Assembly (NCBI RefSeq): GCF_003704095.1
Contig: NW_020847607.1
Coordinates: 248,001 to 312,000, forward strand
Direction of reading: 5' to 3'
Length of the DNA stretch: 64,000 nucleotides
Source: Pocillopora damicornis
Lineage: Eukaryota
Shown here: positions 1 through 64,000 of the stretch, piece by piece
Layout: the number at the start of each line of letters is the position of its first letter
Position numbering within the stretch: position 1 is the stretch's first letter
Program-made: the position numbers and the translations under genes
The notes under the pieces: model-generated
Seen by the model: the letters and a program-made list of their open reading frames with translations, nothing else
What the model was told of the DNA's origin: nothing
The model's database searches: none

Positions 1-1218
1 ATTTCTGCAAATACAGCTCTTTTTAGACGAAATTGGATTGAAATTGGGTTTAAAAGTAATGTGAGGTTTTTACTTTATTCTAAAATTTAGAAATATGTAG
101 GTGCAGCGAGTGTTTTTTTTTTACCAGGGACGCGCTGTTCTCAGTTTTTGTTGGCGACAGGAATCCATGATTCTGATGTAACACAATCAAACCAGTACTA
201 GAACAATACTCCTTTCTCGAAATTTGTGAACCAAACTTAAAAATCGATCAAAAAGAAAAACAAACCCATATTGCGAAAGTACGTAGCACAAATTAAAAAA
301 GAATTTCAAATCACTGGAACTCACATAATCGGGAAACGACATTATGAAATTGCTCGTCTTCACAAACTTTTGTAAAACTAGGATTCATGAATATAACAGC
401 CTTCTGTCTGTTTTTTCCTAGCTGGAAATTTTTTTCTGGCTGAAAAAACACCTGACTGAAAGAACGTCGTAAGATTAACCCTAAGCAAATGAATTTCGTC
501 TTGTTATTTGCTAGTATAATTCTCGTCGCGGTAACTTATAGATGTATAGTGAGTATTATTTTAAGGAGACAGTTTGCAGAAAATGCTCTATTGTTAAAAC
601 GCAAACCATTGCCGCCTGCTACACGTATCAATTGACCGTTTTGGATTGAGAATATTTATTCGCATTCTTTGTGAACCTAAAAGGCTTTGAAAACTGTTAA
701 GAAACATTCCCTAGCGGGTATAATTTTCAGCATCTCGCTTTGAATTCGGAGCGATCGAATCTTGCACTTGACTATATTCTTTCGTGATAATTTTTCTATC
801 GATTGCGTGAGTTGGATTTAACATATTAGCTCTTTGATACATAACTTGGCATTGAAGTTATGAACTTTACATTCGTTTAACCGTCTGTTGTCTAAACACT
901 GGTCTCAATTTCGTCTCAGTGTTTATTATTTGAGCCCTATTCACTGTTTACAACTAATCATGGAACCTTTCGGCGACAGAGAGCAATTATAATGTATCCA
1001 ACCCAACAATGCCTTTTGTTTCTTCATTTGTACTTGCGCTTGAAATAAGCTAACAGAAAAACCTCCCAAAGAAATGCATTCTGCACGTAAAAAAACCTTC
1101 GGAAAGCATATTTATCCCTTCCCTTTCCGCTTTTATTTTCGAAGCTGCAGAATCCATAATCAAAATTCCTCAATAGATTTTTGTTTTAATAAAAGCAGCC
1201 TTTGAGTGCGGAACTTAC

Positions 1219-1667
1219 CGCATTGTATAATTACATTTGTAAAATAGGTAAATTTGGTGAAGTTTCCATAATTCACTCTCATAATTGTCCTCCTTGTCTT
1301 GTAGGGTTTTTAATGTAACTAGCAGTGGTTAAACAAAAAATATTTTCTTAGCTTTTAACAATCTAAGTGATAATTGCGAAGGTCAACCATTTCATAGCAT
1401 TTCAGACACTCACTAAATGTTTAAGTCGCAGAAATGTGATGTGCATGCAAAGAGCTGTGTATCTACGAAGATGCATACTGTCGTAATTCCCAGCAAATGT
1501 TGTTTATTAAACCGGCTAACCTTACCTTCTTTTTCTCCATTTCCCTCTCCTTCTCCTCCTCCTTCTTCTTCGCCTCCAGGAGCGGTTGTTTGGGCGTCCA
1601 CATCGTTTAGAAGACACACTATGAGGAGGAAATGCAGAATCAACGACAGGTTGCTTTTAGAGACCAT
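1219..1667 (-). CDS. 5' exons of an unidentified secreted or membrane protein (partial; continues leftwards)
   Basis: Exon 1 1667-1526: ATG, signal-peptide-like LSLILHFLLIVCLLNDVDA, acidic Gly/Glu stretch, donor G|GTAAG (phase 1). Exon 2 1318-1219: TAG acceptor, open in matching phase (VTLKTLQDKEDNYESELWKLHQIYLFYKCNYTMR), donor GTAAGT. Further exon candidates near 325-377 and 125-197 could not be phased consistently. Confidence 0.6.
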
Positions 1668-3214
1668 GTTTGACAGACAGATCTCCCAGAGGATTCCTTC
1701 GTGGTGAAAATTGCTCGTTTACTGCATAACACACCAGCGAAGAGCCCGACAAAGACTCGTAACTTTCGGAAAAGACGAACTTCACCTAGTGAAACCTGCC
1801 TGCTGGTGAAACAGAATCTGCGGGCTCGGTGAAGGAATTGTGAGGCGCATTATGCGGCGATCAAATGTCTGCTACAGCAGCCTCTGAATGATGTATTGTT
1901 TTTCTGGCTTAGCTCGTGACACGAGAGATACAGAGAAACAGAAAATCCTCTATGTCGAACAATTGCGTGCTTTGAAACTGGGTACACGCAATGTCAAGGG
2001 TCAGTTGAAATTGAGATACTGTTCAATCTGAATGATCTCTTTGTCACGAAAGGAGATGATCAAGAACGGAGTGATAGGTATTGGGAAATTTTAAAACTTT
2101 TCGTGTAAACAGACTGAACATTACTGTATTCATACCGGATGCGTTGCACCAATGTGCTCTTAATGTACATTAGTTGTCGAGGTGTCTCTAACTTCACGTG
2201 TTTGAACGTTATTTAATCACGCGATGAAACTGCGTTTGTGAGCTTGTGAACTGTGTCGTTAAAATTCCTTTATACTGATCGGTGAAAGGCGTTTTATCTT
2301 GCTAAAATGACTCTGCAATGGAATCGATGTTTCTCTACTCTTTCACTCGCCCTGAGCAGAGTTTAATTTGAGGTTAACTCGATGTGATCACATTTTTCTC
2401 ATTCCAGTTCGTTACCTGAGCAATCCTTAACATTTCCGGAATTGGAGATCCGTTTGACATAATATTAGGGACAGAAAATATCGAGAAAGAGTGTGCTGTT
2501 ACTAGGATGACAACTTTCTTGTAGCTATCGGAAGTCTGCGCTGGCTTGCGTGACTTGTTTTGCGTAAGTGCAGAAGTTGTTTGCAAGGAGGCTCTCATTA
2601 GCGCTGCAGGACACGCCTTTCTCCGCCTACGGGAAGATTTGGAACGAGTCATCAGAGTTCGATAGAGGTTAGCAGGGGATCTGGGGCTGATAAACATTAG
2701 TGCTGGAACCCATACCCCTTGCAAACCTCTCGCCGGCCCGGCCCGGCCCGCGTAGCAGAAGGCTTTATATTTTCAAAGAAGCGCCCGTGCCGAAGCGCTA
2801 AGAATGAAGACCAGCTCGCAAGCCACTCTAGAAGGGTCGCGCATGTTTTTTTTCTAGAAGGTACGATTCCTTAATTTCCTTTTTGTTCTCAAAATTCGTT
2901 CTTGGTCAGCCCTTTAAAGTCAAGCAACACCTTGTGGCCACAAGTTATGGTCTTTGTTTCGAATACATCCACATTTATCTTTTAGACACTTCAACTTATT
3001 TAGTTTGGTTCGATCGTTTTGTGCAATCGAATCATTAATCTATTATTCACATTTATCAACTGTTTGTACGCCTTGCAGACCTGTGTGCCGCAATCCGGCG
3101 GGGAAACCTTGTGTTATTGGCTAAGTAAAGGTTCTAGAAAGTCTTAATAGGGCTGCACTTGTCCAGGAGCAAAATTGGGCTCGCCTGAACGTTTCATGTT
3201 CATCACAACCTTTA

Positions 3215-6200
3215 TCACGGCGCATGTGCCATCGTTAGCAGTTCCTTGAGTCTCATTAGAGCACAGTCTGCCGTGAGACGAGCCTCGGGGTCTGGATCCC
3301 AACATTCTTGTACTGTCTGACAGAACGTTTTTAATCCCTATGTAATTGAAAGATAATAAATTATCAGTAAATACGATTGTTTAGTCATTTACAAATGATA
3401 AAGGATTTCCGGCCAAGTTCTAACTGCTACCAGAGCGGTACGATTTTATAAAAATTTCATGATCTTATTTGGCAGAGGGAGACCGGAAAGGAACAGTCAA
3501 AAAGCAAATTATTGGGGAGGGGAGGGTGATAGTGCTGGTGGATTTTGACACTCTGATCTAACTTTAATCCAAAGTGATGAAAAACGAAAGAAGAAAATGT
3601 CATTCTGCTATATGTAAAAGATGGCACCAAAATGTGGTCGACGGTTAACAAAAAATGACACACCAAGAGAATCATTTGTAAAAAATTCAAATTTGCCCCA
3701 TAGCGGTAGAAATAATTCAAAGAGGAAGAATTGGGTTTCTTTACCTTGATCTTTAAATTGATCGAACGCTACATGTACTCTCAGTTATTAATTGTTTTTG
3801 TTTTTTTTTTTCAAAGTCTTTCCTTACAATGCTGTTCAAAGCAAAGAAAACAGTTTTAATTGTATAACGAAAGTCATCCGTATTTATTATAATAGATCAC
3901 GGGAAATGACCAATCAGAACTCGCGTAATATTCAGTCCACTGAATAATTAACATATAGATTCCATGTCGCCGTGCGTTCGTTAAGTAATAGATCAGTACA
4001 GGCGTCAAAATAAGGTCAGAACTAAAAAGAGGCACAGGAGTGGGTAGCCGCGTGTATCACCGATGTGCTTGCCACATTTTGGCGTCCCTCGGTCATCTAT
4101 AACTGTACAGACACACGTCAAAATGGAATCTACTTGTTTTAAATGATGAAAATGCAAAATGTTGTCAATGGTGACGTCATCTACGCCTCTGTCTTCTAAC
4201 AGATAATGAGTAAAAGCCAATCGAAAAATTCGTGTGTACAAAATCAGCTTATCATACAAACATTGTTAGAGAGTAATATTACATTCTGTGATCAAACCTT
4301 ACCTCGTGGCTAGTGCATGGAAATTGTGGCCTGCACTGCTTTAGGGCAACAACTTCAACCATAACACTCAATGTTGCATCGGAATCAACCACTTCCCCAA
4401 ACGGTAGCTTATAGGAACCTGGGCTATGATCTGAAAGAAAATGGACCACAAGATTTCCTTTTGTTTTCGATAACAGTAAAAGAACCACGTGCAGTCAAAC
4501 TCGGTTTGTAATTATACGAGTGATTCACATGCTCGGAGGACCGCGAAGCAGGAGTCTGACTTACTACTCACGAGAATGATCACGAACAGAGTTGGACGAA
4601 ACAACGAGAACGAATGGCGCTAACTTTCAAATCACACAGGCATGACGCTTAAAATGTCCGCTTACATTTTCCAATTACAAGCATGGCTTGCGCGCTATCA
4701 TATTAATAATGGTAATAGGACTAAGTGGAGTCCAATTCGGTCTGCAAACATAGGAGTGACTAAAAAAGCGGACGACCACTAATACTTAATAATGACAATA
4801 GGACTGAGTGAAGTTCAATTCGGTCTGTTATCATACGAACGATAAACAAAATCAGACAATTTCGAAGCAGGAGTCCGATTTGTCAATCACGAGTATGATT
4901 ATAGACAGAATTGGACGACGTCACACAAAACAAATACATTTAGGACAAACATCTCCGGTACAGACAATGTCCTAAGTAAAAAATTCCTCCATTTTGAAAA
5001 TTCCCTGGCTTTTTTCCTTTTTTTTTTTTTTTAGGATAAGTGGTTGTTGTTATGGTTATTGTGATCAATTCAGTGATTGGTGGAGTAAGTTGAATGGACC
5101 TAATATGATTGGCTGCTTTAACTGTCCGATTACAGGTATCCGATTACAGCCAACTGTCCAATAACACTGTTCGATTAAAACTGTGCAGAATGATTAGAGA
5201 AAAATAAAGCAGCTGATGCATCAATCACATTTGAGGAAATTGTAAAGGCTACGATTGGTGCTGAAATCGGGTTACTGACCGATAACACAGCCTGTACCAA
5301 TCACTGAGCTGGGTCGTCGCCCGAGACCGCCATCTTGAAAATCGAGAACGGGACAAATATGCCCGAAGACAACATCGTTCTTAATTTTTTTTTTTCGATT
5401 TAGGAAAGAAAATTTACATGTTCAGCATAGGCTTGAAAAGTTACCTTACCTGCAACTGCGCACCGTGAAACAATCTCCCAAAGCACCAGTGCCATAGAAT
5501 AGACATCCATTTGTTTAAAGGTTTCTGTGCTGTCCAGGTCAACCGTGGTTAACAGTTCCTCAGGGGACATGTACCTGTATGTGCCAACTTGCATCTGTCA
5601 AAGTCAGACGAGCAGCAATTTGTTCTGAGTTAGCAGGAATAACAAGATATTGTACATCTTTTTTCCTAGGAAGGCCCTGAGAACGAATTTAAGTACTATA
5701 AACTCTCTAAGAGACCCTCATCTTGAAATCTGAGCCACCCTCCCGTCTCTCGCCCATAAGCCCTCTCCTTTTCATTCCGTTCTCCTCAAAAACTACAAAA
5801 TATAATATTTATTGCCATTTGTTAGGGTTTTGAAGTAGTCTCGTACCCAGACCTTCCATGGCCAAGTGGTTACAGTTGCACGGTAGGATCTGGGAAGGAG
5901 ATTGCCTTGGTAGTTGGTACACTACGCGTGGAATGATGGGAGAGTCTTTTTACCCAAACATAACGCACTGCACCCCCAGTCGCCCTTCCTTCCGCCTTCA
6001 GGCACTCTTTAATAAACCTCCCTACCTTTTCGCTTCCATCTTCGATACAACCCAGAGACAAAGCCAAGCCAAAGTCGGAGATAACGCTGGTTCCATCTTT
6101 CCTCACCAAAATGTTCGTGCTTTTTAAATCCCGATGGGCGACAGCAACTTTCGCGCGACCATCGGGAAAGCTTTCCGATTGAAGAAAGGCAACTCCGTTT

Positions 6201-9200
6201 GTTATACCGCTGGCCAAGAAGATTGCTTCATTCCAACTCAGTGTTTTCTTCAGCAGATATTCTCGAAGTGAACCATTCTCGCAATAATCTATGGCTAACC
6301 AAAGTGGTTCGTCTTTTCCTCCCAGAAATTCATTGTAAATTAGCTTAGAAATATTTGGATGATCTCCAGATAATAACTCGTAGATGGCACGCTCTTTCTG
6401 CCAGGACAATTTGGTTGCCTCTAGATAAACCTTTACAGCAACAGGCTGTTCTTTAATGCGACCCTTCCAAACAGTAGAATATCTTCCTTGGGACAACACT
6501 TTCTCTAAGCTTACAAGCCCTCTCTCTCCCACATCTGTCATAGTTCTTTGAGCATCCAGTCCGGTCACAGAGGAAATTTCAACCAGGTCTGATAACTTTG
6601 AATCCACAGAATGGTTGCATTTACGAAGGCGATTTATCAGCCCTGCGATAAGAACTGATATCAGCACGGCAGTGACACTGATCCACGTTATTGTAGAGGT
6701 GTCTTTACTTGATTTCTTTTGTATCTCAGGTTCTGGCTTTCTTTCCTCTTTCTTTCTTGATAAAACTTTTGGATGAGTAAGATTCCCTAAATATAAAAAA
6801 AAAATTAAAAAAACCGAAGTGAGATTATTTTAGGGCTGAGGGCGTAAATCTGAAATGATAAACAAGTGCTCATCTTCACATCAGATTCTGGTGGCTATTT
6901 GTTAAACAACCGTTTTCTTAGGCTGAACTGAAAAAAGATGCTATTTAGCACCATTCGAGAAAAATGTGCACTGCTGAGAGCCAATCAGATTGCAATAATC
7001 ACTAATGATTCCAAAATGCATTAAATAAAGGCCGAAATCTCATGGTTAGATGGCGGTCTCACCTCATACTACTAATACCACGACATCCCCTCTAAAGTCT
7101 CTATGCCATGGAAACAAAAGGAGTTAAGGGTGCCGTGACTGAATCTATCCCTGGTCCAGATATATTTCTGTTTTCCAGTAAGCGCTTCAAAGAATTATGG
7201 ATCATAAAGCAATTTTCAATTTAGTGGCGAAAGTAACCCGAGATTGTTTTCGATTAATGAATTCAGTCAGTGGTTTGTCTACAAAACTCGCGCCATCCTC
7301 TAAACCCAATCAGGCACAAAACGAAAACTAATCGTAACTTGGTCACCCGCGTTTTCCCGCGATTTTGATAGTTGTGGCTGCTTTTAATCTGATTGTTCAT
7401 TGGCTAATGATGATGTAAGCCTTTTTATGATTGGTCATTGTGATAACTTAGCTTTGGTTTTGGTTTTTTGACAGGCAATTAATTGAATACTGCCCTAACC
7501 AAAAATTGTTTGAGAGCTTTTTAGTTTAATAAGTTATCCCTCCATTTCAAACTCAACAGAAAGAAAACTTTGCTAAAAGAAATAATCTCAACAAAAGTCT
7601 TGTACTCACGTGTTTGTCGCAAATTTTTCGGTTTCATTCTCCTGAAAACTTGTTTTATATTTTTTATGACCGGCTCTATTGGATTTCTGTTACAGTTGCT
7701 GCCCTGACACAAACAAGTTCTCGTTCCGTTTAAAATCTTTGACTCACACTTCGCTTGGTAATGAGAGGAATTGGAAAAAGGGGGAAGCGGAAAACAACTT
7801 GTGAACATCGACAGCTTTTGGCCTTTCCAACGCCATGTTGCAAGGCATAAGTCGTCTTCTCTTCTACAGAGTTTTGTTCGACCGCAGTTGCTCTCACATA
7901 CACCCGTTGTCTTGTTACAATGTGCCAAAGATTTCCGACAAGATACACAGGAGCGACTGCAGAGTGTGGTTGTAATGTCTTCAAAGTTAACCAGGAAAAA
8001 AAAACAGTGTGCTTGTAAATTAGTTGGAAAAATTGCGACTCAGTTAGCATGATTAACCATTTACACCCTAATATCAGTATGTATATTCTCCATACTGATT
8101 TCCAGACATTTCCTAAGGTGTTGCCAAGGAGAATTTGTATAATGGTCAAGAGCTTGTGTAGTTGGTGATCATTTCCTTTATTCTCGTGACCTTTTATGTG
8201 TGATTCAGGGATGATGTTGTCAGAAGGAATTAGATTCTAGTCTTTCTTAGGGGTAAAAGGGTTAAGAAACAACGATACGTGTCAAGAGATCAACAATCCA
8301 AACACTCTCCACTTTTTCTACGCCCCTCCTCCCCTGAAAATTTCCCATTATTAGGAACTTAAGGGTGCGACCCCCAACCCCCTCCCTCCCCCCTACAGAC
8401 AAACGTGGACGTCGTGACATACGAATCGAGCACAGCAAGGTCCATACGTCAAATATTTCCCCGTCCAGTTCGACGAAACTCAGTAAATATGTATTTGCGT
8501 GTGACTGTTGAGTCTAAGGCGAACGCGCACCACAAAAAGATTCAGCAATGAAAAAGAAAAATTTCCTGCTTTCTCATCTCTTTCCTATTTTAAGCCTAAC
8601 TGTGCAATTAGAATTCGCCTTCTTGGAAAATGCAACAGAGCCGTGCTAGTCCCGAGCCCATGGCCGGGCGGCTTTTCCGGCCCGCAACTCATGTCAATTT
8701 GTCCGGCCCTGCACCCCTTAACTCTCATTAAAGTTTTCTATAGCATTGCGTGTGGGGGGCCTGTGTGCCGCGCGACAGGAGTCATATGATTAATTCAACT
8801 TAAGAGCTGCATGATAAATGTAACTTTAACTGCCGCTGTCTCCGCAATTTTATCGATTATCCTATACACAAATATTAGAATACTATGTTGTAAACAATTG
8901 TTGTGAAGTTAACAAAACCGGCGAACCTTGGCCCTGGTATAAACTTGTGACGAGAGAAATGAAAGGGGTAAGTTTTTCAAGAAGCTGTGGTGCTGCGTCG
9001 GTGGGGAGTACACGAGATAATGTAAATTGTCCACGGTAGAGAGCTTTTGAAGCTGATGTTTCGAACGTTTGCCCTTCGTTAGAGCGAAACATTACATCAG
9101 AATGAAAAACTCGAAAGGTCAGCTTTAGACTCTCTCTTTGTGACCAGAAAGGTTTTAAAAAACTCTTCGAAGTTACTTAAGAGTATTCTATGATACCCAT

Positions 9201-9320
9201 AGGCTAGTAACAAAATAATAATCAGAAATCCATCTTGCACGAAAAATACGACTTACCCAAAGCCAATATGAGTACTGTAAGAAAAAAATGCTGTGTAAAA
9301 TATATTTTTACATTTCCCAT
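3215..9320 (-). CDS. TGFBR2: TGF-beta receptor type II-like serine/threonine kinase receptor, 6 exons, 529 aa
   Basis: Exons 9320-9257 (signal peptide [21 protein letters not shown]), 7978-7610 (ectodomain with the 12-Cys TGFBR2 spacing, [27 protein letters not shown]), 6786-6026 (TM plus kinase [15 protein letters not shown]), 5594-5450 ([28 protein letters not shown]), 4430-4303, 3337-3215 ([13 protein letters not shown]..stop). All GT-AG, phases 1,1,0,1,0, total 1590 nt. No GS box, hence type II. Confidence 0.9.
4488..5280. repeat. Dispersed repeat with internally reiterated degenerate copies in TGFBR2 intron 4
   Basis: Three degenerate versions of taataggactgagtggagtccaattcggtctg..atacgagtgat (about 4488, 4710, 4795); a related reverse copy lies near 56740-56850. 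Boundaries approximate. Confidence 0.55.
8053..8265. mobile_element. TTAA-flanked MITE (piggyBac-like ends)
   Basis: Starts ttaaccatttacacccta, ends taggggtaaaagggttaa (inverted termini, TTAA both sides); related copies elsewhere in the window. Confidence 0.7.
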
Positions 9321-11799
9321 TGCGATCAGAGAGTAGCAAGTGGTAGTACCTGTCTTAAAGAAAGAAAAAGAAAAACACGCTACCCACATTGCGTCCGGTC
9401 TGCGATTGTGAATTAATTTCCCCTTGATATGAATTTCATGATACGCAGTTTAGAGAAAGAGTTACTTGTTTTTGTATTCAAAAACACCTTGTATACTTTG
9501 TATTTACGCTTGATAACAGAAATAATTGAGCATTATATCGCAAGCGTGTAGCAATAATTAACCATCAAATGGAACTATTAGTAGGCGCATTGGTGCTAAT
9601 TAGAACCGGTTGCGCACTGACGCTAATGCGAAATGCATACATAGATCATTATGCCTCGAAAAAAAATCGGGCTATTTTCTCTTCAAATACGTTCTCATTT
9701 AAGACAAACTTTTGCGGTCTGTTTGGACTATCTGGTTGGACTAGAACTTTCCTCTATTTTTTCGCCTTTGTAAAGCACAGCGTCTCACTTTTAAACAATA
9801 ATTGTTATGGTCATTAACACCATGGTTTTGGGAACAAAGCGAAGGATTTGGCGCACACGTGTTCTATTTTCTGAGTTTAGGTGGACAGTGACTTTCGCAC
9901 AGCGGCCCCTTTGCAGCCACACAAGTTCACACAGTTTTTTTCATTTTGAAATTTTTTATAAAACATCGGGCTAACCATCCAGCAGAGATAATTTTTAAAT
10001 ACTGCCTATTAGAAAGAGGTTAAATTTTTTTGCATACGGCCAATTTTAATGCATCATTAAAACATAGGGCACGTGTTTATAACAAAATCTACATTGCAGG
10101 AGTATCATATGACTCGAGGCAGAAAGTTATTCTGTCTAAACAATTCGAAAACAACCCCTGCTGCTTTTCTTTCCTTGTCATGTTTTAATAAGTATGGAAA
10201 CAATTTTTTCTAAACTCTATGCGTAAGGTTAATTTTCAGGAAAAGCTTGAAATGTTAATAATCACCCGAGAGGTATACTTTCTTTAAAAGTTCCCCATTG
10301 ATAGCTTTACTAGATTCAAAAACGTCACTTTAAATATGGTAACCTTCTTGTAGCAAGGCAAAACTCTCTTATTTGTGATAAACATGAAATTTGATTGCTC
10401 GGGTTAAACTAAACGCAAAACATGATGTGATCTGAACTTCGAAAGACATGAATTAATTTTTTTTATCAATAAAATTTACAGGCAGGGGTCTTATTTTAAA
10501 AGGAAATGAAGATTAGCATTTAGAAAGTTTCCGGCAAATTAGTCCATGTCTGCTGTGGCTCTAAGATCAAATGAAATTTTAAAGGGATCGCTCTTTACTG
10601 AAAATGATCTGAATTGTAAATTGTGTCTCCATATACGCCAAGTAATCCGGTGAATTAAGATGCAAACTTATGATTAAAAGTGTTATGCCGACTTTACCCA
10701 ACACATGTGCGTGTGGTAATAAAAATTCATGAAACAGAACTCCAGGATTAAGGGATTGGACAAAAAAATGCATTAAAACCTTGTCTGGTTCATCTGAAGA
10801 CACAACACAGGAAAGCATGTGTGCGATTTGTTTGGCATTTCATGGGAGCGCAATCAAAATAAAACTGATATCCGCTGAGAGACACATCATACGTAAAATG
10901 GCCTTTGGAACTGTCCGGTGATAGTTCTTTGTTAGCACTGTTTGTTGATGTGGCACGGAAGCAATTGATATTTCGATATGTCGAAAGGAGCGGTGGATAT
11001 GGTCGGTGAAGAAAGACTATTTTGGTTGGATCTGATGGTCGCAGCGGCAACTCAGTTCTGTTTCACAATGAACACGGAGTTTACGCAAGAAACAATCATA
11101 CTCTGGTGACACGAAACAAACGAGGTTTAAGGTTGGTGAAATTTGTTAGTTCAGCCCCTCTATTCTTTAAAATGCTACGTTAAAATGAACCTAACCATCA
11201 ACAATAGAGATAACAAGCGGATGTGGCTCTGATTTTATGATTTTAGTTGTGACGCGAAGGAGAGTCGGGAACAAACGTAGTACGTGAACAGCACATACTT
11301 AGAGAACTTGACGATCGCGAGAGTCACGCGTCGCGCGCGGACACGGGCTTAAGTCCACACAAACTCCACGCTTCTAAGAGGCTAATGAGCAACACTAAGA
11401 CACAAGAAGGATCAAGATGTTTAATATTTTACAAGTGGGTCGGTTCCAATTTCCATACGACAGAGAACAATTCCTAGCTAATCACACGTTTTATGTTTAT
11501 CAAAAGTTCCTCTATGTCCCTTTTTTTCTTCGTTTTATGAAATGTAACGACATGTACTGTTAGACTTGGAAAGATCGTAACGTCGGTGATGTCAACAAAG
11601 CTATTGGTGTGCATAGTGTATATCCCGGGCGCTTAATCGAGGTGCCCTTTAATCGGGAAGAGAGAGAGCGCTGTTGACTGTAAAATAATGTCAGATTTAC
11701 GGCGGACTAGGAACGTTTCGCGAGGAAAGCCAAATCAATTCTTATCATTGGTTTATGGGTAGTTACAATCAAAATACGGTGAAAGTAAGCCATTCAATA

Positions 11800-12014
11800 T
11801 TAAAGAGATATAGAAGGATTCGAAATCAGAAGTGTCCAAATTCGGATCGGACGTACCCGAAATCAGATCGGGGCTTCCGAAATCGGACGAAAGTGTTCGA
11901 AACAGGACGGCGGCGTCCAAAATTGGGCAGAAGGGTCCAGATTCAGAGGAAAATTTCAGAATTCGTTTATAGACCTTTGCCAAATCGGAGGGAACGTCCA
12001 AAATCGTGCTAATT
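11800..12014 (+). repeat. Degenerate tandem array of a 20-bp palindromic unit (approx. GTCCGAAATCGGACGGAAGT)
   Basis: cgaaatc-like cores recur at 11858, 11878, 11898, 11918, 11938; homologous to the reverse complement of 51665-52090. Confidence 0.75.
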
Positions 12015-15000
12015 TGTCAAATTCAACTGTCATTACGTACCGTCCGTGGTGATATGATGTTATCTGTCTTTCATGACATAAAATCGAGGCTTATTTGTCC
12101 TGCTTTATGCTTTCAGTGTGTTTTCTTTCCTTTGAGGATTTTTTATTCATGTCAATATTTTTTACTTCGTAAAGAAGAAGAAAACTTATTTTTGTGCGAA
12201 TCACGCATTTTGCATGTGTTCTACTGTTTCAGTGGTCGCCCTAGGTTGAACAATTTTCACTTCTGTGTTCAGTTGTTAATTAAGTTTGTTCACGAATAGT
12301 AATTGGCATTGTTTGTATTCCTAAAACAATTTTTGCTCCATTAAACACAGAGCCAGCGTCCTATGGGGTGCTTGATACATTTTGTAGAGGTTTCTCAGTA
12401 TTCAAGATCGACAAGTCTGATTATTCTACAATGAGTGTTTATTATAATCCTTGGTCTCAGAGAGCATAGTTTCCTTTCTTAGATAGTCCCTTGATAAGTG
12501 GCTTCAATACCAAACACTAGTGCGGCGTCCAAATCCGGTAATATTGGTACATGTTCCTGTGAAAATCGAACCCTTCAATTTGAAATGACGGAGTTGAGAG
12601 AGAGAAGTTTTTTTATCATGTCTCGGGCGAGGGACAAAGAGAAAAATTTCGAGTACCCATGAGGAGTCGAAAATACCGTAATAATTCATGGAATTACGGT
12701 ATTTTAGTGCTACGTGACGACAAGAAATATACGCTACATATATACAAGGGAAATATTCTCGCGCTTGGAAAACACTTGAGGAGCTAAACCATAAGATAAG
12801 GAGAGCCTTAAAGGTGCTTGACGAGGGCAGGAGCCCATTACTTAGTAAAGGCTCCTGACGAAGAGTAATCTTTTTCTAGTTCCTAGTCCTCTAAACAACC
12901 GGGATGAATTGACCGTGACGACATGGGAGAAAGTAGAACAAGAAATGTGCGCTAGAGAGCGGAAAACAAAGAAGAGACAGTTCTATCTCCCACGAGAAAC
13001 CGAGCCAGTAATCTCGAGAGAAAAAAGAACTTTCCTTTTTACCACGTTCGTTACAAGTGAACAACAATTTTCCAATGACGCATCCTCTATTGATGCGAAT
13101 GTCTTTAGTCCTTTGTCGATTCTTTTCAGTCACGGCATGGTATATCAGCCCTCGTTCACTCCTTTCCGCATTCCTGCGTGCCAAGTAAAATACAAATGAA
13201 ATGCAATAATTCTATCCTGCCTTTTGAACGTTTCGAAACTTTTACCATCGTTTAATCATTATAAAAACCTCCTGCTTGATTTCGAAAAGATAGGAAATGT
13301 TCTCAGACATTTAAAAACCACTAGAGGGAATTTGAAACAGTTCTCACAAATGTTATGAATAGTTTTGGTGACCTTTATCTTTTCTAGATCAAGAGATATT
13401 TTCACTGCGGTTTTTTGTTTACTCGACACACTGATGAGTGGAATACTAATCCTTGAACATGTCAAAAGACCGAAAATAACAGCCAATAAGAAAGACAAAA
13501 AACTATTACCACACTTTAAAAGACTGATGTTCCGAAGAGACTCTTTCACACCAAAAACAAAGAGCCACTATAGTTCGTATTGATTACTTCCTCACAAAAT
13601 CATCTCTTGTCAAGTATAATTTACGCTGCAACAAAAGCCTTCTTTTATATCTTATGATTTGTTTCTTTAATCTCTTTTTCGAAGATATTTGAGTCAATTT
13701 TCAACTGGCTATATTTCATTTCATTCTATTCCTGTCCCGCAAAATTCATGGTAGCAAACTGACCAGTGTAATGCGTCGCGAATCAGTAAAAAATGTTTTC
13801 GTTACAAATGCATCCTTGAACTCCATATACTAGCCGATATAAAATCACCTGTATCATGAATTCCAACAACGTCGCTTCAGTCGTGAGAACAGTTGTTATG
13901 TTCTGTCTAGGCTTTCAGACAAAAAAAGGCACGTTTAATATTTCTTCGCTTCCGACGGAAAAGTTTTGAACAAGTGATGCATATCTGCATCCAGTATTCA
14001 CCCGAGAACACAACAAGCTTTTGAAAATGATTAAACGCCAAATTTTGAACGATCACAGTATGGTTGTTAAACAACGCAGATATGAACTCAAGGATTCAGC
14101 AAATCGATAGGTAAGGCTGTTTTGTATATATTTGAACGGCAAACTCAGTACAAACCGCATCAGAGAGATTCACTGACTGTAATTTAAATTTTTGTCAGCT
14201 TCTTCAATTGAAGTTTACCGACGAGGACCATTTCGTTACTCTTTTGTCTCTCGTTAAGTTCATTATATTTTGGTATGCGTAGACCTTAAAGATGTAAAAT
14301 TTCGAAACAATTCTTTTGAAGCACCAAATTCGACACCGCGCTTTTGAAGCAGGGTTGAGAATGCGGAGGAATGGGTCGAGAAGCGCGTAGCTTCAGGGTT
14401 TGGTTTTCGGGTTTTCTCGTTGTTGTTTGGCCATAAACCACAATTACGCCTACAAACCCCAAAATCAAAAGCAAGGTATGCCATGAAGCCTGCCAAGCCT
14501 CAAGTGCAATCGAAAACTCTGATATCAATTTCTCACACATCGGGAATAAACTTGAGCTACTACCGCGCCAGTTGCTAGAACACAGAAAGAAACCTTCCCG
14601 CTTCTCTGTATGGCTTTGCGGGTTGTGCACTCAGGCCATAAATCAAAGGAGAAATCTCTTGATCCTTAACCTACAAAACGGACTTCGAACTGGGTTGTTA
14701 AGAGGCATTAATTCATTTGCCGCTCGAATGCACTGCAGGTTCGCTAATTGACAGCTTCTCAGACAAACTTAATTTTTATTATTCCATACTTTCTGAATAA
14801 ATCTTATTAATCCTATCATACACACGTGGCATACGATAGCCTTGTCTGGTGTAGTTTGCCGAAAGAAGTGTGAATACTTTCTGCTCGATCAACTAGCTTT
14901 CCCAAGGGTGACATTATTGCAATCTTGACTCCAATACCCATAACACGTGAATTTCGAGCGTTCTTTGCGTGAAAATTTCGTTTAGAGAGAGATTCAAAAA

Positions 15001-15514
15001 ATTGAAAAAAAAACTGTAAACAAAAGAAAAAAAGGAAATTAAATAAGCCTCTTAATAATTAGTGACCTAGTAATTAAGTGCCATCCGCTGTGGAAGGATT
15101 TTTTTTTTCGAAATCTCTTGTGAAAACGAAACGCGCAAAATATCAATTTCTCTCAGAGCTGCATTGGGACTGTTCATTATCTGCATGTCTGGTGCCTGGG
15201 TGTGTCTGTGTATGTGTGTTAAGGGGGGGGGGGTGGGGAAATCGTGTCATGATAAAACTTACCTGATTCCCCATGCCAGCCTCTGTAATAGCCTCCTCCA
15301 CTCACTAACAATTACTTGTCAGTCAATTTTCTATAAACTTTTTTATATACATATATATAAGAACGACTACTTTTGGGGCTGAGGCTCAAAGTTCTTTTAT
15401 TGCGATTTGAGCCTAAAAACGTTCTGTACGTGTTCTTAAGGTTGTGTGGTGTGGTATTTCAATTTGAGTTAATTATCCCTTCTCGCACAAAAAAAGACCA
15501 AAACAAAGAGGTCC

Positions 15515-15723
15515 TTAACCCTTTAAGTCCTAGATCAAATTTGTAATTATCCTTCTTGTCAACCATACAATTCTTATGGTGTTAGTTCAGAGAATTTAGT
15601 ATTGGGTCAATACTTATCCCCAAATTGATATTTTCTATATTCTCAATACTAATCTAGTTGATATTGTACTGATATTATGGGGAGAAATTCTGTCTTAGTC
15701 ACTCATGGGAGTTAAAGGGTTAA
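15515..15723. mobile_element. TTAA-flanked MITE (piggyBac-like ends)
   Basis: ttaaccctttaa ... ttaaagggttaa inverted termini; body similar to 57907-58257 and 59720-59928. Confidence 0.75.
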
Positions 15724-17045
15724 CTGACTCTCAGCCTGGGTATCCCCGCCCTAGGTGTGTTTTTGAAAATTTTGCCTGGACTTTTTTGTAAAAAAGGAAT
15801 AAAAAATTGTCCCCTCTTTATACTATGTTGGCGACGTCTGGTTCTCTCTCCATTTCCCCAGAGAACCATGTGACTCCCCCTAAAAATCCTCTCCTCTTCC
15901 CCCCCCCCCCCCTCCCCTCCTTCAGATTGATCCCTGGGAGTAACTCTTACTAGAGTGACGATAGCCCGTGGGAGTACTCCCCGCGGACGGTCAACTGGGG
16001 CTCGATCCATCGTAAAGGGCTTACCTTTCATTCTACTCTTTGTCCTCCCCCGGGAAATGTTTATGACATCTTTCGGTAACAGGTGTAAATTTGGACAATT
16101 TTGGTACTGGATATTGTTTTTAAGGGAATCATGAGAGCGTGTGAGTGTGACTATATCTCCAGCTCCTGATGAAAAGCACCAAAAGAGAGGGAGAAACATT
16201 GTTTAACATCATGTGAATAATTCCGCACTGATGCGAAGCTAATTTACCCAGCAACAAAACGTCAAGGATTGTTAAGCCAAATACAAAGTGAAGAGGCCAC
16301 CAAAAGAGACAGGTTAGGGTTCCAGAACCTGCCTTTCTATTCTTTGAATTTTGATTTTAAAATATGCCCTGGGGCCCCGTTAAGTTACCGGAACTTTCGA
16401 GAAACGGGCATCTGAAGTCTCAAAACAGCTGTTGAAAATGATATTTTTGCAATGAAATATATACGGTTAGGATTTGGAGAACTAGGCAGGGCTCTTTTCG
16501 TAAGATTTCCAAGAACCTCCCTCCTCATCGTACCTGCAGTGGATACAAAATAATTGCTTTAGAAAACGTTCATCATCCTGTCAGATTAAATTAAACGGTT
16601 CAATCAATCTGTTCCTTCCCACGTATTAACCAATCACTGAGTGGGTCATACGTTCATGACTAAGCTGCGCTAATTTGAGTTGCGTAATCGTAGGTCATTT
16701 TGTATCAAAGATGTCCAAAAAGGGACAGGCCAAAATCTAAACCATGCCTGCCAAGAAGACTGTTACGGTGTAATCTAACCAACAGAAAAACACTACAATC
16801 CCACAAACGCAACTACTTTATTAAACAGCGAGTAATGTTCTTAACAAGGTGCGACTTCTAAAAGCAGTACAATACTTATCGTTAATAAACTTAATTAGCC
16901 CACCACAGTCTATATCCTAGCTCACCACTAACACAATCTCACTGTTGTCTCCAAAATTCCTTGAAATGAGCAATCTTCCGCAGTAACTCTCTCTCGGCAT
17001 AGCTTTCAAAACAGTCGTCGCTCCGACAACAACAATTAATCCTAC

Positions 17046-17048
<3 letters not shown>

Positions 17049-17081
<33 letters not shown>
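17049..17081. repeat. (TA)n microsatellite
   Basis: About 16 uninterrupted TA units. Confidence 0.95.
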
Positions 17082-17084
<3 letters not shown>

Positions 17085-17090
17085 CAAAGT

Positions 17091-17110
17091 GTTCTGGAAT
17101 ATTCCAGAAG
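17091..17110. promoter_or_regulatory. Heat-shock element, four perfect alternating nGAAn units
   Basis: gTTCtgGAAtaTTCcaGAAg; a second three-unit HSE (TTCtaGAAagTTC) at 17168-17180. Confidence 0.6.
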
Positions 17111-17198
17111 CTTGCATAAGAACTATTTTAGAAGCATTACATAATAAATAAGTGACTTGATGAAATGTTCTAGAAAGTTCTACGGTATGCAAGTCAGC

Positions 17199-17209
17199 AT
17201 GACTCAGCA
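17199..17209 (+). promoter_or_regulatory. Antioxidant response element / NF-E2 (AP-1 + Maf) consensus
   Basis: ATGACTCAGCA, immediately preceded by a second Maf half-site GTCAGCA. Confidence 0.5.
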
Positions 17210-18150
17210 GTTTGAATATTTCCACTGGTACTTATTAGTGCCAGACCCCTCGCACACATCTTACCAGCCTGTTTGACATGTTTCGAACTTTTCGCGGTCG
17301 AATAATTTGTTTCATGCCTCAGCGTTAATAATGAGGGCCTACTGGCAAGCTAAAAGAAAAAAAATAATACTTTAAAACCGATAAAGGCAGAGTAATCTCT
17401 GTTACTAAGAATCTATGGAACTTTACTGGAAAAATGCGTGCACAGAGAGGAAATCTACCCTTTCGCGCCCTCGAAAAAAAAACCAGTTTTTGCTATTTAT
17501 ACATAACCCACCAGAACGTGAAACGTTTAATTTTGCCTCAAGAGTACGCTTGTTACCCAATACTTATATTGGCAAAAAAATCAATCGACCATATATCATT
17601 CTAATTGCTCAGATTCTAAAAGGCTCTGTATGGACGCATATCGACAACAGTGTCTGGAAGTATCGACTAACTGTGCAAAAAAATTCGTCCAATCTATATG
17701 TTTCTTGTTTTGCTGAAGGATCCGTCGATGGTTTAATCCGGAAGTGCAAATTTAGCAACTGCAGCAACGCAAACGTAAAGCGCGCGCGTATTGTCTTTGT
17801 CACGGAACAATTTTGTAGGCATGTGGGCAGACAATCTGATAAGAATTGCTTTTCCCTACTTTTTGCCATTGTTCATCATCCGATTAAAAACGCGCAGGTT
17901 GCTTAAATCTCGTTGAAAATCATTCCGTGGCTTTAATACATCGAGAAAGAAGAGGTAACAAGGTCGGCGTAACAGAGGGCTAAAAGAGGTGACTGAAAGG
18001 CAGGTGACGAGAGGCATAGGGCACGGTTTCCCACCGAAAAAAAATTGTTTTTCACTGTTTCCCATTTTTTTTCGTTATATTGGAAGGAGGCGCGGCTATC
18101 ACCCTCCCTAGCCCTGCCGTCAGCTCCGTCGTCGCGCCCCGGGCTTTTTC

Positions 18151-18174
18151 GTTGTTGTTGTTGTTGTTGTTGTT
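18151..18174. repeat. (GTT)n microsatellite
   Basis: Eight GTT units. Confidence 0.9.
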
Positions 18175-19689
18175 TTTCTTTCAGTGTTTATTTTCCATTA
18201 TTATTAAAAAATCTTTTAGACTAGTGTAGCCAAGCGCAAGACGGACCGTGGGAGCGGTTAAAAATCATGCCTGTTCTTAAGGCAAAGAGTAATCCTGTAC
18301 CGTTTCAATGAAGTGAATGTCTATCAGTTCATTGTGACTTTGACAGATATTTTAATCAGTCATATTGAGAGAGAATTGTTGTCAGATTTCTATAATTCTT
18401 TCTTCGTGAACGCCACATCAAATATCTCTTTTAGGGCCACGTTATATTGGTTTCCTTCCTTCTAAAATTTTTCTACTCCTAATTTCGATGAACTGATATT
18501 AACCCTCTTCTTTCTTATCTTAGGTGCAAATTTAGGCGGCATCTATGTATTTTTTTGTGTGTGTATTTGCACGCCTGTTGACTGAATTAACCTTGTTTTA
18601 GTGCGTCTATTTTGCCCCTTCTGGGACGGCATGTAATAGGATTTCCGCCTGATCCGCCAAGCTGTATGAAAGGTCACTGTACACCATCTAAGCTCAGTTT
18701 GTTTTCTTGAGAGCTAAAAAAAGGATCCTCTAAAAAGAACCGTCTCTAATATTACCGCAGACAGCAAGATAACCTCGTGTTATATTTATAGTAGTTGTGG
18801 TTCCTTACTAGCGAGTGGTGGTCAATTGAGGTCGGCCCTCATCTTGCCTCTAAAGTAAAAGAAAAGTTACCGAAGTAGTAATTTTCCAAAAAGGAAACGT
18901 TGTTTTTTAGGATTCCATTCGGGCATGAGAATTTTACATCCCAGATCCCAAGGTGTTTATAGGATTCAAGGTTTTATTTCGCGCTAAAAAAGGAATTGTT
19001 AATCTAGTTACCGTTTTTCAATTTGAGGGATAATCTTCGTTGATAACCCCACGTCGATAATGTATACCTAGTCTTCACAAATATGGTTTTCCCCAGTCAC
19101 AACACATGATATGATAACACATACAGCGAGCTAAAACGTCAAGATATTACGAGTAAATCACTCTTCGCCTCTGTAAAAAGCAATTAGATACAACTTTGTT
19201 TTTATATCAGTACGGTTCTGCATTTTTTCCGCACGATAGCTCTGCAAACCCAAGCAGAATTTGGAATACAATTTTTTACTGGGCCACAGAACTGATCAGG
19301 CGTTCCTTCAACATTGCTTTCTTCCTTCTCTCGGCTTATTGCTCCAAAATGATTAATTCCTGCAAAATATACTGAGGAGGAAAAAATCAAAACAAGAATT
19401 AAGCTTATTTTGTATTTCAGTATCGTTGATTTCCGGTTTAAGTGAATAGTCGATTTTCTTCAATAGAAGAACAAATGAAACTCCGCCGTCTCAGTCGAAT
19501 GTAAATATAGTAATAGACAGATGTTGACACTGACGTCTCAATCGAATGATCAATCTCGAAGACACTGAAAAAAAATTCTTAAGATCAAGTTTACTGCGAT
19601 TAAGTTTCCGGTAGGCGAAACTGGTCGATCGGAGTGAATTTTACGCGCCGTTTTGAGCAAATAGCGGTGTTTATCAAACAGTTCAGTTA

Positions 19690-19820
19690 TTAGCCAATCG
19701 AACCAATCATAAAAAGGGAGAGATAAAGGAAATGTCAGTCAGCCTTTGAACATTATTAGCGTTGAACAAGCGGATGACCAATAATCTGCGCAAGAAACCA
19801 TCTAATGGCAGCACGTGATT
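19690..19820 (+). promoter_or_regulatory. Probable ACVR2 proximal promoter
   Basis: Three CCAAT boxes (about 19694, 19703, 19778) and a CACGTG E-box (about 19812) within 230 nt of the ATG at 19917. Confidence 0.45.
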
Positions 19821-19916
19821 AAACCTGTCAATCAAGCACCACACGAAGTAGCATACGGGGTTTTTAGTTTTCCACGCTTTGGAAAGTTTCGGTCAGTGAG
19901 AGTGTTATACGGAGAT

Positions 19917-22900
19917 ATGAATGTTTGCAATTTTGTAGTGTTTTTTCTGCTATCGTCGGCTGTACACTGCTTAGGTAAGTAAAGAGGGTTTCCAAAGGGA
20001 TTGTCTTAAGTCCTGCATTGTCAGATTAAATCTGATCTGGAATGCTAACTTTCCGAAATGTCTCCAATACGTGAGCTTAGGCGGTAGAACAGAAATCTAT
20101 GCCTTTTTTGTCCACAAGGACATATCTGCTAAATGGTATCCCGGTTTTTCGCAGATCATAGCACGCAATCTACTCATTCTTTGGTTGAAAGGGAATCAGA
20201 ACACTCCGGTGGTTTTTTTCGTTGTTTTTGGACGGTTTGGTCAATGAATTTTGTCTCGTTTCAACCTTGTTTTGGTGCTTACGACGAGAGATGTAGGAAT
20301 CGTGACATGCATTGGAAATTACTGAGTACCTTGTTGTTTACATGTTTCACTATTGATAGCATCTTCTTGTCCAATACTTCTATTCCTCTCTCAAGCTTAC
20401 TAATTTTTTTTTCAAATTAAGGAAGAATTTGAAAGAGTTTTCAATATTTTCGACTGTTTAGAAACATTTGTTGCCGTAAAGTACAGGCTTACTAAAGGTT
20501 AAATGTTGTGACGAGTTGTTTGACATCAATGTACACGGGAACTTCAATTAGTAGAAATCGCTTTCAAGAGAAGATTTTAATGGCCTGCAATCGTAGCCGA
20601 TGACGTGTAATTTTCCTTTAAATTCTTTCTTAACCCCTGTCCATCGTAAAAATTTTTGTATCTTTTTTTTTTTTAGGATGCAATATTCCACCTAGTGACA
20701 TAGTAAGTCGTTCGCATTCGAATTGAAGGTCATTGTTAATGAATTCACAAAACAAAAGTATTCCGTTGCGTTCCTTTTACATTGCCCTCGGCTTTTTATA
20801 GATATATCTTTTTTTTTTCGTTTTTATTTTCCTTTTCTGGATACCCCAAAAAAGCATAGCCATGCTTCCTTGACTTTTCTTGCAAGCGTCTGTCTGCGAA
20901 GACCCTTTTCGAGATTTGTTTGTTTTCCTTCGATTCGCGTACTTTCATAAACAAATGTTCGTATGATTTTGGGCACGCTTATCGAGTTGCCATTTTTTAA
21001 ACCACAAGTTATTCAATACATTAAACTAGATTTTTTTCAAAAATATGCTTTTGTGATACAAGTTCCTTCGACAATGATCGCTTTTCAGAAAACGTGACTC
21101 CAGTAATAGTTGGTTGGCAAAGCTCTAATCGACAATATTGACTTAAGAACAACAAAGTGAGGCTTGCCTTTCAATTGTACATGGTTTAACTAGGTGCATG
21201 TCGCTTTTTAAGCCCTCGTGAATTTGTTTTAATATCCCGAATCCGGAAAATCCTAGCCGACGTGCCCTCGTGTCAAATTTACCTCGAACTTGAGGACCGG
21301 TATGTTATACGTAACCGATGTTGAATAACGTGAGGCCGACTTCTTTCCAAAGTTTTTAATATCGATTGCTACTGTTTTGAAATGTAAAAATAGCTCTGTA
21401 CCTTTCAGTTCGGATTCGTTAGTTTCCGAATATATTAATAGCTTGTCTGTACAGTCTTCAACATCAATAATCCCTTCTTAAAGCTCTAGTATTGCAGTTT
21501 ACACCAAACGTGTGATGATTTTTTAAACGTTATGCTACGAGATTGACGAGGGCAGCTGCGATGACCCTTCTGTAGTGATCTGTGTATAGAGCTTTGATTT
21601 GACACAGTGTGAATCGGTAAAACATGTTGCAATATACGGCTGAAAGTGAAAGAGGAACGTGTAAAACTAGTAACAGAGGGTTTTTTTTTGAGTAATTTGC
21701 CTATAAATTTGTCGGTTTTTTTTTTGTTATTTTACTTCCACAATATATGTATCATTCTTTTATTGATGATCAGTAATTAATACTTCTAAAATGCAGAATG
21801 AACCGTTTTTAATATTATCTCCCATATGCACATTTTCTTGTGTGAAAAATGGACTACACTCAAGGCTGCTTTGTTGCATCAATATGTTGCATTTTTGTTT
21901 CATGGGTCAGTGTTCTTTTGTAGGTGTGCAAGTAAATAGCTCACAGGTTTTCAGCCTTGTGTTTATAAAAATTCCCAGATCTTTAAAAAAACGGGAAAGG
22001 TTTTAATAAAAGATGTCCTTAGATGGACATAATTAAAAACAAAGCCAGGTGCATCACAAAGAACAGTACAATAGTATTGAAAAGATATTGTGCAATATCT
22101 GTACAATTGCATGCCTGGATGTTTCTGCCAGTGAAGCATCACCCAGAAACTGTTACAGTAGACTTTTATAATTTTTGATTAACTTCATTTAGAAAAATTG
22201 TTTTTTGAACAATGTTGTTTTGCAATTCTTGTTATTTGAGGGGAGAGTGTCTCAGTACCAGTAAATGAATAAGCAAGCTTTATTAACTTAGCAGAGTTGT
22301 TTATTTAATTAGTGTTTGAGAAGTCCACGAGGGCTCATAAATTAATTGTTGTTAACAATTCAAGATCTTGCGCAATTTGCCCAAAAGTTTCTCAGCAGCA
22401 TGTGGCTTTTGTTCATTTTGTTGCATTAGACAGCTGCGCCTGTTTGAATTCTATAAAACAGGTGAGCAACGCAACCCTGAAACCCCTGAGTATCTGTCAC
22501 ATAGTTCTCCATTCTTACGAGGTGCATTTCTTGGTTGCTGGGAGAATCTAGTGAGCTATCAAAATAGCAATCTTAAGCTGATAAGTGTGTCTTCACCTGT
22601 AGTAGAATAAAATATTCAAATTCAGAGGAGAAGTGACATATTCCATGGGTGTGGTCTCACCAAAAAAGGCCTTTGTACTGAAATAGCAAATTCACGTGTA
22701 GTCACAAAAATTATAATCGCAGTTAATCATACTCAGACTTGCTGTCTTATCCACAGGTTAAATATGAGTTATATTATGCATTAGTTATATGTTATCAGAA
22801 TCCCTCAGCATTTTAACAGTGATCTTGCTCCTTACATGTTGCTTTATAGCAAAGTGTGTATCATATGTCGCTGAGGGACTATTATGAAATGTTTGCAAGA

Positions 22901-25900
22901 TGTCCATTGTCTTCTGTAGCGTCACAACAAGTATTGAAAAAATAATATCTTTGGTTCTATTGAAAATAGTTCACTAATTCAAAGTTTCTATGATACACTG
23001 ATCAAATTTAATGGATTCTTTTACAAGGCTGCAACACAGGCAGGTGAAATTAGTTTGAATATAGCATTACAGCAAACACTGAGAAAACGAAAATTTTGAG
23101 ACATGATTCTTTCTTTAATTTATTTTAAAATGGAGTCAACAGTGGCACTGCATTATTTCTTGGCAAGGGAAGCTAAATTGAAATTTACTAACAAGCAAAA
23201 ACTCTATGAAAAGTTGACCAGACTACAGTGGTGAACAAACAAACAAATCCACTAGAAACTCAAGATGATCAACTGATATGCGATCCTGCTTAATCACCAG
23301 TTTTTACATTGCTCATTGGAACGAACAATGGCCACTTCATAATAGAGAAAACAATTGCTTAACTCATTCATATTAATTATTCAAACACATCTGAAAATAG
23401 AGATGTAAACTCATCTATCAAAACCAGTATGTGTATGGTCTTATATGTGTACTATGTGCATTTGACTTGTATATCTTGGTCCCCTTATCTCTGAACTACA
23501 CTGTGCATGTTCACTGGCTGAGAAAGGGTGGTCTAGATGGCTTAAGGTCATGACTTAGATACTGAGTCCTCTGAGGCCTGTACAGCATGAGCAAAGGCCA
23601 AATAGTTTTGTGTCTGGTTTAACCCAACTCAGATTACAAGCATTTTATCACGTAACTGCTGCCCTTTCTCCATCACCTTTATTATCTCTTTCTTCTGTCA
23701 GGGCCCAAATGCTTTCTTCAGCCCTGCACAGTCCATATTGTATTAGACAAGCTGGCTTGAATCAGGCCAAAATGATATACAAGAGTCTTTAAGGAATGCA
23801 TCTCTCTTATCTCTCTATGCTTTGTTTTTACTTTGGTCATCCTTGCAATTTTTTATTGATATATACATGTAAAGCCTTCTTCAAATTACTGCCTCATTTT
23901 ATAAAATGTGGTTGTCCATTCTCGATACACTTAATAGGAAATCAATTTTATGTCGAACAAAAAGTTTACATTCCTATTTTGCATTCTGTTGGGTAATGAA
24001 GTGCACTCAATAGGCTTAACATTATAGTTTTTTCTTAAAATTCTGTCAAATAGTCCTGATACAGTCATAAGTCCCATTAGTTACCCAACATACTGTTAAA
24101 TAATTCACAATTTGGATCAAAACCTGTATTGGCCTTTCTTTACAGGAGATCCCAAAAGAGATGGAAAAAGCCCTCGACTGGTGTGTCATTTCTGTAGCAA
24201 GTCTAACAGCAGCCAAAGTGATTGTACATGGATCAACACAACTTGTGATGAGACAAGCAAATACTGTTACACAATGTGGATAAATGACTCTTTAAGTAAA
24301 GGAGGGGTACAACGCGCAGGGTGCTGGCAGCAAAATGCAAACTGTGAAGATTCATTGTGTTTGGGTGAGAAGACACATAATGGGAAAGGTTTTTTCTTTT
24401 GCTGCTGTAATGAAAATCTTTGTAATGGGAATTTCAGTTTACGCCCTGAGACAACAAGATCAACAGTAACTTCTGAACCAAGTAAGTTGAGAATTGAAGA
24501 TTTTACTATCCATATACTTAATGTAACTTAAAACCTCTCATGAACCAAATTTATATGAATTATTTGAACTCATATTTTCTGAAAAATTAAATCCTGGAAC
24601 ATGTGAGAGGTGATGCGAAAAAAATATTACACAAAAAGCTATTAATAAGCAAGGACTAGTAAAGAAAGTTCAATCTGGATTAAGAATGGATATATTTGTG
24701 TTGATCTATGATTAAACCTACGAACATCGAATGGTGGCATGATGCACATTTCTTGTTTGTTGTAACTCATTTTGTTGATCAAAGGGTTGCAATTTATCTA
24801 CATGTACACATATCTTCTCATGCCATTAAGAACCAAGTGTGCCATTAAGCCAGTGTGATTGAGACCTCATGCTTGAAATCAAGGTTATAGTGATCAGTTA
24901 GTCTAAGATGGCGCCCAAACCCTGAAATAGAACAGCATCTGGAAAGAAGCGACACAAACAGTGTGCATTCTCCCAGTGTCAAATGCAATGAATAAATTAT
25001 CAAGGTGTTGTAATCTCCATCATGCATGACCTTTGCGTCTGCCCTCTGGTGGCAAACAGGTTTGCCCAGGAAATCTTTGTGTCACTTAATATTATCATTA
25101 TTTAAGTGTACACTTGGGTTCAAGTGTAGTGGTTTTCTTATCATGCAATGTTAAATAAGTAACAAAGTCCTTTGATAAAAACTTCTTAGTTCTTAAATTT
25201 CAATGACACAAATATATGAAGTTGGTTTCATGTAGTGATTTTTCCCTCCATTTACATTGAAAACAAGCATGTGAATTGAGAAATATAAAAAGGAGAAGAG
25301 TTCATGGGTTAAAGCCCAAGAAGCCTGAGGCAGAAATGAAATAAAATTTGACAAGGAATGACAAGAACATCTCGCTGAAATGGTTATGAGCTCATACTTA
25401 ACTCAGTCTTGGCTGCTAGCAACCAATCAGCAGTCATCAAGAAAAGGTCTGCCGCAGCAGGTCCAAGATGCCTGCAACTTGAGAAATTGAAATTGCCGGC
25501 AAGTGCAATTGTGCCTACAGGCTAAATTCCACTTGCTAGCGGGTAAGGCTTCTAGGTAGGTTTTGTTATACACGATAACTGCAAGTTCCCCCAAACTTTT
25601 TGTCTGTTGAGAGTCTCTTAGGACTGCCTTGGATGGTTCTGTGTCTGTGTTTCTTTCGACTTTTGGCATTTGTAGCAGCCAGGGTGTTGAGAGAAGTTGG
25701 CGCTTTGTCACTTAAAGACATGAAATGTATGAAAAACTTAAGATTGAATTAACTTCTTTTGTTTTTGCACTATTGTGATCTTTTAAACAAATTATTAGGA
25801 TGTGAAAAGTTAACAGATTGCATTGCAATTTGGCTGGATTGCTATTTTAAAATGCCAACTGAAAAAACTGTGTTTGGGATTTCAATTTGGTGAAAAGAGT

Positions 25901-28900
25901 CTCCTGCAATGGCCAGTGGTAAATTTGGGGAGGCAAACTTGACAGGAAATTGCATAACAGGATTAACCCCTGTAAGTGGAATTATACAGAGGCCCTATCA
26001 GTGTGGTCGGATATGATAGCAGATTAGTTCACTCAAAGAGATACTGTCAATTTCTGATTTGTTCTGCCTTTGTGAATTTCAAAACAAGTTTTGCCAAAAT
26101 AGCATATGCCATAACCTTTCAATTGATGTTTAGGCATTTGTGGTGACACTTAAAATGGCATGTGAACAATTTAAATCACAAAGGACATGGGAAAGGTCTA
26201 CCACATCTTAAACTGGGTAAAACATGACTGAGAAATTATCACTTTCCGTGGAGAACTCAAAAGGATTCTGTGTGCTTTGTGCTAAGATATGTTGTAGTAC
26301 TAAACTCACTGGTTGTTTGTTGAAATACAATCATGTAAGCGAAATGGCTGTCCATTGTACTCGTAACCTGTAATTTACGAGTAGAATCCAGTTAAAGTCG
26401 ATGAAATAAAGATTTTTGGCTATGGTGACCTAAACAGTCCCAGTTTAGAGCCCTGTGCAAGAGTTATTTTCACTCGTGGATATAGGAAGCATAGGAATGA
26501 AAGTAATGTTGGGATTTAATATGCAAATTTTGTGATGTTAGCAGAGCAAGAAACTTTCTTTTCAAGTCACTTGTCCATTTGAACAAATGTGTGTTTATTT
26601 TACAACCAAAAGCTTACTAATCTGCAAAATGTCAACTAGTGGATCAGACGTGGAATTCACTCATAAATTAATGGTTTAACTTTGCATAAAAAATTAGACA
26701 CATGTAATGCACACAAATTGTTAATAACTATCTGTAAGCTGTACTTATTTTTATTTGTAGCAAAGATACACCCTCCTAGTTAAGTGATCGCAGTAGCATG
26801 TCACTCCCTACCAACAAATCAACTTGAAAGCTCTGTATGTATATACGAAAACAAGATCTGATGTAGAAAAATATGTCTGCAATGGGTTACTTTTTCTGGG
26901 AAATCTTGATCCATCATCATTGACGCCAGAAGGTCCCACTGTCCCATTTGTTTGCCATTTCAGGAGGCAAGATAACCTCCTGGCACGGTGTGAGTCATTT
27001 GTGAACTTTTATGGGCTAAAATCCTGCATTCGCTTTTGGGATGGATACAACCACTTTGAGGGAATTTATAGGGTGTATAGATTTACAGATTTTTGTCAAA
27101 TTTCGCCAAAACATTCCAGGGATAATGACAAAGTGAAGCATGTTGGGAAGTTTTGATATTTGAAATATTTGTCCCTTGGTGTTCAATTATGCAACACACC
27201 TTGCATATTTTTCACTACTCCAACTTAAGATGCTGATATCTAGACAATCAATCAAAATGTCATAAAGCCTGACACTCTTTTGTTGATTGATGCCTTGGGA
27301 ATAAGACTATGCAGCCATTTTGCTTGTGCTGTGGCATCTGATACCCAATTGATTCAACAGAAGAACCTTTGGTCATTTCACGCCTTACCAGCTTCTGACA
27401 CTTCTTTAAAGGAAAAGTTGCTTAAATTATATTTTTAACGTAAACAGCAGTTTGCAAGCTTTCTTCTGATGTACAATTTGCTAGGATATTAGTGAAACCA
27501 GCACACATTCAAATTTTTTCCCAAATGACACCTGCGAAGGTGGGAAGTAACCTCAATAGAGGTTCTGTTGTATTTAAACTTTTGCTCTTTGTTCTCAACA
27601 GTAACTACAGGAGGAATAATACAATATACCAACAAACCTTCAAAACCTGACAGGCGTGGCCCCACATACACACTGTTGTATTTAGTGGCTCCAATTTTTG
27701 TAATAGCAGTTATCCTGATAATTGGGTTTTTTATGTATCGCCGCCACAAAACACCATTTCCGACCCGTATCCTGGAAGAAGAACTTCTCAACTCAATCCC
27801 TCCACCATCCCCAGAGCTGGGCTTCAGACCCATTCAGCTTGTGGAAGTCATTTCACAAGGAAAGTTTGGCACAGTATGGAAAGCGGATTATCTCGAAGAT
27901 GTAGTTGCTGTTAAAGTTTTCCCAATGGCCCACCAGACTGCCTGGGTCTGTGAAAAAGATATCTTTACAACTTGCAACTTGAAACATGAAAATATTCTTA
28001 AATTTGTTGCGGTAGAGAAGCACAACAATGGCTCATGCTCTGAGCTGTGGTTGATAACAGAGTATCACGAGCATGGATCTCTTGGCGACTATCTTAAGAG
28101 CCATGTAGTAACGTGGCCAGAGCTGTGTTCAATGGCAGGAAGTATGGCTAATGGCCTTGCATATCTGCATACAGAAGTATTAGAAAGTTCTTTCAAACCC
28201 TGCATAGCCCACAGAGATTTCAAAAGTAAAAATGTGCTGGTCACAAAGGATCTAACCTGCTGTTTGTCTGATTTTGGACTGGCAATGAAGTTTGACTCTG
28301 GTGGGGATCCAGGGGAGACACATGGCCAGGTGAGTTAGGCCTCAGTGAGCTGCATAGCTTGTAGGCAAACAGCATAGGCAGCTAGGCAAAGGGAGCAGTG
28401 GGGCTACACTTGAGAGGACTTNNNNNNNNNNCCCCCCAATTTTTGTTTCTGGATATTGCTAGTGTAGTATACAATTAGTGTGGCAAAGCATTTGGTTTTA
28501 TTAGGGTTGTGCATCAGCAAAGTCCTATTTAGTATAATGTTTTTTATCATAACAGCTCTGGCCTGAGTTCTAGTAGGAAACATAAAAATGTTTTGGTAGA
28601 TTTGCATAAGGGTATGCATGCAGCTTGATATATGGAATGACCCTCCTTTGCAAAATCATTCCAGTAGGTATGATATGTGTATCATGGAAATTTTAAGGGA
28701 AATTTTTTGGTTGAAAAGAGAGCATTTTACTGATTTAATCAGTGACTTATGCCCAAAAGAGATGCTGAATTTGCAAAGTGAGCAAGCTGCAAAGTATGAT
28801 ACTTTGCCCTATTCAATGAAATAGAATGCTGAAATACCCTAAAACAAGTGATAACAGAATATCAAAGGGGTGGTATGATGGAATATCCTAAAATGCAGAA

Positions 28901-31282
28901 TTCCTTGTTGTATGAAGCAAGAAACTAACAAAAATGGAATTCCATAAAATATTAACATGAAAAGAAGCATTGCTTAATCACTATTAGAGCCTCAAGGATT
29001 GGGGAATCATGAGGCTTTCTAGCTATGTCTTTAATTTGTTAAGATATTACTATTGCTATCATTATTATTATCATTGTTAATATGATTATGGAGATGCTGC
29101 AGGTTTTCTGTTTTGCACATGAATACACTACCTTCTAGCATCACTATACTGTATGCTACATACAGTATAATGCCACAGTGCTATAAAAATTGTGCAATAT
29201 CAGTAGCCACACACAGTCTGACTGTCTATTTTTACAGGTTGGAACAAGACGTTACATGGCACCAGAAGTACTTGAAGGAGCCATCAGCTTCACAAGGGAG
29301 TCATTTTTGTACATTGATATGTATGCCTTTGCTCTGGTTCTTTGGGAGTTGATGTCCAGATGTACTGCTGCTGATGGTGAGCAAATCCATGAATACTGTA
29401 CCAGTATATTTCTCAGATGGCAGCTCATCTTCCAGGATCATTACTTTAATTAACCCTTTACACCATAACATCAGTATTGATTTTCTTCAGACTCTTCTTC
29501 ATGCATTTCCTTTGGTGTTGACAAGGACAATTCGTGTAGCAATTAAAGCTTCTTGGGTTGGCGATCATTTCAGTTATTGTCATGATGATATTAAATGATG
29601 TGGCAGTATTGCTGTGAGGAGAAATTAGATGCTGGTCACTCGTTGGGGTCAAAGAGTCAATTTTTATCAGTGAGGGTCAAAAGATCATTTATTTCATTTG
29701 ATTATGATCAGATTTCTTAATGGGAACAAAGAACCTGCAGAAATTTGCCTCACTACCAACATGTGGCTTTACAGCTCAGTTGGTTGAAGCATCCAACTGG
29801 TATCTGGATAGCATGAGTTCCTAAAGCCGGAATATTTTTAGCCTTATAGCCTACAAATGAGGATCTTTTTTTTAATTGAGCATTATGCGCAGTTCACAAT
29901 ATGATTTATTTCAATGGGTTGGAATATTATAAATACTTTATTTCCACATGCCACAAAGAGTATTTTTCCTTGGTTCTAAAGTGGAGAATATTTTTTTGTC
30001 AGGTCCTGTTGATGAATACAAGTTGCCATTTGAAGAAGAAATAGGATCACATCCTTCCTTAGAGGACATGCAACAAGTTGTAGTACAGCAAAAGATCAGA
30101 CCTAAATTCCGACCAGACTGGTTTGTCCACTCGGTACAAACATTTACCTTTTACTCTCTAACACCAGAGAATTTAAGAAAGATGTTTTTCATCTTGTCAC
30201 GAGCATGGGACAAATAAAAATTCTGAGTCCCCATGAGGAATCAAACTTCAGACCTTCGGATGGTCTGTATCCGAAGGTCTGAGGTTTGATTCCTCGTGGG
30301 GACTCAGAATTTTTTTTTTGTCCCACGCTCCTGACAAGACGAAAAACATCTTTCTTAATTCCTTACCGAGCTCAAAAACTTACCATCTCTATTATCTCTA
30401 TCAACACCAGAGAATTTGTTCGACAATCAAAAGCTTCTTTAGTTGGTGACCGTTTCCTTTATTTGCATGACCTTATTATTTGATTCAGGGGTGATACTGT
30501 GTGGAAAAATGAGATGCTAGTTACTCTTAGGAGTCAAAGGGTTTTGTAGCATCCCTTTGGTGGTTTCAATAACATGATACAAATAGGTACATGCAGTGAG
30601 AATAGCAGGCAGCTAGTTTTGAAGGCCTTGAGAATCTCCTGTTCCACAGGAGATGCAGATTCCCCATGGAAAGTTTGAAGTTCTGGACTCTTTCTGTGGC
30701 ATTTTTCTGCATTTGGAGGTCCATTTAAAATTAAACATGCGGTTTTTGATAATAGTGAACAGTTTAAACCAGAAATCTTACTTGAAAGAAATCAGTTTGA
30801 ATTTAAGATGCTATCATTTGCATGGTATAGTTTTGTCAAGATTTTAAATCAGGATTGGTTTAGAGAAACTGCAGATAAGAATTTTTTTTTTTTTTTTGAC
30901 AATCAGGAGCTTCTTAAAATGTTCATCATTTTCTTCATCCTCTACCTTTATATTTGGTTCAGTGGTGATACTTTAATGAGAAATTAGAAGCTAGTCACTC
31001 TTAAGGTTTAAAGTGTTCAGGGAGTTGTGGTATTCATAAAAATGTCTCAGAATACTAAATGATTGATTGTTATTTTGTACCTAGAATATGGCGAGCCTTC
31101 TTCAAACTATTGAAGAATGTTGGGATCAAGATGCAGAGGCTAGGTTAACAGCTCAGTGTGTCGCAGAAAGGTTATCTCAATTCAACACAAATTCAAGCTT
31201 CGATTTGGCGCATTCTCCCACTGTTACAACAGTAGTTAACAACACCAACATTACTCCATCTTCAAAAGAGTCATCAATATAA
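19917..31282 (+). CDS. ACVR2: Activin receptor type II, 6 exons, 529 aa
   Basis: Exons 19917-19974 (signal peptide [19 protein letters not shown]), 24146-24481 (ectodomain [19 protein letters not shown]), 27602-28329 (TM, PPPSP, kinase [20 protein letters not shown]), 29238-29376 ([23 protein letters not shown]), 30003-30133 ([19 protein letters not shown]), 31085-31282 ([16 protein letters not shown] stop). All GT-AG, phases 1,1,0,1,0, total 1590 nt. Confidence 0.95.
29450..29660. mobile_element. TTAA-MITE family copy in ACVR2 intron 4
   Basis: ttaaccctttacacc start, degenerate ggggtcaaagagtcaa end; body similar to 8053-8265. Confidence 0.65.
29735..29910 (+). mobile_element. Degenerate tRNA-derived SINE-like fragment
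   Basis: A-box-like cagctcagttggttgaagcat within an intron; no intact cloverleaf. Confidence 0.45.
30175..30402. mobile_element. Fold-back tRNA-SINE insertion with 15-bp TSD
   Basis: Flanked by aacaccagagaattt at 30160-30174 and 30403-30417; about 87-bp inverted arms around a 7-nt loop; arms match the SINE at 60744-60864. Confidence 0.8.
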
Positions 31283-34049
31283 ACAAGAGTAAAAAAATAA
31301 TGCAATGTGAAGCATCCTTAGGGAGCAGCGAGTCAGTAAGGTGAGTATCAGGAATACATTCACCTGTAAAAGAGTCAGGAAACTCAGAGTTTTAAACACT
31401 GTGGATCAGAGTTTGTGTACAAGGCAGCAAATGGATACAATACAGTGAACAAACAAAAATCAAGCCAAAGATCTTCGCCATTCAGCCAGCAAATGGGTAC
31501 TGTGTGCTGTTCGTTGTTTGATCAATTTGTCCTCTTCAACATATTTTAAGACCATCACGACATATTTAGTAATCAGTGGTTAACACCCCTATTAATTTTT
31601 TAAGTAAGCATTTTGGTGGTACTGGTACATTTTAATTCAAACAAGAACACGGCATCAACACTAAAACTACTGGTAACTAGAACTTTAGGTAATTAAGAAA
31701 GCTGAACAAAGTTATTGGGCTTTATTTCTTTTTCTACTTCTCCTTGCAAACAGGTTCTTATTTTAAAGACTGGTGTACCATACTTTTAAACTGTTATTTA
31801 CTAGCCGTATGTAGATACATTTATTTTATTAACTGAAGGTGCAATATTTATCCATCATTGATTGTGACGATCTCACTGATCTTTATCCTAGTGATGTGAA
31901 TTTGCTATGATATCAATATTAAGGGAAAGGGAAAACTTAAATTGGTCATTTTGTTACCAGGATAATTACCTGGTATGTTGAAGTTTGTTGATTATGCTAT
32001 TTATACAGGGTTGTCAAAAGATTCCTAGCAATTGGTGCCTTTCAACGCCTACTGAAAAGCATGCCGGCTGTCGTGAATGCTTGTGGCACAAGTTTCAGCA
32101 TTGAAGCATGACCTTGTGTGGCCTCTTTTGAATCCCAAACTCATTACTCAAATTCTTTTTTGACAATCCTGTTACATGAGTGTTACATTAGTGGATGGAG
32201 TATTCTACAGATGTGTCCTCTCCGTTCAGTTGAACCATTTCCTATTTATCCAAAATCAGTAATAGCAGGTTGCGCTTGATACTAGAGCAGTAATTTTCAA
32301 AATGGATGCAGAGAAATTAATTTTGTTGGTGTCCGTGAAGAGGAAGCCTCTGACTAGAGAGAAACTCTATTGTTCTGATAATCCCCCAAGTACCTCTAGT
32401 AACACAATTAGTCTCCTCAGGCTCGGTTATTATAGTCAATTAGTCGCCATGGTCTTGTCTGAGGGATTAATTTGACAATATTTGTCTCTTCTGGGGCAGA
32501 GAATTGGCCTATGGCCATCTTTGAATATTTGTGAATCGTCTCAAGTGTGTGATAAATTAAGTGAAAGCTAACATGTGATTAGGTACTTAATCTGCATGTT
32601 GTCTTAAAGAAGATTGAGAAAGGAAACTTTACCATTCCGTATCTTCATGTCCATGTAAAACCATTTTTTCTTGTTTTCAGTATCCTACAGAGAAAAGTAC
32701 GTTGATAGATGATCTGAATTGGACAATTTTAAAATTCTGTTCTCCTGATCCTTCAGTCACTTGGACAGTTTCCCAGATACTTCAAAGCAATGATAAATTA
32801 TTACTGAACTATTAATTATCAACTAAGCATTCATTTTGCGTAAAATAATCCAGCGTGTTAATCAATACATCTCAAAATAAAATACTTTTCGCAATATCTC
32901 CATGTTCAAACCCAAATGTGCTGGCATAATAATTAATTCCTTTGCTAAAAGATTGACCATTTTATCTTTTAAGGGGGTGGGGAAGGGGATGAAAGTATCA
33001 TCAAAAAATTACTCTCCTGGAAAAGAAAATCAAAGAAAACATTTGTCTCACAAAACTGCTAAAAACAGCAACATTTATTATAATTTTGCCCCTCCATAAC
33101 TAAAATGGTTCAAAGTCCTCAATGTCTAATATATTGTCCATTGTCAAAGAAAACAATTGTGACTGTATCTATATCAAGGTAATATTCTCTAGTTATTTGT
33201 TACACCAAGGCTGAAAAAATTTAAATGTGAACGGGAAAGAATATGGTCTTTCCTATTTCAGAGATATGTACCCAATAATAATCAAAGTTGTACAGAAAAG
33301 ACAACAATCTCTTGTTACTGTAAATAGTTTTAAGTATTTTTACTACGCATTTATCATATTGTTGTTATATTCTACAATTCGATGTCTTACGATTCGCATT
33401 TATCGCGGTCTGTAAATAGAGTTCTTCTGATACAGCTCGGTAAGAGCTCCTGAATTAACGAAGCTTTTATCCAGGTCCCGCACTTGCCCAAGGCAAGAGA
33501 GGGCCCTGGGTACGGCAATGAATAAAACCATATCATCAGTTTGAAAATAAGAAAAGGTTGAACTATTAAACTTGGAAACGTCTATGTAGTTATACATGTG
33601 TGCTGTGATCTGTTATCCTTATAACGGAAACGAACCTTGCGAGTGCGTTACATGTATAAGGAGATGGAACAAACTCTTTCGGAGTGATTTGTTATAGGAA
33701 ACGTTTCCTGGCGACGCGCGTGTTTTTTACGCGCCACTCACTCCACTCTGCCTGTCTCGTTCGGTGCGCGCCTCATTATTGACCACCTTCTTGGTTGTAT
33801 GCATGTGTGATCAAAGCCTTCAAAGATTCCATGTTATCTGTAATGAACTCTCGCATACTTTGATAGAGGCCCGCGAAATCCCCGTGCAGCGGCTGCGCCA
33901 ACGAGCGCCTGCGCTTAAGCCCTGCTAAGAAAAGTTTATCGTTTCTTCTTCTATTATGGTTGGAATGCGTTCATATTAAAAGCTGTACCTTTCTTACTCC
34001 GCTATGATCGTAAACGTGACCGAAGAAAGTTTACAAAATGCAATTGGAG

Positions 34050-34263
34050 TTTACCCCTTCAGCCTTAACATCAGTATCCATATTCTCAATACTCTTCCCT
34101 ATAAATTCCTGTTGGTGATAACAAGGAGAATATGTGTAACAATCAAAGCCTCGTAGGTTGTCTGTAATTCCCTTTCTTCTCATGATTTTTATAGGTGATT
34201 AAGCAGAATTACTGTAAGGAGAAATAAGATGCTGGTCACTCTTAGGACTCTTAGAAGGGTTAA
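34050..34263. mobile_element. TTAA-MITE family copy
   Basis: Degenerate tttacccctt start, aagggttaa end; body similar to 8053-8265. Confidence 0.6.
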
Positions 34264-34752
34264 TTAGTCCTCTCTAAGCATCTCTCTCTTTGCCCGCGTG
34301 TACTGATTTGATTTACGAGAACCCGCATCACAGGTCGAATTCAAGCTGGCGTCGCCAGCCATAGAAGTAAGGGAGGCAGGGAATTAAGGTGACAAAGAGT
34401 GTGTTATTGTTACCTTTTTGTTTTTTAATTCTTATATTTTAAGCGTACAAAGGCTAAACAGCGATCAGTTTACAGTTACTCAAAAAATATCATAAATCAA
34501 TACAATACTGCATCGCCCGAATAAGAATTAAACCAAAAGAGAAGACAACTAAAGCAAATCGGCATCTTATATTCCCATTTTTTCTTAATCGGGCGTTAGA
34601 CTCAACAGCTCTTGCTGGGTGTCGACAAATATCTGTGACGTGCGTTTATCTTTCGATCGTTTGTGCGAAACAGACCAAACCGGCAGGCTACATGTAATTT
34701 ACGGAAAAGCTGACGAAATGGACAATGGTTGCAATGCTAAAGGTGACAAAGA

Positions 34753-36743
34753 CTAATTAGCTACTTTTACATTGATCTCGCACAAGCCAAGTGGTACATT
34801 ACAGACAAGTTGAACTGAATAAATCTCCTTCACTTTCACATCATGGCAAGTGTTGGAGAGCATTTGGTAGACTGTTGTCTCGTGCTGTCTAGCGACGCAG
34901 TCGGCATCTCCAACTTGTGTTAACTGGCCCATTTTTCGTTTGCTTACAGCTTCTTGTGAGGAAGAAACTAGCTTTGGATAAGTCTTGCGGAAAACCTCTA
35001 CGGCATCTCTCGCCTCTCCGACTGAAGCGGTTTCCTTTGAAATGATAATTTCGTCAATTTTCCTGTTGTTGTAAGTAGTTTTCAAAGTGAAACCTTGCGA
35101 CAGCAGTGGGTTTTTGGAACGCATTGCGTAAAGCTTGTATTTGGAGACCTTTGACATACGCTTATCCCTGATTGTGACAGTAAAAGACTCTTGGAAGAAC
35201 TGTTCCTCATCTCTGTAAGCTTATGAGAAGAAGAAAAGAACAGCAAATTGATAAATCGATCCAGTTTTTCTACAATTCTGTTCAGTTCTAGATGACTCAG
35301 AAGAAGTTTTAATGCGATAACGACAGAAAAAGTGGCAACCGAGCCGAAGGCGAGGAAGTTACTAATATCCGTTGTTATTTGTGCTACAATTACAACTGAA
35401 ATTTACTCACTTGAATCCTTAAATTGTATCTCAATGGGCCAGTGATCACTCACTTTCTTCGCCTGCAGAAAACAGTAATGCAGTATGTTAATTAACAGCA
35501 ACATTGCTTAACATTCTTGATTTATGAACCTCACTTTTGACCAAGACTCCGCGCAATGTGTAATCGAGTGCACCGAATAATTTCAAGGAATGATTTTGGA
35601 TGATGTTTTACTAAATATGTAGCAGTCTCCTCTCAACAGATGTCTACCGATGTCAGCAAACACTATGAAGACGACTTAAACACAAAATTGACTCAATGAA
35701 CTTACTATGGAAAATCACCTAACCTTGTCGACAGATCGAAACTTCTTGAGTCAACCAATACAGCAGTTTTCAATTGCGTGTCGAAACAACAAAACCAAAG
35801 TAATCACGACTGACAATCAGGAAAAAGGTTAAAGTCATCATCAACCAATGCGAACTCTAACTAAAAACAGGTAACTTGCTTGAAGCGCGCAAAAACGCGG
35901 GTGACCAAGTTGAGATTGGTTTTAGCTCTGCGTTTGATTGGTCGAGATAATAGCGCGCGTTTTCTGGCGACAGACAACAGTCCTTCTCTACACGATCAAA
36001 CAACAGGATGGAAACTTCAAGAGAAGCGGAACGCTGGAAAACCTTAACAAAATCCTTCATCTGAGGACAACCCGATGCAGACCTTTCTACGCTGGTTTGG
36101 TAAACATTTTTAACTTATGGAGTCATCTATAACTCCATCAAAACCTCTTATCGTTGCATAAGAATAATGTACCTCATCTTGACTCAGTCCATAAGCATCT
36201 TTGTAATTAAACACATAGGCGCTGTCTGGAAAGATTCCTCTGGTCATGTTATACCCGGCAACTACCATCCTTTAAAATACAAACAATAAGGGTTAAAACC
36301 ATGATATTACACGCTATAGTACCTGAAAGATGATAGTATTTCGTTTTCTTTGATAGGTTTTGCGTTCAGGCGAGTTTTCGACGTGAAACCTTGCGCGAAT
36401 GACACTTTCTTCCAGGGACAAAGAAAGAAATTTTGGGCTCCTATGAGGAATCCAACCTCAGACCTTTGGATTCCGTGATCTGACGCTCTACTTGTGAGCC
36501 ACAGACTCTCTGTATAGGATACTTTGACTCTATCAGCTGAATTTAATTTGGCCATGATAAAGAGGTTCTGAATCTGACGTTTCGAACGTTAGCCCGTCGT
36601 GAGAGTGCTCTGACGAAGGATAAACGCTCGAACGGTGAGCTTTAGAAACTCTATACGGTAGCAATGCACATTATCAACTCAGTTAGTTGTGTCTTTACCA
36701 AATTTACCTGTCATACGGGCAATCGGACTTCGCAACTGTAGTG
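34753..36743 (-). CDS. DNASE1: DNase I family, copy A, 3' part (end of exon 6 and exons 7-9) with a ~155-aa C-terminal extension
   Basis: 36743-36708 (TTVAKSDCPYDR, cut by gap), 36269-36173 (MVVAGYNMTRGIFPDSAYVFNYKDAYGLSQDE), 35462-35411 (AKKVSDHWPIEIQFKDS), 35219-34753 (terminal exon; the frame requires the AAG acceptor). Confidence 0.85.
36415..36510 (-). mobile_element. tRNA-SINE fragment
   Basis: Reverse match to the 60744-60864 SINE head; absent from the equivalent intron of DNase copy B. Confidence 0.6.
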
Positions 36744-39446
36744 NNNNNNNNNNNNNNNNNNNNNNNNNNNNNNNNNNNNNNNNNNNNNNNNNNNNNNNNN
36801 NNNNNNNNNNNNNNNNNNNNNNNNNNNNNNNNNNNNNNNNNNNCTCAAGAACTTTACTTACACATGGTAAGAGAGTTATGGGCCGGTAGTTTTCCTTAGA
36901 AAGAAAGATGCTTTTCGTCTTGTCGCAAATGCCACAGAAAGACTCTAGAACTTAAAATTTTCCATGGGCAATCCGCATCTCCCGTGGAACATGAGACTGC
37001 CGAGGACTTGAAAACTAGCTGCCTGCCATTCTAACGACATGTACCGACATTCTAATGACATGTTTGTCTTTCGTAAGTTTTGGTTCTCGCCATCAGAGTT
37101 GAATTTTGGGATGGCAAGCGTATGCAGCCGGGTTACTGAGTTGTCTTGAAAGTGGCGGTATTTTAAGCTGAACGTTCAGCACACTTCCCTTGACTGTAAC
37201 ATGGGCACATACTTTCTCACCATTTATTAGAGTGATGTAATCTCGTTCCCAAGGTCCTCTCTTCCTCCCTCGAGAAAGTAGAGTACTTTTTCGAGGGAGA
37301 AAGAAGGAGGATCCTGGGAACTAGGTTGAAAGTGAGGTTTCTCTGCCACATCGCGTGACTCTTAAGTGCGGCGTCCAACGAGCTCAGATCCTACAAAACA
37401 TTTCTGACGTGTCTCGCTGTTTTATGTCTCCATGAAATTTGTTCATTAAGATTCCCTCTGACTTCCAAAAAAATATGCAGTTTTCATGACATGGAGGTTA
37501 AAACTTGATTGACAACATGTCTCTAGCATGTTTTAACGCTCTATTAACTTTTGCTGTTTACCAAGGAAATAATTAATTTTAGTCATTAAATCGAGTGGTT
37601 TGCTATCGTAAAATGTGATTTCTTACTTTTCAAGAGATTGAGCACCTTAAGGTAGAAGTTGCCAATACATTTCAGAACCAAAAAAAAGGTTATTCAGCCA
37701 CGATTCTAGTTATTCAGAGCAATTACAAGCTGAGGTGTGTGAATGACCTCTGATATGTATATGAAAGTAAACCGTATGCTGCTTTTAATCCACAAAATTG
37801 TTTCCAGCCCATTTATGGGTTGATTGAAGCTGTGTCCACTTACATACAGTCAATCGAAAATAGCCCAAGGCTTTTATTTGCTTAAGCATATTACGAATAC
37901 TTTCTGGCAGTTAGGCCATTTTCACAGAAACAGTGTACATCACAAGTCGTTGCCACAAGCCACGCTGCATGTGAGTATTATTCTCAGTTTCCTTGTTATC
38001 AGATATTGCTCTCAATTTTTTGCAGCAGACTTGTGGTACCAACGTATCATCGTAGTTCTATTTTTAAGTTTGAACATAGTCGTGTTTTAAACAATGCACA
38101 CACAACGCTTTGTTTTTGCCGCAGACTGAATCCTGATCAAGTTTACTCGAAACTTTGTGCATGTTTTATAATTTACATATATCATTCGGTCATCTAACCG
38201 AAGGAAACATGTTTTCTTCTAAAACTTCAAACCTCTTTTCACATTTTTTATCTCATTGTAACATTCCTTGGAGAAATCTCAGTTAAACCTAGCTGTTAAT
38301 TCACTTTGAAAATGACTGTCTAGCCCAGACATGTTTTAATCACATATTCCAGTGGTTAGGATACCAAGCAGACTCAAAATGATAGATTCCTTTGTGAGCA
38401 GCAATTTAACAAAGGTCACTCCCTTTTCAAAAAGTTTATTATCATAAATCTGTACGTGATCAGGGCGGTTATATCACATCAGTGCCACAGATATCAGAGG
38501 TAAGTATTAAAATGAGAAACTAGAAGTCTTCTTCCTCTATTTATAGGACCGAAATCCTTCTGATTCCGACTGCGCAAGGTAGGAATTAAAATCAATTGAA
38601 TTTACCGTGGAAACCCTTAAGTCACGAACTTTCATGGTCTCTTTCGAAAAACCATTCTCGAAATTGCCACAAAAGTGCGGAAAATGTGTAGCAGTATATA
38701 ACTGAATTATCTCTTTGTCGGTTGCGGTATTGGTGTTGGTCGAGTCGGGATAAGTACTCATGAATGAATTCTTCCACACAGTTTACATCGTTACTCTGTT
38801 TGCGCGCAGTTGCAATGAGTAAAACTGTTCTTGTGTGGAGCATATGAATGTCCATAGTCGAAAATTATTGAAATCCTGTCTTCTTTTCGGTGTGTAGATG
38901 GTTTTGCGCTTGTTTTGAACAACGGCTCTTGTAATACGCGCACCATGAATAACCAATTCGTTATACTAATGTCCGTGTATTTGAATACCAGTCGCGGTTG
39001 AGGGCGTTGAGTTGACTCCTAGCGTGTTCAAGGCTCCTCCACTCTTTGCATACAATTGGACTGTAAGATGTAACAAGCGTTTTGCTGTAATTTTTGTAGG
39101 AGGTAGTTTGCAGAATAATCCAGATATTAATTCTCAAGCCTGATCGTTCGGACGTAAGTAAAAATAAGAAGAATTACATTCTCACCCAGACGATCAAGCC
39201 GCCCGCTAAACCTTTGCTGCAAGATTGAAATCGCGTGCTCTTAAACTCAGATATTTAGAAATATATTTTGCTTCCCTCGCCTTAAGAGAGCCATTGAAAC
39301 TTCGACAGAAGAGGACGTTCGCCGTAGCTTTAATTTCCGGTTGAAAGGAGACGGACAAAAAGGCTTCATATCCTACGTGTTTCTGGTCAGTTCACATTAC
39401 AGTTACGCCCTTCTCAGCTTGTTGATATACTTCACTTCGCCTGAAG

Positions 39447-39452
39447 TATAAA
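39447..39452 (+). promoter_or_regulatory. TATA box of DNase copy A
   Basis: TATAAA 64 nt upstream of the ATG, conserved in copy B (47198-47203, minus). Confidence 0.55.
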
Positions 39453-39510
39453 CCTGTATTTGTATATTGCCAGATCGTTAGAAAGGAGTGTTGCTACTAA
39501 ATCTGCAAGA

Positions 39511-41076
39511 ATGGGCAAACTACTTTGGTTAATATCTTGCCTTATGGCCATCGGATTTTATGCAGAGTTATGGTGAGTGTGCAATGAGTATGTATATTGT
39601 TTTACAATTAAGCTTTCTGCATATGCAACTTTAATTTATGTGGCTGACTGCGCCCGTGGGCAAGATGAAGCGAATCCTGTGTTCTGACTGGCTCACCAAA
39701 CGGGCAAGATGGGCCCAATCTTGCCTACTCGTGATTGCCCGCTTCGATTCCGCGCGCTTGCAGTCTACTTACAGAGTTCGCAATTTTCGGATGACAGCAA
39801 GGGAGTCGCAAAAGTAACAGAACACACTCAAAATAAAGGAAACATTAAACGAGTTCCTGAGTTAACTGTGCTACAAAAACCAGCTTTCTTTGCCTGCACT
39901 CAAAAATAAAGAAAGTCATTCTTGATTTGTTTACAGCGCAATTTTTTGCATCATAATAAAATCCTTTACTGAACACTCACTCCCCGTATTTCAAATGGTT
40001 TAACCCAAGATCATGAAAAGAACCTGAGCTCCGACTAGTTTGGCCAAAATATTCTGATTTTTTACTCCTCAAAGGGCCAGACGTAATTTTTGATTATATG
40101 CACGAAATTAATGAAATAATAAAAATGCTCATTTCTCCTTTTTGTTATGTCTATGCTCTAGTGAAACATCTCCAGTTGACACGATTGAAGGAGCAGCTCT
40201 GAAGATTGCAACATTTAACGTCCAAATATTTGGGTACAGAAAAATGGCAAATCATTTGGTCAGAGACATATTAGTCAAGGTATTTTTCACTATTAGTGAA
40301 AAAGAGCTCGACTGTACTTAATATCTTGAGCCGATGTCTGTTTCCTGAGACGTTCACCTAAAGGGTGCCTCGATCCTATGTTCACTGTGCGGACGTCTGT
40401 TGAAGACCTAGAGGATCAATATCAGTATCTGGGCAACTGCCCACCTACCCCTCCCCTAACCCAACATTAACCCTAACTTGTTATCAATTGATTGTTGTTG
40501 AGTTAGGGAAGGGGTAGGTGGGCAGTTGCCCAGATACTGATATTGATCCGATGTAAGATTTGTCCTAAGTGTAATAACATTTGGTCCTAAATGTAGTAAA
40601 GTCCTAAATGTAGTAACATTTAGTCTTAAATGTAATAATCCTCCAATGCAATCGTTTAACTCCGCCAGTGCATTGTTGTTATACCGGACATCCATATTGA
40701 GATGTTAAAGAGGATTCCTTGGTGCAACAGGCTTATCACATTTAGGACCAAATGTTATTACATTTAAGACAGTTATTACATTTAGGACAGTTCTTACATT
40801 TAGGACTTCCACAGACGTCTGTGTAAATAGACTTCCGCTCGCCTCGAGAACAGAAGATCACTGAAGTGGAACTTCCACATCCAGCCAACGCCAGGAGAAT
40901 TTCTTCTCCATCACCTCGTTCGCTTTTGATGAGCGTAAATATATATATATATATGAATCTTTCGTTGACGTTTGATGTTTTTTGCAGGTGGTTTTGAGGT
41001 ATGATATCATACTGATTCAAGAAATTCGTTCAAAGAACGAGGGACCAATAAACGAGCTGTTGGCGGATGTCAACAA
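39511..41076 (+). CDS. DNASE1: DNase I family, copy A, 5' part (exons 1-3) on a probably mis-oriented contig
   Basis: 39511-39572 (MGKLLWLISCLMAIGFYAEL), 40162-40279 (LKIATFNVQIFGYRKMAN), 40988-41076 (LRYDIILIQEIR); GT-AG, phases 2,0,2; truncated by the gap at 41441. Confidence 0.88.
40397..40814. mobile_element. MITE with TIRs built from gtcctaaatgtaataa repeats
   Basis: Ends ctgttgaagaccta / taggacttccacag; flanked by duplicated (g)acgt(c); empty site present in copy B near 45483-45500. Confidence 0.8.
40413..40549. mobile_element. Palindromic MITE nested in the previous element
   Basis: About 48-bp near-perfect TIRs ggatcaatatcagtatctgggcaactgcccacctacccc; GA on both flanks. Confidence 0.85.
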
Positions 41077-41540
41077 GTAATGAATTAACTCATTAACTTT
41101 ATTTTACTCGTCAAGTAATATTTATCGACAATCTAAAGGGAACCTTCATCTTTTCACCTGCCTTCTCGTCAGGTAACTTATTCCAGTTATATGCTCAAGC
41201 TGCACCAGAGTCACCAGAGTTTTTCTTCACTTTTTCCTTCCCTCTTCCTATTCCCCCCCCCTCCTTTCTCTACCTTCTACCTAAGAGTATTCCTATTCCT
41301 GGATAGGATGCTAGCTCATCGCAGGGTGACCCCCAGGATACCGACTGCATCCCACACATACTCAGGCAAAATGCAAAATTTGAGCGTTTTTAAGATGCAT
41401 TTGTAAAGTAACTTTTATCTCAGTTTTCATATGTACTATCNNNNNNNNNNNNNNNNNNNNNNNNNNNNNNNNNNNNNNNNNNNNNNNNNNNNNNNNNNNN
41501 NNNNNNNNNNNNNNNNNNNNNNNNNNNNNNNNNNNNNNNN

Positions 41541-43042
41541 CTTGGAAGAACTGTTCCTCATCTCTGTAAGCTTATGAGAAGAAGAAAAGAACAGAAAATT
41601 GACAAATCGATCCACAATTCGTTTCAGTTATAGATGACATAGACAACGTTTAAATGCGATAACGGCAGAAAGGTGGCAACCAAGCCGAAGGCGAGGAAGT
41701 GACCAATATCCGTTGTTATTTGTTCTACAATTACAACTGAAAATTGACTCACTTGAATCCTTAAATTGTATCTCAATGGGCCAGTGATCACTCACTTTCT
41801 CCGCCTGTAGAAAACAGTAATGCAGTATGTTAATTAACAGTAACATTGCTGAACATCATCAATTCATGAACCACACTGTGCGCAATGTTTAATCGAGAAT
41901 AACGACTACTTTCAGGGGATGACTTTGGATGTCGGTTTTTAATTATGTAGCAATCTCCTCTCAACAGATGTCTACAGATATCAGCAAACACCATGAAGAC
42001 GACTTAAACACGACATTGACTCAACGAACTTACTATGGAAAATCGCCTAACGTTATCGACAGATCGAAACTTCTTGTAACCAATACAGCAGTTTTCAATT
42101 GCGTTTCGAAACAACAACTAACTATCAGGAGAAAGGTTAAAGTCATCATTAACCAGTGAGAACTCGGTGTAAAAACAGGAAACTTGCTTGAAGCGCGGGA
42201 AAACGAGGGTGACCAAGTTGATATTGGTTTTAATTTTGCGTTTGATTGGTCGAGATGGTGGTGCGAGTTTTCTGGACCAATCACAGAGCGAGGTGAAGCA
42301 AACCCAAACCAATCCCAGATTAGTTTCGATATTCGATTAAAAAATTGCCAATCAGCTACAAAAACCAGTCTTATGACGCAGTTAAACTCTGGTAGCGAAA
42401 ATTTCATTGCTATACTCTTGTAATATTTTTCGTTTAGGTTGACGTCAAGGTGTCAGTCACTTTAACAGACAACAGTTCTTTTCAAGACTACTCTCGCCCG
42501 AACGATCAGACTACGCGATCAAACAGAGAAGCATTTTGCTCTTCAAGAAGAAGAACAAAATCCTTCATTTAAGGAGAACCCGATGCAGACCTTTCTACGC
42601 TGATTTGGTAAACATTTTTAACTTATGGAGTCATCTATAACTCCATCAAAACCTCTTATCGTTGCATAAGAATAATGTACCTCATCTTGACTCAATCCAT
42701 AAGCATCTTTGTAATTAAACACATAGGCGCTGTCTGGAAAGATTCCTCTGATCATATTATACCCGGCAACTACCATTCTATAAAAAACAAATAGCTATAG
42801 GGTCATAACGACGATATTAAATGCTCTTGTACCTCAGAGATGATTATATTTCGTTTACTCTCTGTATAGGATACTTTGACTTTATCAATTGAGTTATAAA
42901 TTCAAAAAAATCTGACGTCTTGAGCATTAGCCCGTTGTGAGAGTGCTCTGACTAAGGATAAACGCTCGAACAGTGAGCTTTAGAAACTCTATACGGTGGT
43001 CAATGCACATTATCAACTCAGTTGATATATGTTGTTAATCAC

Positions 43043-43079
<37 letters not shown>

Positions 43080-46000
43080 CCACCGAGGCAACACCACATT
43101 TTCTTTACAAACATACCACCATTACACTTTGCTTTAATTTTGCAGAACAAAATCTTTGATCTTTTGCGTTCAGTTTTTTAAGATCTTGATCACCTATTTT
43201 TCATTGACTTTATCATTGCCATTATCGTTTACATTATTATCATATTATCTTTATTTTTATTAGTAATGTCTTTACCAAATTTACCTGTCATACGGGCAAT
43301 CGGACTTCGCAACTGTAGTGNNNNNNNNNNNNNNNNNNNNNNNNNNNNNNNNNNNNNNNNNNNNNNNNNNNNNNNNNNNNNNNNNNNNNNNNNNNNNNNN
43401 NNNNNNNNNNNNNNNNNNNNGTCTTTACCAAATTTACCTGTCATACGGGCAATCGGACTTCGCAACTGTAGTGTCCATCAGATCAGAAAAGAGCCAATAG
43501 AATCGCTTGTCCGTTGCTAGCCTTATTTTACGCCACTCTGACCTGGTTACATAGCTACAGCCGGCGTTATAGTCGCCTAAAATCATAACGTCTCTCAATT
43601 GCCATCTTTGCACAATGTCGTCATAAACGTCGACCAAATGGTCGATTTCCAACTCTGCAGCCTTTGGTGAAGTATGTATGGCAGCCATAGCAAAGTCTGA
43701 CACATCTTAATAAAGAAAAAGGCAATTCTTCATCAAAATGATCTCAGCTGTGACACCGTCTGACTTTCCCCCCTTTTACATAACGAACATGCATAACATT
43801 GTGTTCTGAAAACGGACCTCCCAAAAATATCGACTGCGCACACTCGGACGAAAGTACGCTGGAGAGTCCGCTGGAAAGAATCAAACCTGTTTTATTCTTC
43901 TCACATATAACACTAGTCGCGCGCACCGTTCCTTTATCACTCGCCAATAAGCAAGAGTCCTCGCGTGACAAACGATTCACAAAAATAATGTAACTTACAT
44001 GCTCCTTTGGCTTGGAAATGGACAACAAAAGGTTCTCTTTGAAATGTGTCTTGGTTGTCGTGATACAAATAGCTGTCCGTAACAGTTACCTTGTCACTCC
44101 TGGCAGTCAAAAAGACAACTTGATATTGGTCTTTTATCATATACTTCCATTTTCAAATATCAAACCGTTTTTGAATCAAACAACCTGAGTCCGGTAAGGG
44201 GCAGTCAAATCATAAAAAAGTCGCTCAGGCGATCTCGGTCTGAAGGGCTTGGTTCTAGTTTAATACTGAGGGGGCTTCTCTTCTACACTGACAATTGTCA
44301 TATATTAATAACGCGCTGATAACATATATTTAGATTTAAGATCGGTGATATCGTTTTTGCTGTTGCCTAGTCACGACCACGCCCCTTCCCCTTCTCCTCC
44401 CCCCTCTTGCTCAATAAACTTGAAAGGTATCAAAAGAAACATTTTCATGGGGTCTAAACCAAAAGCATTCTGTCTGATTTAAGCACCATCCTTCACAACA
44501 CCTACTAACTCAAAGGAGAATCAAAGTGTTCCTTACAAATCGGCTTTGAGCTAGTGTTAACATAGAAGACGGATTAGTATAGTTTATGTAACATAGCTCA
44601 CCTGTATAAGAATGCATACTGCTCCTTGCTGGCTGTGCGACCAAGCCTGACACTCAACGCCATCTTATAGACGCCGGGGGGAGATGAAACCCTGACACAG
44701 GGCAAAAGAGAAACAAAGACTCTTAACTAGCTCTTCGCATTTGCTTTATAAAATACGTAACTGATCTGGAATGAATTAAGGATAGTACATATGAAAACTG
44801 AGATAAAAGTTACTTTACAAATGCATCTTAAAANNNNNNNNNNNNNNNNNNNNNNNNNNNNNNNNNNNNNNNNNNNNNNNNNNNNNNNNNNNNNNNNNNN
44901 NNNNNNNNNNNNNNNNNNNNNNNNNNNNNNNNNGATAGTACATATGAAAACTGAGATAAAAGTTACTTTACAAATGCATCTTAAAAAATGCTCAAAGTTT
45001 GCCTTTTGCCTGAGCATGTGTGGGACAGGAATGGGAGTACTCTTAGGTAGAAAGTAGGGAAGAGTGGGGGCAGGGGAGGGGGGGAGAATGAAGGAAAAAG
45101 TGAAGAAAAACTCTGGTGACTCTGGTGCAGCTTGAGCACATAACTGGAATAAGTTACCTAAGGAGAAGGTAGGTGAGAAGATGAGGGGTCCCTCTAGATT
45201 GTCGATAAATATTACTTGACGACTAAAATGAAGTTATTAAGTTAATTCATTACCTGTTGACATCCGCGAACAGCAAGTTTATCGGTCGATCTCTTTTTGA
45301 ACGAATTTCTTGGATCAATATGATATCATACCTTAAAATCACCTGCAAAAAACATCAAACGTCAACGAAAGATTCATATATATTTACGCTCATCAAAAGC
45401 GAACGAGGCGATAGAGAGGAAACTCTCCTGGCATTGGCTGGATGTGGAAGTTCCACATCAGTGATCTTTTGTTCGGAGGTCAATTTACACAGACGTCCGC
45501 ACTGTGAATATCGGACCGAGGCACCTTTGAGGTGAGCGTCTTAACAAACAGACATCGGCTCAAGATGTCCCCCTCTCTCAGGCTGTCAGCTGTCAAACTC
45601 CCGAATTTCTTTCCTCTCAATCACTGTTATTTTAATTTTCACCTCTACTTAGCGGTCGCGGTGACCTTTTACTAAGTCTCAACGGCATTTAGTTATGGTC
45701 CTCAACTTATATTGAACGGTCATAGAAAGCGGCCCACTCTGATGAAACTCAGAATAATATTTCAAGGATTTTTTGTTCATCTTTCTCTGCCAAAATCAAA
45801 GTGTGTAGTATTTGCGAGCGAGATTTTGTACATGAAGCGGCTAGTTATGGTATTAAATGGAGTTTTTTTTTAGTCTTTTATAATGCCCCTTGAACGGTAG
45901 GACCTGTATTAAGCAGTAGGTATGTGGTTGACCGTGAGTAATCGTATTTGGCCCATATGAGAGACATAAAAAAGATTCTTCTCGGAATTTAGACTTGGAT

Positions 46001-47139
46001 CGCAAAAGAGACAATAAAATTTTTGCATGTATATAGGAAGCCAGTGTAAGAGTTGGGCCCATTTTTTCCTACCAAAACGAGACAGCAATTGAAGTTTTGA
46101 GCAAGGACCTTCTTCACTATAAATAGTTCTATTTTATCATTCTTTTTATAAATATGACGGTTTTTAAATAATCACCTCCCCTGAAAAAAAAACAAATAAA
46201 CAAACAAACAAAAAGAAACACACACACACACACACGTTAGCCGCTACGCCCCGCAGCCCTTGATCGAGAAAAATATGGCGTTTTAAGGCATGAGCTATAA
46301 GCCTCCATCTGTGACTTCCAGTTCCATTATTGAACCCTTTTTAATGCACTAACATCGAAAAATACCTTGACTAATATTTCTCTGACCAAAGTATTTGCCA
46401 TTTTCTTTGACCCAAATATTTGGACGTTAAATGTTGCAATCTTCAGAGCTGCTCCTTCAATCCTGTCAACTGAAGATGTTTTACTAGAGCATAGACATGA
46501 AAAAAAAGAGAAATGAGCATTTTTATCATTCCATCAACTTTGTGCACATAATCAATACCTACATCTGGCCCTTTGAGGGGTAAAAAAAACAGAATATTTT
46601 AGCCATACTAGTTAGAGCTCAGGTACTTTTCATGATCTTGGGATGAACCATTTAAGACAAGGGAGGTGAGTGTTCAGTGAAGGATTTTTTATAAAGCAAG
46701 AAGATTTTGCTGTAAACGAATTAAAAATGACTTGTTTATTTTTGAGGACTGGAAAAGAAAGCTGGATTTTGTAGTACAGTAAACTCAGGAAACTCATTTT
46801 ATGTCTCCTTTATTTTGAGTGTGTTCTGTCACTTTACGACTCCCTTGCCTTCATTGTCCGAAAATTACGAACTTTGTAAGTAGACTCCACGCGCGCGGAA
46901 TCAAAGCGGGCAATCCCGAACAAGCAAGATGGCTCCGCCCGCCCGCCCGCTTGGTGAGGTAGTCAGAACACAGGATTCACTTCATCCTGCCCACGGGCGC
47001 TGCCAGCTACATAAATTAAAATTGTACATGCTGAAAGCTCAGTTGCAAAACAATATTCATACTCATTGCACACTCACCATAATTCTGCATAAAATCCGAC
47101 GGCCATGAGGCAAGATATTAGCCAAAAGAGTTTGCTCAT
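41541..47139 (-). CDS. DNASE1: DNase I family, copy B, exons 1-8 complete, exon 9 truncated by gap
   Basis: Exons 47139-47078, 46483-46366, 45342-45254, 44691-44602 (LGRTASKEQYAFLYR), 44099-43999 (DTFQREPF), 43705-43438 (IHTSP..GDYNAGCSY..DTT..CPYDR), 42777-42681, 41804-41753 (SDHWP), 41570-gap. Equivalents of catalytic E39, E78, H134, D168, N170, D212, H252 and the C173-C209 pair are present; all phases are compatible. Confidence 0.92.
43044..43077. repeat. poly(C) tract
   Basis: About 34 consecutive C. Confidence 0.9.
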
Positions 47140-50100
47140 TCTTGCAGGCTTTGTTGCGACACTTCTTTCTAACGATCTGGCAAGGTGCAAATACAGGTTT
47201 ATACTTCAAGTGAAGAGGAATATATCAACCGTGAACAAATTAATAAGGACGTAACTGTACTGTGAACTAACCACAGACACGTAGGATATGTTGTTTTTCT
47301 ACCTCCTTTCAACCGCAAATTACTAAGTTACGCCAAACGCCCTCTTCTGTCGAAGTTTCGATGGCGTCCTTGAAGAGGGCGTTTTGTTAAGTTAAAAATA
47401 GCAAAACTTGAGGGACAGTGTTTGTTCATGCTACCTGAACTGGAGACAACACACGTCCAAATACACACAATTATTTGCTTCCAAAAATAATTGTGTTACT
47501 GGGTTTCCCTCATAACAACACAAATCGCTTCAGTTGTTGTATAAATGATCTCCTAACCTGTTACAAGCTGATGTCTATGAGGGAAGCAAAAATGTATTTC
47601 TAAATATTTGAATTCAACAGCACGCGATTTGAACCTTACAGTTGAGCGGGCAGCTTGATCGTCTGGGTGAGAATGTAACTCTTCTCATTTCTGCTCACGT
47701 CCGAACGATCAGGCTTGAGAATTAATATCTGAATTATTCTGCAAAACACTTCCTACAAAAAGTACAGTAAAACGCTTGTTACATCTTACCTTCCAGCTGT
47801 ATGTAGAGAGTGGAGGAGCCTAGAACACGCCAGAAGTTAACTCAACGCCTCTCAACCGCTAATGGTAATTAAGTATACGGACATTAGTATAACGAATTGA
47901 TTATTCATGGTGCGCGTATTACAGGACCCCTTCTCCAAAATAGGCGCAAAACCATCTACAAATCGGAAGGAAAACAGGGTTTCAATAATTTTCGATTTTG
48001 GACATTCATATGCTCCACGCAAGAACAGTTTTACTAATTGCAACTGCGCACAAACAGCGTAACGACTGTGTGGAATTTACTCATGAGCACTTATCCCGAA
48101 TCGACCAACACCGACACCTCATCCGACAAAAATATAATTCTGATATATATTACTACACATTATTTCGAAGTTTTGTGGCAATTTCGAAAATGGTTTTTCG
48201 AAAGTGACCTGGAAAGTACGTGACTTTAGTTTCTTCTACGGTTAAAGGAGAGTAGCAAGCGCTTCAATTTATTTTAAATCCTACTGTTCACAGCCGAATC
48301 AGAAGTATTTCAGTCCTTTAAATAAAAGAAAAAAGACTTCTAATATCTCATTTCATTTTTTTTACCTCTGATATCTGTTGTACTGATATGATATAACTGT
48401 CTGATCATGTACAGATTTGTAACAAAACAAACTTTTTGAAAAGGGAGTGGCGTTTGTTAAATTGCTGCTAGTACAGGAATCTTTCATTTTGAGTCACTGC
48501 GTGGTGTTCTAACGATTTGAATATGTGATTAAAATATGTCTAGGGGTGACAGTCATTTTCAAAGTGAATTAACAGCCAGGTTTAACTAGGATTTTACTAA
48601 GGAATGTTACAATGAGATAAAAACTGTGAAGAAAGGTTTAAAGTTTTAGAGGAAAACAGGTTTTTGTTCGGTTAGATGATCGAATGATATATGTAAATGA
48701 TAAAACAAGCGCAAGAGAATAATACTCACATGCAGTGAGCCTCGTGGCAACGACTTGTGATGTACACTGCTTCTGTGAAAATGGCCTAACTGTCAGAAAC
48801 TATTCGTAATATGCTTATCAAGAACCCTGCTAAAAGCCTCGGGCAATATTGAACTATTTTCGATTGAGTGCATGTGAGTAGACACAGCTTCAATAAACCG
48901 ATAAAGAGAAACCGGAAAGAATTTTGAGGGTTGAAAGCAACGGTTCACTTTCGTACGCATATTAGAGGTCACTCACATGTCCAAGCATCTAATTGTTCAG
49001 AACAAAAAGAATCGTGGCTGAATACCTTTTTTTTTGGTCTGAAATGTATTGGCGACTTTTACCTTAAGGTGCAGAATATCGTATTTTACGATAACGAACG
49101 ACTCGATTTAATGACAAAAACAAGCAAACAGGAAAAGTTAAGTAGAGCGTCGAAGACACTTTGGAAACATTTTGTCAATCAAGTTTTAACTTTAATGTCA
49201 TTAAAATTGCAAATTTTTTTGAAGCCAAATGAAAGCTCGATGAATAAATTTCATGGAGACTTAAACATCGAGACATTTAAGAAATGTTTTTTTAAGATCT
49301 ATGACACCCACTTATTGGATACCATAATTAAGAGTCACGCGATCAGGTAAAGAAACCTCACTTTCAACCTAGTTCCCAGTGTCCTTCCTCCTACTTCGTA
49401 CTCTACTTTCTCGCGGACGGAAGAGAGGACTTTGGAAACGAGATTGTCTCACTTTGATAAATGGTGGGAAACCCTGAGCCCTTGTTATAGGCAAGGAGAG
49501 CGCGCTCAAAGTTCAGCTCAGAACACCGCCATTTTAAAGACAATTCAGTAACCCGGCCGCACATCCTTGCCATCCCAGAATTCAACTCCGATGGCGGGAA
49601 CCAAAACTTACGGTGTACAAACAGCTGAGGCTTGGTTCGTCGGCCGTTCTTTTAATTAGCCTTGAATCAAGTTCAAATTGAATTAATTTGAGCAGACAAG
49701 TTGTAAGTTGAAGTATGTTGAGATGAGGTAAGGGGCCAGGTTGCTAGGTTACATTCAAAACGGCCGCATCCAGGCGACGTCGTTAGAGAGCTGTTTGGTT
49801 GCAAAAATTATTTATCCGGATATAAATGTCATAAATTAAGGTTTTATATTAGAGTTACCCCTTTGAAGGTTTTAAAAACTGCTCTTCTCTTTCTCCTTTT
49901 TTCCTTAGCGCACATTGTTACAAGAACTACGATCCCTCTGGTCAGTGTCACCTTACGGTGAAAGGTCAGTACGTGATGTAATTGTCGTATAATGGTTTAA
50001 AATATTTCATGAGAGGTTTGGATTGTACTTTGGACTACATACCGGCACATTTTAATATCCCAACGGTCGGTTGAAACCGATTTTTTCTAAAACTAAATTG

Positions 50101-51664
50101 GTTGATGACAAAAAATAGAAGCAAGATAGAAAATGAGATTTTGTGCAAGCTCGAAAAGTCCGTTTCTACCAAACCCTCTCGACATTATTGACTTTTAGTG
50201 CGTGTTCAGTTTGGCGGGAAAATCGTTTGAACAAAGCAATGTGTCTATCATCGATATGACTTGATTCGAGTTGATGCAAGCGAAGAAAAGTTCACGATCA
50301 GATCAACCGTCCGTTGTAAAACGTTTTTTTTTCCTTTTCTAACGTTTTTGATACTATCTAAAGAAGTATGAAATAATAAAGCTGGTATGAAATAATTGTT
50401 GACAATTTAGCATTTTGCTCTTACTTATGACAAAAGAGCATTTTCATAAAACTTAAACATGATCAGAGAACTAAACTGCACTTAACACCACGCTTGCATT
50501 TTGTAACACGCGCGTGAAGCACGCACATTACAAAGTCGCCTTAATTACATCACATTCACTTAAGGACAGCACGATTCTCTTCTAAAAGCTTATCGTGCAT
50601 ACGGTACATAAAAAGTTTTAGAATACTTTTATCAATCAGCTACTAAAATTCTTTTATATTGGTAACAACTTACAGAAAGCTGAAGAGTTTACAGAGTGAC
50701 TTCGAGTTCGCGTGGGTCCCAGATTTTTACCACATAAGTCCGAAAAATGGCTGTTACAAAGGCAAAAGCTCGTTAAGCGATAAAAGGCCGTGCATGTTAT
50801 ATTGATTGATCGTAAGATGTGAGAATCTAGAATACCTATTTAAAATGCGTTCAGGTAATTGGTTAAAATCGTGTCGCGCAACAACAAAAGTTTTGTTAAC
50901 AAAGTTTCACTGTTTGATCATGTTTCTCTAAAAGTGCGAGAATATTAGCATCAAACTATGTCTAAGTGCGAGAATATTGATACATAAAAGTTTGAGAGAG
51001 GCCTAAATTTGTTCTAAAAAGTTTCGAAAATCATATCTTGACCTAGAAACCGTTCAATTTTCAATATAACTGTACAAATCAAATGATTTCGGGAAAGTCT
51101 AACACAATTATATGAGATGCAAATACGTCTCGCTGTTTTATGCTAATTTAAATCTATTGTATCTCCGATCATCCGCATCGCCCAATAATTGAAAATAAAA
51201 TCATGTCGAAAATCACTAACGACCCAAACGACTGGCTTAAGTCATCGCCTAGATTTCTCCTTCGCGGCCGTTTTTTGGAATGTCACGCAATGCTCTCTCT
51301 CTCGCGGTAGGTGAGGGAGCTTGCATGACATCCTTAGCGGCTGCGAAGTTTACTAGAGTCTTTCCATAATCTCAGAAATTGGGACCATTGGTTAATGATC
51401 CATGTGATCATGTGGAAAACAAGTTTTAGCCATCTCTCCCTGCGTTTGGCGTGTAATGTTTTGGTCCGATTTCCAATGCACCTTCTCTGAGCCAGCAGAG
51501 AACTCCATGTTTGAATGTACCAGGTTCTTGTCTACTCGCACAGTATCGCATCAAGAAACCCGAGGAACTAAGAATCTTAATCCTAGAGGGTAACTCAATT
51601 TATTCTTCCTCCTACGCTTGTTTCGTAACCATAAGGGCGAATACTAACGAAGAAAAATCAAACG

Positions 51665-52090
51665 TAATTAGCTTATATCCAATTTAGATTTCTCCCTCCG
51701 ATTTCGAGCACTTAAGTTTGTTTCAGACATCTCCTCCAATTTCAGATTGATCCGTGCCATTTGGACGGCTCTGCGCAATTTAGTCCGTTTCTTCCAGTTC
51801 CGGTTGGTTCCGCTCGACTTCAGACGGGTTCTGTCCGTTTTCGAACGGTTGCCTCCAATTGCGGTTCCGCCCTATTTCGGACTGAAAGCGGCGTCAGCTC
51901 ATGGAAAGTTCCGTCCGACTTCGGACTGTTGTACTTGGATTCGGACATTTCTGCTGGATTTCGAATACTTCCGTACGATTTCATATTCTTCCATTCAATT
52001 TAGCAATATTCTGTCCAATTTAGCACACTTCCGTCTTATCTTAGACGCTTCTGTGTAACATCGAACGGATCCTTTCGACTTCGGGACTGT
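51665..52090 (-). repeat. Degenerate tandem array of the 20-bp palindromic unit, reverse orientation
   Basis: tccgatttcgga-like cores at about 20-bp spacing (51814, 51834, 51854; 51955, 51975, 51995, 52015, 52035). Confidence 0.8.
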
Positions 52091-52985
52091 TGCACACACT
52101 ACTGTCTAAGCACAGAAACTCTGTAGCGAATGAGAAATGATTTGAAAACGGAAATCGGGACTTAAAAAAAATATTATTACCATCGACAGATTGTCTAGTG
52201 CAATAGACCTAGACTTGACGTCTAAAATTGACATCTAAGAGTTTAATTCCGTGAAAAGGAAGAAGAGAAAATAAAACTTTTACCAATTGCACGTAGAGCT
52301 CAACTGATCGCCCCATACGCTCATGAACAGGTATTTTAAAAGCTTCCATGATATATTGTCCTCAGGTTCTTTTCTTTACTCGTCAGTGGCTTCTTCTTAA
52401 ATTTTTTGGAAGCCTTCATTTGTTTATGAATCAACTTAGTCCATTTGCTGTACATCTGTTCAGTAATAGATCACAGATGACGTCAAACGGCGACAAGAAT
52501 AAAAAAGTAACACACCAGGCGCAGCCAGGTGTGTCACTGAAGTTCTTATGATCTATTGCTGGAATCTACTTGTTTTAGGTAATAAAGAAGCTAAAAATGG
52601 TCATGGTGACGTCATTTATACCTCTTTCCTTCGATAGCTCACTCGCAAGAACCAATTAAAATGTGTGTATAATTTACCTTATTACAAAAATAAATTTAAT
52701 TTTGAGCCAGAAAACACTCCGCATGCTGATCGACCTATTGGAAAGAGGATATTATTGTTGTATGACGCAAGCGCTCATATGTTTCCATGCTGTCGTGTGT
52801 TTGTTCAGCAACAGATCACAGACGGCGTCAAAGTGTGGTTGGAACTAAAAAAAAATGTCCCTCGACGCACAGCTGAGTGTGACGATAATGTTCTTACCGA
52901 GGGTAAAGTTGTTTAGAAAATAATCAGAAGGTAAACGAAAATCTGCTCGATTTCGAACGAGTTGGAGTGAGCGAGGGTTCGAGTT

Positions 52986-53170
52986 TTCGCAGCTAGGTCG
53001 AACTACGTATGAAGGAAGTCCAGCGGAAATCGATTTTAGTTTGATTTAACTGGGGTGTGATTTATCGGGTGTCGATTGTTCGCAGCTAGGTCGAACTACG
53101 TATGAAGGAAGTCCAGCGGAAATCGATATTAGTTGAGATAACTGGGGTGTGATTTATCGAGTGTCGATTG
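52986..53170. repeat. Tandem duplication, two ~93-bp units
   Basis: 52986-53078 and 53079-53170 are nearly identical. Confidence 0.9.
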
Positions 53171-54253
53171 TGTTCAGTTCATTGCAATAGGGGTTTGTTA
53201 TACATTGGTCAATTAAAACCATACCCTCCTATCCCCGGACAAGGCGGGGAGTTAACGCAGTCGTGCCCGGGTTTTAATACAGAGGCAGCATAATCCCACT
53301 GGCACAGGAAGTGCCCGACTAATCCCCAGCCGCCTTCAAAGCGCGGGCACACCGAAGTGGGCAAGACGACTTGAAACAAGTCAGCAAGGGCATGGGGAAA
53401 TAATTCCCACATGACCGCAGTGGTGGGGCATTTTAGCAGGGATTCAGTAATGATCCATATTGGAGATAGCTCCAGTGGTCTACAGCCCGTCTTTAGAAAA
53501 TAAAAGGCCAGATTGGGCCGTCTTCCTTTATGTCTTCAGCACACTTTGTTGTTGTTGTCGGAGTTTTACTTTTATTCTCTGTATCAAATTGCTTCCTTTT
53601 TCAATTAAGGGTCTCCGTCTTGAAACCTTTCCTCTTTTGTAAAGCTACTACTACTGTTGGTTCAATTTTCATCAGTAATCACAGGAAGAAATAACTCGGT
53701 GATGGGATTTTAACTGACGATGTGTCCCTATACCAAGGAAGAATTTCTGTCCTAAACACTGCGTAAATGTTTTTAAAATTCTCCGCCTCGTTCCAGGGGG
53801 CCGACAGCAGGGGCGGAGTTTCAATTGACTTCTCTCAGTATTGACGTTGGTGGTTATAAATTTTCTCAAATCACAGGAAGTCGATCGAGAGGAGTCTGTC
53901 ATGCTTTAGAGAACTTCAGAGGTCGAAAAAAAAAAAAAATGAGCGTCCTTTATTGTCAGTAAACAGTTTGGGCTCCTGCCAAGACGGAAAACATGCGATA
54001 AACAGGAAGAGCTTGGAGAGGTTATCTTACATACTTGAGTGACTAGTACAATCCCCACTCTTCCATTCTGATGTGTAACCGCTGAAATCCGGATGCAGCG
54101 TATAAATATTGACAGCGCGGTCGAAGGGAAGATCTCAAATTGCACTTAATCTCGTCATAGGATTAACATAGTATAATATTCGTTTTCTTTGGTTTTCGCT
54201 CTACAGTGGAAGTACTAAGACATCGTTTTACTTCGCGTTGAACAAAGGTGAAG

Positions 54254-57200
54254 ATGACTTCAGTATTGAAGCGAGCTTCCAAGAAGAGCAAGCCTCAAAC
54301 TCAAGGTAGGCGAAGTTTGATCTGCAGATGTCGCAAACTGGCGCGGTATATTTGGGTTAAATGTTGTATTGCGTCTTTGATTCGCCAGCACTTTCCGCTT
54401 AGACTAAGGTTTATTTCGTTGAATAGAAAGTGGAACAGGAAAAACATGGCTTCATCCAGCCGAAACTTTGCAGCAAGGATCTGTAGTTTATTCTGTCAAG
54501 GTAGGATGGCCTGTGATTGTTTCTTCAGACTAATATTGAAGGTGTCAAAATCTATTCCCAAGGCCTCTAAATGCGTTTTATCATGGGGTTTTCTGAAACA
54601 TATTGAAGACAAAATTAACCTATCAAAGGAAATTTATTCAGCAGACATTTCGTACGCAAAAGGTTAGAGAGTAGAATCAATAAAATTCGTCCCGTCTTGC
54701 TCTTTAATCAAGTGTTGTGGAATTCGCGATCACAGAAAGTTCAAATGCTGTTTTAGACAACCACGAGGCATTAGCTTGTGTTCATCTCCAGTTCTTTTAA
54801 CAAACAGATCTTGTTTCCATTCAAAACACAGCCTCCGCAGTTTTAGTGAAAGAAACTGTCTTCATTCAAAGTAACAAAGTCGCCCAATTAGGCCCAAAGG
54901 AACAATAAATTTACTCTCCCCGGAAATTGCCTGCTTGAGAACCGTTTTCTCCTGCCTCTGATTAGTTGTTCACAAACTGTCGATGTTTTTGCCTTTTCTG
55001 AAGTTTAAGCCGAAGGTTAAACTGTTCGTAATCGTTAAAGACGCATTTTTCTCTCAAAGGTTCTTTCGTAAATTATTTTTGAATTAGTGCTGGTTGATTT
55101 ATTTTAAACATAATATAATCGCACAATGCACTAAAACTTATCCGACAACATACTGAGTCAACTTAATAGGTCGCGGAAAATTGAACCCTGGAGTGAAAAT
55201 TGAGAATGCCAGTCCACCGGGAACCACTGGCAGGGAATCTTGGTAAAATGGCAAATGATTTCCATTTGGTTTGAGTCATTCATGTACAATTATGTTATAG
55301 TTTGAGGGGTTGTAACTTACTCAACAGTGGTATAGTTAATTAACATTCAACTTTATTGTGTTTTTGTTACTTTCAACGCGAGTACTTTGAGAAGAAAGAG
55401 CTCTCAGCTCAAAATAGCTCAAGTCTCAAGAAATAGTTTTGAAATTATATTTTGACTCACGATGGGAAATATATTTAATTTTGTTCTTAATTTGACAGCC
55501 CTATTTATTTTCACGCGTCAAGTGAAGAAAGTAATTGTGTGCAAGGTCGGCCAGATTGTTTATTAATGATTATGTAAACTCGCATTCTCTCGTTCAGCTT
55601 TTGGGGCATACAGATGTACCCCAAGCAAAAGGGACAGACATTGTTAGGGAAGCCATCAAGAAAGTCAAGGTAATTGATTTATGGAGAAAGATAGAATAAT
55701 CCTCTGCGGAAAGCTGTAGCCAAATATCACAATGGGTAGCCTTAACTGGCAAATATGAATGTATACATGAAATTGTGTTAAATATTCCTAAACTTATGGT
55801 GAAAATTCAATATCAATATTGTCACAACAACAATATACAGACATCCACAAAGAAAATTGTGAAATCGAAATTTTTTCCCTCTTTCATATTTAAATGATAC
55901 AATGTACATCAGATCAGATGCCCAATATACTTTGATATTCAGCCAAATTCTTCCAACTGATCTTCAAGGGAACATAATGTGACTGTAAGGGAAAATTAAT
56001 AATCCAATATTGGGAGTTACATGCAAGGGGGTTTAAAGCTTGATGTATTGTTTGCAAGCAATGAATAGATTTTTTTTTGTTGGGAACTGTTACATTAACT
56101 TGCACATGTGCCTGGTTTATTTATAGAAAAAGTGCTGTCACTATTATTTCTGCCTAGATGCTAGATCAACTGATGAAAATAAACTTTATATGATAAAATT
56201 AAAAATGAAATGATCAAAAAGTATTTCATTTTGATTCGATGAATGACATAATTTCTGCAATTTTTAAGAACAAATAATTTTGAAGTTGTGGATTTTAGGG
56301 AACTCAATTTAATATATAACATCCAAAGGACCTAGCTGTTACATTAATACTTGTCCCATGAGACTTGTGACTTAAAAAAATAATGACATCTGAAATGTTT
56401 TTGTAATACAGTCAATGGCTTTGTTTAAGGAGTAACATTTAAATGAATGTATTGGGTGATCATCCTGATAGAGGAAGTCCAGGAAAGGACTGTTCTCTAT
56501 AATATCAACTAATTAAGCGAGTAATCATAACTATGACGAAATTCCAGATTGTGATCTGTTACTACCAACACAATCTGGGCACTGATAGGAAAGTGAATGC
56601 ATTATGCTTGTAATGGACAGAGAAAACATTACATGTGCATGCTCTGTTGCATATTTTTTGTTGAAACAACTGTTACTTTTTATGAAAATGTACAACTGAT
56701 GCCTACATTGTTTCTCAAATTCTGTCATAGTTTTGATTAATGGGTAGTAGGAGTTTTTGTTGTTAAATTCTGTTTGTAATCATATTGGTAATGAATGAGT
56801 TGAACTCCAGCTTTATGGTGATCTGATTTTGTTAATCACTTGTACAATAACATTGTAAACTTATGTATGGTCCCAAGGGAAACTGTTAGTTTGTTTCCCA
56901 AGAGTCCTGATGTTTCCAGAGACAAATTCGAGGGAAACATGAAGACTCTAGGGAAAACAAAACTTACTAGTTTCCAGAGGGACCATACATAAAGTGCTTT
57001 GTTATATATTTAGACTTCCCCTTAAAAAATCATATGGCAAAAACGTGTTGTTGTATTTGGTGCGTGGGCTACAACTGCAAAATTGTATCATGGTTGGGAT
57101 GCATTTGAATTTGGTCAGGCACATGACCAGGAATCAACCAACCACAGTGCTCATTTTGTTGAGTGACAGTCTAGGTACATAACAAAATGAGATGTACTCC

Positions 57201-58797
57201 ACATTGTCCTTTGAGCATCACAAATCTGAGTGGAGTTATAACTAGAGTCAAAGTTGTATGTTTAACAGGTTCTAAACACATGCAATTTGTGTGGTCATAA
57301 GGGTTGCAAGTCTATGGTGACAATGTGAATTTCATTAGTAAGCAATAATGTTGAAATTTTCATTACTTGTAGTTTGCAAATCATATCAAAAAGAGTGAAG
57401 CTGGTGTCAAAGGCAGTAAATTGAAAAAGGTTGAGATCAAGATATCCATCAACGATATCAAAGTAGAAGATGTCAAGACAAAGGTAACCTTGTTTTGCCT
57501 GTGTGTCTTTGTATCTGTGTTTTTCTGTATCTCTGTCTTTCACTCACTCTGTTATTATTTATTATATTTCTCAAATCATTCCTTTAAATTTTTACAGGAG
57601 GAGCTATACTCATACCCACTTCACCGTATATCCTATTGTGCTGACGACAAACGCGATAAGAAGCTGTTTGCTTTTATTGCCAAAGATTCTGGCCAACAGC
57701 ATCATAACTGCTATGTTTTTGAGTGCGAAAAAATGGTAAACAAGATCATGGTTCAAATTAAATGTGGTTTCACAATAGTTAGATAGACCATACATTGTGT
57801 ATATGTATATAAACATAGTGCCAACTCAGAAAAATCCCCAATTTTAAGAGGTAGTGCTTCATCATAGTATTCTGTGTCATTTATTGCAATGTCAAAAATC
57901 AGCTTGAACCCTTTCACTCTCGAGATCTCACCAGTAGTTCTCCTTACTGTCTGCCATACAATTCTTACAGTGCTAGTTCAGAGAATTTGGTATTGGATCA
58001 ACCAATATTCCATTAATTGATACTTTTCCTCATACTCATTGCTTGTACACTTGATATTGTTTTGATAATTTAAGGAGAAATTCTTTCTCAAAGGGTTCAT
58101 CTACAATTTTGATGTTAGTTCTGAGAATTTGGAGTTGAACCAACTAATAATTCCCTCGCTGTTATTTTTCTTTATTCCTATTAATTGTCTGTTTGATATT
58201 GTATAGATATGGTAAGGAGAAATTCCGTTTTGGTCACTCTTGGGAGTTAAAGGGTTAAGGCAAAAGAGAACTTAAAAGACAGGAACTGGTGACTTTTGCT
58301 GCAAAATTTAGTCACCTGAAAATGTTTGCTATTGCTATGGCAAGCAAAATTCTGATTTTTAATCTAATGATGGGCATTTTTCTTCCTTTCAATTTCAAAT
58401 TGAAGGCAGAAGAACTCACCTTAACTGTAGGACAAGCTTTTGATCTGGCTTATCGAAGATTCTTGGAAAAGAAGGCTCTTAATGACAATTCAAAGAAAAA
58501 ACTTAATGAGATGGAAGAAAAAATCAAAACTGCTGAAGAAGAGAAAGAGGCATTGAAACAAAAAATTGCTGAACTAGAAATAGCTGCAAGTCAAGGCTCA
58601 GGGCCCCCTTCAAGTAATGGAAGTAATGAGGTAAGGTGTTTTATTTTTTTTCCCATAATTTAAATGTAATAATAATTGTTGTAATTTGAGTATTACCTTT
58701 CTAACTTCCTGCACATTGTCAGTCATTTTAAGAAAGGCTGAAAGTGACCTATAAACCAATACTATACATTCAAGAAAAATTAGTTTGCTTAATTGAT

Positions 58798-58834
<37 letters not shown>

Positions 58835-61405
58835 TTTTAAAAATAATTTGGGAAATAGGCTGGGTATTTATCTCTGGAGAATGTCTTATTTGAGGTTGTA
58901 TAATATTTAGGAGAAGAGAACAGACAAAGTCAGCTTATAGTAATACTGCCTTCTTTTTTTTTTTTTTTTTTTCAGTGAAAGGTTCATTATGTAGTACCCA
59001 CTGACAATTGTATTTTAAGAGTTAAATTAAAGGAAGGTTCTGATCTAAAAGGGATCTTTTAAGTGTTTATGTGTTCACTGGTTTTGAGTTTCTCAGTGAT
59101 AGTTTGAGAGTTCAGGGTTAGGTTTAGGAAATCTGAAGATCTTAGGTTCAATTCCTGATGGGAACTCAAGAGTTTTTTCTTTGTCCCATGCTTTTGACAC
59201 GAAGAACCACAGCCTTCTTCAGTTTAAGAGCTCTGTAAATCCTGAAGATCCCTTCATCAATTGTTATTATTGCTTTCTCAGGGTAACAGGAGCCAGTCTG
59301 ATCCAGATGAATTTGATCTCTTGGGTAGTTTCAGTTCTTCTTCTGTGATGCCCATTTCACCGCTACAAGACACAGCACCTGTTTTCCCTCAGGATTCAGC
59401 CAGTCAAGACATATTCTTTGATCCTTTTGCACAAATACTGCCATCTCAGCCTCAAACAGCTGCTCCTACATCACCTGACGTAGATGAATTGTCACCATCA
59501 CCTGTGAATCCATCTGTACCCAGACCAGCAACTGGGGGAGTACTGCCAGTTGCTCTTCCTCCTCCTCCAACCAAAGAAAGTGTCAAAGCAGCCAATCGAA
59601 TGAAAACAAACAGTGGTAGCGCAGCTCCAGTCATGTCACCCACAGCTATGTCACCCCTACCACAAGTAGAATCACCACCAGTTTCTCAGTCAGCACCTTC
59701 AGATGGTGAGAAGATCTGTTGACCTTTTAGCCCCTGTGATCTGATTTTTAATTCTCTCCTCTAGCTGCTACACATTTCTTGTCATTTAGTAACGAGAATT
59801 TAGTTTTAGATCAAGATAACAATTCTTTCTGATACATTTGAGCATTCTCATTACCTGATGGTTGGGTAGTGTATGGATGTTATAGAGAGAAGTTATATGT
59901 CAATCACTTGTGGTAGTTGAAAGGTTAACAACTGGCCCTGGTTGTTGCAAGGGTGTCTGATCAAGTTCATTCTGTATGTGGAAATGAATGCAAAAGAGCT
60001 GACATTACTGGAAAAAGTGTTTTCTGGAACTTCTGTTTATATACTCTATTGGCCCCCAGCAGTGATGGAGAAATACTTTCTCCCTACAAAATCAATACAG
60101 TATCAAGCAGACAAGTGATGAGAAGTTAGAAAAATATCAATTAGTGGATTATTGTTTGATCTAATAATAAACTCCCAGAACTAAATATATAAACAGGAGA
60201 GTTACTTGATAGATCTTCAGAGTGAATGAGTATTCAATCTAATAGCTAATTTTGAGGACCACAAGCTATCAGAATTGAGATGGAGAGTTCAGTATAGTAC
60301 TTATACATACAATTCTGAAATCTGTGATTCACCCTGTTCACTCTAGTACAGACAATGTGCTACTTTAATTTTTACAGTTTTGGATACTGTCATAAAAGAT
60401 TTAGGGCTGTGTTATAGTTTAATTATTTTCTTGTTACCTCAGATCTACTACAACTGAGTAGTGGCCACTCAGCTAATCCATTCTCCAGTGGTCTTAATGG
60501 CGCTGATCCATTTGCAGATGATGATCTGTTTGATCCTTTTGCTTCTAAGAACAACTTCTTTGACAGTGGGAAGGAGATCAATCAAAATTTACCGGTTTGT
60601 TTTTCAACCTTAACATACATATACTCTGTACCTATAACATAGAAATTCATTACCAATTACACTATCGACATTGCTAATCCTAGCAGTGTGCAGGACACAT
60701 ATCATATGAGCTTTGTAATAGACCTCGCTCACTGTAGAGTCTCTGTGGCTCAGTGGTAGAGCATTGGAGCATGGAATCTGACAGTCTGAGGTTTGATTCC
60801 TCATGGGGACTCAGAATTTTTTTCTTTGTCCCAAACTCGTCACAGGATGAAAAACATCTTTCTTGACAGAGAAATGCTTCTTATGAACAAGTTTGAGTCC
60901 TGTACAGGCTGCTAAATGGACTAATTATAGTGCACATGCTAACTGAAAGATATGATAAACATTGTTAAATTAATATTTAACTATATATGGTTTGCACTCA
61001 ACCTTCAGAGACTTAAATTCAATCAGGCAGTCAACAGACTTGCATTCCAAAGAACAGAGGGTTCAGAATTAACAATATTCAAGAAAAAAGAGTGCGCATC
61101 TGTTATTGAGTGAAAACAATTGCATTTTTCATGTAACATGAGTGCAAAGTTGCAACATAAGTACAAATTACAAATAGCACATATGCACTGCCAAAAATTT
61201 TGTTCATCTTGATGTTCTGTGATTTGTTTATGTAAATTATGTACAAGTGACAACATGATTGCTTGTGCAATTTTTGTTGTCTTTGAAAAATTTACTTGTG
61301 CTTATTAACACCAAATTGCACTCAAAATCATACTGTTACCTATACGTACTTTTATGTGTCTTGTCCCCACAGAGTGCATTTCCAAGTGACCTAGTCCTTC
61401 ATTAG
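54254..61405 (+). CDS. GULP1: PTB domain-containing engulfment adaptor GULP1/CED-6, 9 coding exons, 426 aa
   Basis: Exons 54254-54305, 54427-54500 (KTWLHPAETLQQGSVVYSVK), 55598-55669 (LLGHTDVPQAKGTDIVREAIKKVK), 57373-57483, 57598-57735 (YPLHRISYCADDKRDKKLFAFIAK), 58406-58630 (AEELTLTVGQAFDLAYRRFL plus coiled coil), 59282-59705 (Pro/Ser-rich), 60443-60594 (NPF/DPF), 61373-61405 (stop). All GT-AG, in phase, 1281 nt. Confidence 0.93.
57905..58258. mobile_element. Composite TTAA-MITE with internally duplicated body
   Basis: ttgaacccttt start, aaagggttaa end; the tacaatt..gttagttc.gagaatttgg segment occurs twice. Confidence 0.65.
58798..58831. repeat. poly(G) tract
   Basis: About 34 consecutive G. 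Confidence 0.9.
59719..59928. mobile_element. TTAA-MITE family copy just inside GULP1 intron 7
   Basis: ttgacctttta start, gaaaggttaa end; body resembles other copies. Confidence 0.6.
60660..60864 (+). mobile_element. tRNA-derived SINE
   Basis: A box TGGCTCAGTGG and B-box-like GGTTTGATTCC; partial copies at 30175-30402, 36415-36510 and 59130-59220. Confidence 0.7.
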
Positions 61406-64000
61406 AAGAAGGAGAAAATTGGAAAATAAAACTACACCAGGTAAAATATGTCTTGTAAGAATGTGTCTAATGAAGGGTTGATTTAAGTGATAACCTTCAA
61501 CAGTAGAGGACATTTTCTATATGTACATGGCCTCTTCTAAACTAAGCGATGCGGTAACATTATCTTCTGTTTGGCGTGCTGAGATGAAGCTGTTAAATCC
61601 CTGGTTATTTATCACCAACTTGTCATGCACAGAAGGGGGGCCTACTAATAATTGAACAAGGTGTGTTTTGCCTTTGAAATGTGTGAGCCATCTGAAACTG
61701 TGTCATGTGTTAGAATGATCTACCTCTGTTACCAACTACACTTTTTAAGTTTAACCTTTCACTAAAACTTGAGTTACTTGGTCTGTTCTGTTGCCAATTG
61801 ATCCTTGATTTCCCCTTAATTTAGAACCTTTGGTCATTGATGGAAGGGTCAAAATTTGGTGTGTATCTTACAATATAGAATTCAAAGACAAAAATTAGTT
61901 ACTAGAGTTATGCTGTGTTCCCCTTTTCACGAGGTAGCTGGTAAAAACTGTTGCTTTTAGTACCTTTCAACAGGTAAAAGGATTGTTCTACCAATTTGAA
62001 AATTTCTTTTACATCTTGTGCTTACAATAAGGGAGAACACTGGGTATGTAAACAACAAAGTAATGAAAACTGTTTCTTTTTTTTTTTATTTTTTCTCACA
62101 GCAAGGGTCAAAGATGTTCTTAGACACCAAAAGTGGACAACAGAATTCATAGAGTTTTAAGTGAATCCAATACAGTTATTGTTCACAGCGCAATTGTGAC
62201 TTGTATATTTAAATTAATGCAGCAATATTTCTGGATAATGAAGAAAAAAAAGGATTGTTTTACTGTGAAGACTTTTTTTTAATGAATGATCTTAAAGTTG
62301 TAGATACTGCGGAATGATTTAACATTAAATAGAAGGATGCCATTGATAAAGAAGAAGAAGGAAAAGAAAAAGAATACATTTTAAAATGTCTTATTGATAT
62401 TGTCCACTGATATTCCTCTGAAAATTATGTGTCAGATGCTAGATTTAAAGTTTATTGTTCTTTGGTGATACAGTTTGTTGTCATTGTGCATCAATCAATT
62501 GGAAGCTTCAACATTTCCCCCCCCCTCCCCTGGTCTGGGAATTTTATATTTTGAAGATGGGTTTGTTCAAATTCTGCCCATCAAGAAAAAATTTTGTTCA
62601 AATACCCATACAAATTTTTTAAAGGCAAAATCAGCTACTGTAATGCTTTACAAATTGACCAAGCTCCAAAACCTTTTCTTCTGAGCTGTTTTCTCATGAA
62701 AGTGGGCTATTTACCCTAATTAGCCTGCTATATTGAACCACTAACACTTGCATTCCACCAACAAGACCCATCTCTTCTAGTTCAAATTTCTTACCCCAGC
62801 CAGGCAAGGTTCAAATTCTTTACCCACCCCCCTCCCCCTGGCATGGATGATGGTCAGGTCTGTATGGGAAGGGGGGGAAGGGAGTTGTTGAAGCTTCAAT
62901 TTGATGGATGCATCAGTAAGTCAACCTTGTAACTCCTAAGATGTTACTTTTCGTAATCCTCCTATTGAGTTCCATACATACCCTTGTAAATTAGAATGGA
63001 GAATTTGGTGTTACATCAAGGCGACACCCTCAAGCTGATAAGCTTGTAAAGAGAAATTACGTGTCAAATACTTCAAAGGATTTAAGCATGAGATTTTATG
63101 GCAACAGTAAATGGCAAATATGAACTCCCAGCAGACATCTCTTGTTCCAGTTGATCCAAATATATATTTTATGCACTAAAAGGGTTGAAAGTCAGTGATA
63201 GGTAGTTAAATTTTTTGTCACATCACATGGATGTCATGCATAACTTTTTTACTTTCAAGGAAACTGCATAGGATGAGCAAAAAAAGATTCAAGACAAAGA
63301 ACTTGGCTTTAGTGAATTCATTTCCTGTACCTTGGTGTTATTGCAAAATATAACTATTGATATGAAACATCTTCAAATGACCAAAGAAGTTTACTAAAAA
63401 CTGAAAAGACTGATTTGTTACCCTGAAATTATGACCATGTTGAATTTCTAAAGGATAACAGATTAGCCTCATAGTAATCCCTATATTTTTCAACTGTTTA
63501 CGATGATATAAGTTAATTATTAATAAGACATAATAATTATTAACTCATTATTAATGGTATGGCTTTTGTCAAAGACTTTATTAATCTCCCTTTTTTTTTA
63601 ATGAAAAGATTGCCGGGAAGAAAGGATTGATTGATCAGGAAGAGGTCATGATTTAATGTTATTCCTTGAGGGAAATTAATAGTAAAATTTCCCATGGGAT
63701 ATATTGTAAAGAATTTGGATTGTAATGTACTTTTAAAGAGCATGATTTACAACAACAAATCAAAGAACAGATTTTTTTCCTACTTATTGCAGAAATTGAG
63801 ATTGTCAGATTGTTAAGCAGGCTATGGTTTTTAGGGTTTTGCCTAAAGGCACAGCAGCCTTTTATTCCATTGGCAGCCTCGTAAAGAAAACGTCATTGAA
63901 ACTCCTAAGTTAAGAGGAACCAGTCATAGTTCAGGAAAGTGTGTCGACAACTGACCCCTTTAAAAAGAAAATAGACTTCTATCAACTACTTTCTCATGTG

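What the first reader, a model, noticed from the sequence alone, without database searches (positions are those of the whole stretch)
3215..31282. Head-to-head pair of two different type II receptors with identical exon architecture
Seen: TGFBR2-like (minus) and ACVR2 (plus) diverge from a shared 10.6-kb interval; each has 6 coding exons, phases 1,1,0,1,0, with introns after the signal peptide, after the ectodomain, and at the same three kinase positions. Established: human TGFBR2 and ACVR2B both lie on 3p, megabases apart. Inference: this may preserve the ancestral local duplication that generated TGFBR2 from an ACVR2-like gene, possibly kept together by shared regulation.
Basis: partly seen in the sequence, partly recalled or inferred. 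Interest (0 to 1): 0.8.

Follow-up and report, generated by a model that had tools for sequence, protein, structure and literature searches.

The report
Coral TGFBR2–ACVR2 divergent receptor gene pair
A stony coral carries a true TGF-beta type II receptor gene back-to-back with its activin type II receptor gene, an arrangement shared by several other corals. The third type II receptor gene (BMPR2) lies only about 97 kb away, so corals may preserve the old local gene cluster from which these receptor families arose.

Summary
Gene A (minus strand, 9320-3215) and gene B (plus strand, 19917-31282) are two intact type II receptor kinase genes. Each has six GT-AG coding exons, phases 1,1,0,1,0 and a 1590-nt CDS. 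Their ATGs are 10,596 nt apart. One correction: intron 3 of A lies two codons upstream of B's.

The N gap (28422-28431) sits in intron 3 of B. The exons on either side abut exactly in three orthologous coral proteins.

A belongs to the TGFBR2 family by ectodomain, C-lobe and tree. An AU test rejects a coral-only ACVR2 duplicate (p = 0.028). B is a clear ACVR2.

The same divergent pair, 14-18 kb between the large exons, stands on long contigs of three other assemblies. One is Oculina-like and one branches below the named stony corals. Contig lengths suggest three more.

The ancestral-duplication reading is plausible but unproven:
- A BMPR2-like gene lies about 97 kb away, with a GULP1-like gene between.
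- Amphioxus has TGFBR2 and ACVR2 on one chromosome.
- However, amphioxus has no ACVR2 within 10 kb of TGFBR2.
- Porites evermanni has a WD40 gene upstream of A.
- The tree does not make TGFBR2 and ACVR2 sisters.
- BMPR2 and amphioxus TGFBR2 share most of the intron positions.

The scan had already noted the TGFBR2-type gene on this same stretch.

The parts
9257..9320 (-). Gene A (TGFBR2-like) exon 1: ATG at 9320, signal peptide, donor G|GTAAGT, phase 1
   Evidence: Read directly. The ORF and the phase-1 donor are conserved in L023, L024 and L022. Spliced RNA contigs did not lay on it.
7610..7978 (-). Gene A exon 2: TbetaRII-type cysteine-rich ectodomain, phase 1 at both ends
   Evidence: Pfam PF08917 scores 27.8 bits against a cut-off of 25. 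All PDB hits below E = 0.01 are TGFBR2 ectodomains, best 4.6e-05. The first ESM Atlas hit is a TGF-beta receptor type II cluster, score 0.90. The RNA joint 6785/7609 confirms the donor.
6026..6786 (-). Gene A exon 3: stalk, transmembrane helix, juxtamembrane region and kinase N-lobe up to the activation loop. VAVK, HRD and DFG are intact and there is no GS motif.
   Evidence: Pfam Pkinase hit. PDB search. RNA contigs cover 6026-6785, with joints on both sides.
5450..5594 (-). Gene A exon 4: kinase C-lobe ([12 protein letters not shown] ... [15 protein letters not shown])
   Evidence: Best PDB hit is TGFBR2 at 2.9e-14, against TGFBR1 at 3.7e-10 and ACVR2B at 8.5e-09. RNA joints at 5594/6026 and 4430/5450.
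4303..4430 (-). Gene A exon 5: kinase C-lobe
   Evidence: RNA contig piece 4302-4430. It maps next to exon 4 and exon 6 in the Stylophora orthologue P0003.
3215..3337 (-). Gene A exon 6: [13 protein letters not shown] motif, short tail, stop TGA at 3215-3217
   Evidence: Best PDB hit is TGFBR2 at 3.9e-08, against BMPR2 at 1.6e-06. RNA contigs run about 400 nt beyond exon 5, outside the stretch that was laid.
9321..19916 (.). Interval between the two ATGs (10,596 nt). No Pfam-recognisable ORF in the three largest ORFs tested. Conserved non-coding blocks at 9199-9605, 10716-10918, 13380-13531, 14346-14427 and from 19491 on are collinear with the sister assembly.
   Evidence: blastn against L023/L029, L024/L032, L027 and L028. 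Pfam scan of the intergenic ORFs found nothing.
19917..19974 (+). Gene B (ACVR2) exon 1: signal peptide, phase 1
   Evidence: Read directly. Conserved in L023/L029, L032 and L028. The surrounding 19.5-20.8 kb is 72-80% identical across stony corals.
24146..24481 (+). Gene B exon 2: activin-receptor-type ectodomain
   Evidence: Pfam PF01064 scores 20.5 bits, just under the 20.9 cut-off. It maps to the ectodomain of coral ACVR2 proteins.
27602..28329 (+). Gene B exon 3: transmembrane helix and kinase N-lobe up to the activation loop
   Evidence: PDB hits: ACVR2B 2.6e-58 and ACVR2A 5e-57.
28422..28431 (.). Assembly gap (N) inside intron 3 of gene B
   Evidence: The flanking exons abut in three orthologous proteins.
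29238..29376 (+). Gene B exon 4: kinase C-lobe ([10 protein letters not shown]...)
30003..30133 (+). Gene B exon 5: kinase C-lobe
31085..31282 (+). Gene B exon 6: [13 protein letters not shown] motif, tail ending KESSI, stop TAA at 31280-31282

Best explanation
Two intact, separately promoted type II receptor serine/threonine kinase genes lie head to head.

Gene A is the coral orthologue of TGFBR2. It has a TbetaRII-type three-finger ectodomain, one transmembrane helix, no GS box and an intact kinase. I infer that it binds the TGF-beta sensu stricto-like ligand encoded elsewhere in this genome (C1732) and then recruits and phosphorylates a GS-domain type I receptor.

Gene B is the coral ACVR2, which I infer serves activin- and BMP-type ligands.

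The pairing is old. It is shared by several stony-coral lineages and by one assembly that branches below the named ones. The split between the two gene families predates the cnidarian-bilaterian ancestor. The third family, BMPR2, lies about 97 kb away on the same scaffold.

The most likely history is that type II receptor genes multiplied by local duplication, with an inversion, on one ancestral chromosome. Slowly rearranging coral genomes kept the copies close together. In amphioxus and human the copies remain on one chromosome but have drifted apart.

Shown: gene structures, family membership, conservation of the pair among corals, and the linkage. Inferred: the duplication mechanism, the ligand assignments, and any selective reason for keeping the pair together.
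For: Gene models and phases. RNA joints for introns 2-4 of A.

TGFBR2 identity of A:
- Pfam PF08917 above its cut-off.
- Every PDB ectodomain hit below E = 0.01 is TGFBR2.
- Exons 4 and 6 match TGFBR2 best.
- The first ESM Atlas hit is a TGF-beta receptor type II cluster, score 0.90.
- In a word search with the Stylophora orthologue, every named non-coral hit shown is a vertebrate sequence, nearly all called TGFBR2.
- In an IQ-TREE analysis the coral clade (100) is sister to deuterostome TGFBR2, SH-aLRT 91.
- An AU test rejects coral A plus coral ACVR2 as one clade (delta lnL 34.8, p = 0.028).

ACVR2 identity of B.

The same divergent arrangement, from record coordinates:
- ERZ25067556: A exon 3 at 683350-684195 (+), B exon 3 at 668370-669119 (-).
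- ERZ25067872: 640458-641186 (+) and 621460-622119 (-).
- ERZ25071792: 829207-829968 (-) and 845845-846705 (+).
- Equal contig lengths for A-type and B-type ORFs in three more cases: 754533, 442437 and the Oculina record of 33308145.

Wider linkage:
- A BMPR2-like gene lies at C4242:375.8-380.1 kb.
- A GULP1-like gene lies between ACVR2 and that gene.
- Amphioxus TGFBR2 and ACVR2 sit on records of equal length, 19482894.
- Human TGFBR2 is at 3p24.1 and ACVR2B at 3p22.2.

Ligand:
- A TGF-beta s.s.-like mature domain in this genome matches TGF-beta2 at 1.6e-36, against 1e-18 to 1e-20 for GDF11 and activin.
- The complex model of that ligand with A's ectodomain scores 0.72, best of 3 controls 0.03. 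This mark was reached by 51 of 78 solved complexes and 2 of 108 mismatched pairs. The runs agree in at least 93% of contacts and the partner's pLDDT is 85.
Against: - No ACVR2 exon lies within 10 kb of amphioxus TGFBR2.
- In Porites evermanni a WD40 gene ends 3.6 kb upstream of exon 1 of the TGFBR2-like gene. Its P. damicornis orthologue is on another scaffold.
- No A-type exon was found within 10 kb upstream of ACVR2 in Porites lutea or Orbicella. That flank is too short to be decisive.
- The tree does not resolve the order of the three type II families.
- Tandem duplication normally gives head-to-tail copies, so an inversion has to be assumed.
- The exon architecture is shared with BMPR2 and so says nothing about this pair in particular.
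- The complex model may simply recall the solved TGF-beta/TbetaRII complex. Its interface does not include the stretch that aligns with the human receptor's ligand-binding strand. The two acidic ligand-contact residues of human TbetaRII align with R and N in the coral (alignment; residue numbering from my memory).
- Exon 1 of A is not confirmed by RNA.
Confidence: 0.55

Rival explanations
1. Secondary juxtaposition. TGFBR2 and ACVR2 are ancient paralogues that merely shared a chromosome. A rearrangement in the stem of stony corals, or of hexacorals, brought them head to head. On this view the pair is not a relic of the duplication itself.
For: - The head-to-head orientation is not the direct product of tandem duplication.
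- Amphioxus TGFBR2 has no ACVR2 within 10 kb.
- Porites evermanni shows that this junction can break.
- So far the adjacency is shown only within one anthozoan group.
Against: - Two specific paralogues becoming immediate neighbours by chance among the many genes of one chromosome is improbable (my inference).
- The third paralogue, BMPR2, is also only about 97 kb away.
- Human ACVR2A is at 2q22.3. BMPR2 at 2q33 and GULP1 at 2q32 are from my memory. Together they mirror the coral order ACVR2-GULP-BMPR2.
Confidence: 0.3
2. Selectively maintained regulatory unit. The pair is held together because the two genes share enhancers or one chromatin domain. This can be true alongside either history above.
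For: - The whole interval is collinear between P. damicornis and the sister assembly, with conserved non-coding blocks and no inserted gene.
- The spacing is similar in three assemblies: ATG to ATG is 7.8, 10.4 and 10.6 kb.
Against: - The ATGs are 10.6 kb apart, so this is not a bidirectional promoter.
- The strongest conservation lies next to each gene's own first exon.
- No expression or chromatin data were examined.
- Porites evermanni tolerates another gene next to A.
Confidence: 0.15
3. Coral-specific duplicate. Gene A is a fast-evolving, lineage-specific copy of the neighbouring ACVR2 that only resembles TGFBR2.
For: - Within this genome, the best paralogue of A's exon 3 is gene B (41% identity, 1.4e-28).
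- A's N-lobe matches BMPR2 and ACVR2 slightly better than TGFBR2 in the PDB.
- A evolves fast: 72% identity to Stylophora and 43% to Porites.
Against: - The ectodomain is TbetaRII-type by Pfam, PDB and the ESM Atlas.
- The C-lobe exons match TGFBR2 best.
- The tree groups A with deuterostome TGFBR2.
- The AU test gives p = 0.028 against a coral A plus coral ACVR2 clade.
Confidence: 0.04
4. Assembly artefact. The two genes were joined wrongly in this scaffolded assembly.
For: The window contains five N gaps, one of them inside gene B.
Against: - No gap lies between the two genes.
- Three independent long contigs from other samples show the same order and orientation.
- The interval is collinear with a related assembly.
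Confidence: 0.01

Closest known systems
Vertebrate and invertebrate-deuterostome TGFBR2 (TGF-beta receptor type 2)
   Same: - TbetaRII-type ectodomain with the same cysteine pattern.
- No GS box and an intact kinase.
- C-lobe signatures [15 protein letters not shown] and [13 protein letters not shown].
- The three C-lobe introns, with the same phases as in amphioxus TGFBR2, and one large exon running from the transmembrane helix to the activation loop.

   Different: - The cytoplasmic tail is much shorter.
- The N-lobe is divergent.
- The two acidic ligand-contact positions of human TbetaRII align with R and N (alignment; numbering from my memory).
- Intron 3 is shifted two codons upstream.
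- The gene lies next to ACVR2. In human the two genes are at 3p24.1 and 3p22.2.
ACVR2A/ACVR2B (activin receptor type 2; Drosophila punt)
   Same: Gene B matches human ACVR2B and ACVR2A over the kinase at 2.6e-58 and 5e-57. It falls in the ACVR2 clade and ends in KESSI.
   Different: It has six coding exons. My memory, not checked here, is that human ACVR2 genes have about eleven. It is partnered head to head with TGFBR2.
Ancient paralogue clusters kept from tandem duplication (for example Hox/ParaHox or Wnt1-6-10 clusters)
   Same: Members of one gene family whose split predates Bilateria still lie close together in a slowly rearranging genome.
   Different: Only two or three genes are involved. 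The orientation is divergent. Conservation is shown so far only among corals. No shared regulation has been demonstrated.
Bidirectional-promoter gene pairs
   Same: Divergent orientation.
   Different: The ATGs are 10.6 kb apart, and each gene has its own conserved promoter-proximal block. A bidirectional pair shares a promoter of under about 1 kb.

Membership tests
TGFBR2 (TGF-beta receptor type 2) | TbetaRII-type ectodomain (Pfam PF08917) | tested here: met
   Pfam score 27.8 bits against a cut-off of 25. Own-genome scan: 26.1 bits, the only hit in the genome. The twelve PDB hits below E = 0.01 are all TGFBR2 ectodomains. First ESM Atlas hit is a TGF-beta receptor type II cluster, score 0.90.
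TGFBR2 (TGF-beta receptor type 2) | Type II layout: signal peptide, one transmembrane helix, Ser/Thr kinase, no GS box | tested here: met
   Exon translations. The PF08515 scan of the genome hits only C905 and C2137, not this locus. VAVK, HRD and DFG were read directly.
TGFBR2 (TGF-beta receptor type 2) | Kinase domain groups with TGFBR2 rather than ACVR2 or BMPR2 | tested here: met
   FastTree support 97. IQ-TREE SH-aLRT 91. AU test p = 0.028 against grouping with coral ACVR2. Exon 3 alone is ambiguous.
TGFBR2 (TGF-beta receptor type 2) | Binds a TGF-beta sensu stricto ligand | tested here: inconclusive
   The genome encodes such a ligand. The complex model scores 0.72, best of 3 controls 0.03. 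This mark was reached by 51 of 78 solved complexes and 2 of 108 mismatched pairs; the runs agree in at least 93% of contacts and the partner's pLDDT is 85. A like complex has been solved, so the pass may come from memory. The human contact residues D32 and E119 (numbering from my memory) align with R and N.
ACVR2 (activin receptor type 2) | Activin_recp ectodomain (PF01064) | tested here: inconclusive
   The exon alone scores 20.5 bits against a cut-off of 20.9. Orthologous full-length coral proteins carry PF01064.
ACVR2 (activin receptor type 2) | Kinase orthologous to ACVR2A/B | tested here: met
   PDB hits ACVR2B 2.6e-58 and ACVR2A 5e-57, ahead of the next family, TGFBR1, at 6.7e-48. Falls in the ACVR2 clade, support 96.
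Bidirectional-promoter pair | Divergent transcription starts less than about 1 kb apart | tested here: not met
   The ATGs are 10,596 nt apart. Conserved blocks lie separately next to each first exon. Transcription start sites were not mapped.
Deeply conserved microsynteny block | Adjacency kept across phyla | tested here: not met
   The adjacency is kept in four coral-type assemblies. Amphioxus TGFBR2 has no ACVR2 within 10 kb, although both are on the same chromosome. In human the two genes are on the same chromosome arm but at different bands. Sea anemones, octocorals, hemichordates and echinoderms could not be examined.

The most novel reading that the evidence does not exclude
Corals preserve, almost intact, the founding cluster of all three animal type II TGF-beta-superfamily receptor families: TGFBR2, ACVR2 and BMPR2 within about 130 kb. 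The cluster arose by local duplications before the cnidarian-bilaterian split. Its dispersed remains would be the TGFBR2/ACVR2B linkage on human 3p and the ACVR2A-GULP1-BMPR2 linkage on human 2q. This would also put a complete TGF-beta sensu stricto ligand and TbetaRII module in the cnidarian-bilaterian ancestor, contrary to papers that date it to deuterostomes or chordates.
Probability: 0.35. Interest if true: 0.65.

Novelty: new member of a known kind. Interest (0 to 1): 0.5.

Why it matters
Published inventories give Nematostella two type II receptors (PMC3169577, PMC2657120, PMC11846459). They also date the third type II receptor, and TGF-beta sensu stricto itself, to chordates or deuterostomes (PMC2657120, PMC11239237).

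This coral has a TbetaRII-type receptor that groups with deuterostome TGFBR2. It also has a TGF-beta s.s.-like ligand. The receptor gene lies beside ACVR2 and near BMPR2.

If the linkage is ancestral, it gives a concrete genomic picture of how the type II receptor families arose. The hypothesis can be tested directly on chromosome-scale assemblies. It also gives coral biologists a defined receptor candidate for the TGF-beta pathway implicated in symbiosis and immunity.

If the adjacency is a later coral-lineage event, the result is an ordinary, well-conserved gene pair.

Tried and rejected
- Spliced proteins: I built and searched none. Every search used single exons or open frames by reference, or natural orthologous proteins returned by the tools.
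- Exact look-ups of the Stylophora and Oculina TGFBR2-like proteins found no record.
- Ten-kilobase flanks upstream of ACVR2 in Porites lutea and Orbicella were too short to reach a TGFBR2-like gene at the P. damicornis spacing. The Orbicella locus also holds 10.4 kb of N. This absence means nothing.
- Walking along the ENA contigs through called ORFs was dropped. Those ORFs start with GTG, so a translation by reference would not match the recorded product.
- Alternative first exons for gene A: scans up to position 40000 found only the 9320-9257 exon. An AAG|GTAAGC candidate at 16199-16025 is not conserved in relatives.
- An alternative exon 2 acceptor at 7956 was rejected because its phase does not fit.
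- An Rfam scan of 3000-32000 found nothing.
- The bacterial promoter scan is irrelevant for this organism.
- The intergenic ORFs at 15723-16199, 17415-17903 and 14289-14630 have no Pfam match.
- The species behind the ENA assemblies could not be named. Their clusters carry no names. In one tree ERZ25071792 falls outside the named stony corals (support 86). In another it falls inside them with weak support.
- Literature searches found no paper describing a coral TGFBR2 or a TGFBR2-ACVR2 linkage in invertebrates. The library does not hold every journal.

Full report
**Setting.** The window is C4242:248001-312000 of a 234.35-Mb, 4393-contig stony-coral assembly. I built and searched no spliced protein. 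Every search used single exons or open frames by reference, or natural orthologous proteins returned by the tools.

**Observation.** Open frames and Pfam scans show two receptor kinase genes on opposite strands. I placed the splice sites by hand from frames, GT-AG sites and phases.
- Gene A (minus): 9320-9257, 7978-7610, 6786-6026, 5594-5450, 4430-4303, 3337-3215.
- Gene B (plus): 19917-19974, 24146-24481, 27602-28329, 29238-29376, 30003-30133, 31085-31282.

Both genes have phases 1,1,0,1,0. By coincidence both also have a 1590-nt CDS (529 aa). The ATGs are 10,596 nt apart.

Poly-A RNA contigs from two studies carry joints at 6785/7609, 5594/6026 and 4430/5450. These are introns 2, 3 and 4 of gene A as modelled.

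Exon peptides of A map end to end on the Stylophora model P0003 (327|328, 375|377, 418|419). Those of B map end to end on the Oculina, Orbicella and Porites lutea ACVR2 proteins.

Introns 4 and 5 are at identical positions, but A's intron 3 (SEK|MQVGT) lies two codons upstream of B's (HGQ|VGT).

**The gap.** N 28422-28431 lies 93 nt downstream of the GTGAGT donor of B's exon 3, inside intron 3. Exon 3 ends and exon 4 begins at adjoining residues of three orthologous proteins: 376|377, 381|382 and 380|381. Nothing coding is missing and the frame is kept. I did not lay reads across the gap. The single reads call went to gene A, whose 5' half had no support from annotated orthologues.

**What gene A is.**
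- Its ectodomain exon passes Pfam ecTbetaR2 (27.8 bits, cut-off 25). This is the only such hit in the genome.
- In the PDB the ectodomain matches only TGFBR2 ectodomains below E = 0.01, best 4.6e-05, with the cysteines aligned.
- Its first ESM Atlas hit is a TGF-beta receptor type II cluster (0.90).
- Exon 4 matches TGFBR2 best (2.9e-14, against TGFBR1 at 3.7e-10 and ACVR2B at 8.5e-09). So does exon 6 (3.9e-08, against BMPR2 at 1.6e-06).
- The N-lobe exon is ambiguous, with BMPR2 at 2e-28 and TGFBR2 at 7e-24.
- NCBI names the Stylophora and Oculina orthologues 'TGF-beta receptor type-2-like'.
- A word search with the Stylophora protein returned corals and then only vertebrate sequences, nearly all named TGFBR2.
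- In an IQ-TREE analysis of 78 rows, the coral clade (support 100), together with one unnamed sequence, is sister to a deuterostome TGFBR2 clade. That clade holds Branchiostoma, Ciona, Saccoglossus, Antedon, Apostichopus and vertebrates, named. SH-aLRT support is 91.
- Forcing coral A and coral ACVR2 into one clade costs 34.8 lnL units (AU p = 0.028).

Gene A is therefore a TGFBR2-family member, not a recent copy of its neighbour. The order of the TGFBR2, ACVR2 and BMPR2 clades is unresolved.

**What gene B is.** It is a plain ACVR2. Its kinase matches ACVR2B at 2.6e-58 and ACVR2A at 5e-57. It falls in the ACVR2 clade with support 96.

**Is the pairing more than local?** Exon-3 open frames of both genes were found on the same long contigs of three other assemblies. 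Record coordinates give a divergent orientation each time.

| Assembly | A exon 3 | B exon 3 |
|---|---|---|
| ERZ25067556 ctg26016 | 683350-684195 (+) | 668370-669119 (-) |
| ERZ25067872 ctg20782 | 640458-641186 (+) | 621460-622119 (-) |
| ERZ25071792 ctg18891 | 829207-829968 (-) | 845845-846705 (+) |

- In ERZ25067556 the ATGs are 7.8 kb apart.
- The ACVR2 of ERZ25067872 shares a 90% cluster with Oculina patagonica. Its ATGs are about 10.4 kb apart.
- ERZ25071792 branches below Porites and the robust corals in the gene A tree. In one ACVR2 tree it falls outside the named stony corals with support 86. Its taxon is unknown.
- The whole interval is collinear between P. damicornis and ERZ25067556, with conserved non-coding blocks. 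The region around B's first exon is 72-80% identical across stony corals.

**An exception.** In Porites evermanni a WD40 gene ends 3.6 kb upstream of exon 1 of the TGFBR2-like gene. Its P. damicornis orthologue is on scaffold C371. The junction can therefore be broken or invaded.

**Wider linkage.** An own-genome search found a third type II gene on the same scaffold at about C4242:375.8-380.1 kb, on the minus strand. It is BMPR2-like (…LKETIEDCWDQDGDARLSALC…), has no GS domain and has an Activin_recp ectodomain. It lies about 97 kb beyond B's stop.

Between the two genes, at window positions about 55.5-60 kb, lies a PTB-domain gene. Its best PDB match is GULP1 (5.8e-14, against 2.7e-05 for the next hit).

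Human ACVR2A is at 2q22.3, TGFBR2 at 3p24.1 and ACVR2B at 3p22.2 (PMC8301451). BMPR2 at 2q33 and GULP1 at 2q32 are from my memory.

In amphioxus, TGFBR2 (P0502) and an ACVR2 isoform (P0054) sit on records of the same length, 19482894 bp. No ACVR2 exon lies within 10 kb of TGFBR2.

**Exon architecture.** The following introns are also present in the coral BMPR2-like gene and in amphioxus TGFBR2:
- the phase-1 intron between ectodomain and transmembrane helix;
- the phase-0 intron before VGT;
- the phase-1 intron after the SRC motif;
- the phase-0 intron ten residues before (E/D)CWD.

The architecture is thus the family's ancestral one. It is not evidence for a special A-B relationship. BMPR2 has two extra N-lobe introns, amphioxus TGFBR2 has one, and Porites evermanni's gene A has one too.

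**How it probably works.** A's kinase motifs are intact, and GS-domain type I receptors exist at C905 and C2137. The genome holds about 20 TGF-beta-family ligand loci.

One ligand, at C1732:126333-126632, matches TGF-beta2, -3 and -1 at about 1e-36. GDF11, BMP6 and activin score only 1e-17 to 1e-20.

A complex model of this ligand with A's ectodomain scored 0.72, best of 3 controls 0.03. That mark was reached by 51 of 78 solved complexes and 2 of 108 mismatched pairs. The runs agree in at least 93% of their contacts and the partner's pLDDT is 85. The model supports binding but does not show it. A like complex has been solved, so the pass may reflect likeness only.

**Open point.** The spliced RNA contigs stop fitting at 7981 and carry 27-153 further 5' letters that did not lay on exon 1. 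One contig reads on unspliced to 8089. Even so, exon 1 is conserved in three other species, with its ATG, hydrophobic frame and phase-1 G|GTAAGT donor. No other candidate first exon was found. The 5' end of the mature mRNA needs long-read RNA.

**Literature.** Inventories give Nematostella two type II receptors. They place the third type II receptor, or TGF-beta s.s., in chordates or deuterostomes (PMC3169577, PMC2657120, PMC11846459, PMC11239237). [quoted passage not shown] One paper suggests an ACVR2-like origin for type II receptors (PMC5979292). I found no paper on this linkage.

**Verdict.**
- The ancestral-duplication reading is the best available but is not shown.
- The exon-architecture argument fails as specific evidence for this pair.
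- Shared regulation is untested.

Noticed in passing
G000:C4242:375800-380100 (outside the window; L014 9606-9950, L015 572-4185): A BMPR2-like type II receptor gene on the minus strand, about 97 kb beyond ACVR2. It shares the ectodomain/TM intron and the three C-lobe introns, and has two extra N-lobe introns.
   Followed up: partly
window 55500-60000 (+): A PTB-domain gene whose best PDB match is the engulfment adapter GULP1 (5.8e-14), followed by a coiled-coil exon and a proline-rich exon. It lies between ACVR2 and BMPR2. From my memory, GULP1 also lies between ACVR2A and BMPR2 on human 2q.
   Followed up: partly
G000:C1732:126333-126632 (L041 1468-1803): A TGF-beta sensu stricto-like ligand with nine cysteines and the CCLRSLYVDFRKDL motif. 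It matches TGF-beta1/2/3 at about 1e-36, far ahead of activins and BMPs.
   Followed up: partly
G000:C3758:213000-218300 (L018 7651-8679, L018 9744-9998, L019 945-1340): A receptor-like gene with HCD in place of HRD and GLG in place of DLG/DFG, so possibly a pseudokinase. Two Activin_recp-like ectodomain exons lie upstream of it.
   Followed up: no
window 8052-8193 (intron 1 of gene A): A short repeat with RNA-contig depth of 1200-10000 in all four libraries and many loose ends at its borders. It has no Rfam match.
   Followed up: no
window 8393-9399 and beyond: Low-depth unspliced RNA contigs, about 96-98% identical to the window, run through exon 1 of gene A and into intron 1. They could be pre-mRNA, DNA carry-over or a separate transcript.
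   Followed up: no
L022 1-3999 and 9929-12235 (Porites evermanni): A WD40-repeat gene sits directly upstream of the TGFBR2-like gene. The large exon 3 is split by an extra intron of about 1.6 kb just before the catalytic loop. The ectodomain exon is partly duplicated around an N.
   Followed up: partly
L027 32464-37776 (Porites lutea): The downstream neighbour of ACVR2 is an Exo_endo_phos gene. If they correspond, that neighbourhood may be conserved between Pocillopora and Porites.
   Followed up: no
G000:C1425:354272-369349 (L044, L045, L047): Three TGF-beta-family ligand exons lie in tandem within 15 kb. Two of them are nearly identical.
   Followed up: no

What the first reader, a model, noticed from the sequence alone, without database searches (positions are those of the whole stretch)
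3215..9320. A true TGFBR2-type receptor in an apparent cnidarian
Seen: the ectodomain keeps all 12 cysteines at human TGFBR2 spacing (C28-x2-C31-x6-C38...C44-x3-C48-x5-C54-x6-C61-x3-W65, one-residue insertion), and the kinase has TGFBR2-type signatures ([15 protein letters not shown], DPEARLTA) distinct from the neighbouring ACVR2. Established: TGFBR2 is absent from Drosophila and is patchily reported outside deuterostomes. Inference: the TGFBR2 subfamily predates the cnidarian-bilaterian split and could be the receptor for cnidarian TGF-beta sensu stricto, a pathway implicated in symbiont tolerance.
Basis: partly seen in the sequence, partly recalled or inferred. Interest (0 to 1): 0.75.

Follow-up and report, generated by a model that had tools for sequence, protein, structure and literature searches.

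The report
Coral TGF-beta type II receptor gene
A stony coral carries an expressed gene for a receptor of the TGFBR2 kind, plus a matching TGF-beta-type ligand gene elsewhere in its genome, so this signalling pair, often said to have arisen in deuterostomes, is probably older than the split between cnidarians and bilaterians.

Summary
Observation confirmed. On the minus strand of 3215-7981 lies a spliced, expressed gene. RNA contigs from 3 runs in 2 studies join the ectodomain exon to the kinase exons.

The ectodomain exon is the only Pfam ecTbetaR2 match in the 234-Mb genome. It has all 12 TGFBR2 cysteines. A profile of 17 coral copies matches deuterostome TGFBR2 ectodomains at 98.5% probability, against BMPR2 74.5% and ACVR2 12.9%.

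In an ML tree the coral clade joins deuterostome TGFBR2 with support 100/95. AU tests reject a union with ACVR2 (p 0.013). They do not reject a union with BMPR2/AMHR2 (p 0.10). The N-lobe exon alone scores no closer to human TGFBR2 than to BMPR2.

The host is a pocilloporid coral. The same genome encodes a TGF-beta sensu stricto-type ligand. ACVR2-like and BMPR2-like genes lie on the same scaffold within about 128 kb.

RefSeq already names coral kinases "TGF-beta receptor type-2-like", but the two models seen lack the ectodomain. The signal-peptide exon is unresolved, and function is inferred. Another window of this genome (s1-763546) had already noted a TGF-beta-type ligand.

The parts
7610..7981 (-). 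Exon 2: ligand-binding ectodomain of the TGFBR2 (ecTbetaR2) type. It has 12 conserved cysteines plus one non-conserved upstream cysteine, and several N-x-S/T sites.
   Evidence: RNA contig pieces 7609-7981 are joined to exon 3 in X1, X3 and X5. Pfam PF08917 scores 25.9 bits and is the only genome-wide match. 16 homologues are 59-99% identical. hhalign gives 98.5% to deuterostome TGFBR2 ectodomains.
6026..6786 (-). Exon 3: stalk, transmembrane helix ([19 protein letters not shown]), a juxtamembrane segment without a GS motif, and the kinase N-lobe through the DFG motif ([12 protein letters not shown] and DFG all present).
   Evidence: Joints 6785/7609 and 5594/6026 have GT..AG ends in 3 runs. 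Translation. Pkinase 68.5 bits.
5450..5594 (-). Exon 4: activation segment and helix F, carrying the TGFBR2-type motif [15 protein letters not shown].
   Evidence: Joints. Best solved relative is the TGFBR2 kinase at 54.6 bits, against TGFBR1 at 42 and ACVR2B at 37.8. Motif counts.
4303..4430 (-). Exon 5: kinase C-lobe (YKLPFGEVV...RPQFP).
   Evidence: Joint 4430/5450 in 3 runs, and contig pieces 4302-4430 in X3 and X5. GTAAGG donor after 4303. Aligns to the Stylophora and Oculina models.
3215..3337 (-). Exon 6: end of the kinase ([14 protein letters not shown]), a short tail and the stop codon. There is no long BMPR2-type tail.
   Evidence: AG acceptor and open frame to the stop. Aligns to the coral models. 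Best solved relative is TGFBR2 at 35.6 bits, against BMPR2 at 30.7. It lay outside the stretch laid with reads, so the splice is inferred.
9257..9320 (-). Candidate exon 1 (signal peptide [21 protein letters not shown]). Unverified and possibly wrong.
   Evidence: ATG, hydrophobic core, TGG|GTAAGT donor and correct phase. Against: X3's spliced contig carries 153 further 5' letters that were not placed in 3400-9399. Depth at 9200-9399 is 0 in X1 and 3.9 in X3.

Best explanation
This is the coral orthologue of TGFBR2, a single-pass type II receptor serine/threonine kinase.

Shown:
- It is a spliced, polyadenylated transcript that joins a TGFBR2-type cysteine-rich ectodomain, a transmembrane helix and an intact kinase without a GS box.
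- The ectodomain is conserved in many coral assemblies.
- The same genome encodes a TGF-beta sensu stricto-type ligand, at least two GS-box type I receptors, and separate ACVR2-like and BMPR2-like genes.

Inferred:
- The ectodomain binds the dimeric coral TGF-beta ligand.
- The constitutively active kinase then phosphorylates the GS region of a TGFBR1/ALK4-5-7-like type I receptor, which activates Smad2/3.
- The TGF-beta/TGFBR2 module therefore predates the cnidarian-bilaterian split and was lost in some lineages.
For: Transcript:
- Spliced RNA contigs in 3 polyA runs from 2 studies. X5 record 14 spans exons 2 to 5 and runs on.

Ectodomain:
- PF08917 scores 25.9 bits, over the cut-off of 25. 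That is about the same as amphioxus TGFBR2 (26.5) and above Saccoglossus TGFBR2 (15.5). No Activin_recp match appears at E<=1.
- It is the only PF08917 match in the genome.
- The 12 cysteine columns are shared.
- An HMM of the coral ectodomain, run against 326 stored proteins, hits only TGFBR2 proteins. It hits none of the 49 full-length ACVR2, BMPR2/AMHR2 or type I rows.
- hhalign probabilities: TGFBR2 98.5% (E 1.8e-15), BMPR2 74.5%, ACVR2 12.9%, AMHR2 0.6%, type I 0.5%.

Kinase:
- With the Stylophora orthologue as query, 103 of the 120 listed hits are vertebrate proteins of the TGFBR2 set. 101 of those 103 carry PF08917, and none is named activin or BMP receptor.
- ML tree of 69 rows by 302 columns: coral clade plus deuterostome TGFBR2 at 100/95.
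- AU tests reject coral+ACVR2 (p 0.013) and coral+ACVR2+BMPR2/AMHR2 (p 0.040).
- Exons 4 and 6 score best against the solved TGFBR2 kinase.

Partners in the same genome:
- The L013 mature domain scores 130 bits to TGF-beta3/2/1, against 76 for the next family.
- GS-box loci lie on C2137 (TGFBR1 first, 174.3 against 169.1 bits for BMPR1B) and C905.
Against: - The AU test does not reject coral+BMPR2/AMHR2 (p 0.102).
- The N-lobe exon alone scores higher against solved BMPR2 (103.1 bits), BMPR1B (101.6) and ACVR2A (97.7) than against human TGFBR2 (88.1). The N-lobe-only tree unites the TGFBR2-like group at only 85 SH-aLRT.
- The window's own row in the main tree holds exon 3 only. The full-kinase signal comes from three other corals' models.
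- The coral ectodomain HMM did not hit the crinoid 'TGFBR2-like' proteins.
- The two human ligand-contact acids, whose roles are recalled from the 1KTZ literature, are not kept. The Asp32 position is Arg and the Glu119 position is Asn.
- No signal-peptide exon is confirmed.
- Only stony corals were sampled.
- No binding or signalling data exist.
Confidence: 0.72

Rival explanations
1. It is a true TGFBR2 orthologue, but its ligand is not the coral TGF-beta sensu stricto-type protein. It would serve another of the roughly 20 TGF-beta-family ligands, for example an activin-like one.
For: - The two acidic contact positions of human TGFBR2 are replaced by Arg and Asn.
- The ligand's Arg94 position is Gly.
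- The genome has 20 PF00019 matches, including an activin-like ligand.
Against: - A TGF-beta-type ligand and a TGFBR2-type receptor co-occur in this genome.
- The ligand keeps Arg25. It also has Asp and Glu beside the lost Arg94, opposite the receptor's new Arg. This is compatible with a swapped salt bridge (inference).
Confidence: 0.15
2. It is not an orthologue. It would be a fast-evolving cnidarian type II receptor, nearer to BMPR2/AMHR2 or an early branch, that groups with TGFBR2 through long-branch effects and shared ancestral features of the three-finger fold.
For: - AU p is 0.10 for coral+BMPR2/AMHR2.
- The coral stem branch is long, at 0.5.
- The N-lobe scores best against BMPR2.
- hhalign to BMPR2 ectodomains still gives 74.5%.
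Against: - Two independent domains point the same way: the ectodomain and the kinase C-lobe exons.
- The coral already has a separate BMPR2-like gene.
- There is no long BMPR2-type tail.
Confidence: 0.1
3. It is a decaying or non-signalling copy, that is, a pseudogene or a decoy.
For: - The first exon is not found.
- The RefSeq models of two other corals lack the ectodomain, and one is flagged low quality.
Against: - All exons have open frames, and the VAVK, HRD and DFG motifs are intact.
- Spliced polyA RNA is present.
- 35 invariant ectodomain columns across 17 coral copies.
Confidence: 0.03

Closest known systems
Vertebrate and invertebrate-deuterostome TGFBR2 (TGF-beta receptor type-2; Pfam PF08917 ectodomain plus Ser/Thr kinase)
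   Same: - 12-cysteine ectodomain.
- One TM helix, and a kinase without a GS box.
- The [15 protein letters not shown] and DPEARLTA motifs, and a short C-terminal tail.
- A large TM plus N-lobe exon followed by small C-lobe exons.
- The one-residue insert and the TCLC motif are shared with the amphioxus and Saccoglossus proteins.
   Different: - Only 31-41% identical to vertebrate TGFBR2 over the parts that align.
- Two shorter ectodomain loops.
- Arg and Asn at the positions of human Asp32 and Glu119.
- An extra, non-conserved cysteine.
- An N-lobe that is no closer to human TGFBR2 than to BMPR2.
RefSeq 'TGF-beta receptor type-2-like' of Stylophora pistillata (P0003) and Oculina patagonica (P0006)
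   Same: Orthologues. They are 72% and 55% identical over exon 3 (81% to Stylophora in the kinase part), with the same exon boundaries.
   Different: Both models lack the ectodomain and show no PF08917. The N-terminus of the Stylophora model corresponds to the ectodomain exon read in another frame. Here the exon is shown to be spliced to the kinase.
ACVR2 (activin receptor type II), including the neighbouring gene at window 24247-31219 on the plus strand
   Same: Type II receptor architecture and the same intron positions in the kinase. The two genes lie head to head on the same scaffold.
   Different: - 39% identity in the N-lobe.
- An Activin_recp-type ectodomain with a CCC...CN motif.
- It falls in the ACVR2 clade.
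- A union with the coral TGFBR2-like clade is rejected (p 0.013).
BMPR2/AMHR2
   Same: Type II kinase. The AU test does not exclude a sister relation. DPEARLTA also occurs in 3 of 25 rows of this clade.
   Different: - There is no long C-terminal tail.
- The ectodomain profile match is much weaker (35.1 against 86.5 hhalign score).
- The coral has its own BMPR2-like gene at C4242:375750-379198.

Membership tests
TGFBR2 | Ectodomain matches Pfam PF08917 (ecTbetaR2) above the curated cut-off | tested here: met
   25.9 bits against a cut-off of 25. 26.1 bits and the single match in the whole-genome six-frame scan. 10 of 16 coral homologues carry PF08917 in the precomputed table.
TGFBR2 | Twelve ectodomain cysteines in the TGFBR2 pattern (six disulfides in solved structures) | tested here: met
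   12 cysteine columns are shared by the window, 5 other coral copies, 6 vertebrates, amphioxus and Saccoglossus.
TGFBR2 | Single TM helix, an intact Ser/Thr kinase and no GS box (type II architecture) | tested here: met
   Exon 3 translation shows the TM stretch and the [12 protein letters not shown] and DFG motifs, with no SGSG. Pkinase 68.5 bits. One RNA contig links the ectodomain and the kinase.
TGFBR2 | Kinase groups with TGFBR2 in a maximum-likelihood tree of type II and type I receptors | tested here: met
   Coral clade plus deuterostome TGFBR2, 19 of 69 rows, with ultrafast bootstrap 100 and SH-aLRT 95.
TGFBR2 | Alternative placements of the kinase are statistically rejected | tested here: inconclusive
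   AU test results: with ACVR2 p 0.013; with ACVR2+BMPR2/AMHR2 p 0.040; with BMPR2/AMHR2 p 0.102, not rejected.
TGFBR2 | Acidic ligand-contact residues at the positions of human Asp32 and Glu119 (roles recalled from the 1KTZ literature, not from a call) | tested here: not met
   The window has Arg after the second cysteine and Asn before the last cysteine. Arg is nearly constant in the coral copies that cover it; P0314 has Gln. Amphioxus has Glu/Glu and Saccoglossus Asn/Asn, so these residues are not constant within invertebrate TGFBR2 either.
TGFBR2 | A cognate TGF-beta sensu stricto ligand is present in the same organism | tested here: met
   The mature domain at C1732:126333-126632 scores 130 bits to TGF-beta3/2/1, with the next family at 76 bits.
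TGFBR2 | Binds TGF-beta and transphosphorylates a type I receptor | not testable with these tools
   This needs binding and signalling assays.
ACVR2 | Activin_recp (PF01064) ectodomain and kinase within the ACVR2 clade | tested here: not met
   No PF01064 match at E<=1. hhalign gives 12.9%. The AU test rejects the union (p 0.013).
BMPR2 | BMPR2-type ectodomain and a long C-terminal tail after the kinase | tested here: not met
   The stop comes 11 codons after RLKEL in exon 6. hhalign score is 35.1, against 86.5 for TGFBR2. A separate BMPR2-like gene exists.

The most novel reading that the evidence does not exclude
The whole TGF-beta sensu stricto module, ligand plus TGFBR2, existed in the cnidarian-bilaterian ancestor. 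The three type II receptor subfamilies (TGFBR2, ACVR2, BMPR2) arose by local duplication. The coral would still keep them linked within about 128 kb of one scaffold.

The coral pair would use a rewired interface. The receptor's Asp32 position is Arg, and the ligand's Arg94 position is Gly flanked by Asp and Glu. This would be a swapped salt bridge.
Probability: 0.35. Interest if true: 0.72.

Novelty: new member of a known kind. Interest (0 to 1): 0.55.

Why it matters
[quoted passage not shown] An early survey listed only two type II receptors in Nematostella (PMC2657120).

A coral with a complete, expressed TGFBR2-type receptor and a TGF-beta-type ligand moves the origin of this pair to before the cnidarian-bilaterian split. 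It also implies losses in other lineages.

It gives coral biology a concrete receptor to test for the TGF-beta effects on symbiont tolerance. Those effects I saw only as summarised and cited in PMC8698432.

The linkage of all three type II receptor subfamilies on one scaffold offers a testable picture of how the family arose.

The finding also shows that current coral gene models miss the ligand-binding exon.

Tried and rejected
Leads that went nowhere:

- WRAP-T designed propeller proteins topped the PDB search with the ectodomain ORF. This is a repeat artefact. No single stretch passes, with i-Evalues of 14 to 210.
- I looked for the first exon by rule: ATG, hydrophobic core and a phase-1 GT donor. 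The 9320..9257 candidate fits, but the spliced contigs do not cover it. Candidates at 12689 and 16199 have no support. The question is left open.
- I tried to name the small unnamed groups that sit near TGFBR2 in the N-lobe tree (P0140, P0143, P0165, P0277, P0139, P0162, P0160, P0173). None carries a name. P0193's cluster holds an Oscarella protein without a recognisable ectodomain. So the spread beyond stony corals is unknown.
- Literature searches found no open paper that describes a cnidarian TGFBR2 with its ectodomain. PMC9897584 (P. damicornis receptome) uses 'type II receptor' for GPCRs and has no TGF text.
- Supplements are closed. Table S1 and Figure 4 of PMC3169577 and Fig. S1 of PMC11846459 may show cnidarian receptors in a TGFBR2 clade, and I could not see them. 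Detournay 2012 and Berthelier 2017 were seen only as references and as summarised in PMC8698432. The 1KTZ contact map is recalled.
- Contamination by deuterostome DNA is rejected. Identity to vertebrate TGFBR2 is only 31-41% over the aligned parts, and orthologues occur in many coral assemblies.

Limits of the searches:
- could only see proteins of 175-558 residues.
- could only see proteins of 95-301 residues.

Rows left out of the trees:
- Tree B: 91 of the 103 vertebrate TGFBR2 were left out by thinning. 95 of the 147 new representatives were left out because the kinase was partial or the score low.
- Tree A: 24 rows listed were left out, and the vertebrates were thinned to 6.

The spliced model was never joined. 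Every search, fold-type comparison and tree row used single exons. The window's row in the trees is exon 3 alone.
Full report
**What is there.**
The window has 38-42% G+C in the region. The minus strand carries a set of open exons. I laid Logan contigs of four RNA runs on 3400-9399. Three joints with GT..AG ends on the minus strand appeared in three polyA runs from two studies (X1 and X3 of study P1, X5 of study P2):
- 4430/5450
- 5594/6026
- 6785/7609

No such joint appeared in X9. One X5 contig of 2021 letters runs from 8089 through exons 2, 3, 4 and 5, and continues for about 500 letters beyond the laid stretch.

The exons are:
- E2: 7981..7610
- E3: 6786..6026
- E4: 5594..5450
- E5: 4430..4303
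- E6: 3337..3215

All phases are consistent. E6 rests on its AG acceptor, its open frame and homology.

All searches were made exon by exon.

**First exon.**
But the spliced contigs of X1 and X3 leave exon 2 at 7981 and carry 27 and 153 further letters. These were not placed inside 3400-9399. Depth at 9200-9399 is 0 in X1 and 3.9 in X3. The contigs that do cover 8441-9399 carry 12 and 18 other letters plus 12 and 19 gaps over about 700-900 bases, so they probably come from a related repeat elsewhere. The signal-peptide exon is therefore unresolved.

**Ectodomain.**
- The exon matches Pfam ecTbetaR2 at 25.9 bits (cut-off 25). Nothing else matches at E<=1, so Activin_recp does not.
- Amphioxus TGFBR2 scores 26.5 bits and Saccoglossus TGFBR2 15.5 on the same model.
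- Solved TGFBR2 ectodomains match at E of about 7e-5.
- A six-frame scan of the whole 234-Mb genome with PF08917 finds this exon and nothing else.
- The word search found 16 homologous ORFs at 59-99% identity, and 10 of them have PF08917 on record.
- In their alignment 35 columns are invariant, including the cysteines from the fifth onwards.
- Twelve cysteine columns are shared with vertebrate, amphioxus and hemichordate TGFBR2.
So are the shorter later loops and the TCLC motif.
- A 13th upstream cysteine is not conserved.
- An HMM of the coral exon, run over all 326 proteins then stored, hit the 16 coral ORFs and otherwise only TGFBR2 proteins. Saccoglossus scored 50 bits, Branchiostoma 30-35, and vertebrates 13-52. 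It hit none of the ACVR2, BMPR2/AMHR2 or type I proteins. It also missed the crinoid TGFBR2-like proteins.
- Profile against profile:

| Ectodomain set | Probability | Other figures |
|---|---|---|
| TGFBR2 | 98.5% | E 1.8e-15, 95 columns |
| BMPR2 | 74.5% | |
| ACVR2 | 12.9% | |
| AMHR2 | 0.6% | |
| Type I | 0.5% | |

The TGFBR2 segments were cut where the coral HMM had matched, which may flatter that figure somewhat.

**Kinase.**
Exon 3 has a TM helix, no GS motif, and the [12 protein letters not shown] and DFG motifs.

Its closest named relatives are coral proteins that RefSeq calls 'TGF-beta receptor type-2-like': Stylophora at 72% and Oculina at 55%. An unnamed Porites protein follows. 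These models lack the ectodomain. The Stylophora N-terminus corresponds to our ectodomain exon read in another frame.

With the Stylophora protein as query, 120 hits were listed:
- 16 are coral-type proteins.
- One is a sturgeon record flagged as contamination.
- 103 are vertebrate proteins. 101 of these carry PF08917, and none is named activin or BMP receptor.

The exhaustive search with exon 3 gave 8544 proteins at E<=0.001. The best 150 were unnamed. I named clades by exact look-up:
- TGFBR2: Branchiostoma, Antedon and Saccoglossus
- ACVR2: Aedes, Centruroides and Corticium
- BMPR2: Branchiostoma, Centruroides, a loach, Channa and Myxine
- AMHR2: rabbit and Erpetoichthys

The careful ML tree had 69 rows and 302 columns under LG+C20+F+G4.
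- It puts the four coral rows (100/100) with the 15 deuterostome TGFBR2 rows at 100/95.
- The neighbour's exon falls in the ACVR2 clade.

**Evidence that tempers the kinase result.**
- AU tests reject coral+ACVR2 (p 0.013) and coral+ACVR2+BMPR2/AMHR2 (p 0.040). They do not reject coral+BMPR2/AMHR2 (p 0.102).
- Exon 3 alone scores 103.1 bits to solved BMPR2, 101.6 to BMPR1B and 97.7 to ACVR2A, but only 88.1 to human TGFBR2.
- The quick N-lobe-only tree of 159 rows holds the TGFBR2-like group together at only 85.
- The TGFBR2 signal sits in the C-lobe. Exon 4 scores 54.6 bits to TGFBR2 against 42 to TGFBR1. Exon 6 scores 35.6 against 30.7 to BMPR2. The motif counts agree.
- Kinase orthology is therefore well but not overwhelmingly supported. 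The ectodomain is the stronger and independent line.

**Host.**
- The genome has 234,350,878 bases in 4393 contigs.
- Cunning et al. 2018 give 234 Mb for the Pocillopora damicornis assembly (PMC6208414, passages).
- The closest proteins are scleractinian.
- Runs labelled coral metagenome hold only a small share of the stretch's words (0.07-0.15).
- It is not a deuterostome.

**Surroundings and partners.**
- The neighbour on the plus strand (ectodomain exon near 24247-24474, kinase exons 27673-31219) is ACVR2-like. It has the same kinase intron positions and lies head to head with our gene.
- A third type II gene, BMPR2-like, lies on the same contig at C4242:375750-379198. Its summed tblastn scores to three BMPR2 queries are 343-400 bits. 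The totals are 319 for ACVR2 and 282 for TGFBR2, and each of those includes one unrelated hit near 371 kb.
- All three subfamilies thus lie within about 128 kb.
- The genome has 20 PF00019 matches.
- One, at C1732, has nine cysteines. It scores 130 bits to TGF-beta3/2/1, with the next family at 76 bits.
- Another is activin-like.
- Two loci have GS boxes. C2137 scores TGFBR1 first by 5 bits, and C905 scores BMPR1B first.

**Interface.**
In the alignment to TGF-beta3, the coral ligand keeps Arg25. It has Lys-Asp-Gly-Glu where TGF-beta3 has Val92-Gly-Arg94-Thr. The receptor has Arg where vertebrates have Asp32, and Asn where they have Glu119. The pairing Arg25-Glu119 and Arg94-Asp32 is recalled from the 1KTZ literature and comes from no call. 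A swapped salt bridge is a possible reading. It rests on one species pair and is an inference. The sibling finding s1-783778 concerns the same charge change.

**Literature.**
- PMC2657120 lists two type II receptors in Nematostella.
- PMC11846459 lists bmprII and actRII as Nematostella's BMP type II receptors.
- PMC3169577 recognises a TGF-betaRII subclass, but its taxa are in a supplement I could not open.
- PMC8235796 ascribes three sponge ligands to TGF-beta sensu stricto.
- PMC8698432 summarises work on TGF-beta in symbiosis.
- Nine searches found no open paper on a cnidarian TGFBR2 with its ectodomain.

**Verdict.**
The kind is known, and database names already hint at it, so this is a new member of a known kind. 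It has real evolutionary weight. The ligand-binding exon is shown here to belong to the transcript, a cognate-type ligand is present, and the three receptor subfamilies are linked.

Still open: function, the first exon, and the spread beyond stony corals.

Noticed in passing
window 24247-31219 (+) and G000:C4242:375750-379198 (-): All three type II receptor subfamilies lie on one scaffold within about 128 kb: the TGFBR2-like gene, an ACVR2-like gene head to head with it, and a BMPR2-like gene. The ACVR2-like gene shares the kinase intron positions with the TGFBR2-like gene. The BMPR2-like gene has its N-lobe split into three exons.
   Followed up: partly
G000:C1732:126333-126632 (L013): A nine-cysteine mature domain that scores 130 bits to TGF-beta1/2/3, with the next family at 76 bits. 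This is a TGF-beta sensu stricto-type ligand in a coral. Arg25 is kept, and the Arg94 position is Gly flanked by Asp and Glu.
   Followed up: partly
P0003 (Stylophora) and P0006 (Oculina) compared with window 7604-7726: The RefSeq coral 'TGF-beta receptor type-2-like' models lack the ectodomain. The Stylophora N-terminus matches the ectodomain exon in a different reading frame, which suggests a mis-modelled exon rather than a real loss.
   Followed up: partly
window 8052-8193: A short stretch in intron 1 has RNA contig depth in the thousands in all four runs, with many loose ends. It is probably a fragment of a highly expressed repeat or transposon.
   Followed up: no
window 8441-9399: RNA contigs cover this stretch without splicing, but with 12 and 18 other letters plus 12 and 19 gaps over about 700-900 bases. 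They look like transcripts of a related repeat copy elsewhere. The stretch overlaps the candidate first exon.
   Followed up: no
G000:C1425:354272-369349 (L016, L017, L019): Three TGF-beta-family mature domains lie within 15 kb. Two are near-identical, with short open frames of 139-163 codons.
   Followed up: no
P0065, P0123, P0080, P0072, P0129, P0126, P0059, P0094, P0108, P0110, P0067: Eleven vertebrate TGFBR2 proteins (fishes and frogs) match the coral ectodomain profile twice, so they carry two ligand-binding domains in tandem.
   Followed up: no
P0134, P0136, P0138, P0146 and similar proteins: Very long unnamed proteins of 1300-2900 residues have 4-9 receptor-kinase-like stretches and rank high against exon 3. 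They may be fused models of tandem kinase arrays. Their origin is unknown.
   Followed up: no
P0193/P0389 (Oscarella lobularis): A homoscleromorph sponge receptor kinase that RefSeq names 'BMP receptor type-1B-like' sits next to the crinoid TGFBR2-like protein in the N-lobe tree. Pfam recognises no ectodomain in it.
   Followed up: partly

What the first reader, a model, noticed from the sequence alone, without database searches (positions are those of the whole stretch)
34753..35219. DNase I fused to an unrecognised ~155-aa C-terminal domain
Seen: after the SDHWPIEIQF terminal strand the gene splices (phase 1) into one large exon: TYRDEEQFFQESFTVTIRDKRMSKVSKYKLYAMRSK...YSVQLVCNVPLGLCEINVKVAN, with a basic patch, alternating strand/helix patterns and four Cys. 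The start of the exon is also present in copy B. Established: vertebrate DNase I proteins end here or add short tails (basic tail of DNASE1L3, GPI signal of DNASE1L1). Inference: a folded accessory domain of unknown function, e.g. targeting to chromatin, membranes, mucus or microbes. Best candidate here for an undescribed protein architecture.
Basis: partly seen in the sequence, partly recalled or inferred. Interest (0 to 1): 0.8.

Follow-up and report, generated by a model that had tools for sequence, protein, structure and literature searches.

The report
Coral DNase I with orphan C-terminal domain
A coral DNase I gene really is spliced onto a conserved exon that adds a roughly 155-residue folded domain of unknown function; stony corals and a sea anemone share it, and it matches no described protein family or solved structure.

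Summary
On the minus strand, the last DNase I strand exon (35462-35411, ...SDHWPIEIQFKDS) is joined in phase 1 to a terminal exon (35219-34756, stop 34755-34753). RNA contigs from four independent studies carry exactly the junction 35411/35219 (GT..AG). No contig covers the intron.

The 155-aa tail is a conserved domain. A profile search of 1.84 billion proteins found only about 12 clusters. These include predicted full-length 'deoxyribonuclease-1(-like)' proteins of five Acropora species (462 aa) and of Nematostella (405/448 aa). In all five foreign genomic loci with at least about 600 bases of upstream sequence, the domain exon follows a DNase I exon, and the acceptor sits at the same position.

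The architecture already sits unremarked in RefSeq predictions, but I found no description of the domain. Its function is inferred only: most likely an accessory targeting or binding module of a secreted nuclease.

I rate it a new variant of a known kind, of moderate interest.

The parts
34753..35219 (-). Terminal coding exon of DNase I copy A. It is phase 1, has 154 full codons (YRDEEQFF...EINVKVAN) and a TAA stop at 34755-34753. This exon encodes the orphan C-terminal domain.
   Evidence: open frame. (RNA contigs of 4 studies end the intron exactly at 35219). (homologues). (AF2 model, pLDDT 81).
34404..34752 (-). 3' untranslated region. RNA contigs run on to about 34605 (X1) or about 34404 (X14). 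The poly(A) site was not determined.
   Evidence: table 8 (records 3 and 12).
35220..35410 (-). Last intron (191 nt, GT..AG). If it were read through, the frame would stop after three codons (KDS-SE*).
   Evidence: joint in 4 runs; zero depth inside the intron..
35411..35462 (-). Penultimate exon (52 nt), AKKVSDHWPIEIQFKDS. It encodes the last beta-strand of the DNase I core, with the catalytic Asp-His.
   Evidence: (joints on both sides).
36173..36269 (-). Exon encoding (R)MVVAGYNMTRGIFPDSAYVFNYKDAYGLSQDE of the DNase I core.
   Evidence: (joints 35462/36173 and 36269/36708).
36708..36743 (-). The 3' end of the large DNase I exon of copy A (TTVAKSDCPYD-R). It abuts the N run 36744-36843, and the rest of that exon is not in the window's letters.
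40163..41077 (+). Exons 1 and 2 of copy A (about 40163-40282 and 40982-41077). They lie on the opposite strand because scaffold piece 36844-41440, between two 100-N gaps, is inverted relative to a long-read contig of a close relative.
   Evidence: blastn: window 41440-36900 matches L004 15501-10938 reversed. (tblastn).
41541..46494 (-). Tandem paralogue, copy B. DNase I exons lie at about 46494-46363, 45348-45253, 44693-44601, 44134-44003, 43703-43437, 42779-42681 and about 41804-41753. The first 30 nt of its own domain exon (41570-41541) follow, before an N run.
   Evidence: (exon 43703-43437 against bovine DNase I, E 2e-27).

Best explanation
This is the constitutive last exon of a DNase I gene of a stony coral. 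The genome is probably Pocillopora damicornis; that is inferred from assembly size and style, not shown.

Shown: the exon is spliced in frame behind the final strand of an intact DNase I catalytic core. It encodes a roughly 155-residue domain. The fusion is present in robust and complex stony corals and in a sea anemone, so it predates their split (at least Hexacorallia). The domain is found only behind DNase I.

Predicted: a compact alpha+beta module with the order beta - alpha alpha - beta beta - alpha alpha - Cys loop - beta beta. The last hairpin is pinned by a conserved Cys...Cys pair. A second Cys pair closes a variable loop that Nematostella and one other lineage lack. Homologues with a complete N-terminus carry signal peptides, so the protein is secreted.

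Inferred: the domain is a non-catalytic accessory module that binds something other than the scissile DNA backbone. Candidates are the substrate in its natural packaging, or a matrix or surface such as mucus, prey or microbes. It would hold or aim the nuclease in sea water. This is the role that the basic tail, the GPI signal and the SMB domain play for vertebrate DNase1 paralogues. What the domain binds is unknown.
For: Splicing: joints 35219/35411, 35462/36173 and 36269/36708 occur in RNA contigs of four studies, and no contig lies in the last intron.

Coding constraint: homologues run from 88% down to 22% identity, with invariant A69, P81 and C139 and near-invariant Y49, L83, Q88, L137 and C146. 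Conservation starts exactly at the acceptor, and the acceptor position and phase are the same in six other loci.

Obligate fusion:
- Full-length proteins P0008 (Acropora, 462 aa), P0050 (474 aa), P0037 (437 aa, from an unbroken transcript-like contig) and P0018/P0034 (Nematostella) all carry it.
- Genomic loci L005, L011, L012, L013 and L015 all have the SDHW/YPIE exon, or the whole DNase I gene, just upstream.
- The profile hits only this locus in the window's own genome.

Intact enzyme: the exon at 43703-43437 matches bovine and human DNase I at E 2e-27. PF03372 covers the N-terminal part of the homologues. The motifs SKEQY, IHTSP, GDYNAG, PYDR and SDHWP are present.

Fold: AF2 with 19 sequences gives pLDDT 81.1 and pTM 0.74, and all five models score 77.6-81.1.

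Secretion: P0008, P0050 and P0034 have signal-peptide-like N-termini, and the domain has 4 conserved Cys.

Precedent for C-terminal add-ons specialising DNase1 paralogues: PMC9208542.
Against: Nothing here shows binding of any ligand.

- Net charge of the domain varies from -2 to +9 among homologues, so simple electrostatic DNA binding is not a conserved property.
- The structure searches give no functional analogue.
- The two-chain prediction of the DNase core with the domain gave no verdict, so the domain's relation to the active site is unknown.
- The initiator Met and signal peptide of the window's own gene were not located.
- Contigs cannot exclude a minor isoform that retains the last intron and so lacks the domain.
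Confidence: 0.6

Rival explanations
1. The domain is a pro-domain, an intramolecular chaperone or an autoinhibitor. It would cover or restrain the nuclease during synthesis and storage in secretory cells, and be cleaved or displaced on release.
For: Secreted nucleases are dangerous to the producing cell, so a built-in restraint is plausible. The first ~10 residues of the domain model as a low-confidence linker. The window's copies carry R-D-K-R near the start of the domain.
Against: The RDKR motif is not conserved; Acropora has NHDNH and other lineages have NKDGH or NNDDR. Canonical DNase I needs no pro-domain. The complex prediction gave no verdict either way.
Confidence: 0.15
2. The domain is an oligomerisation or stability module. 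It would, for example, dimerise the nuclease or protect it from proteases and sea-water conditions, without binding any target.
For: It is a compact disulfide-stabilised fold. The conserved residues are mostly hydrophobic or small (A69, P81, L83, L137, Cys), which fits a structural core.
Against: Conserved polar loop motifs (LRSxxxNPLLSxGF and PxLVSxSQ) look more like a functional surface than pure core. No test was made here.
Confidence: 0.15
3. It is not part of the DNase protein at all: a chance ORF, a 3'UTR, a separate gene, or an assembly artefact of a mis-scaffolded region.
For: The locus is badly scaffolded. It has four 100-N gaps, one inverted piece and duplicated gap flanks. Gene callers on metagenomes report the exon as a stand-alone ORF.
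Against: Spliced RNA contigs from four studies join it in frame to the DNase exons. An ungapped long-read contig of a close relative has two complete tandem genes, each ending in this exon. Full-length homologues exist in Acropora and Nematostella. The stand-alone ORFs are prokaryote-style calls that start inside the exon or in the intron.
Confidence: 0.02

Closest known systems
DNASE1L3 (DNase gamma) C-terminal domain
   Same: It is an extension placed directly after the last strand of a secreted DNase I core, and it changes which forms of DNA the enzyme can reach (PMC9381713 abstract; PMC9208542).
   Different: The DNASE1L3 tail is a short, strongly basic peptide found in jawed vertebrates. 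The domain here is about 155 residues, is predicted to be a folded alpha+beta domain with two disulfides, has variable net charge (-2 to +9) and shows no sequence similarity.
DNase1L5 of fishes with a C-terminal somatomedin B (SMB, PF01033) domain
   Same: It is the only described case I found of a folded, cysteine-containing domain appended to the C-terminus of a DNase1-family enzyme (PMC9208542).
   Different: SMB is a known cysteine-rich Pfam domain shared with other protein families. The coral domain has no Pfam hit at all, is predicted as a compact alpha+beta fold, and occurs only behind DNase I.
DNase1L1 GPI-anchor signal
   Same: It is a C-terminal addition that localises a DNase1 paralogue (PMC9208542).
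   Different: The coral proteins have no hydrophobic C-terminal tail. They end ...EINVKVAN, or ...SLSTYRA in Acropora.
Bacterial secreted DNases fused to DNA-binding domains (e.g. Thioalkalivibrio DNase)
   Same: A nuclease plus an extra C-terminal domain. The abstract reports that such domains are potential activators of activity at high ionic strength (PMC4486849 abstract). That makes an attractive analogy for an enzyme working in sea water.
   Different: It is an unrelated nuclease with known DNA-binding folds. For the coral domain, no DNA-binding fold or conserved basic surface was detected. The analogy is an idea only.
RefSeq/GenBank predicted proteins 'deoxyribonuclease-1(-like)' of Acropora spp. 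(e.g. KAK2548008.1, XP_044173547.1) and Nematostella vectensis (XP_048586767.1)
   Same: They are orthologues or homologues with the same two-part architecture. They align along the whole domain (43-45% identity for Acropora, 24% for Nematostella).
   Different: They are named by the N-terminal domain only, and the C-terminal 130-160 residues carry no annotation. The Nematostella form lacks the internal Cys loop.

Membership tests
DNase I family (EEP superfamily, PF03372) | Sequence match of the catalytic core to DNase I. | tested here: met
   Window exon 43703-43437 against bovine and human DNase I: E 2.3e-27, chain residues 126-213. PF03372 covers the N-terminal part of homologues P0008, P0034 and P0037. 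tblastn places all core exons.
DNase I family (EEP superfamily, PF03372) | Catalytic and metal-binding residues (Glu in SKEQY, His in IHTSP, Asp/Asn in GDxN, Asp in YDR, Asp-His in SDHxP). The residue roles come from established knowledge of bovine DNase I. | tested here: met
   All five motifs are read in copy B of the window and in both copies of L004. For copy A, the window holds only PYDR and SDHWP; the rest lies outside its letters.
DNase I family (EEP superfamily, PF03372) | N-terminal signal peptide (secreted enzyme). | tested here: inconclusive
   There is no in-frame ATG upstream of LKIATFNV in either copy, so the first coding exon was not found. Homologues P0008, P0050 and P0034 have typical signal peptides.
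DNASE1L3-type basic C-terminal peptide | A short, strongly basic C-terminal peptide. | tested here: not met
   The domain has 154 residues and models with 5 strands and 4 helices. Net charge is -2 to +9 across homologues.
DNase1L5-type SMB domain (PF01033) | A Pfam SMB match, a cysteine-rich stretch. | tested here: not met
   No Pfam hit up to E 10 for the window exon, and none on the C-terminal part of 9 homologues. There are only 4 Cys.
DNase1L1-type GPI signal | A hydrophobic C-terminal tail after an omega site. | tested here: not met
   The C-termini are polar. This was read by eye; no GPI predictor was run.
Any described domain family or solved fold | A significant profile, sequence or structure match for the C-terminal domain. 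| tested here: not met

The most novel reading that the evidence does not exclude
The domain is a new protein fold that arose in early anthozoans. It gives their secreted DNase I a specific target, for example DNA embedded in mucus or microbial biofilm matrix, prey chromatin, or extracellular-trap-like DNA. Alternatively, it lets the enzyme hold DNA at sea-water ionic strength. If so, it would be a second, independent solution to the problem that vertebrates solved with the DNASE1L3 tail. The faster divergence of the first 62 codons between the two tandem copies would then reflect different targets.
Probability: 0.3. Interest if true: 0.65.

Novelty: new variant of a known kind. Interest (0 to 1): 0.5.

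Why it matters
DNase1-family enzymes are specialised largely through what is attached to their C-terminus: a basic tail, a GPI anchor or an SMB domain. The survey of the family that I read covers vertebrates plus a few invertebrates and does not mention cnidarians (PMC9208542).

This is a fourth, much larger and structurally unassigned add-on. It is fixed in corals and a sea anemone, expressed in wild coral samples, and present in two diverging tandem copies.

It offers a concrete, testable handle on what extracellular DNA degradation does in corals, such as digestion, mucus and microbiome control, or immunity. It is also a candidate new domain family for Pfam/InterPro. If it confers salt-tolerant or matrix-targeted DNase activity, it could be of practical use.

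Tried and rejected
- **Pfam** on the exon and on nine homologues: only PF03372 on the N-terminal part. A further Pfam call on single window exons failed because one exon was under 20 residues and was not repeated.
- **PDB sequence and profile searches:** noise only.
- **ESM Atlas, twice:** unnamed bacterial clusters for the window exon. For P0012 it returned helical sensor domains (TarH, TorS) with low shared-feature counts. These are incompatible with the alpha+beta model and were taken as chance.
- **First AF2 run with 6 sequences:** unusable (pLDDT 54.7).
- **Complex prediction** of the Acropora DNase core against its own C-domain: 'no answer', which is evidence neither for nor against contact.
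- **Word searches** with the Acropora and Nematostella C-domains: only P0050 and the queries themselves.
- **Furin-type cleavage at RDKR:** rejected as a conserved feature.
- **Uniformly basic DNA-binding domain:** rejected.
- **Alternative acceptor 7 nt downstream:** not seen in RNA.
- **Paper searches** for a cnidarian DNase with this domain, or for its expression site: nothing.
- N runs were not filled.

Full report
**1. What is at the coordinates**

The minus strand of 35219-34753 is one open exon. It has a split first codon (A from the previous exon plus CT, giving Thr), then 154 codons (YRDEEQFF...EINVKVAN) and TAA. A polypyrimidine tract and AG lie immediately upstream.

The preceding 52-nt exon (35462-35411) encodes AKKVSDHWPIEIQFKDS, the last strand of a DNase I core, and ends before GTGAGT.

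**2. Is the junction real?**

I located public RNA runs that hold the exon. I then laid contigs of four runs from four different studies on window 34000-36743.

- Every run has a contig with the joint 35219/35411 (191 nt skipped, GT..AG on the minus strand).
- Every run also has the joints 35462/36173 and 36269/36708.
- The X1 contig matches the window with no mismatch.
- Bins inside the last intron have zero depth in all four runs.
- The second AG 7 nt downstream, which would give an out-of-frame 54-aa tail, is never used.
- Transcripts run on to about 34605-34404.

These are assembled contigs. They prove the spliced form exists but cannot exclude a rare intron-retaining form. Such a form would stop after three codons (KDS-SE*) and give a conventional tail-less DNase I.

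**3. The locus and its assembly**

The window carries two tandem DNase I genes on the minus strand.

- Copy B (46494 to 41541) has all core exons and the first 30 nt of its own domain exon, and then meets an N run.
- Copy A owns the exon under study. Upstream of 36743 the window shows an N run and then unrelated sequence.

A blastn comparison with L004 explains this. L004 is from a 1.46-Mb long-read contig in a Tara Pacific sample and is 98% identical to the window.

- Window piece 36844-41440, bounded by two 100-N gaps, is inverted relative to L004.
- That piece carries exons 1-2 of copy A on the plus strand.
- L004 itself holds two complete eight-exon genes, each ending in a full domain exon.

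I did not fill any N run, and I assert nothing about the letters inside them.

The genome has 234,350,878 bases in 4393 contigs. That size, together with HiRise-style scaffolding, fits the published Pocillopora damicornis assembly (234 Mb; PMC6208414). This identification is an inference.

**4. The enzyme part is an intact DNase I**

The large exon of copy B matches bovine and human DNase I at E 2e-27. The motifs that hold the catalytic Glu, His, Asp/Asn, Asp and Asp-His are all present.

I could not find the initiator Met. There is no in-frame ATG before LKIATFNV in either copy, so an upstream coding exon is likely. Homologues with complete N-termini (Acropora P0008, P0050, Nematostella P0034) have ordinary signal peptides.

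**5. The tail is a conserved domain found only behind DNase I**

The word search found close relatives and two relatives at 53-54% identity. All were prokaryote-style ORF calls on genomic contigs. Their similarity to the window begins exactly at the acceptor.

A profile search over 1.84 billion representatives gave only 14 hits at E of 0.001 or better. One is a repeat-protein false positive and one is a fragment.

Named members:
- 'Deoxyribonuclease-1' of Acropora cervicornis (KAK2548008.1, 462 aa).
- 'Deoxyribonuclease-1-like' of A. palmata, A. millepora, A. muricata and A. digitifera.
- 'Deoxyribonuclease-1' isoforms of Nematostella vectensis (405 and 448 aa).

P0037 (437 aa) comes from an unbroken transcript-like contig of a further species and reads straight from SDHWPIEIQFKDS into the domain.

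For the unnamed clusters I fetched the contigs.
- In L005, L011, L012, L013 and L015, the loci with at least about 600 nt of upstream sequence, a DNase I terminal-strand exon or the entire gene lies just upstream.
- L009, L014, L016 and L017 are too short to tell.
- The acceptor is at the same position and phase in all loci examined.

In the window's own genome the profile hits only this locus. The core exons are 68-81% identical to P0037, while the domain is 51% identical. The domain therefore evolves faster than the core but is clearly constrained.

**6. What the domain looks like**

- Pfam gives nothing for the exon or for the C-terminal part of nine homologues.
- PDB sequence and profile searches give only noise.
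- With six sequences AlphaFold2 failed (pLDDT 54.7).
- With 19 sequences it gave pLDDT 81.1 and pTM 0.74, with all five models at 77.6-81.1.

Predicted elements of the 19-sequence model:

| Element | Residues |
|---|---|
| Strand | 11-16 |
| Helix | 26-34 |
| Helix | 37-41 |
| Strand | 44-50 |
| Strand | 53-62 |
| Helix | 66-79 |
| Helix | 86-100 |
| Low-confidence loop | 103-127 |
| Strand | 131-140 |
| Strand | 145-153 |

C139 and C146 flank the last hairpin and are kept in nearly all homologues. C107 and C124 sit in the loop, which Nematostella and the P0016 lineage lack entirely. The pairing C107-C124 and C139-C146 is therefore likely; this is inference.

The most conserved stretches are LRSxxxNPLLSxGF and PxLVSxSQ.

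**7. How it most likely works**

Shown: a secreted-type DNase I with an intact active site always carries this domain in hexacorals and at least one sea anemone, and the domain is transcribed as part of the enzyme.

Inferred: it is a non-catalytic accessory module. The best-supported analogy is the way vertebrate paralogues are specialised by their C-termini, through the DNASE1L3 basic peptide, the DNase1L1 GPI signal and the DNase1L5 SMB domain (PMC9208542).

A second analogy is bacterial DNases whose extra DNA-binding domains are reported as potential activators at high ionic strength (PMC4486849 abstract). That is relevant for an enzyme working in sea water.

Against a simple DNA-clamp idea, the net charge of the domain ranges from -2 to +9.

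The rivals (pro-domain or autoinhibitor, oligomerisation or stability) cannot be excluded. The one complex prediction available gave no verdict.

Between the two tandem copies, the first 62 codons of the domain have dN 0.155 and dS 0.186. The rest has dN 0.039 and dS 0.083. The counts are small, but this fits relaxed or diversifying change in the N-terminal half, or gene conversion of the C-terminal half.

**8. Novelty**

The proteins already exist as automatic predictions named after their N-terminal domain. I found no paper describing the C-terminal domain or a cnidarian DNase I with it.

It is a new variant of a known kind: a DNase I with a lineage-specific, structurally unassigned accessory domain.

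Interest is moderate. The finding is solid and clean, and it opens direct experiments. Against that, lineage-restricted orphan domains on secreted enzymes are not rare, and the function is still a guess.

**9. Procedure notes**

The spliced protein of the window was not joined and sent to any search; exons were searched by reference. 

Noticed in passing
window 36844-41440 (between N runs 36744-36843 and 41441-41540): This scaffold piece is inverted relative to the long-read contig L004 of a close relative. As a result, exons 1-2 of DNase copy A read on the plus strand (about 40163-40282 and 40982-41077). It is probably a mis-oriented contig in a HiRise-type scaffold rather than a real inversion.
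   Followed up: partly
window N runs 43321-43420 and 44834-44933: The same few dozen bases stand on both sides of each 100-N gap. For example, TTVAKSDCPYDR and the following intron start are repeated. This looks like unmerged overlapping contig ends, so the gaps probably hide nothing. The letters were not filled.
   Followed up: no
window 46330-46540 (copy B) and 40132-40251 (copy A, plus strand): The first recognisable DNase exon has no in-frame ATG. A hydrophobic Met-started peptide (MLISLFF...) stands in the +1 frame in both copies. The true first coding exon, and so the signal peptide of this species' genes, was not located.
   Followed up: partly
window 35219-35034 versus L004:9908-10093: The two tandem paralogues differ mostly in the first 62 codons of the domain exon (dN 0.155 against 0.039 in the rest). 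This suggests either divergence of the N-terminal half or gene conversion of the C-terminal half.
   Followed up: partly
window 34000-34275: RNA contigs pile up here at depths in the hundreds to thousands, with many loose ends and inconsistent short skips. This is the signature of a short, highly repeated and transcribed element just downstream of the gene's 3' end.
   Followed up: no
window 36844-36951, minus strand: An open frame reading ...NYRPITLLPCVSKVLE, which looks like a reverse-transcriptase motif, runs into the N gap. It is probably a retroelement fragment next to the DNase gene.
   Followed up: no
window 35406-35410: If the last intron were retained, the frame would stop after three codons (KDS-SE*), giving a conventional tail-less DNase I. 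No such contig was seen in the four RNA runs, but contigs drop rare forms.
   Followed up: partly
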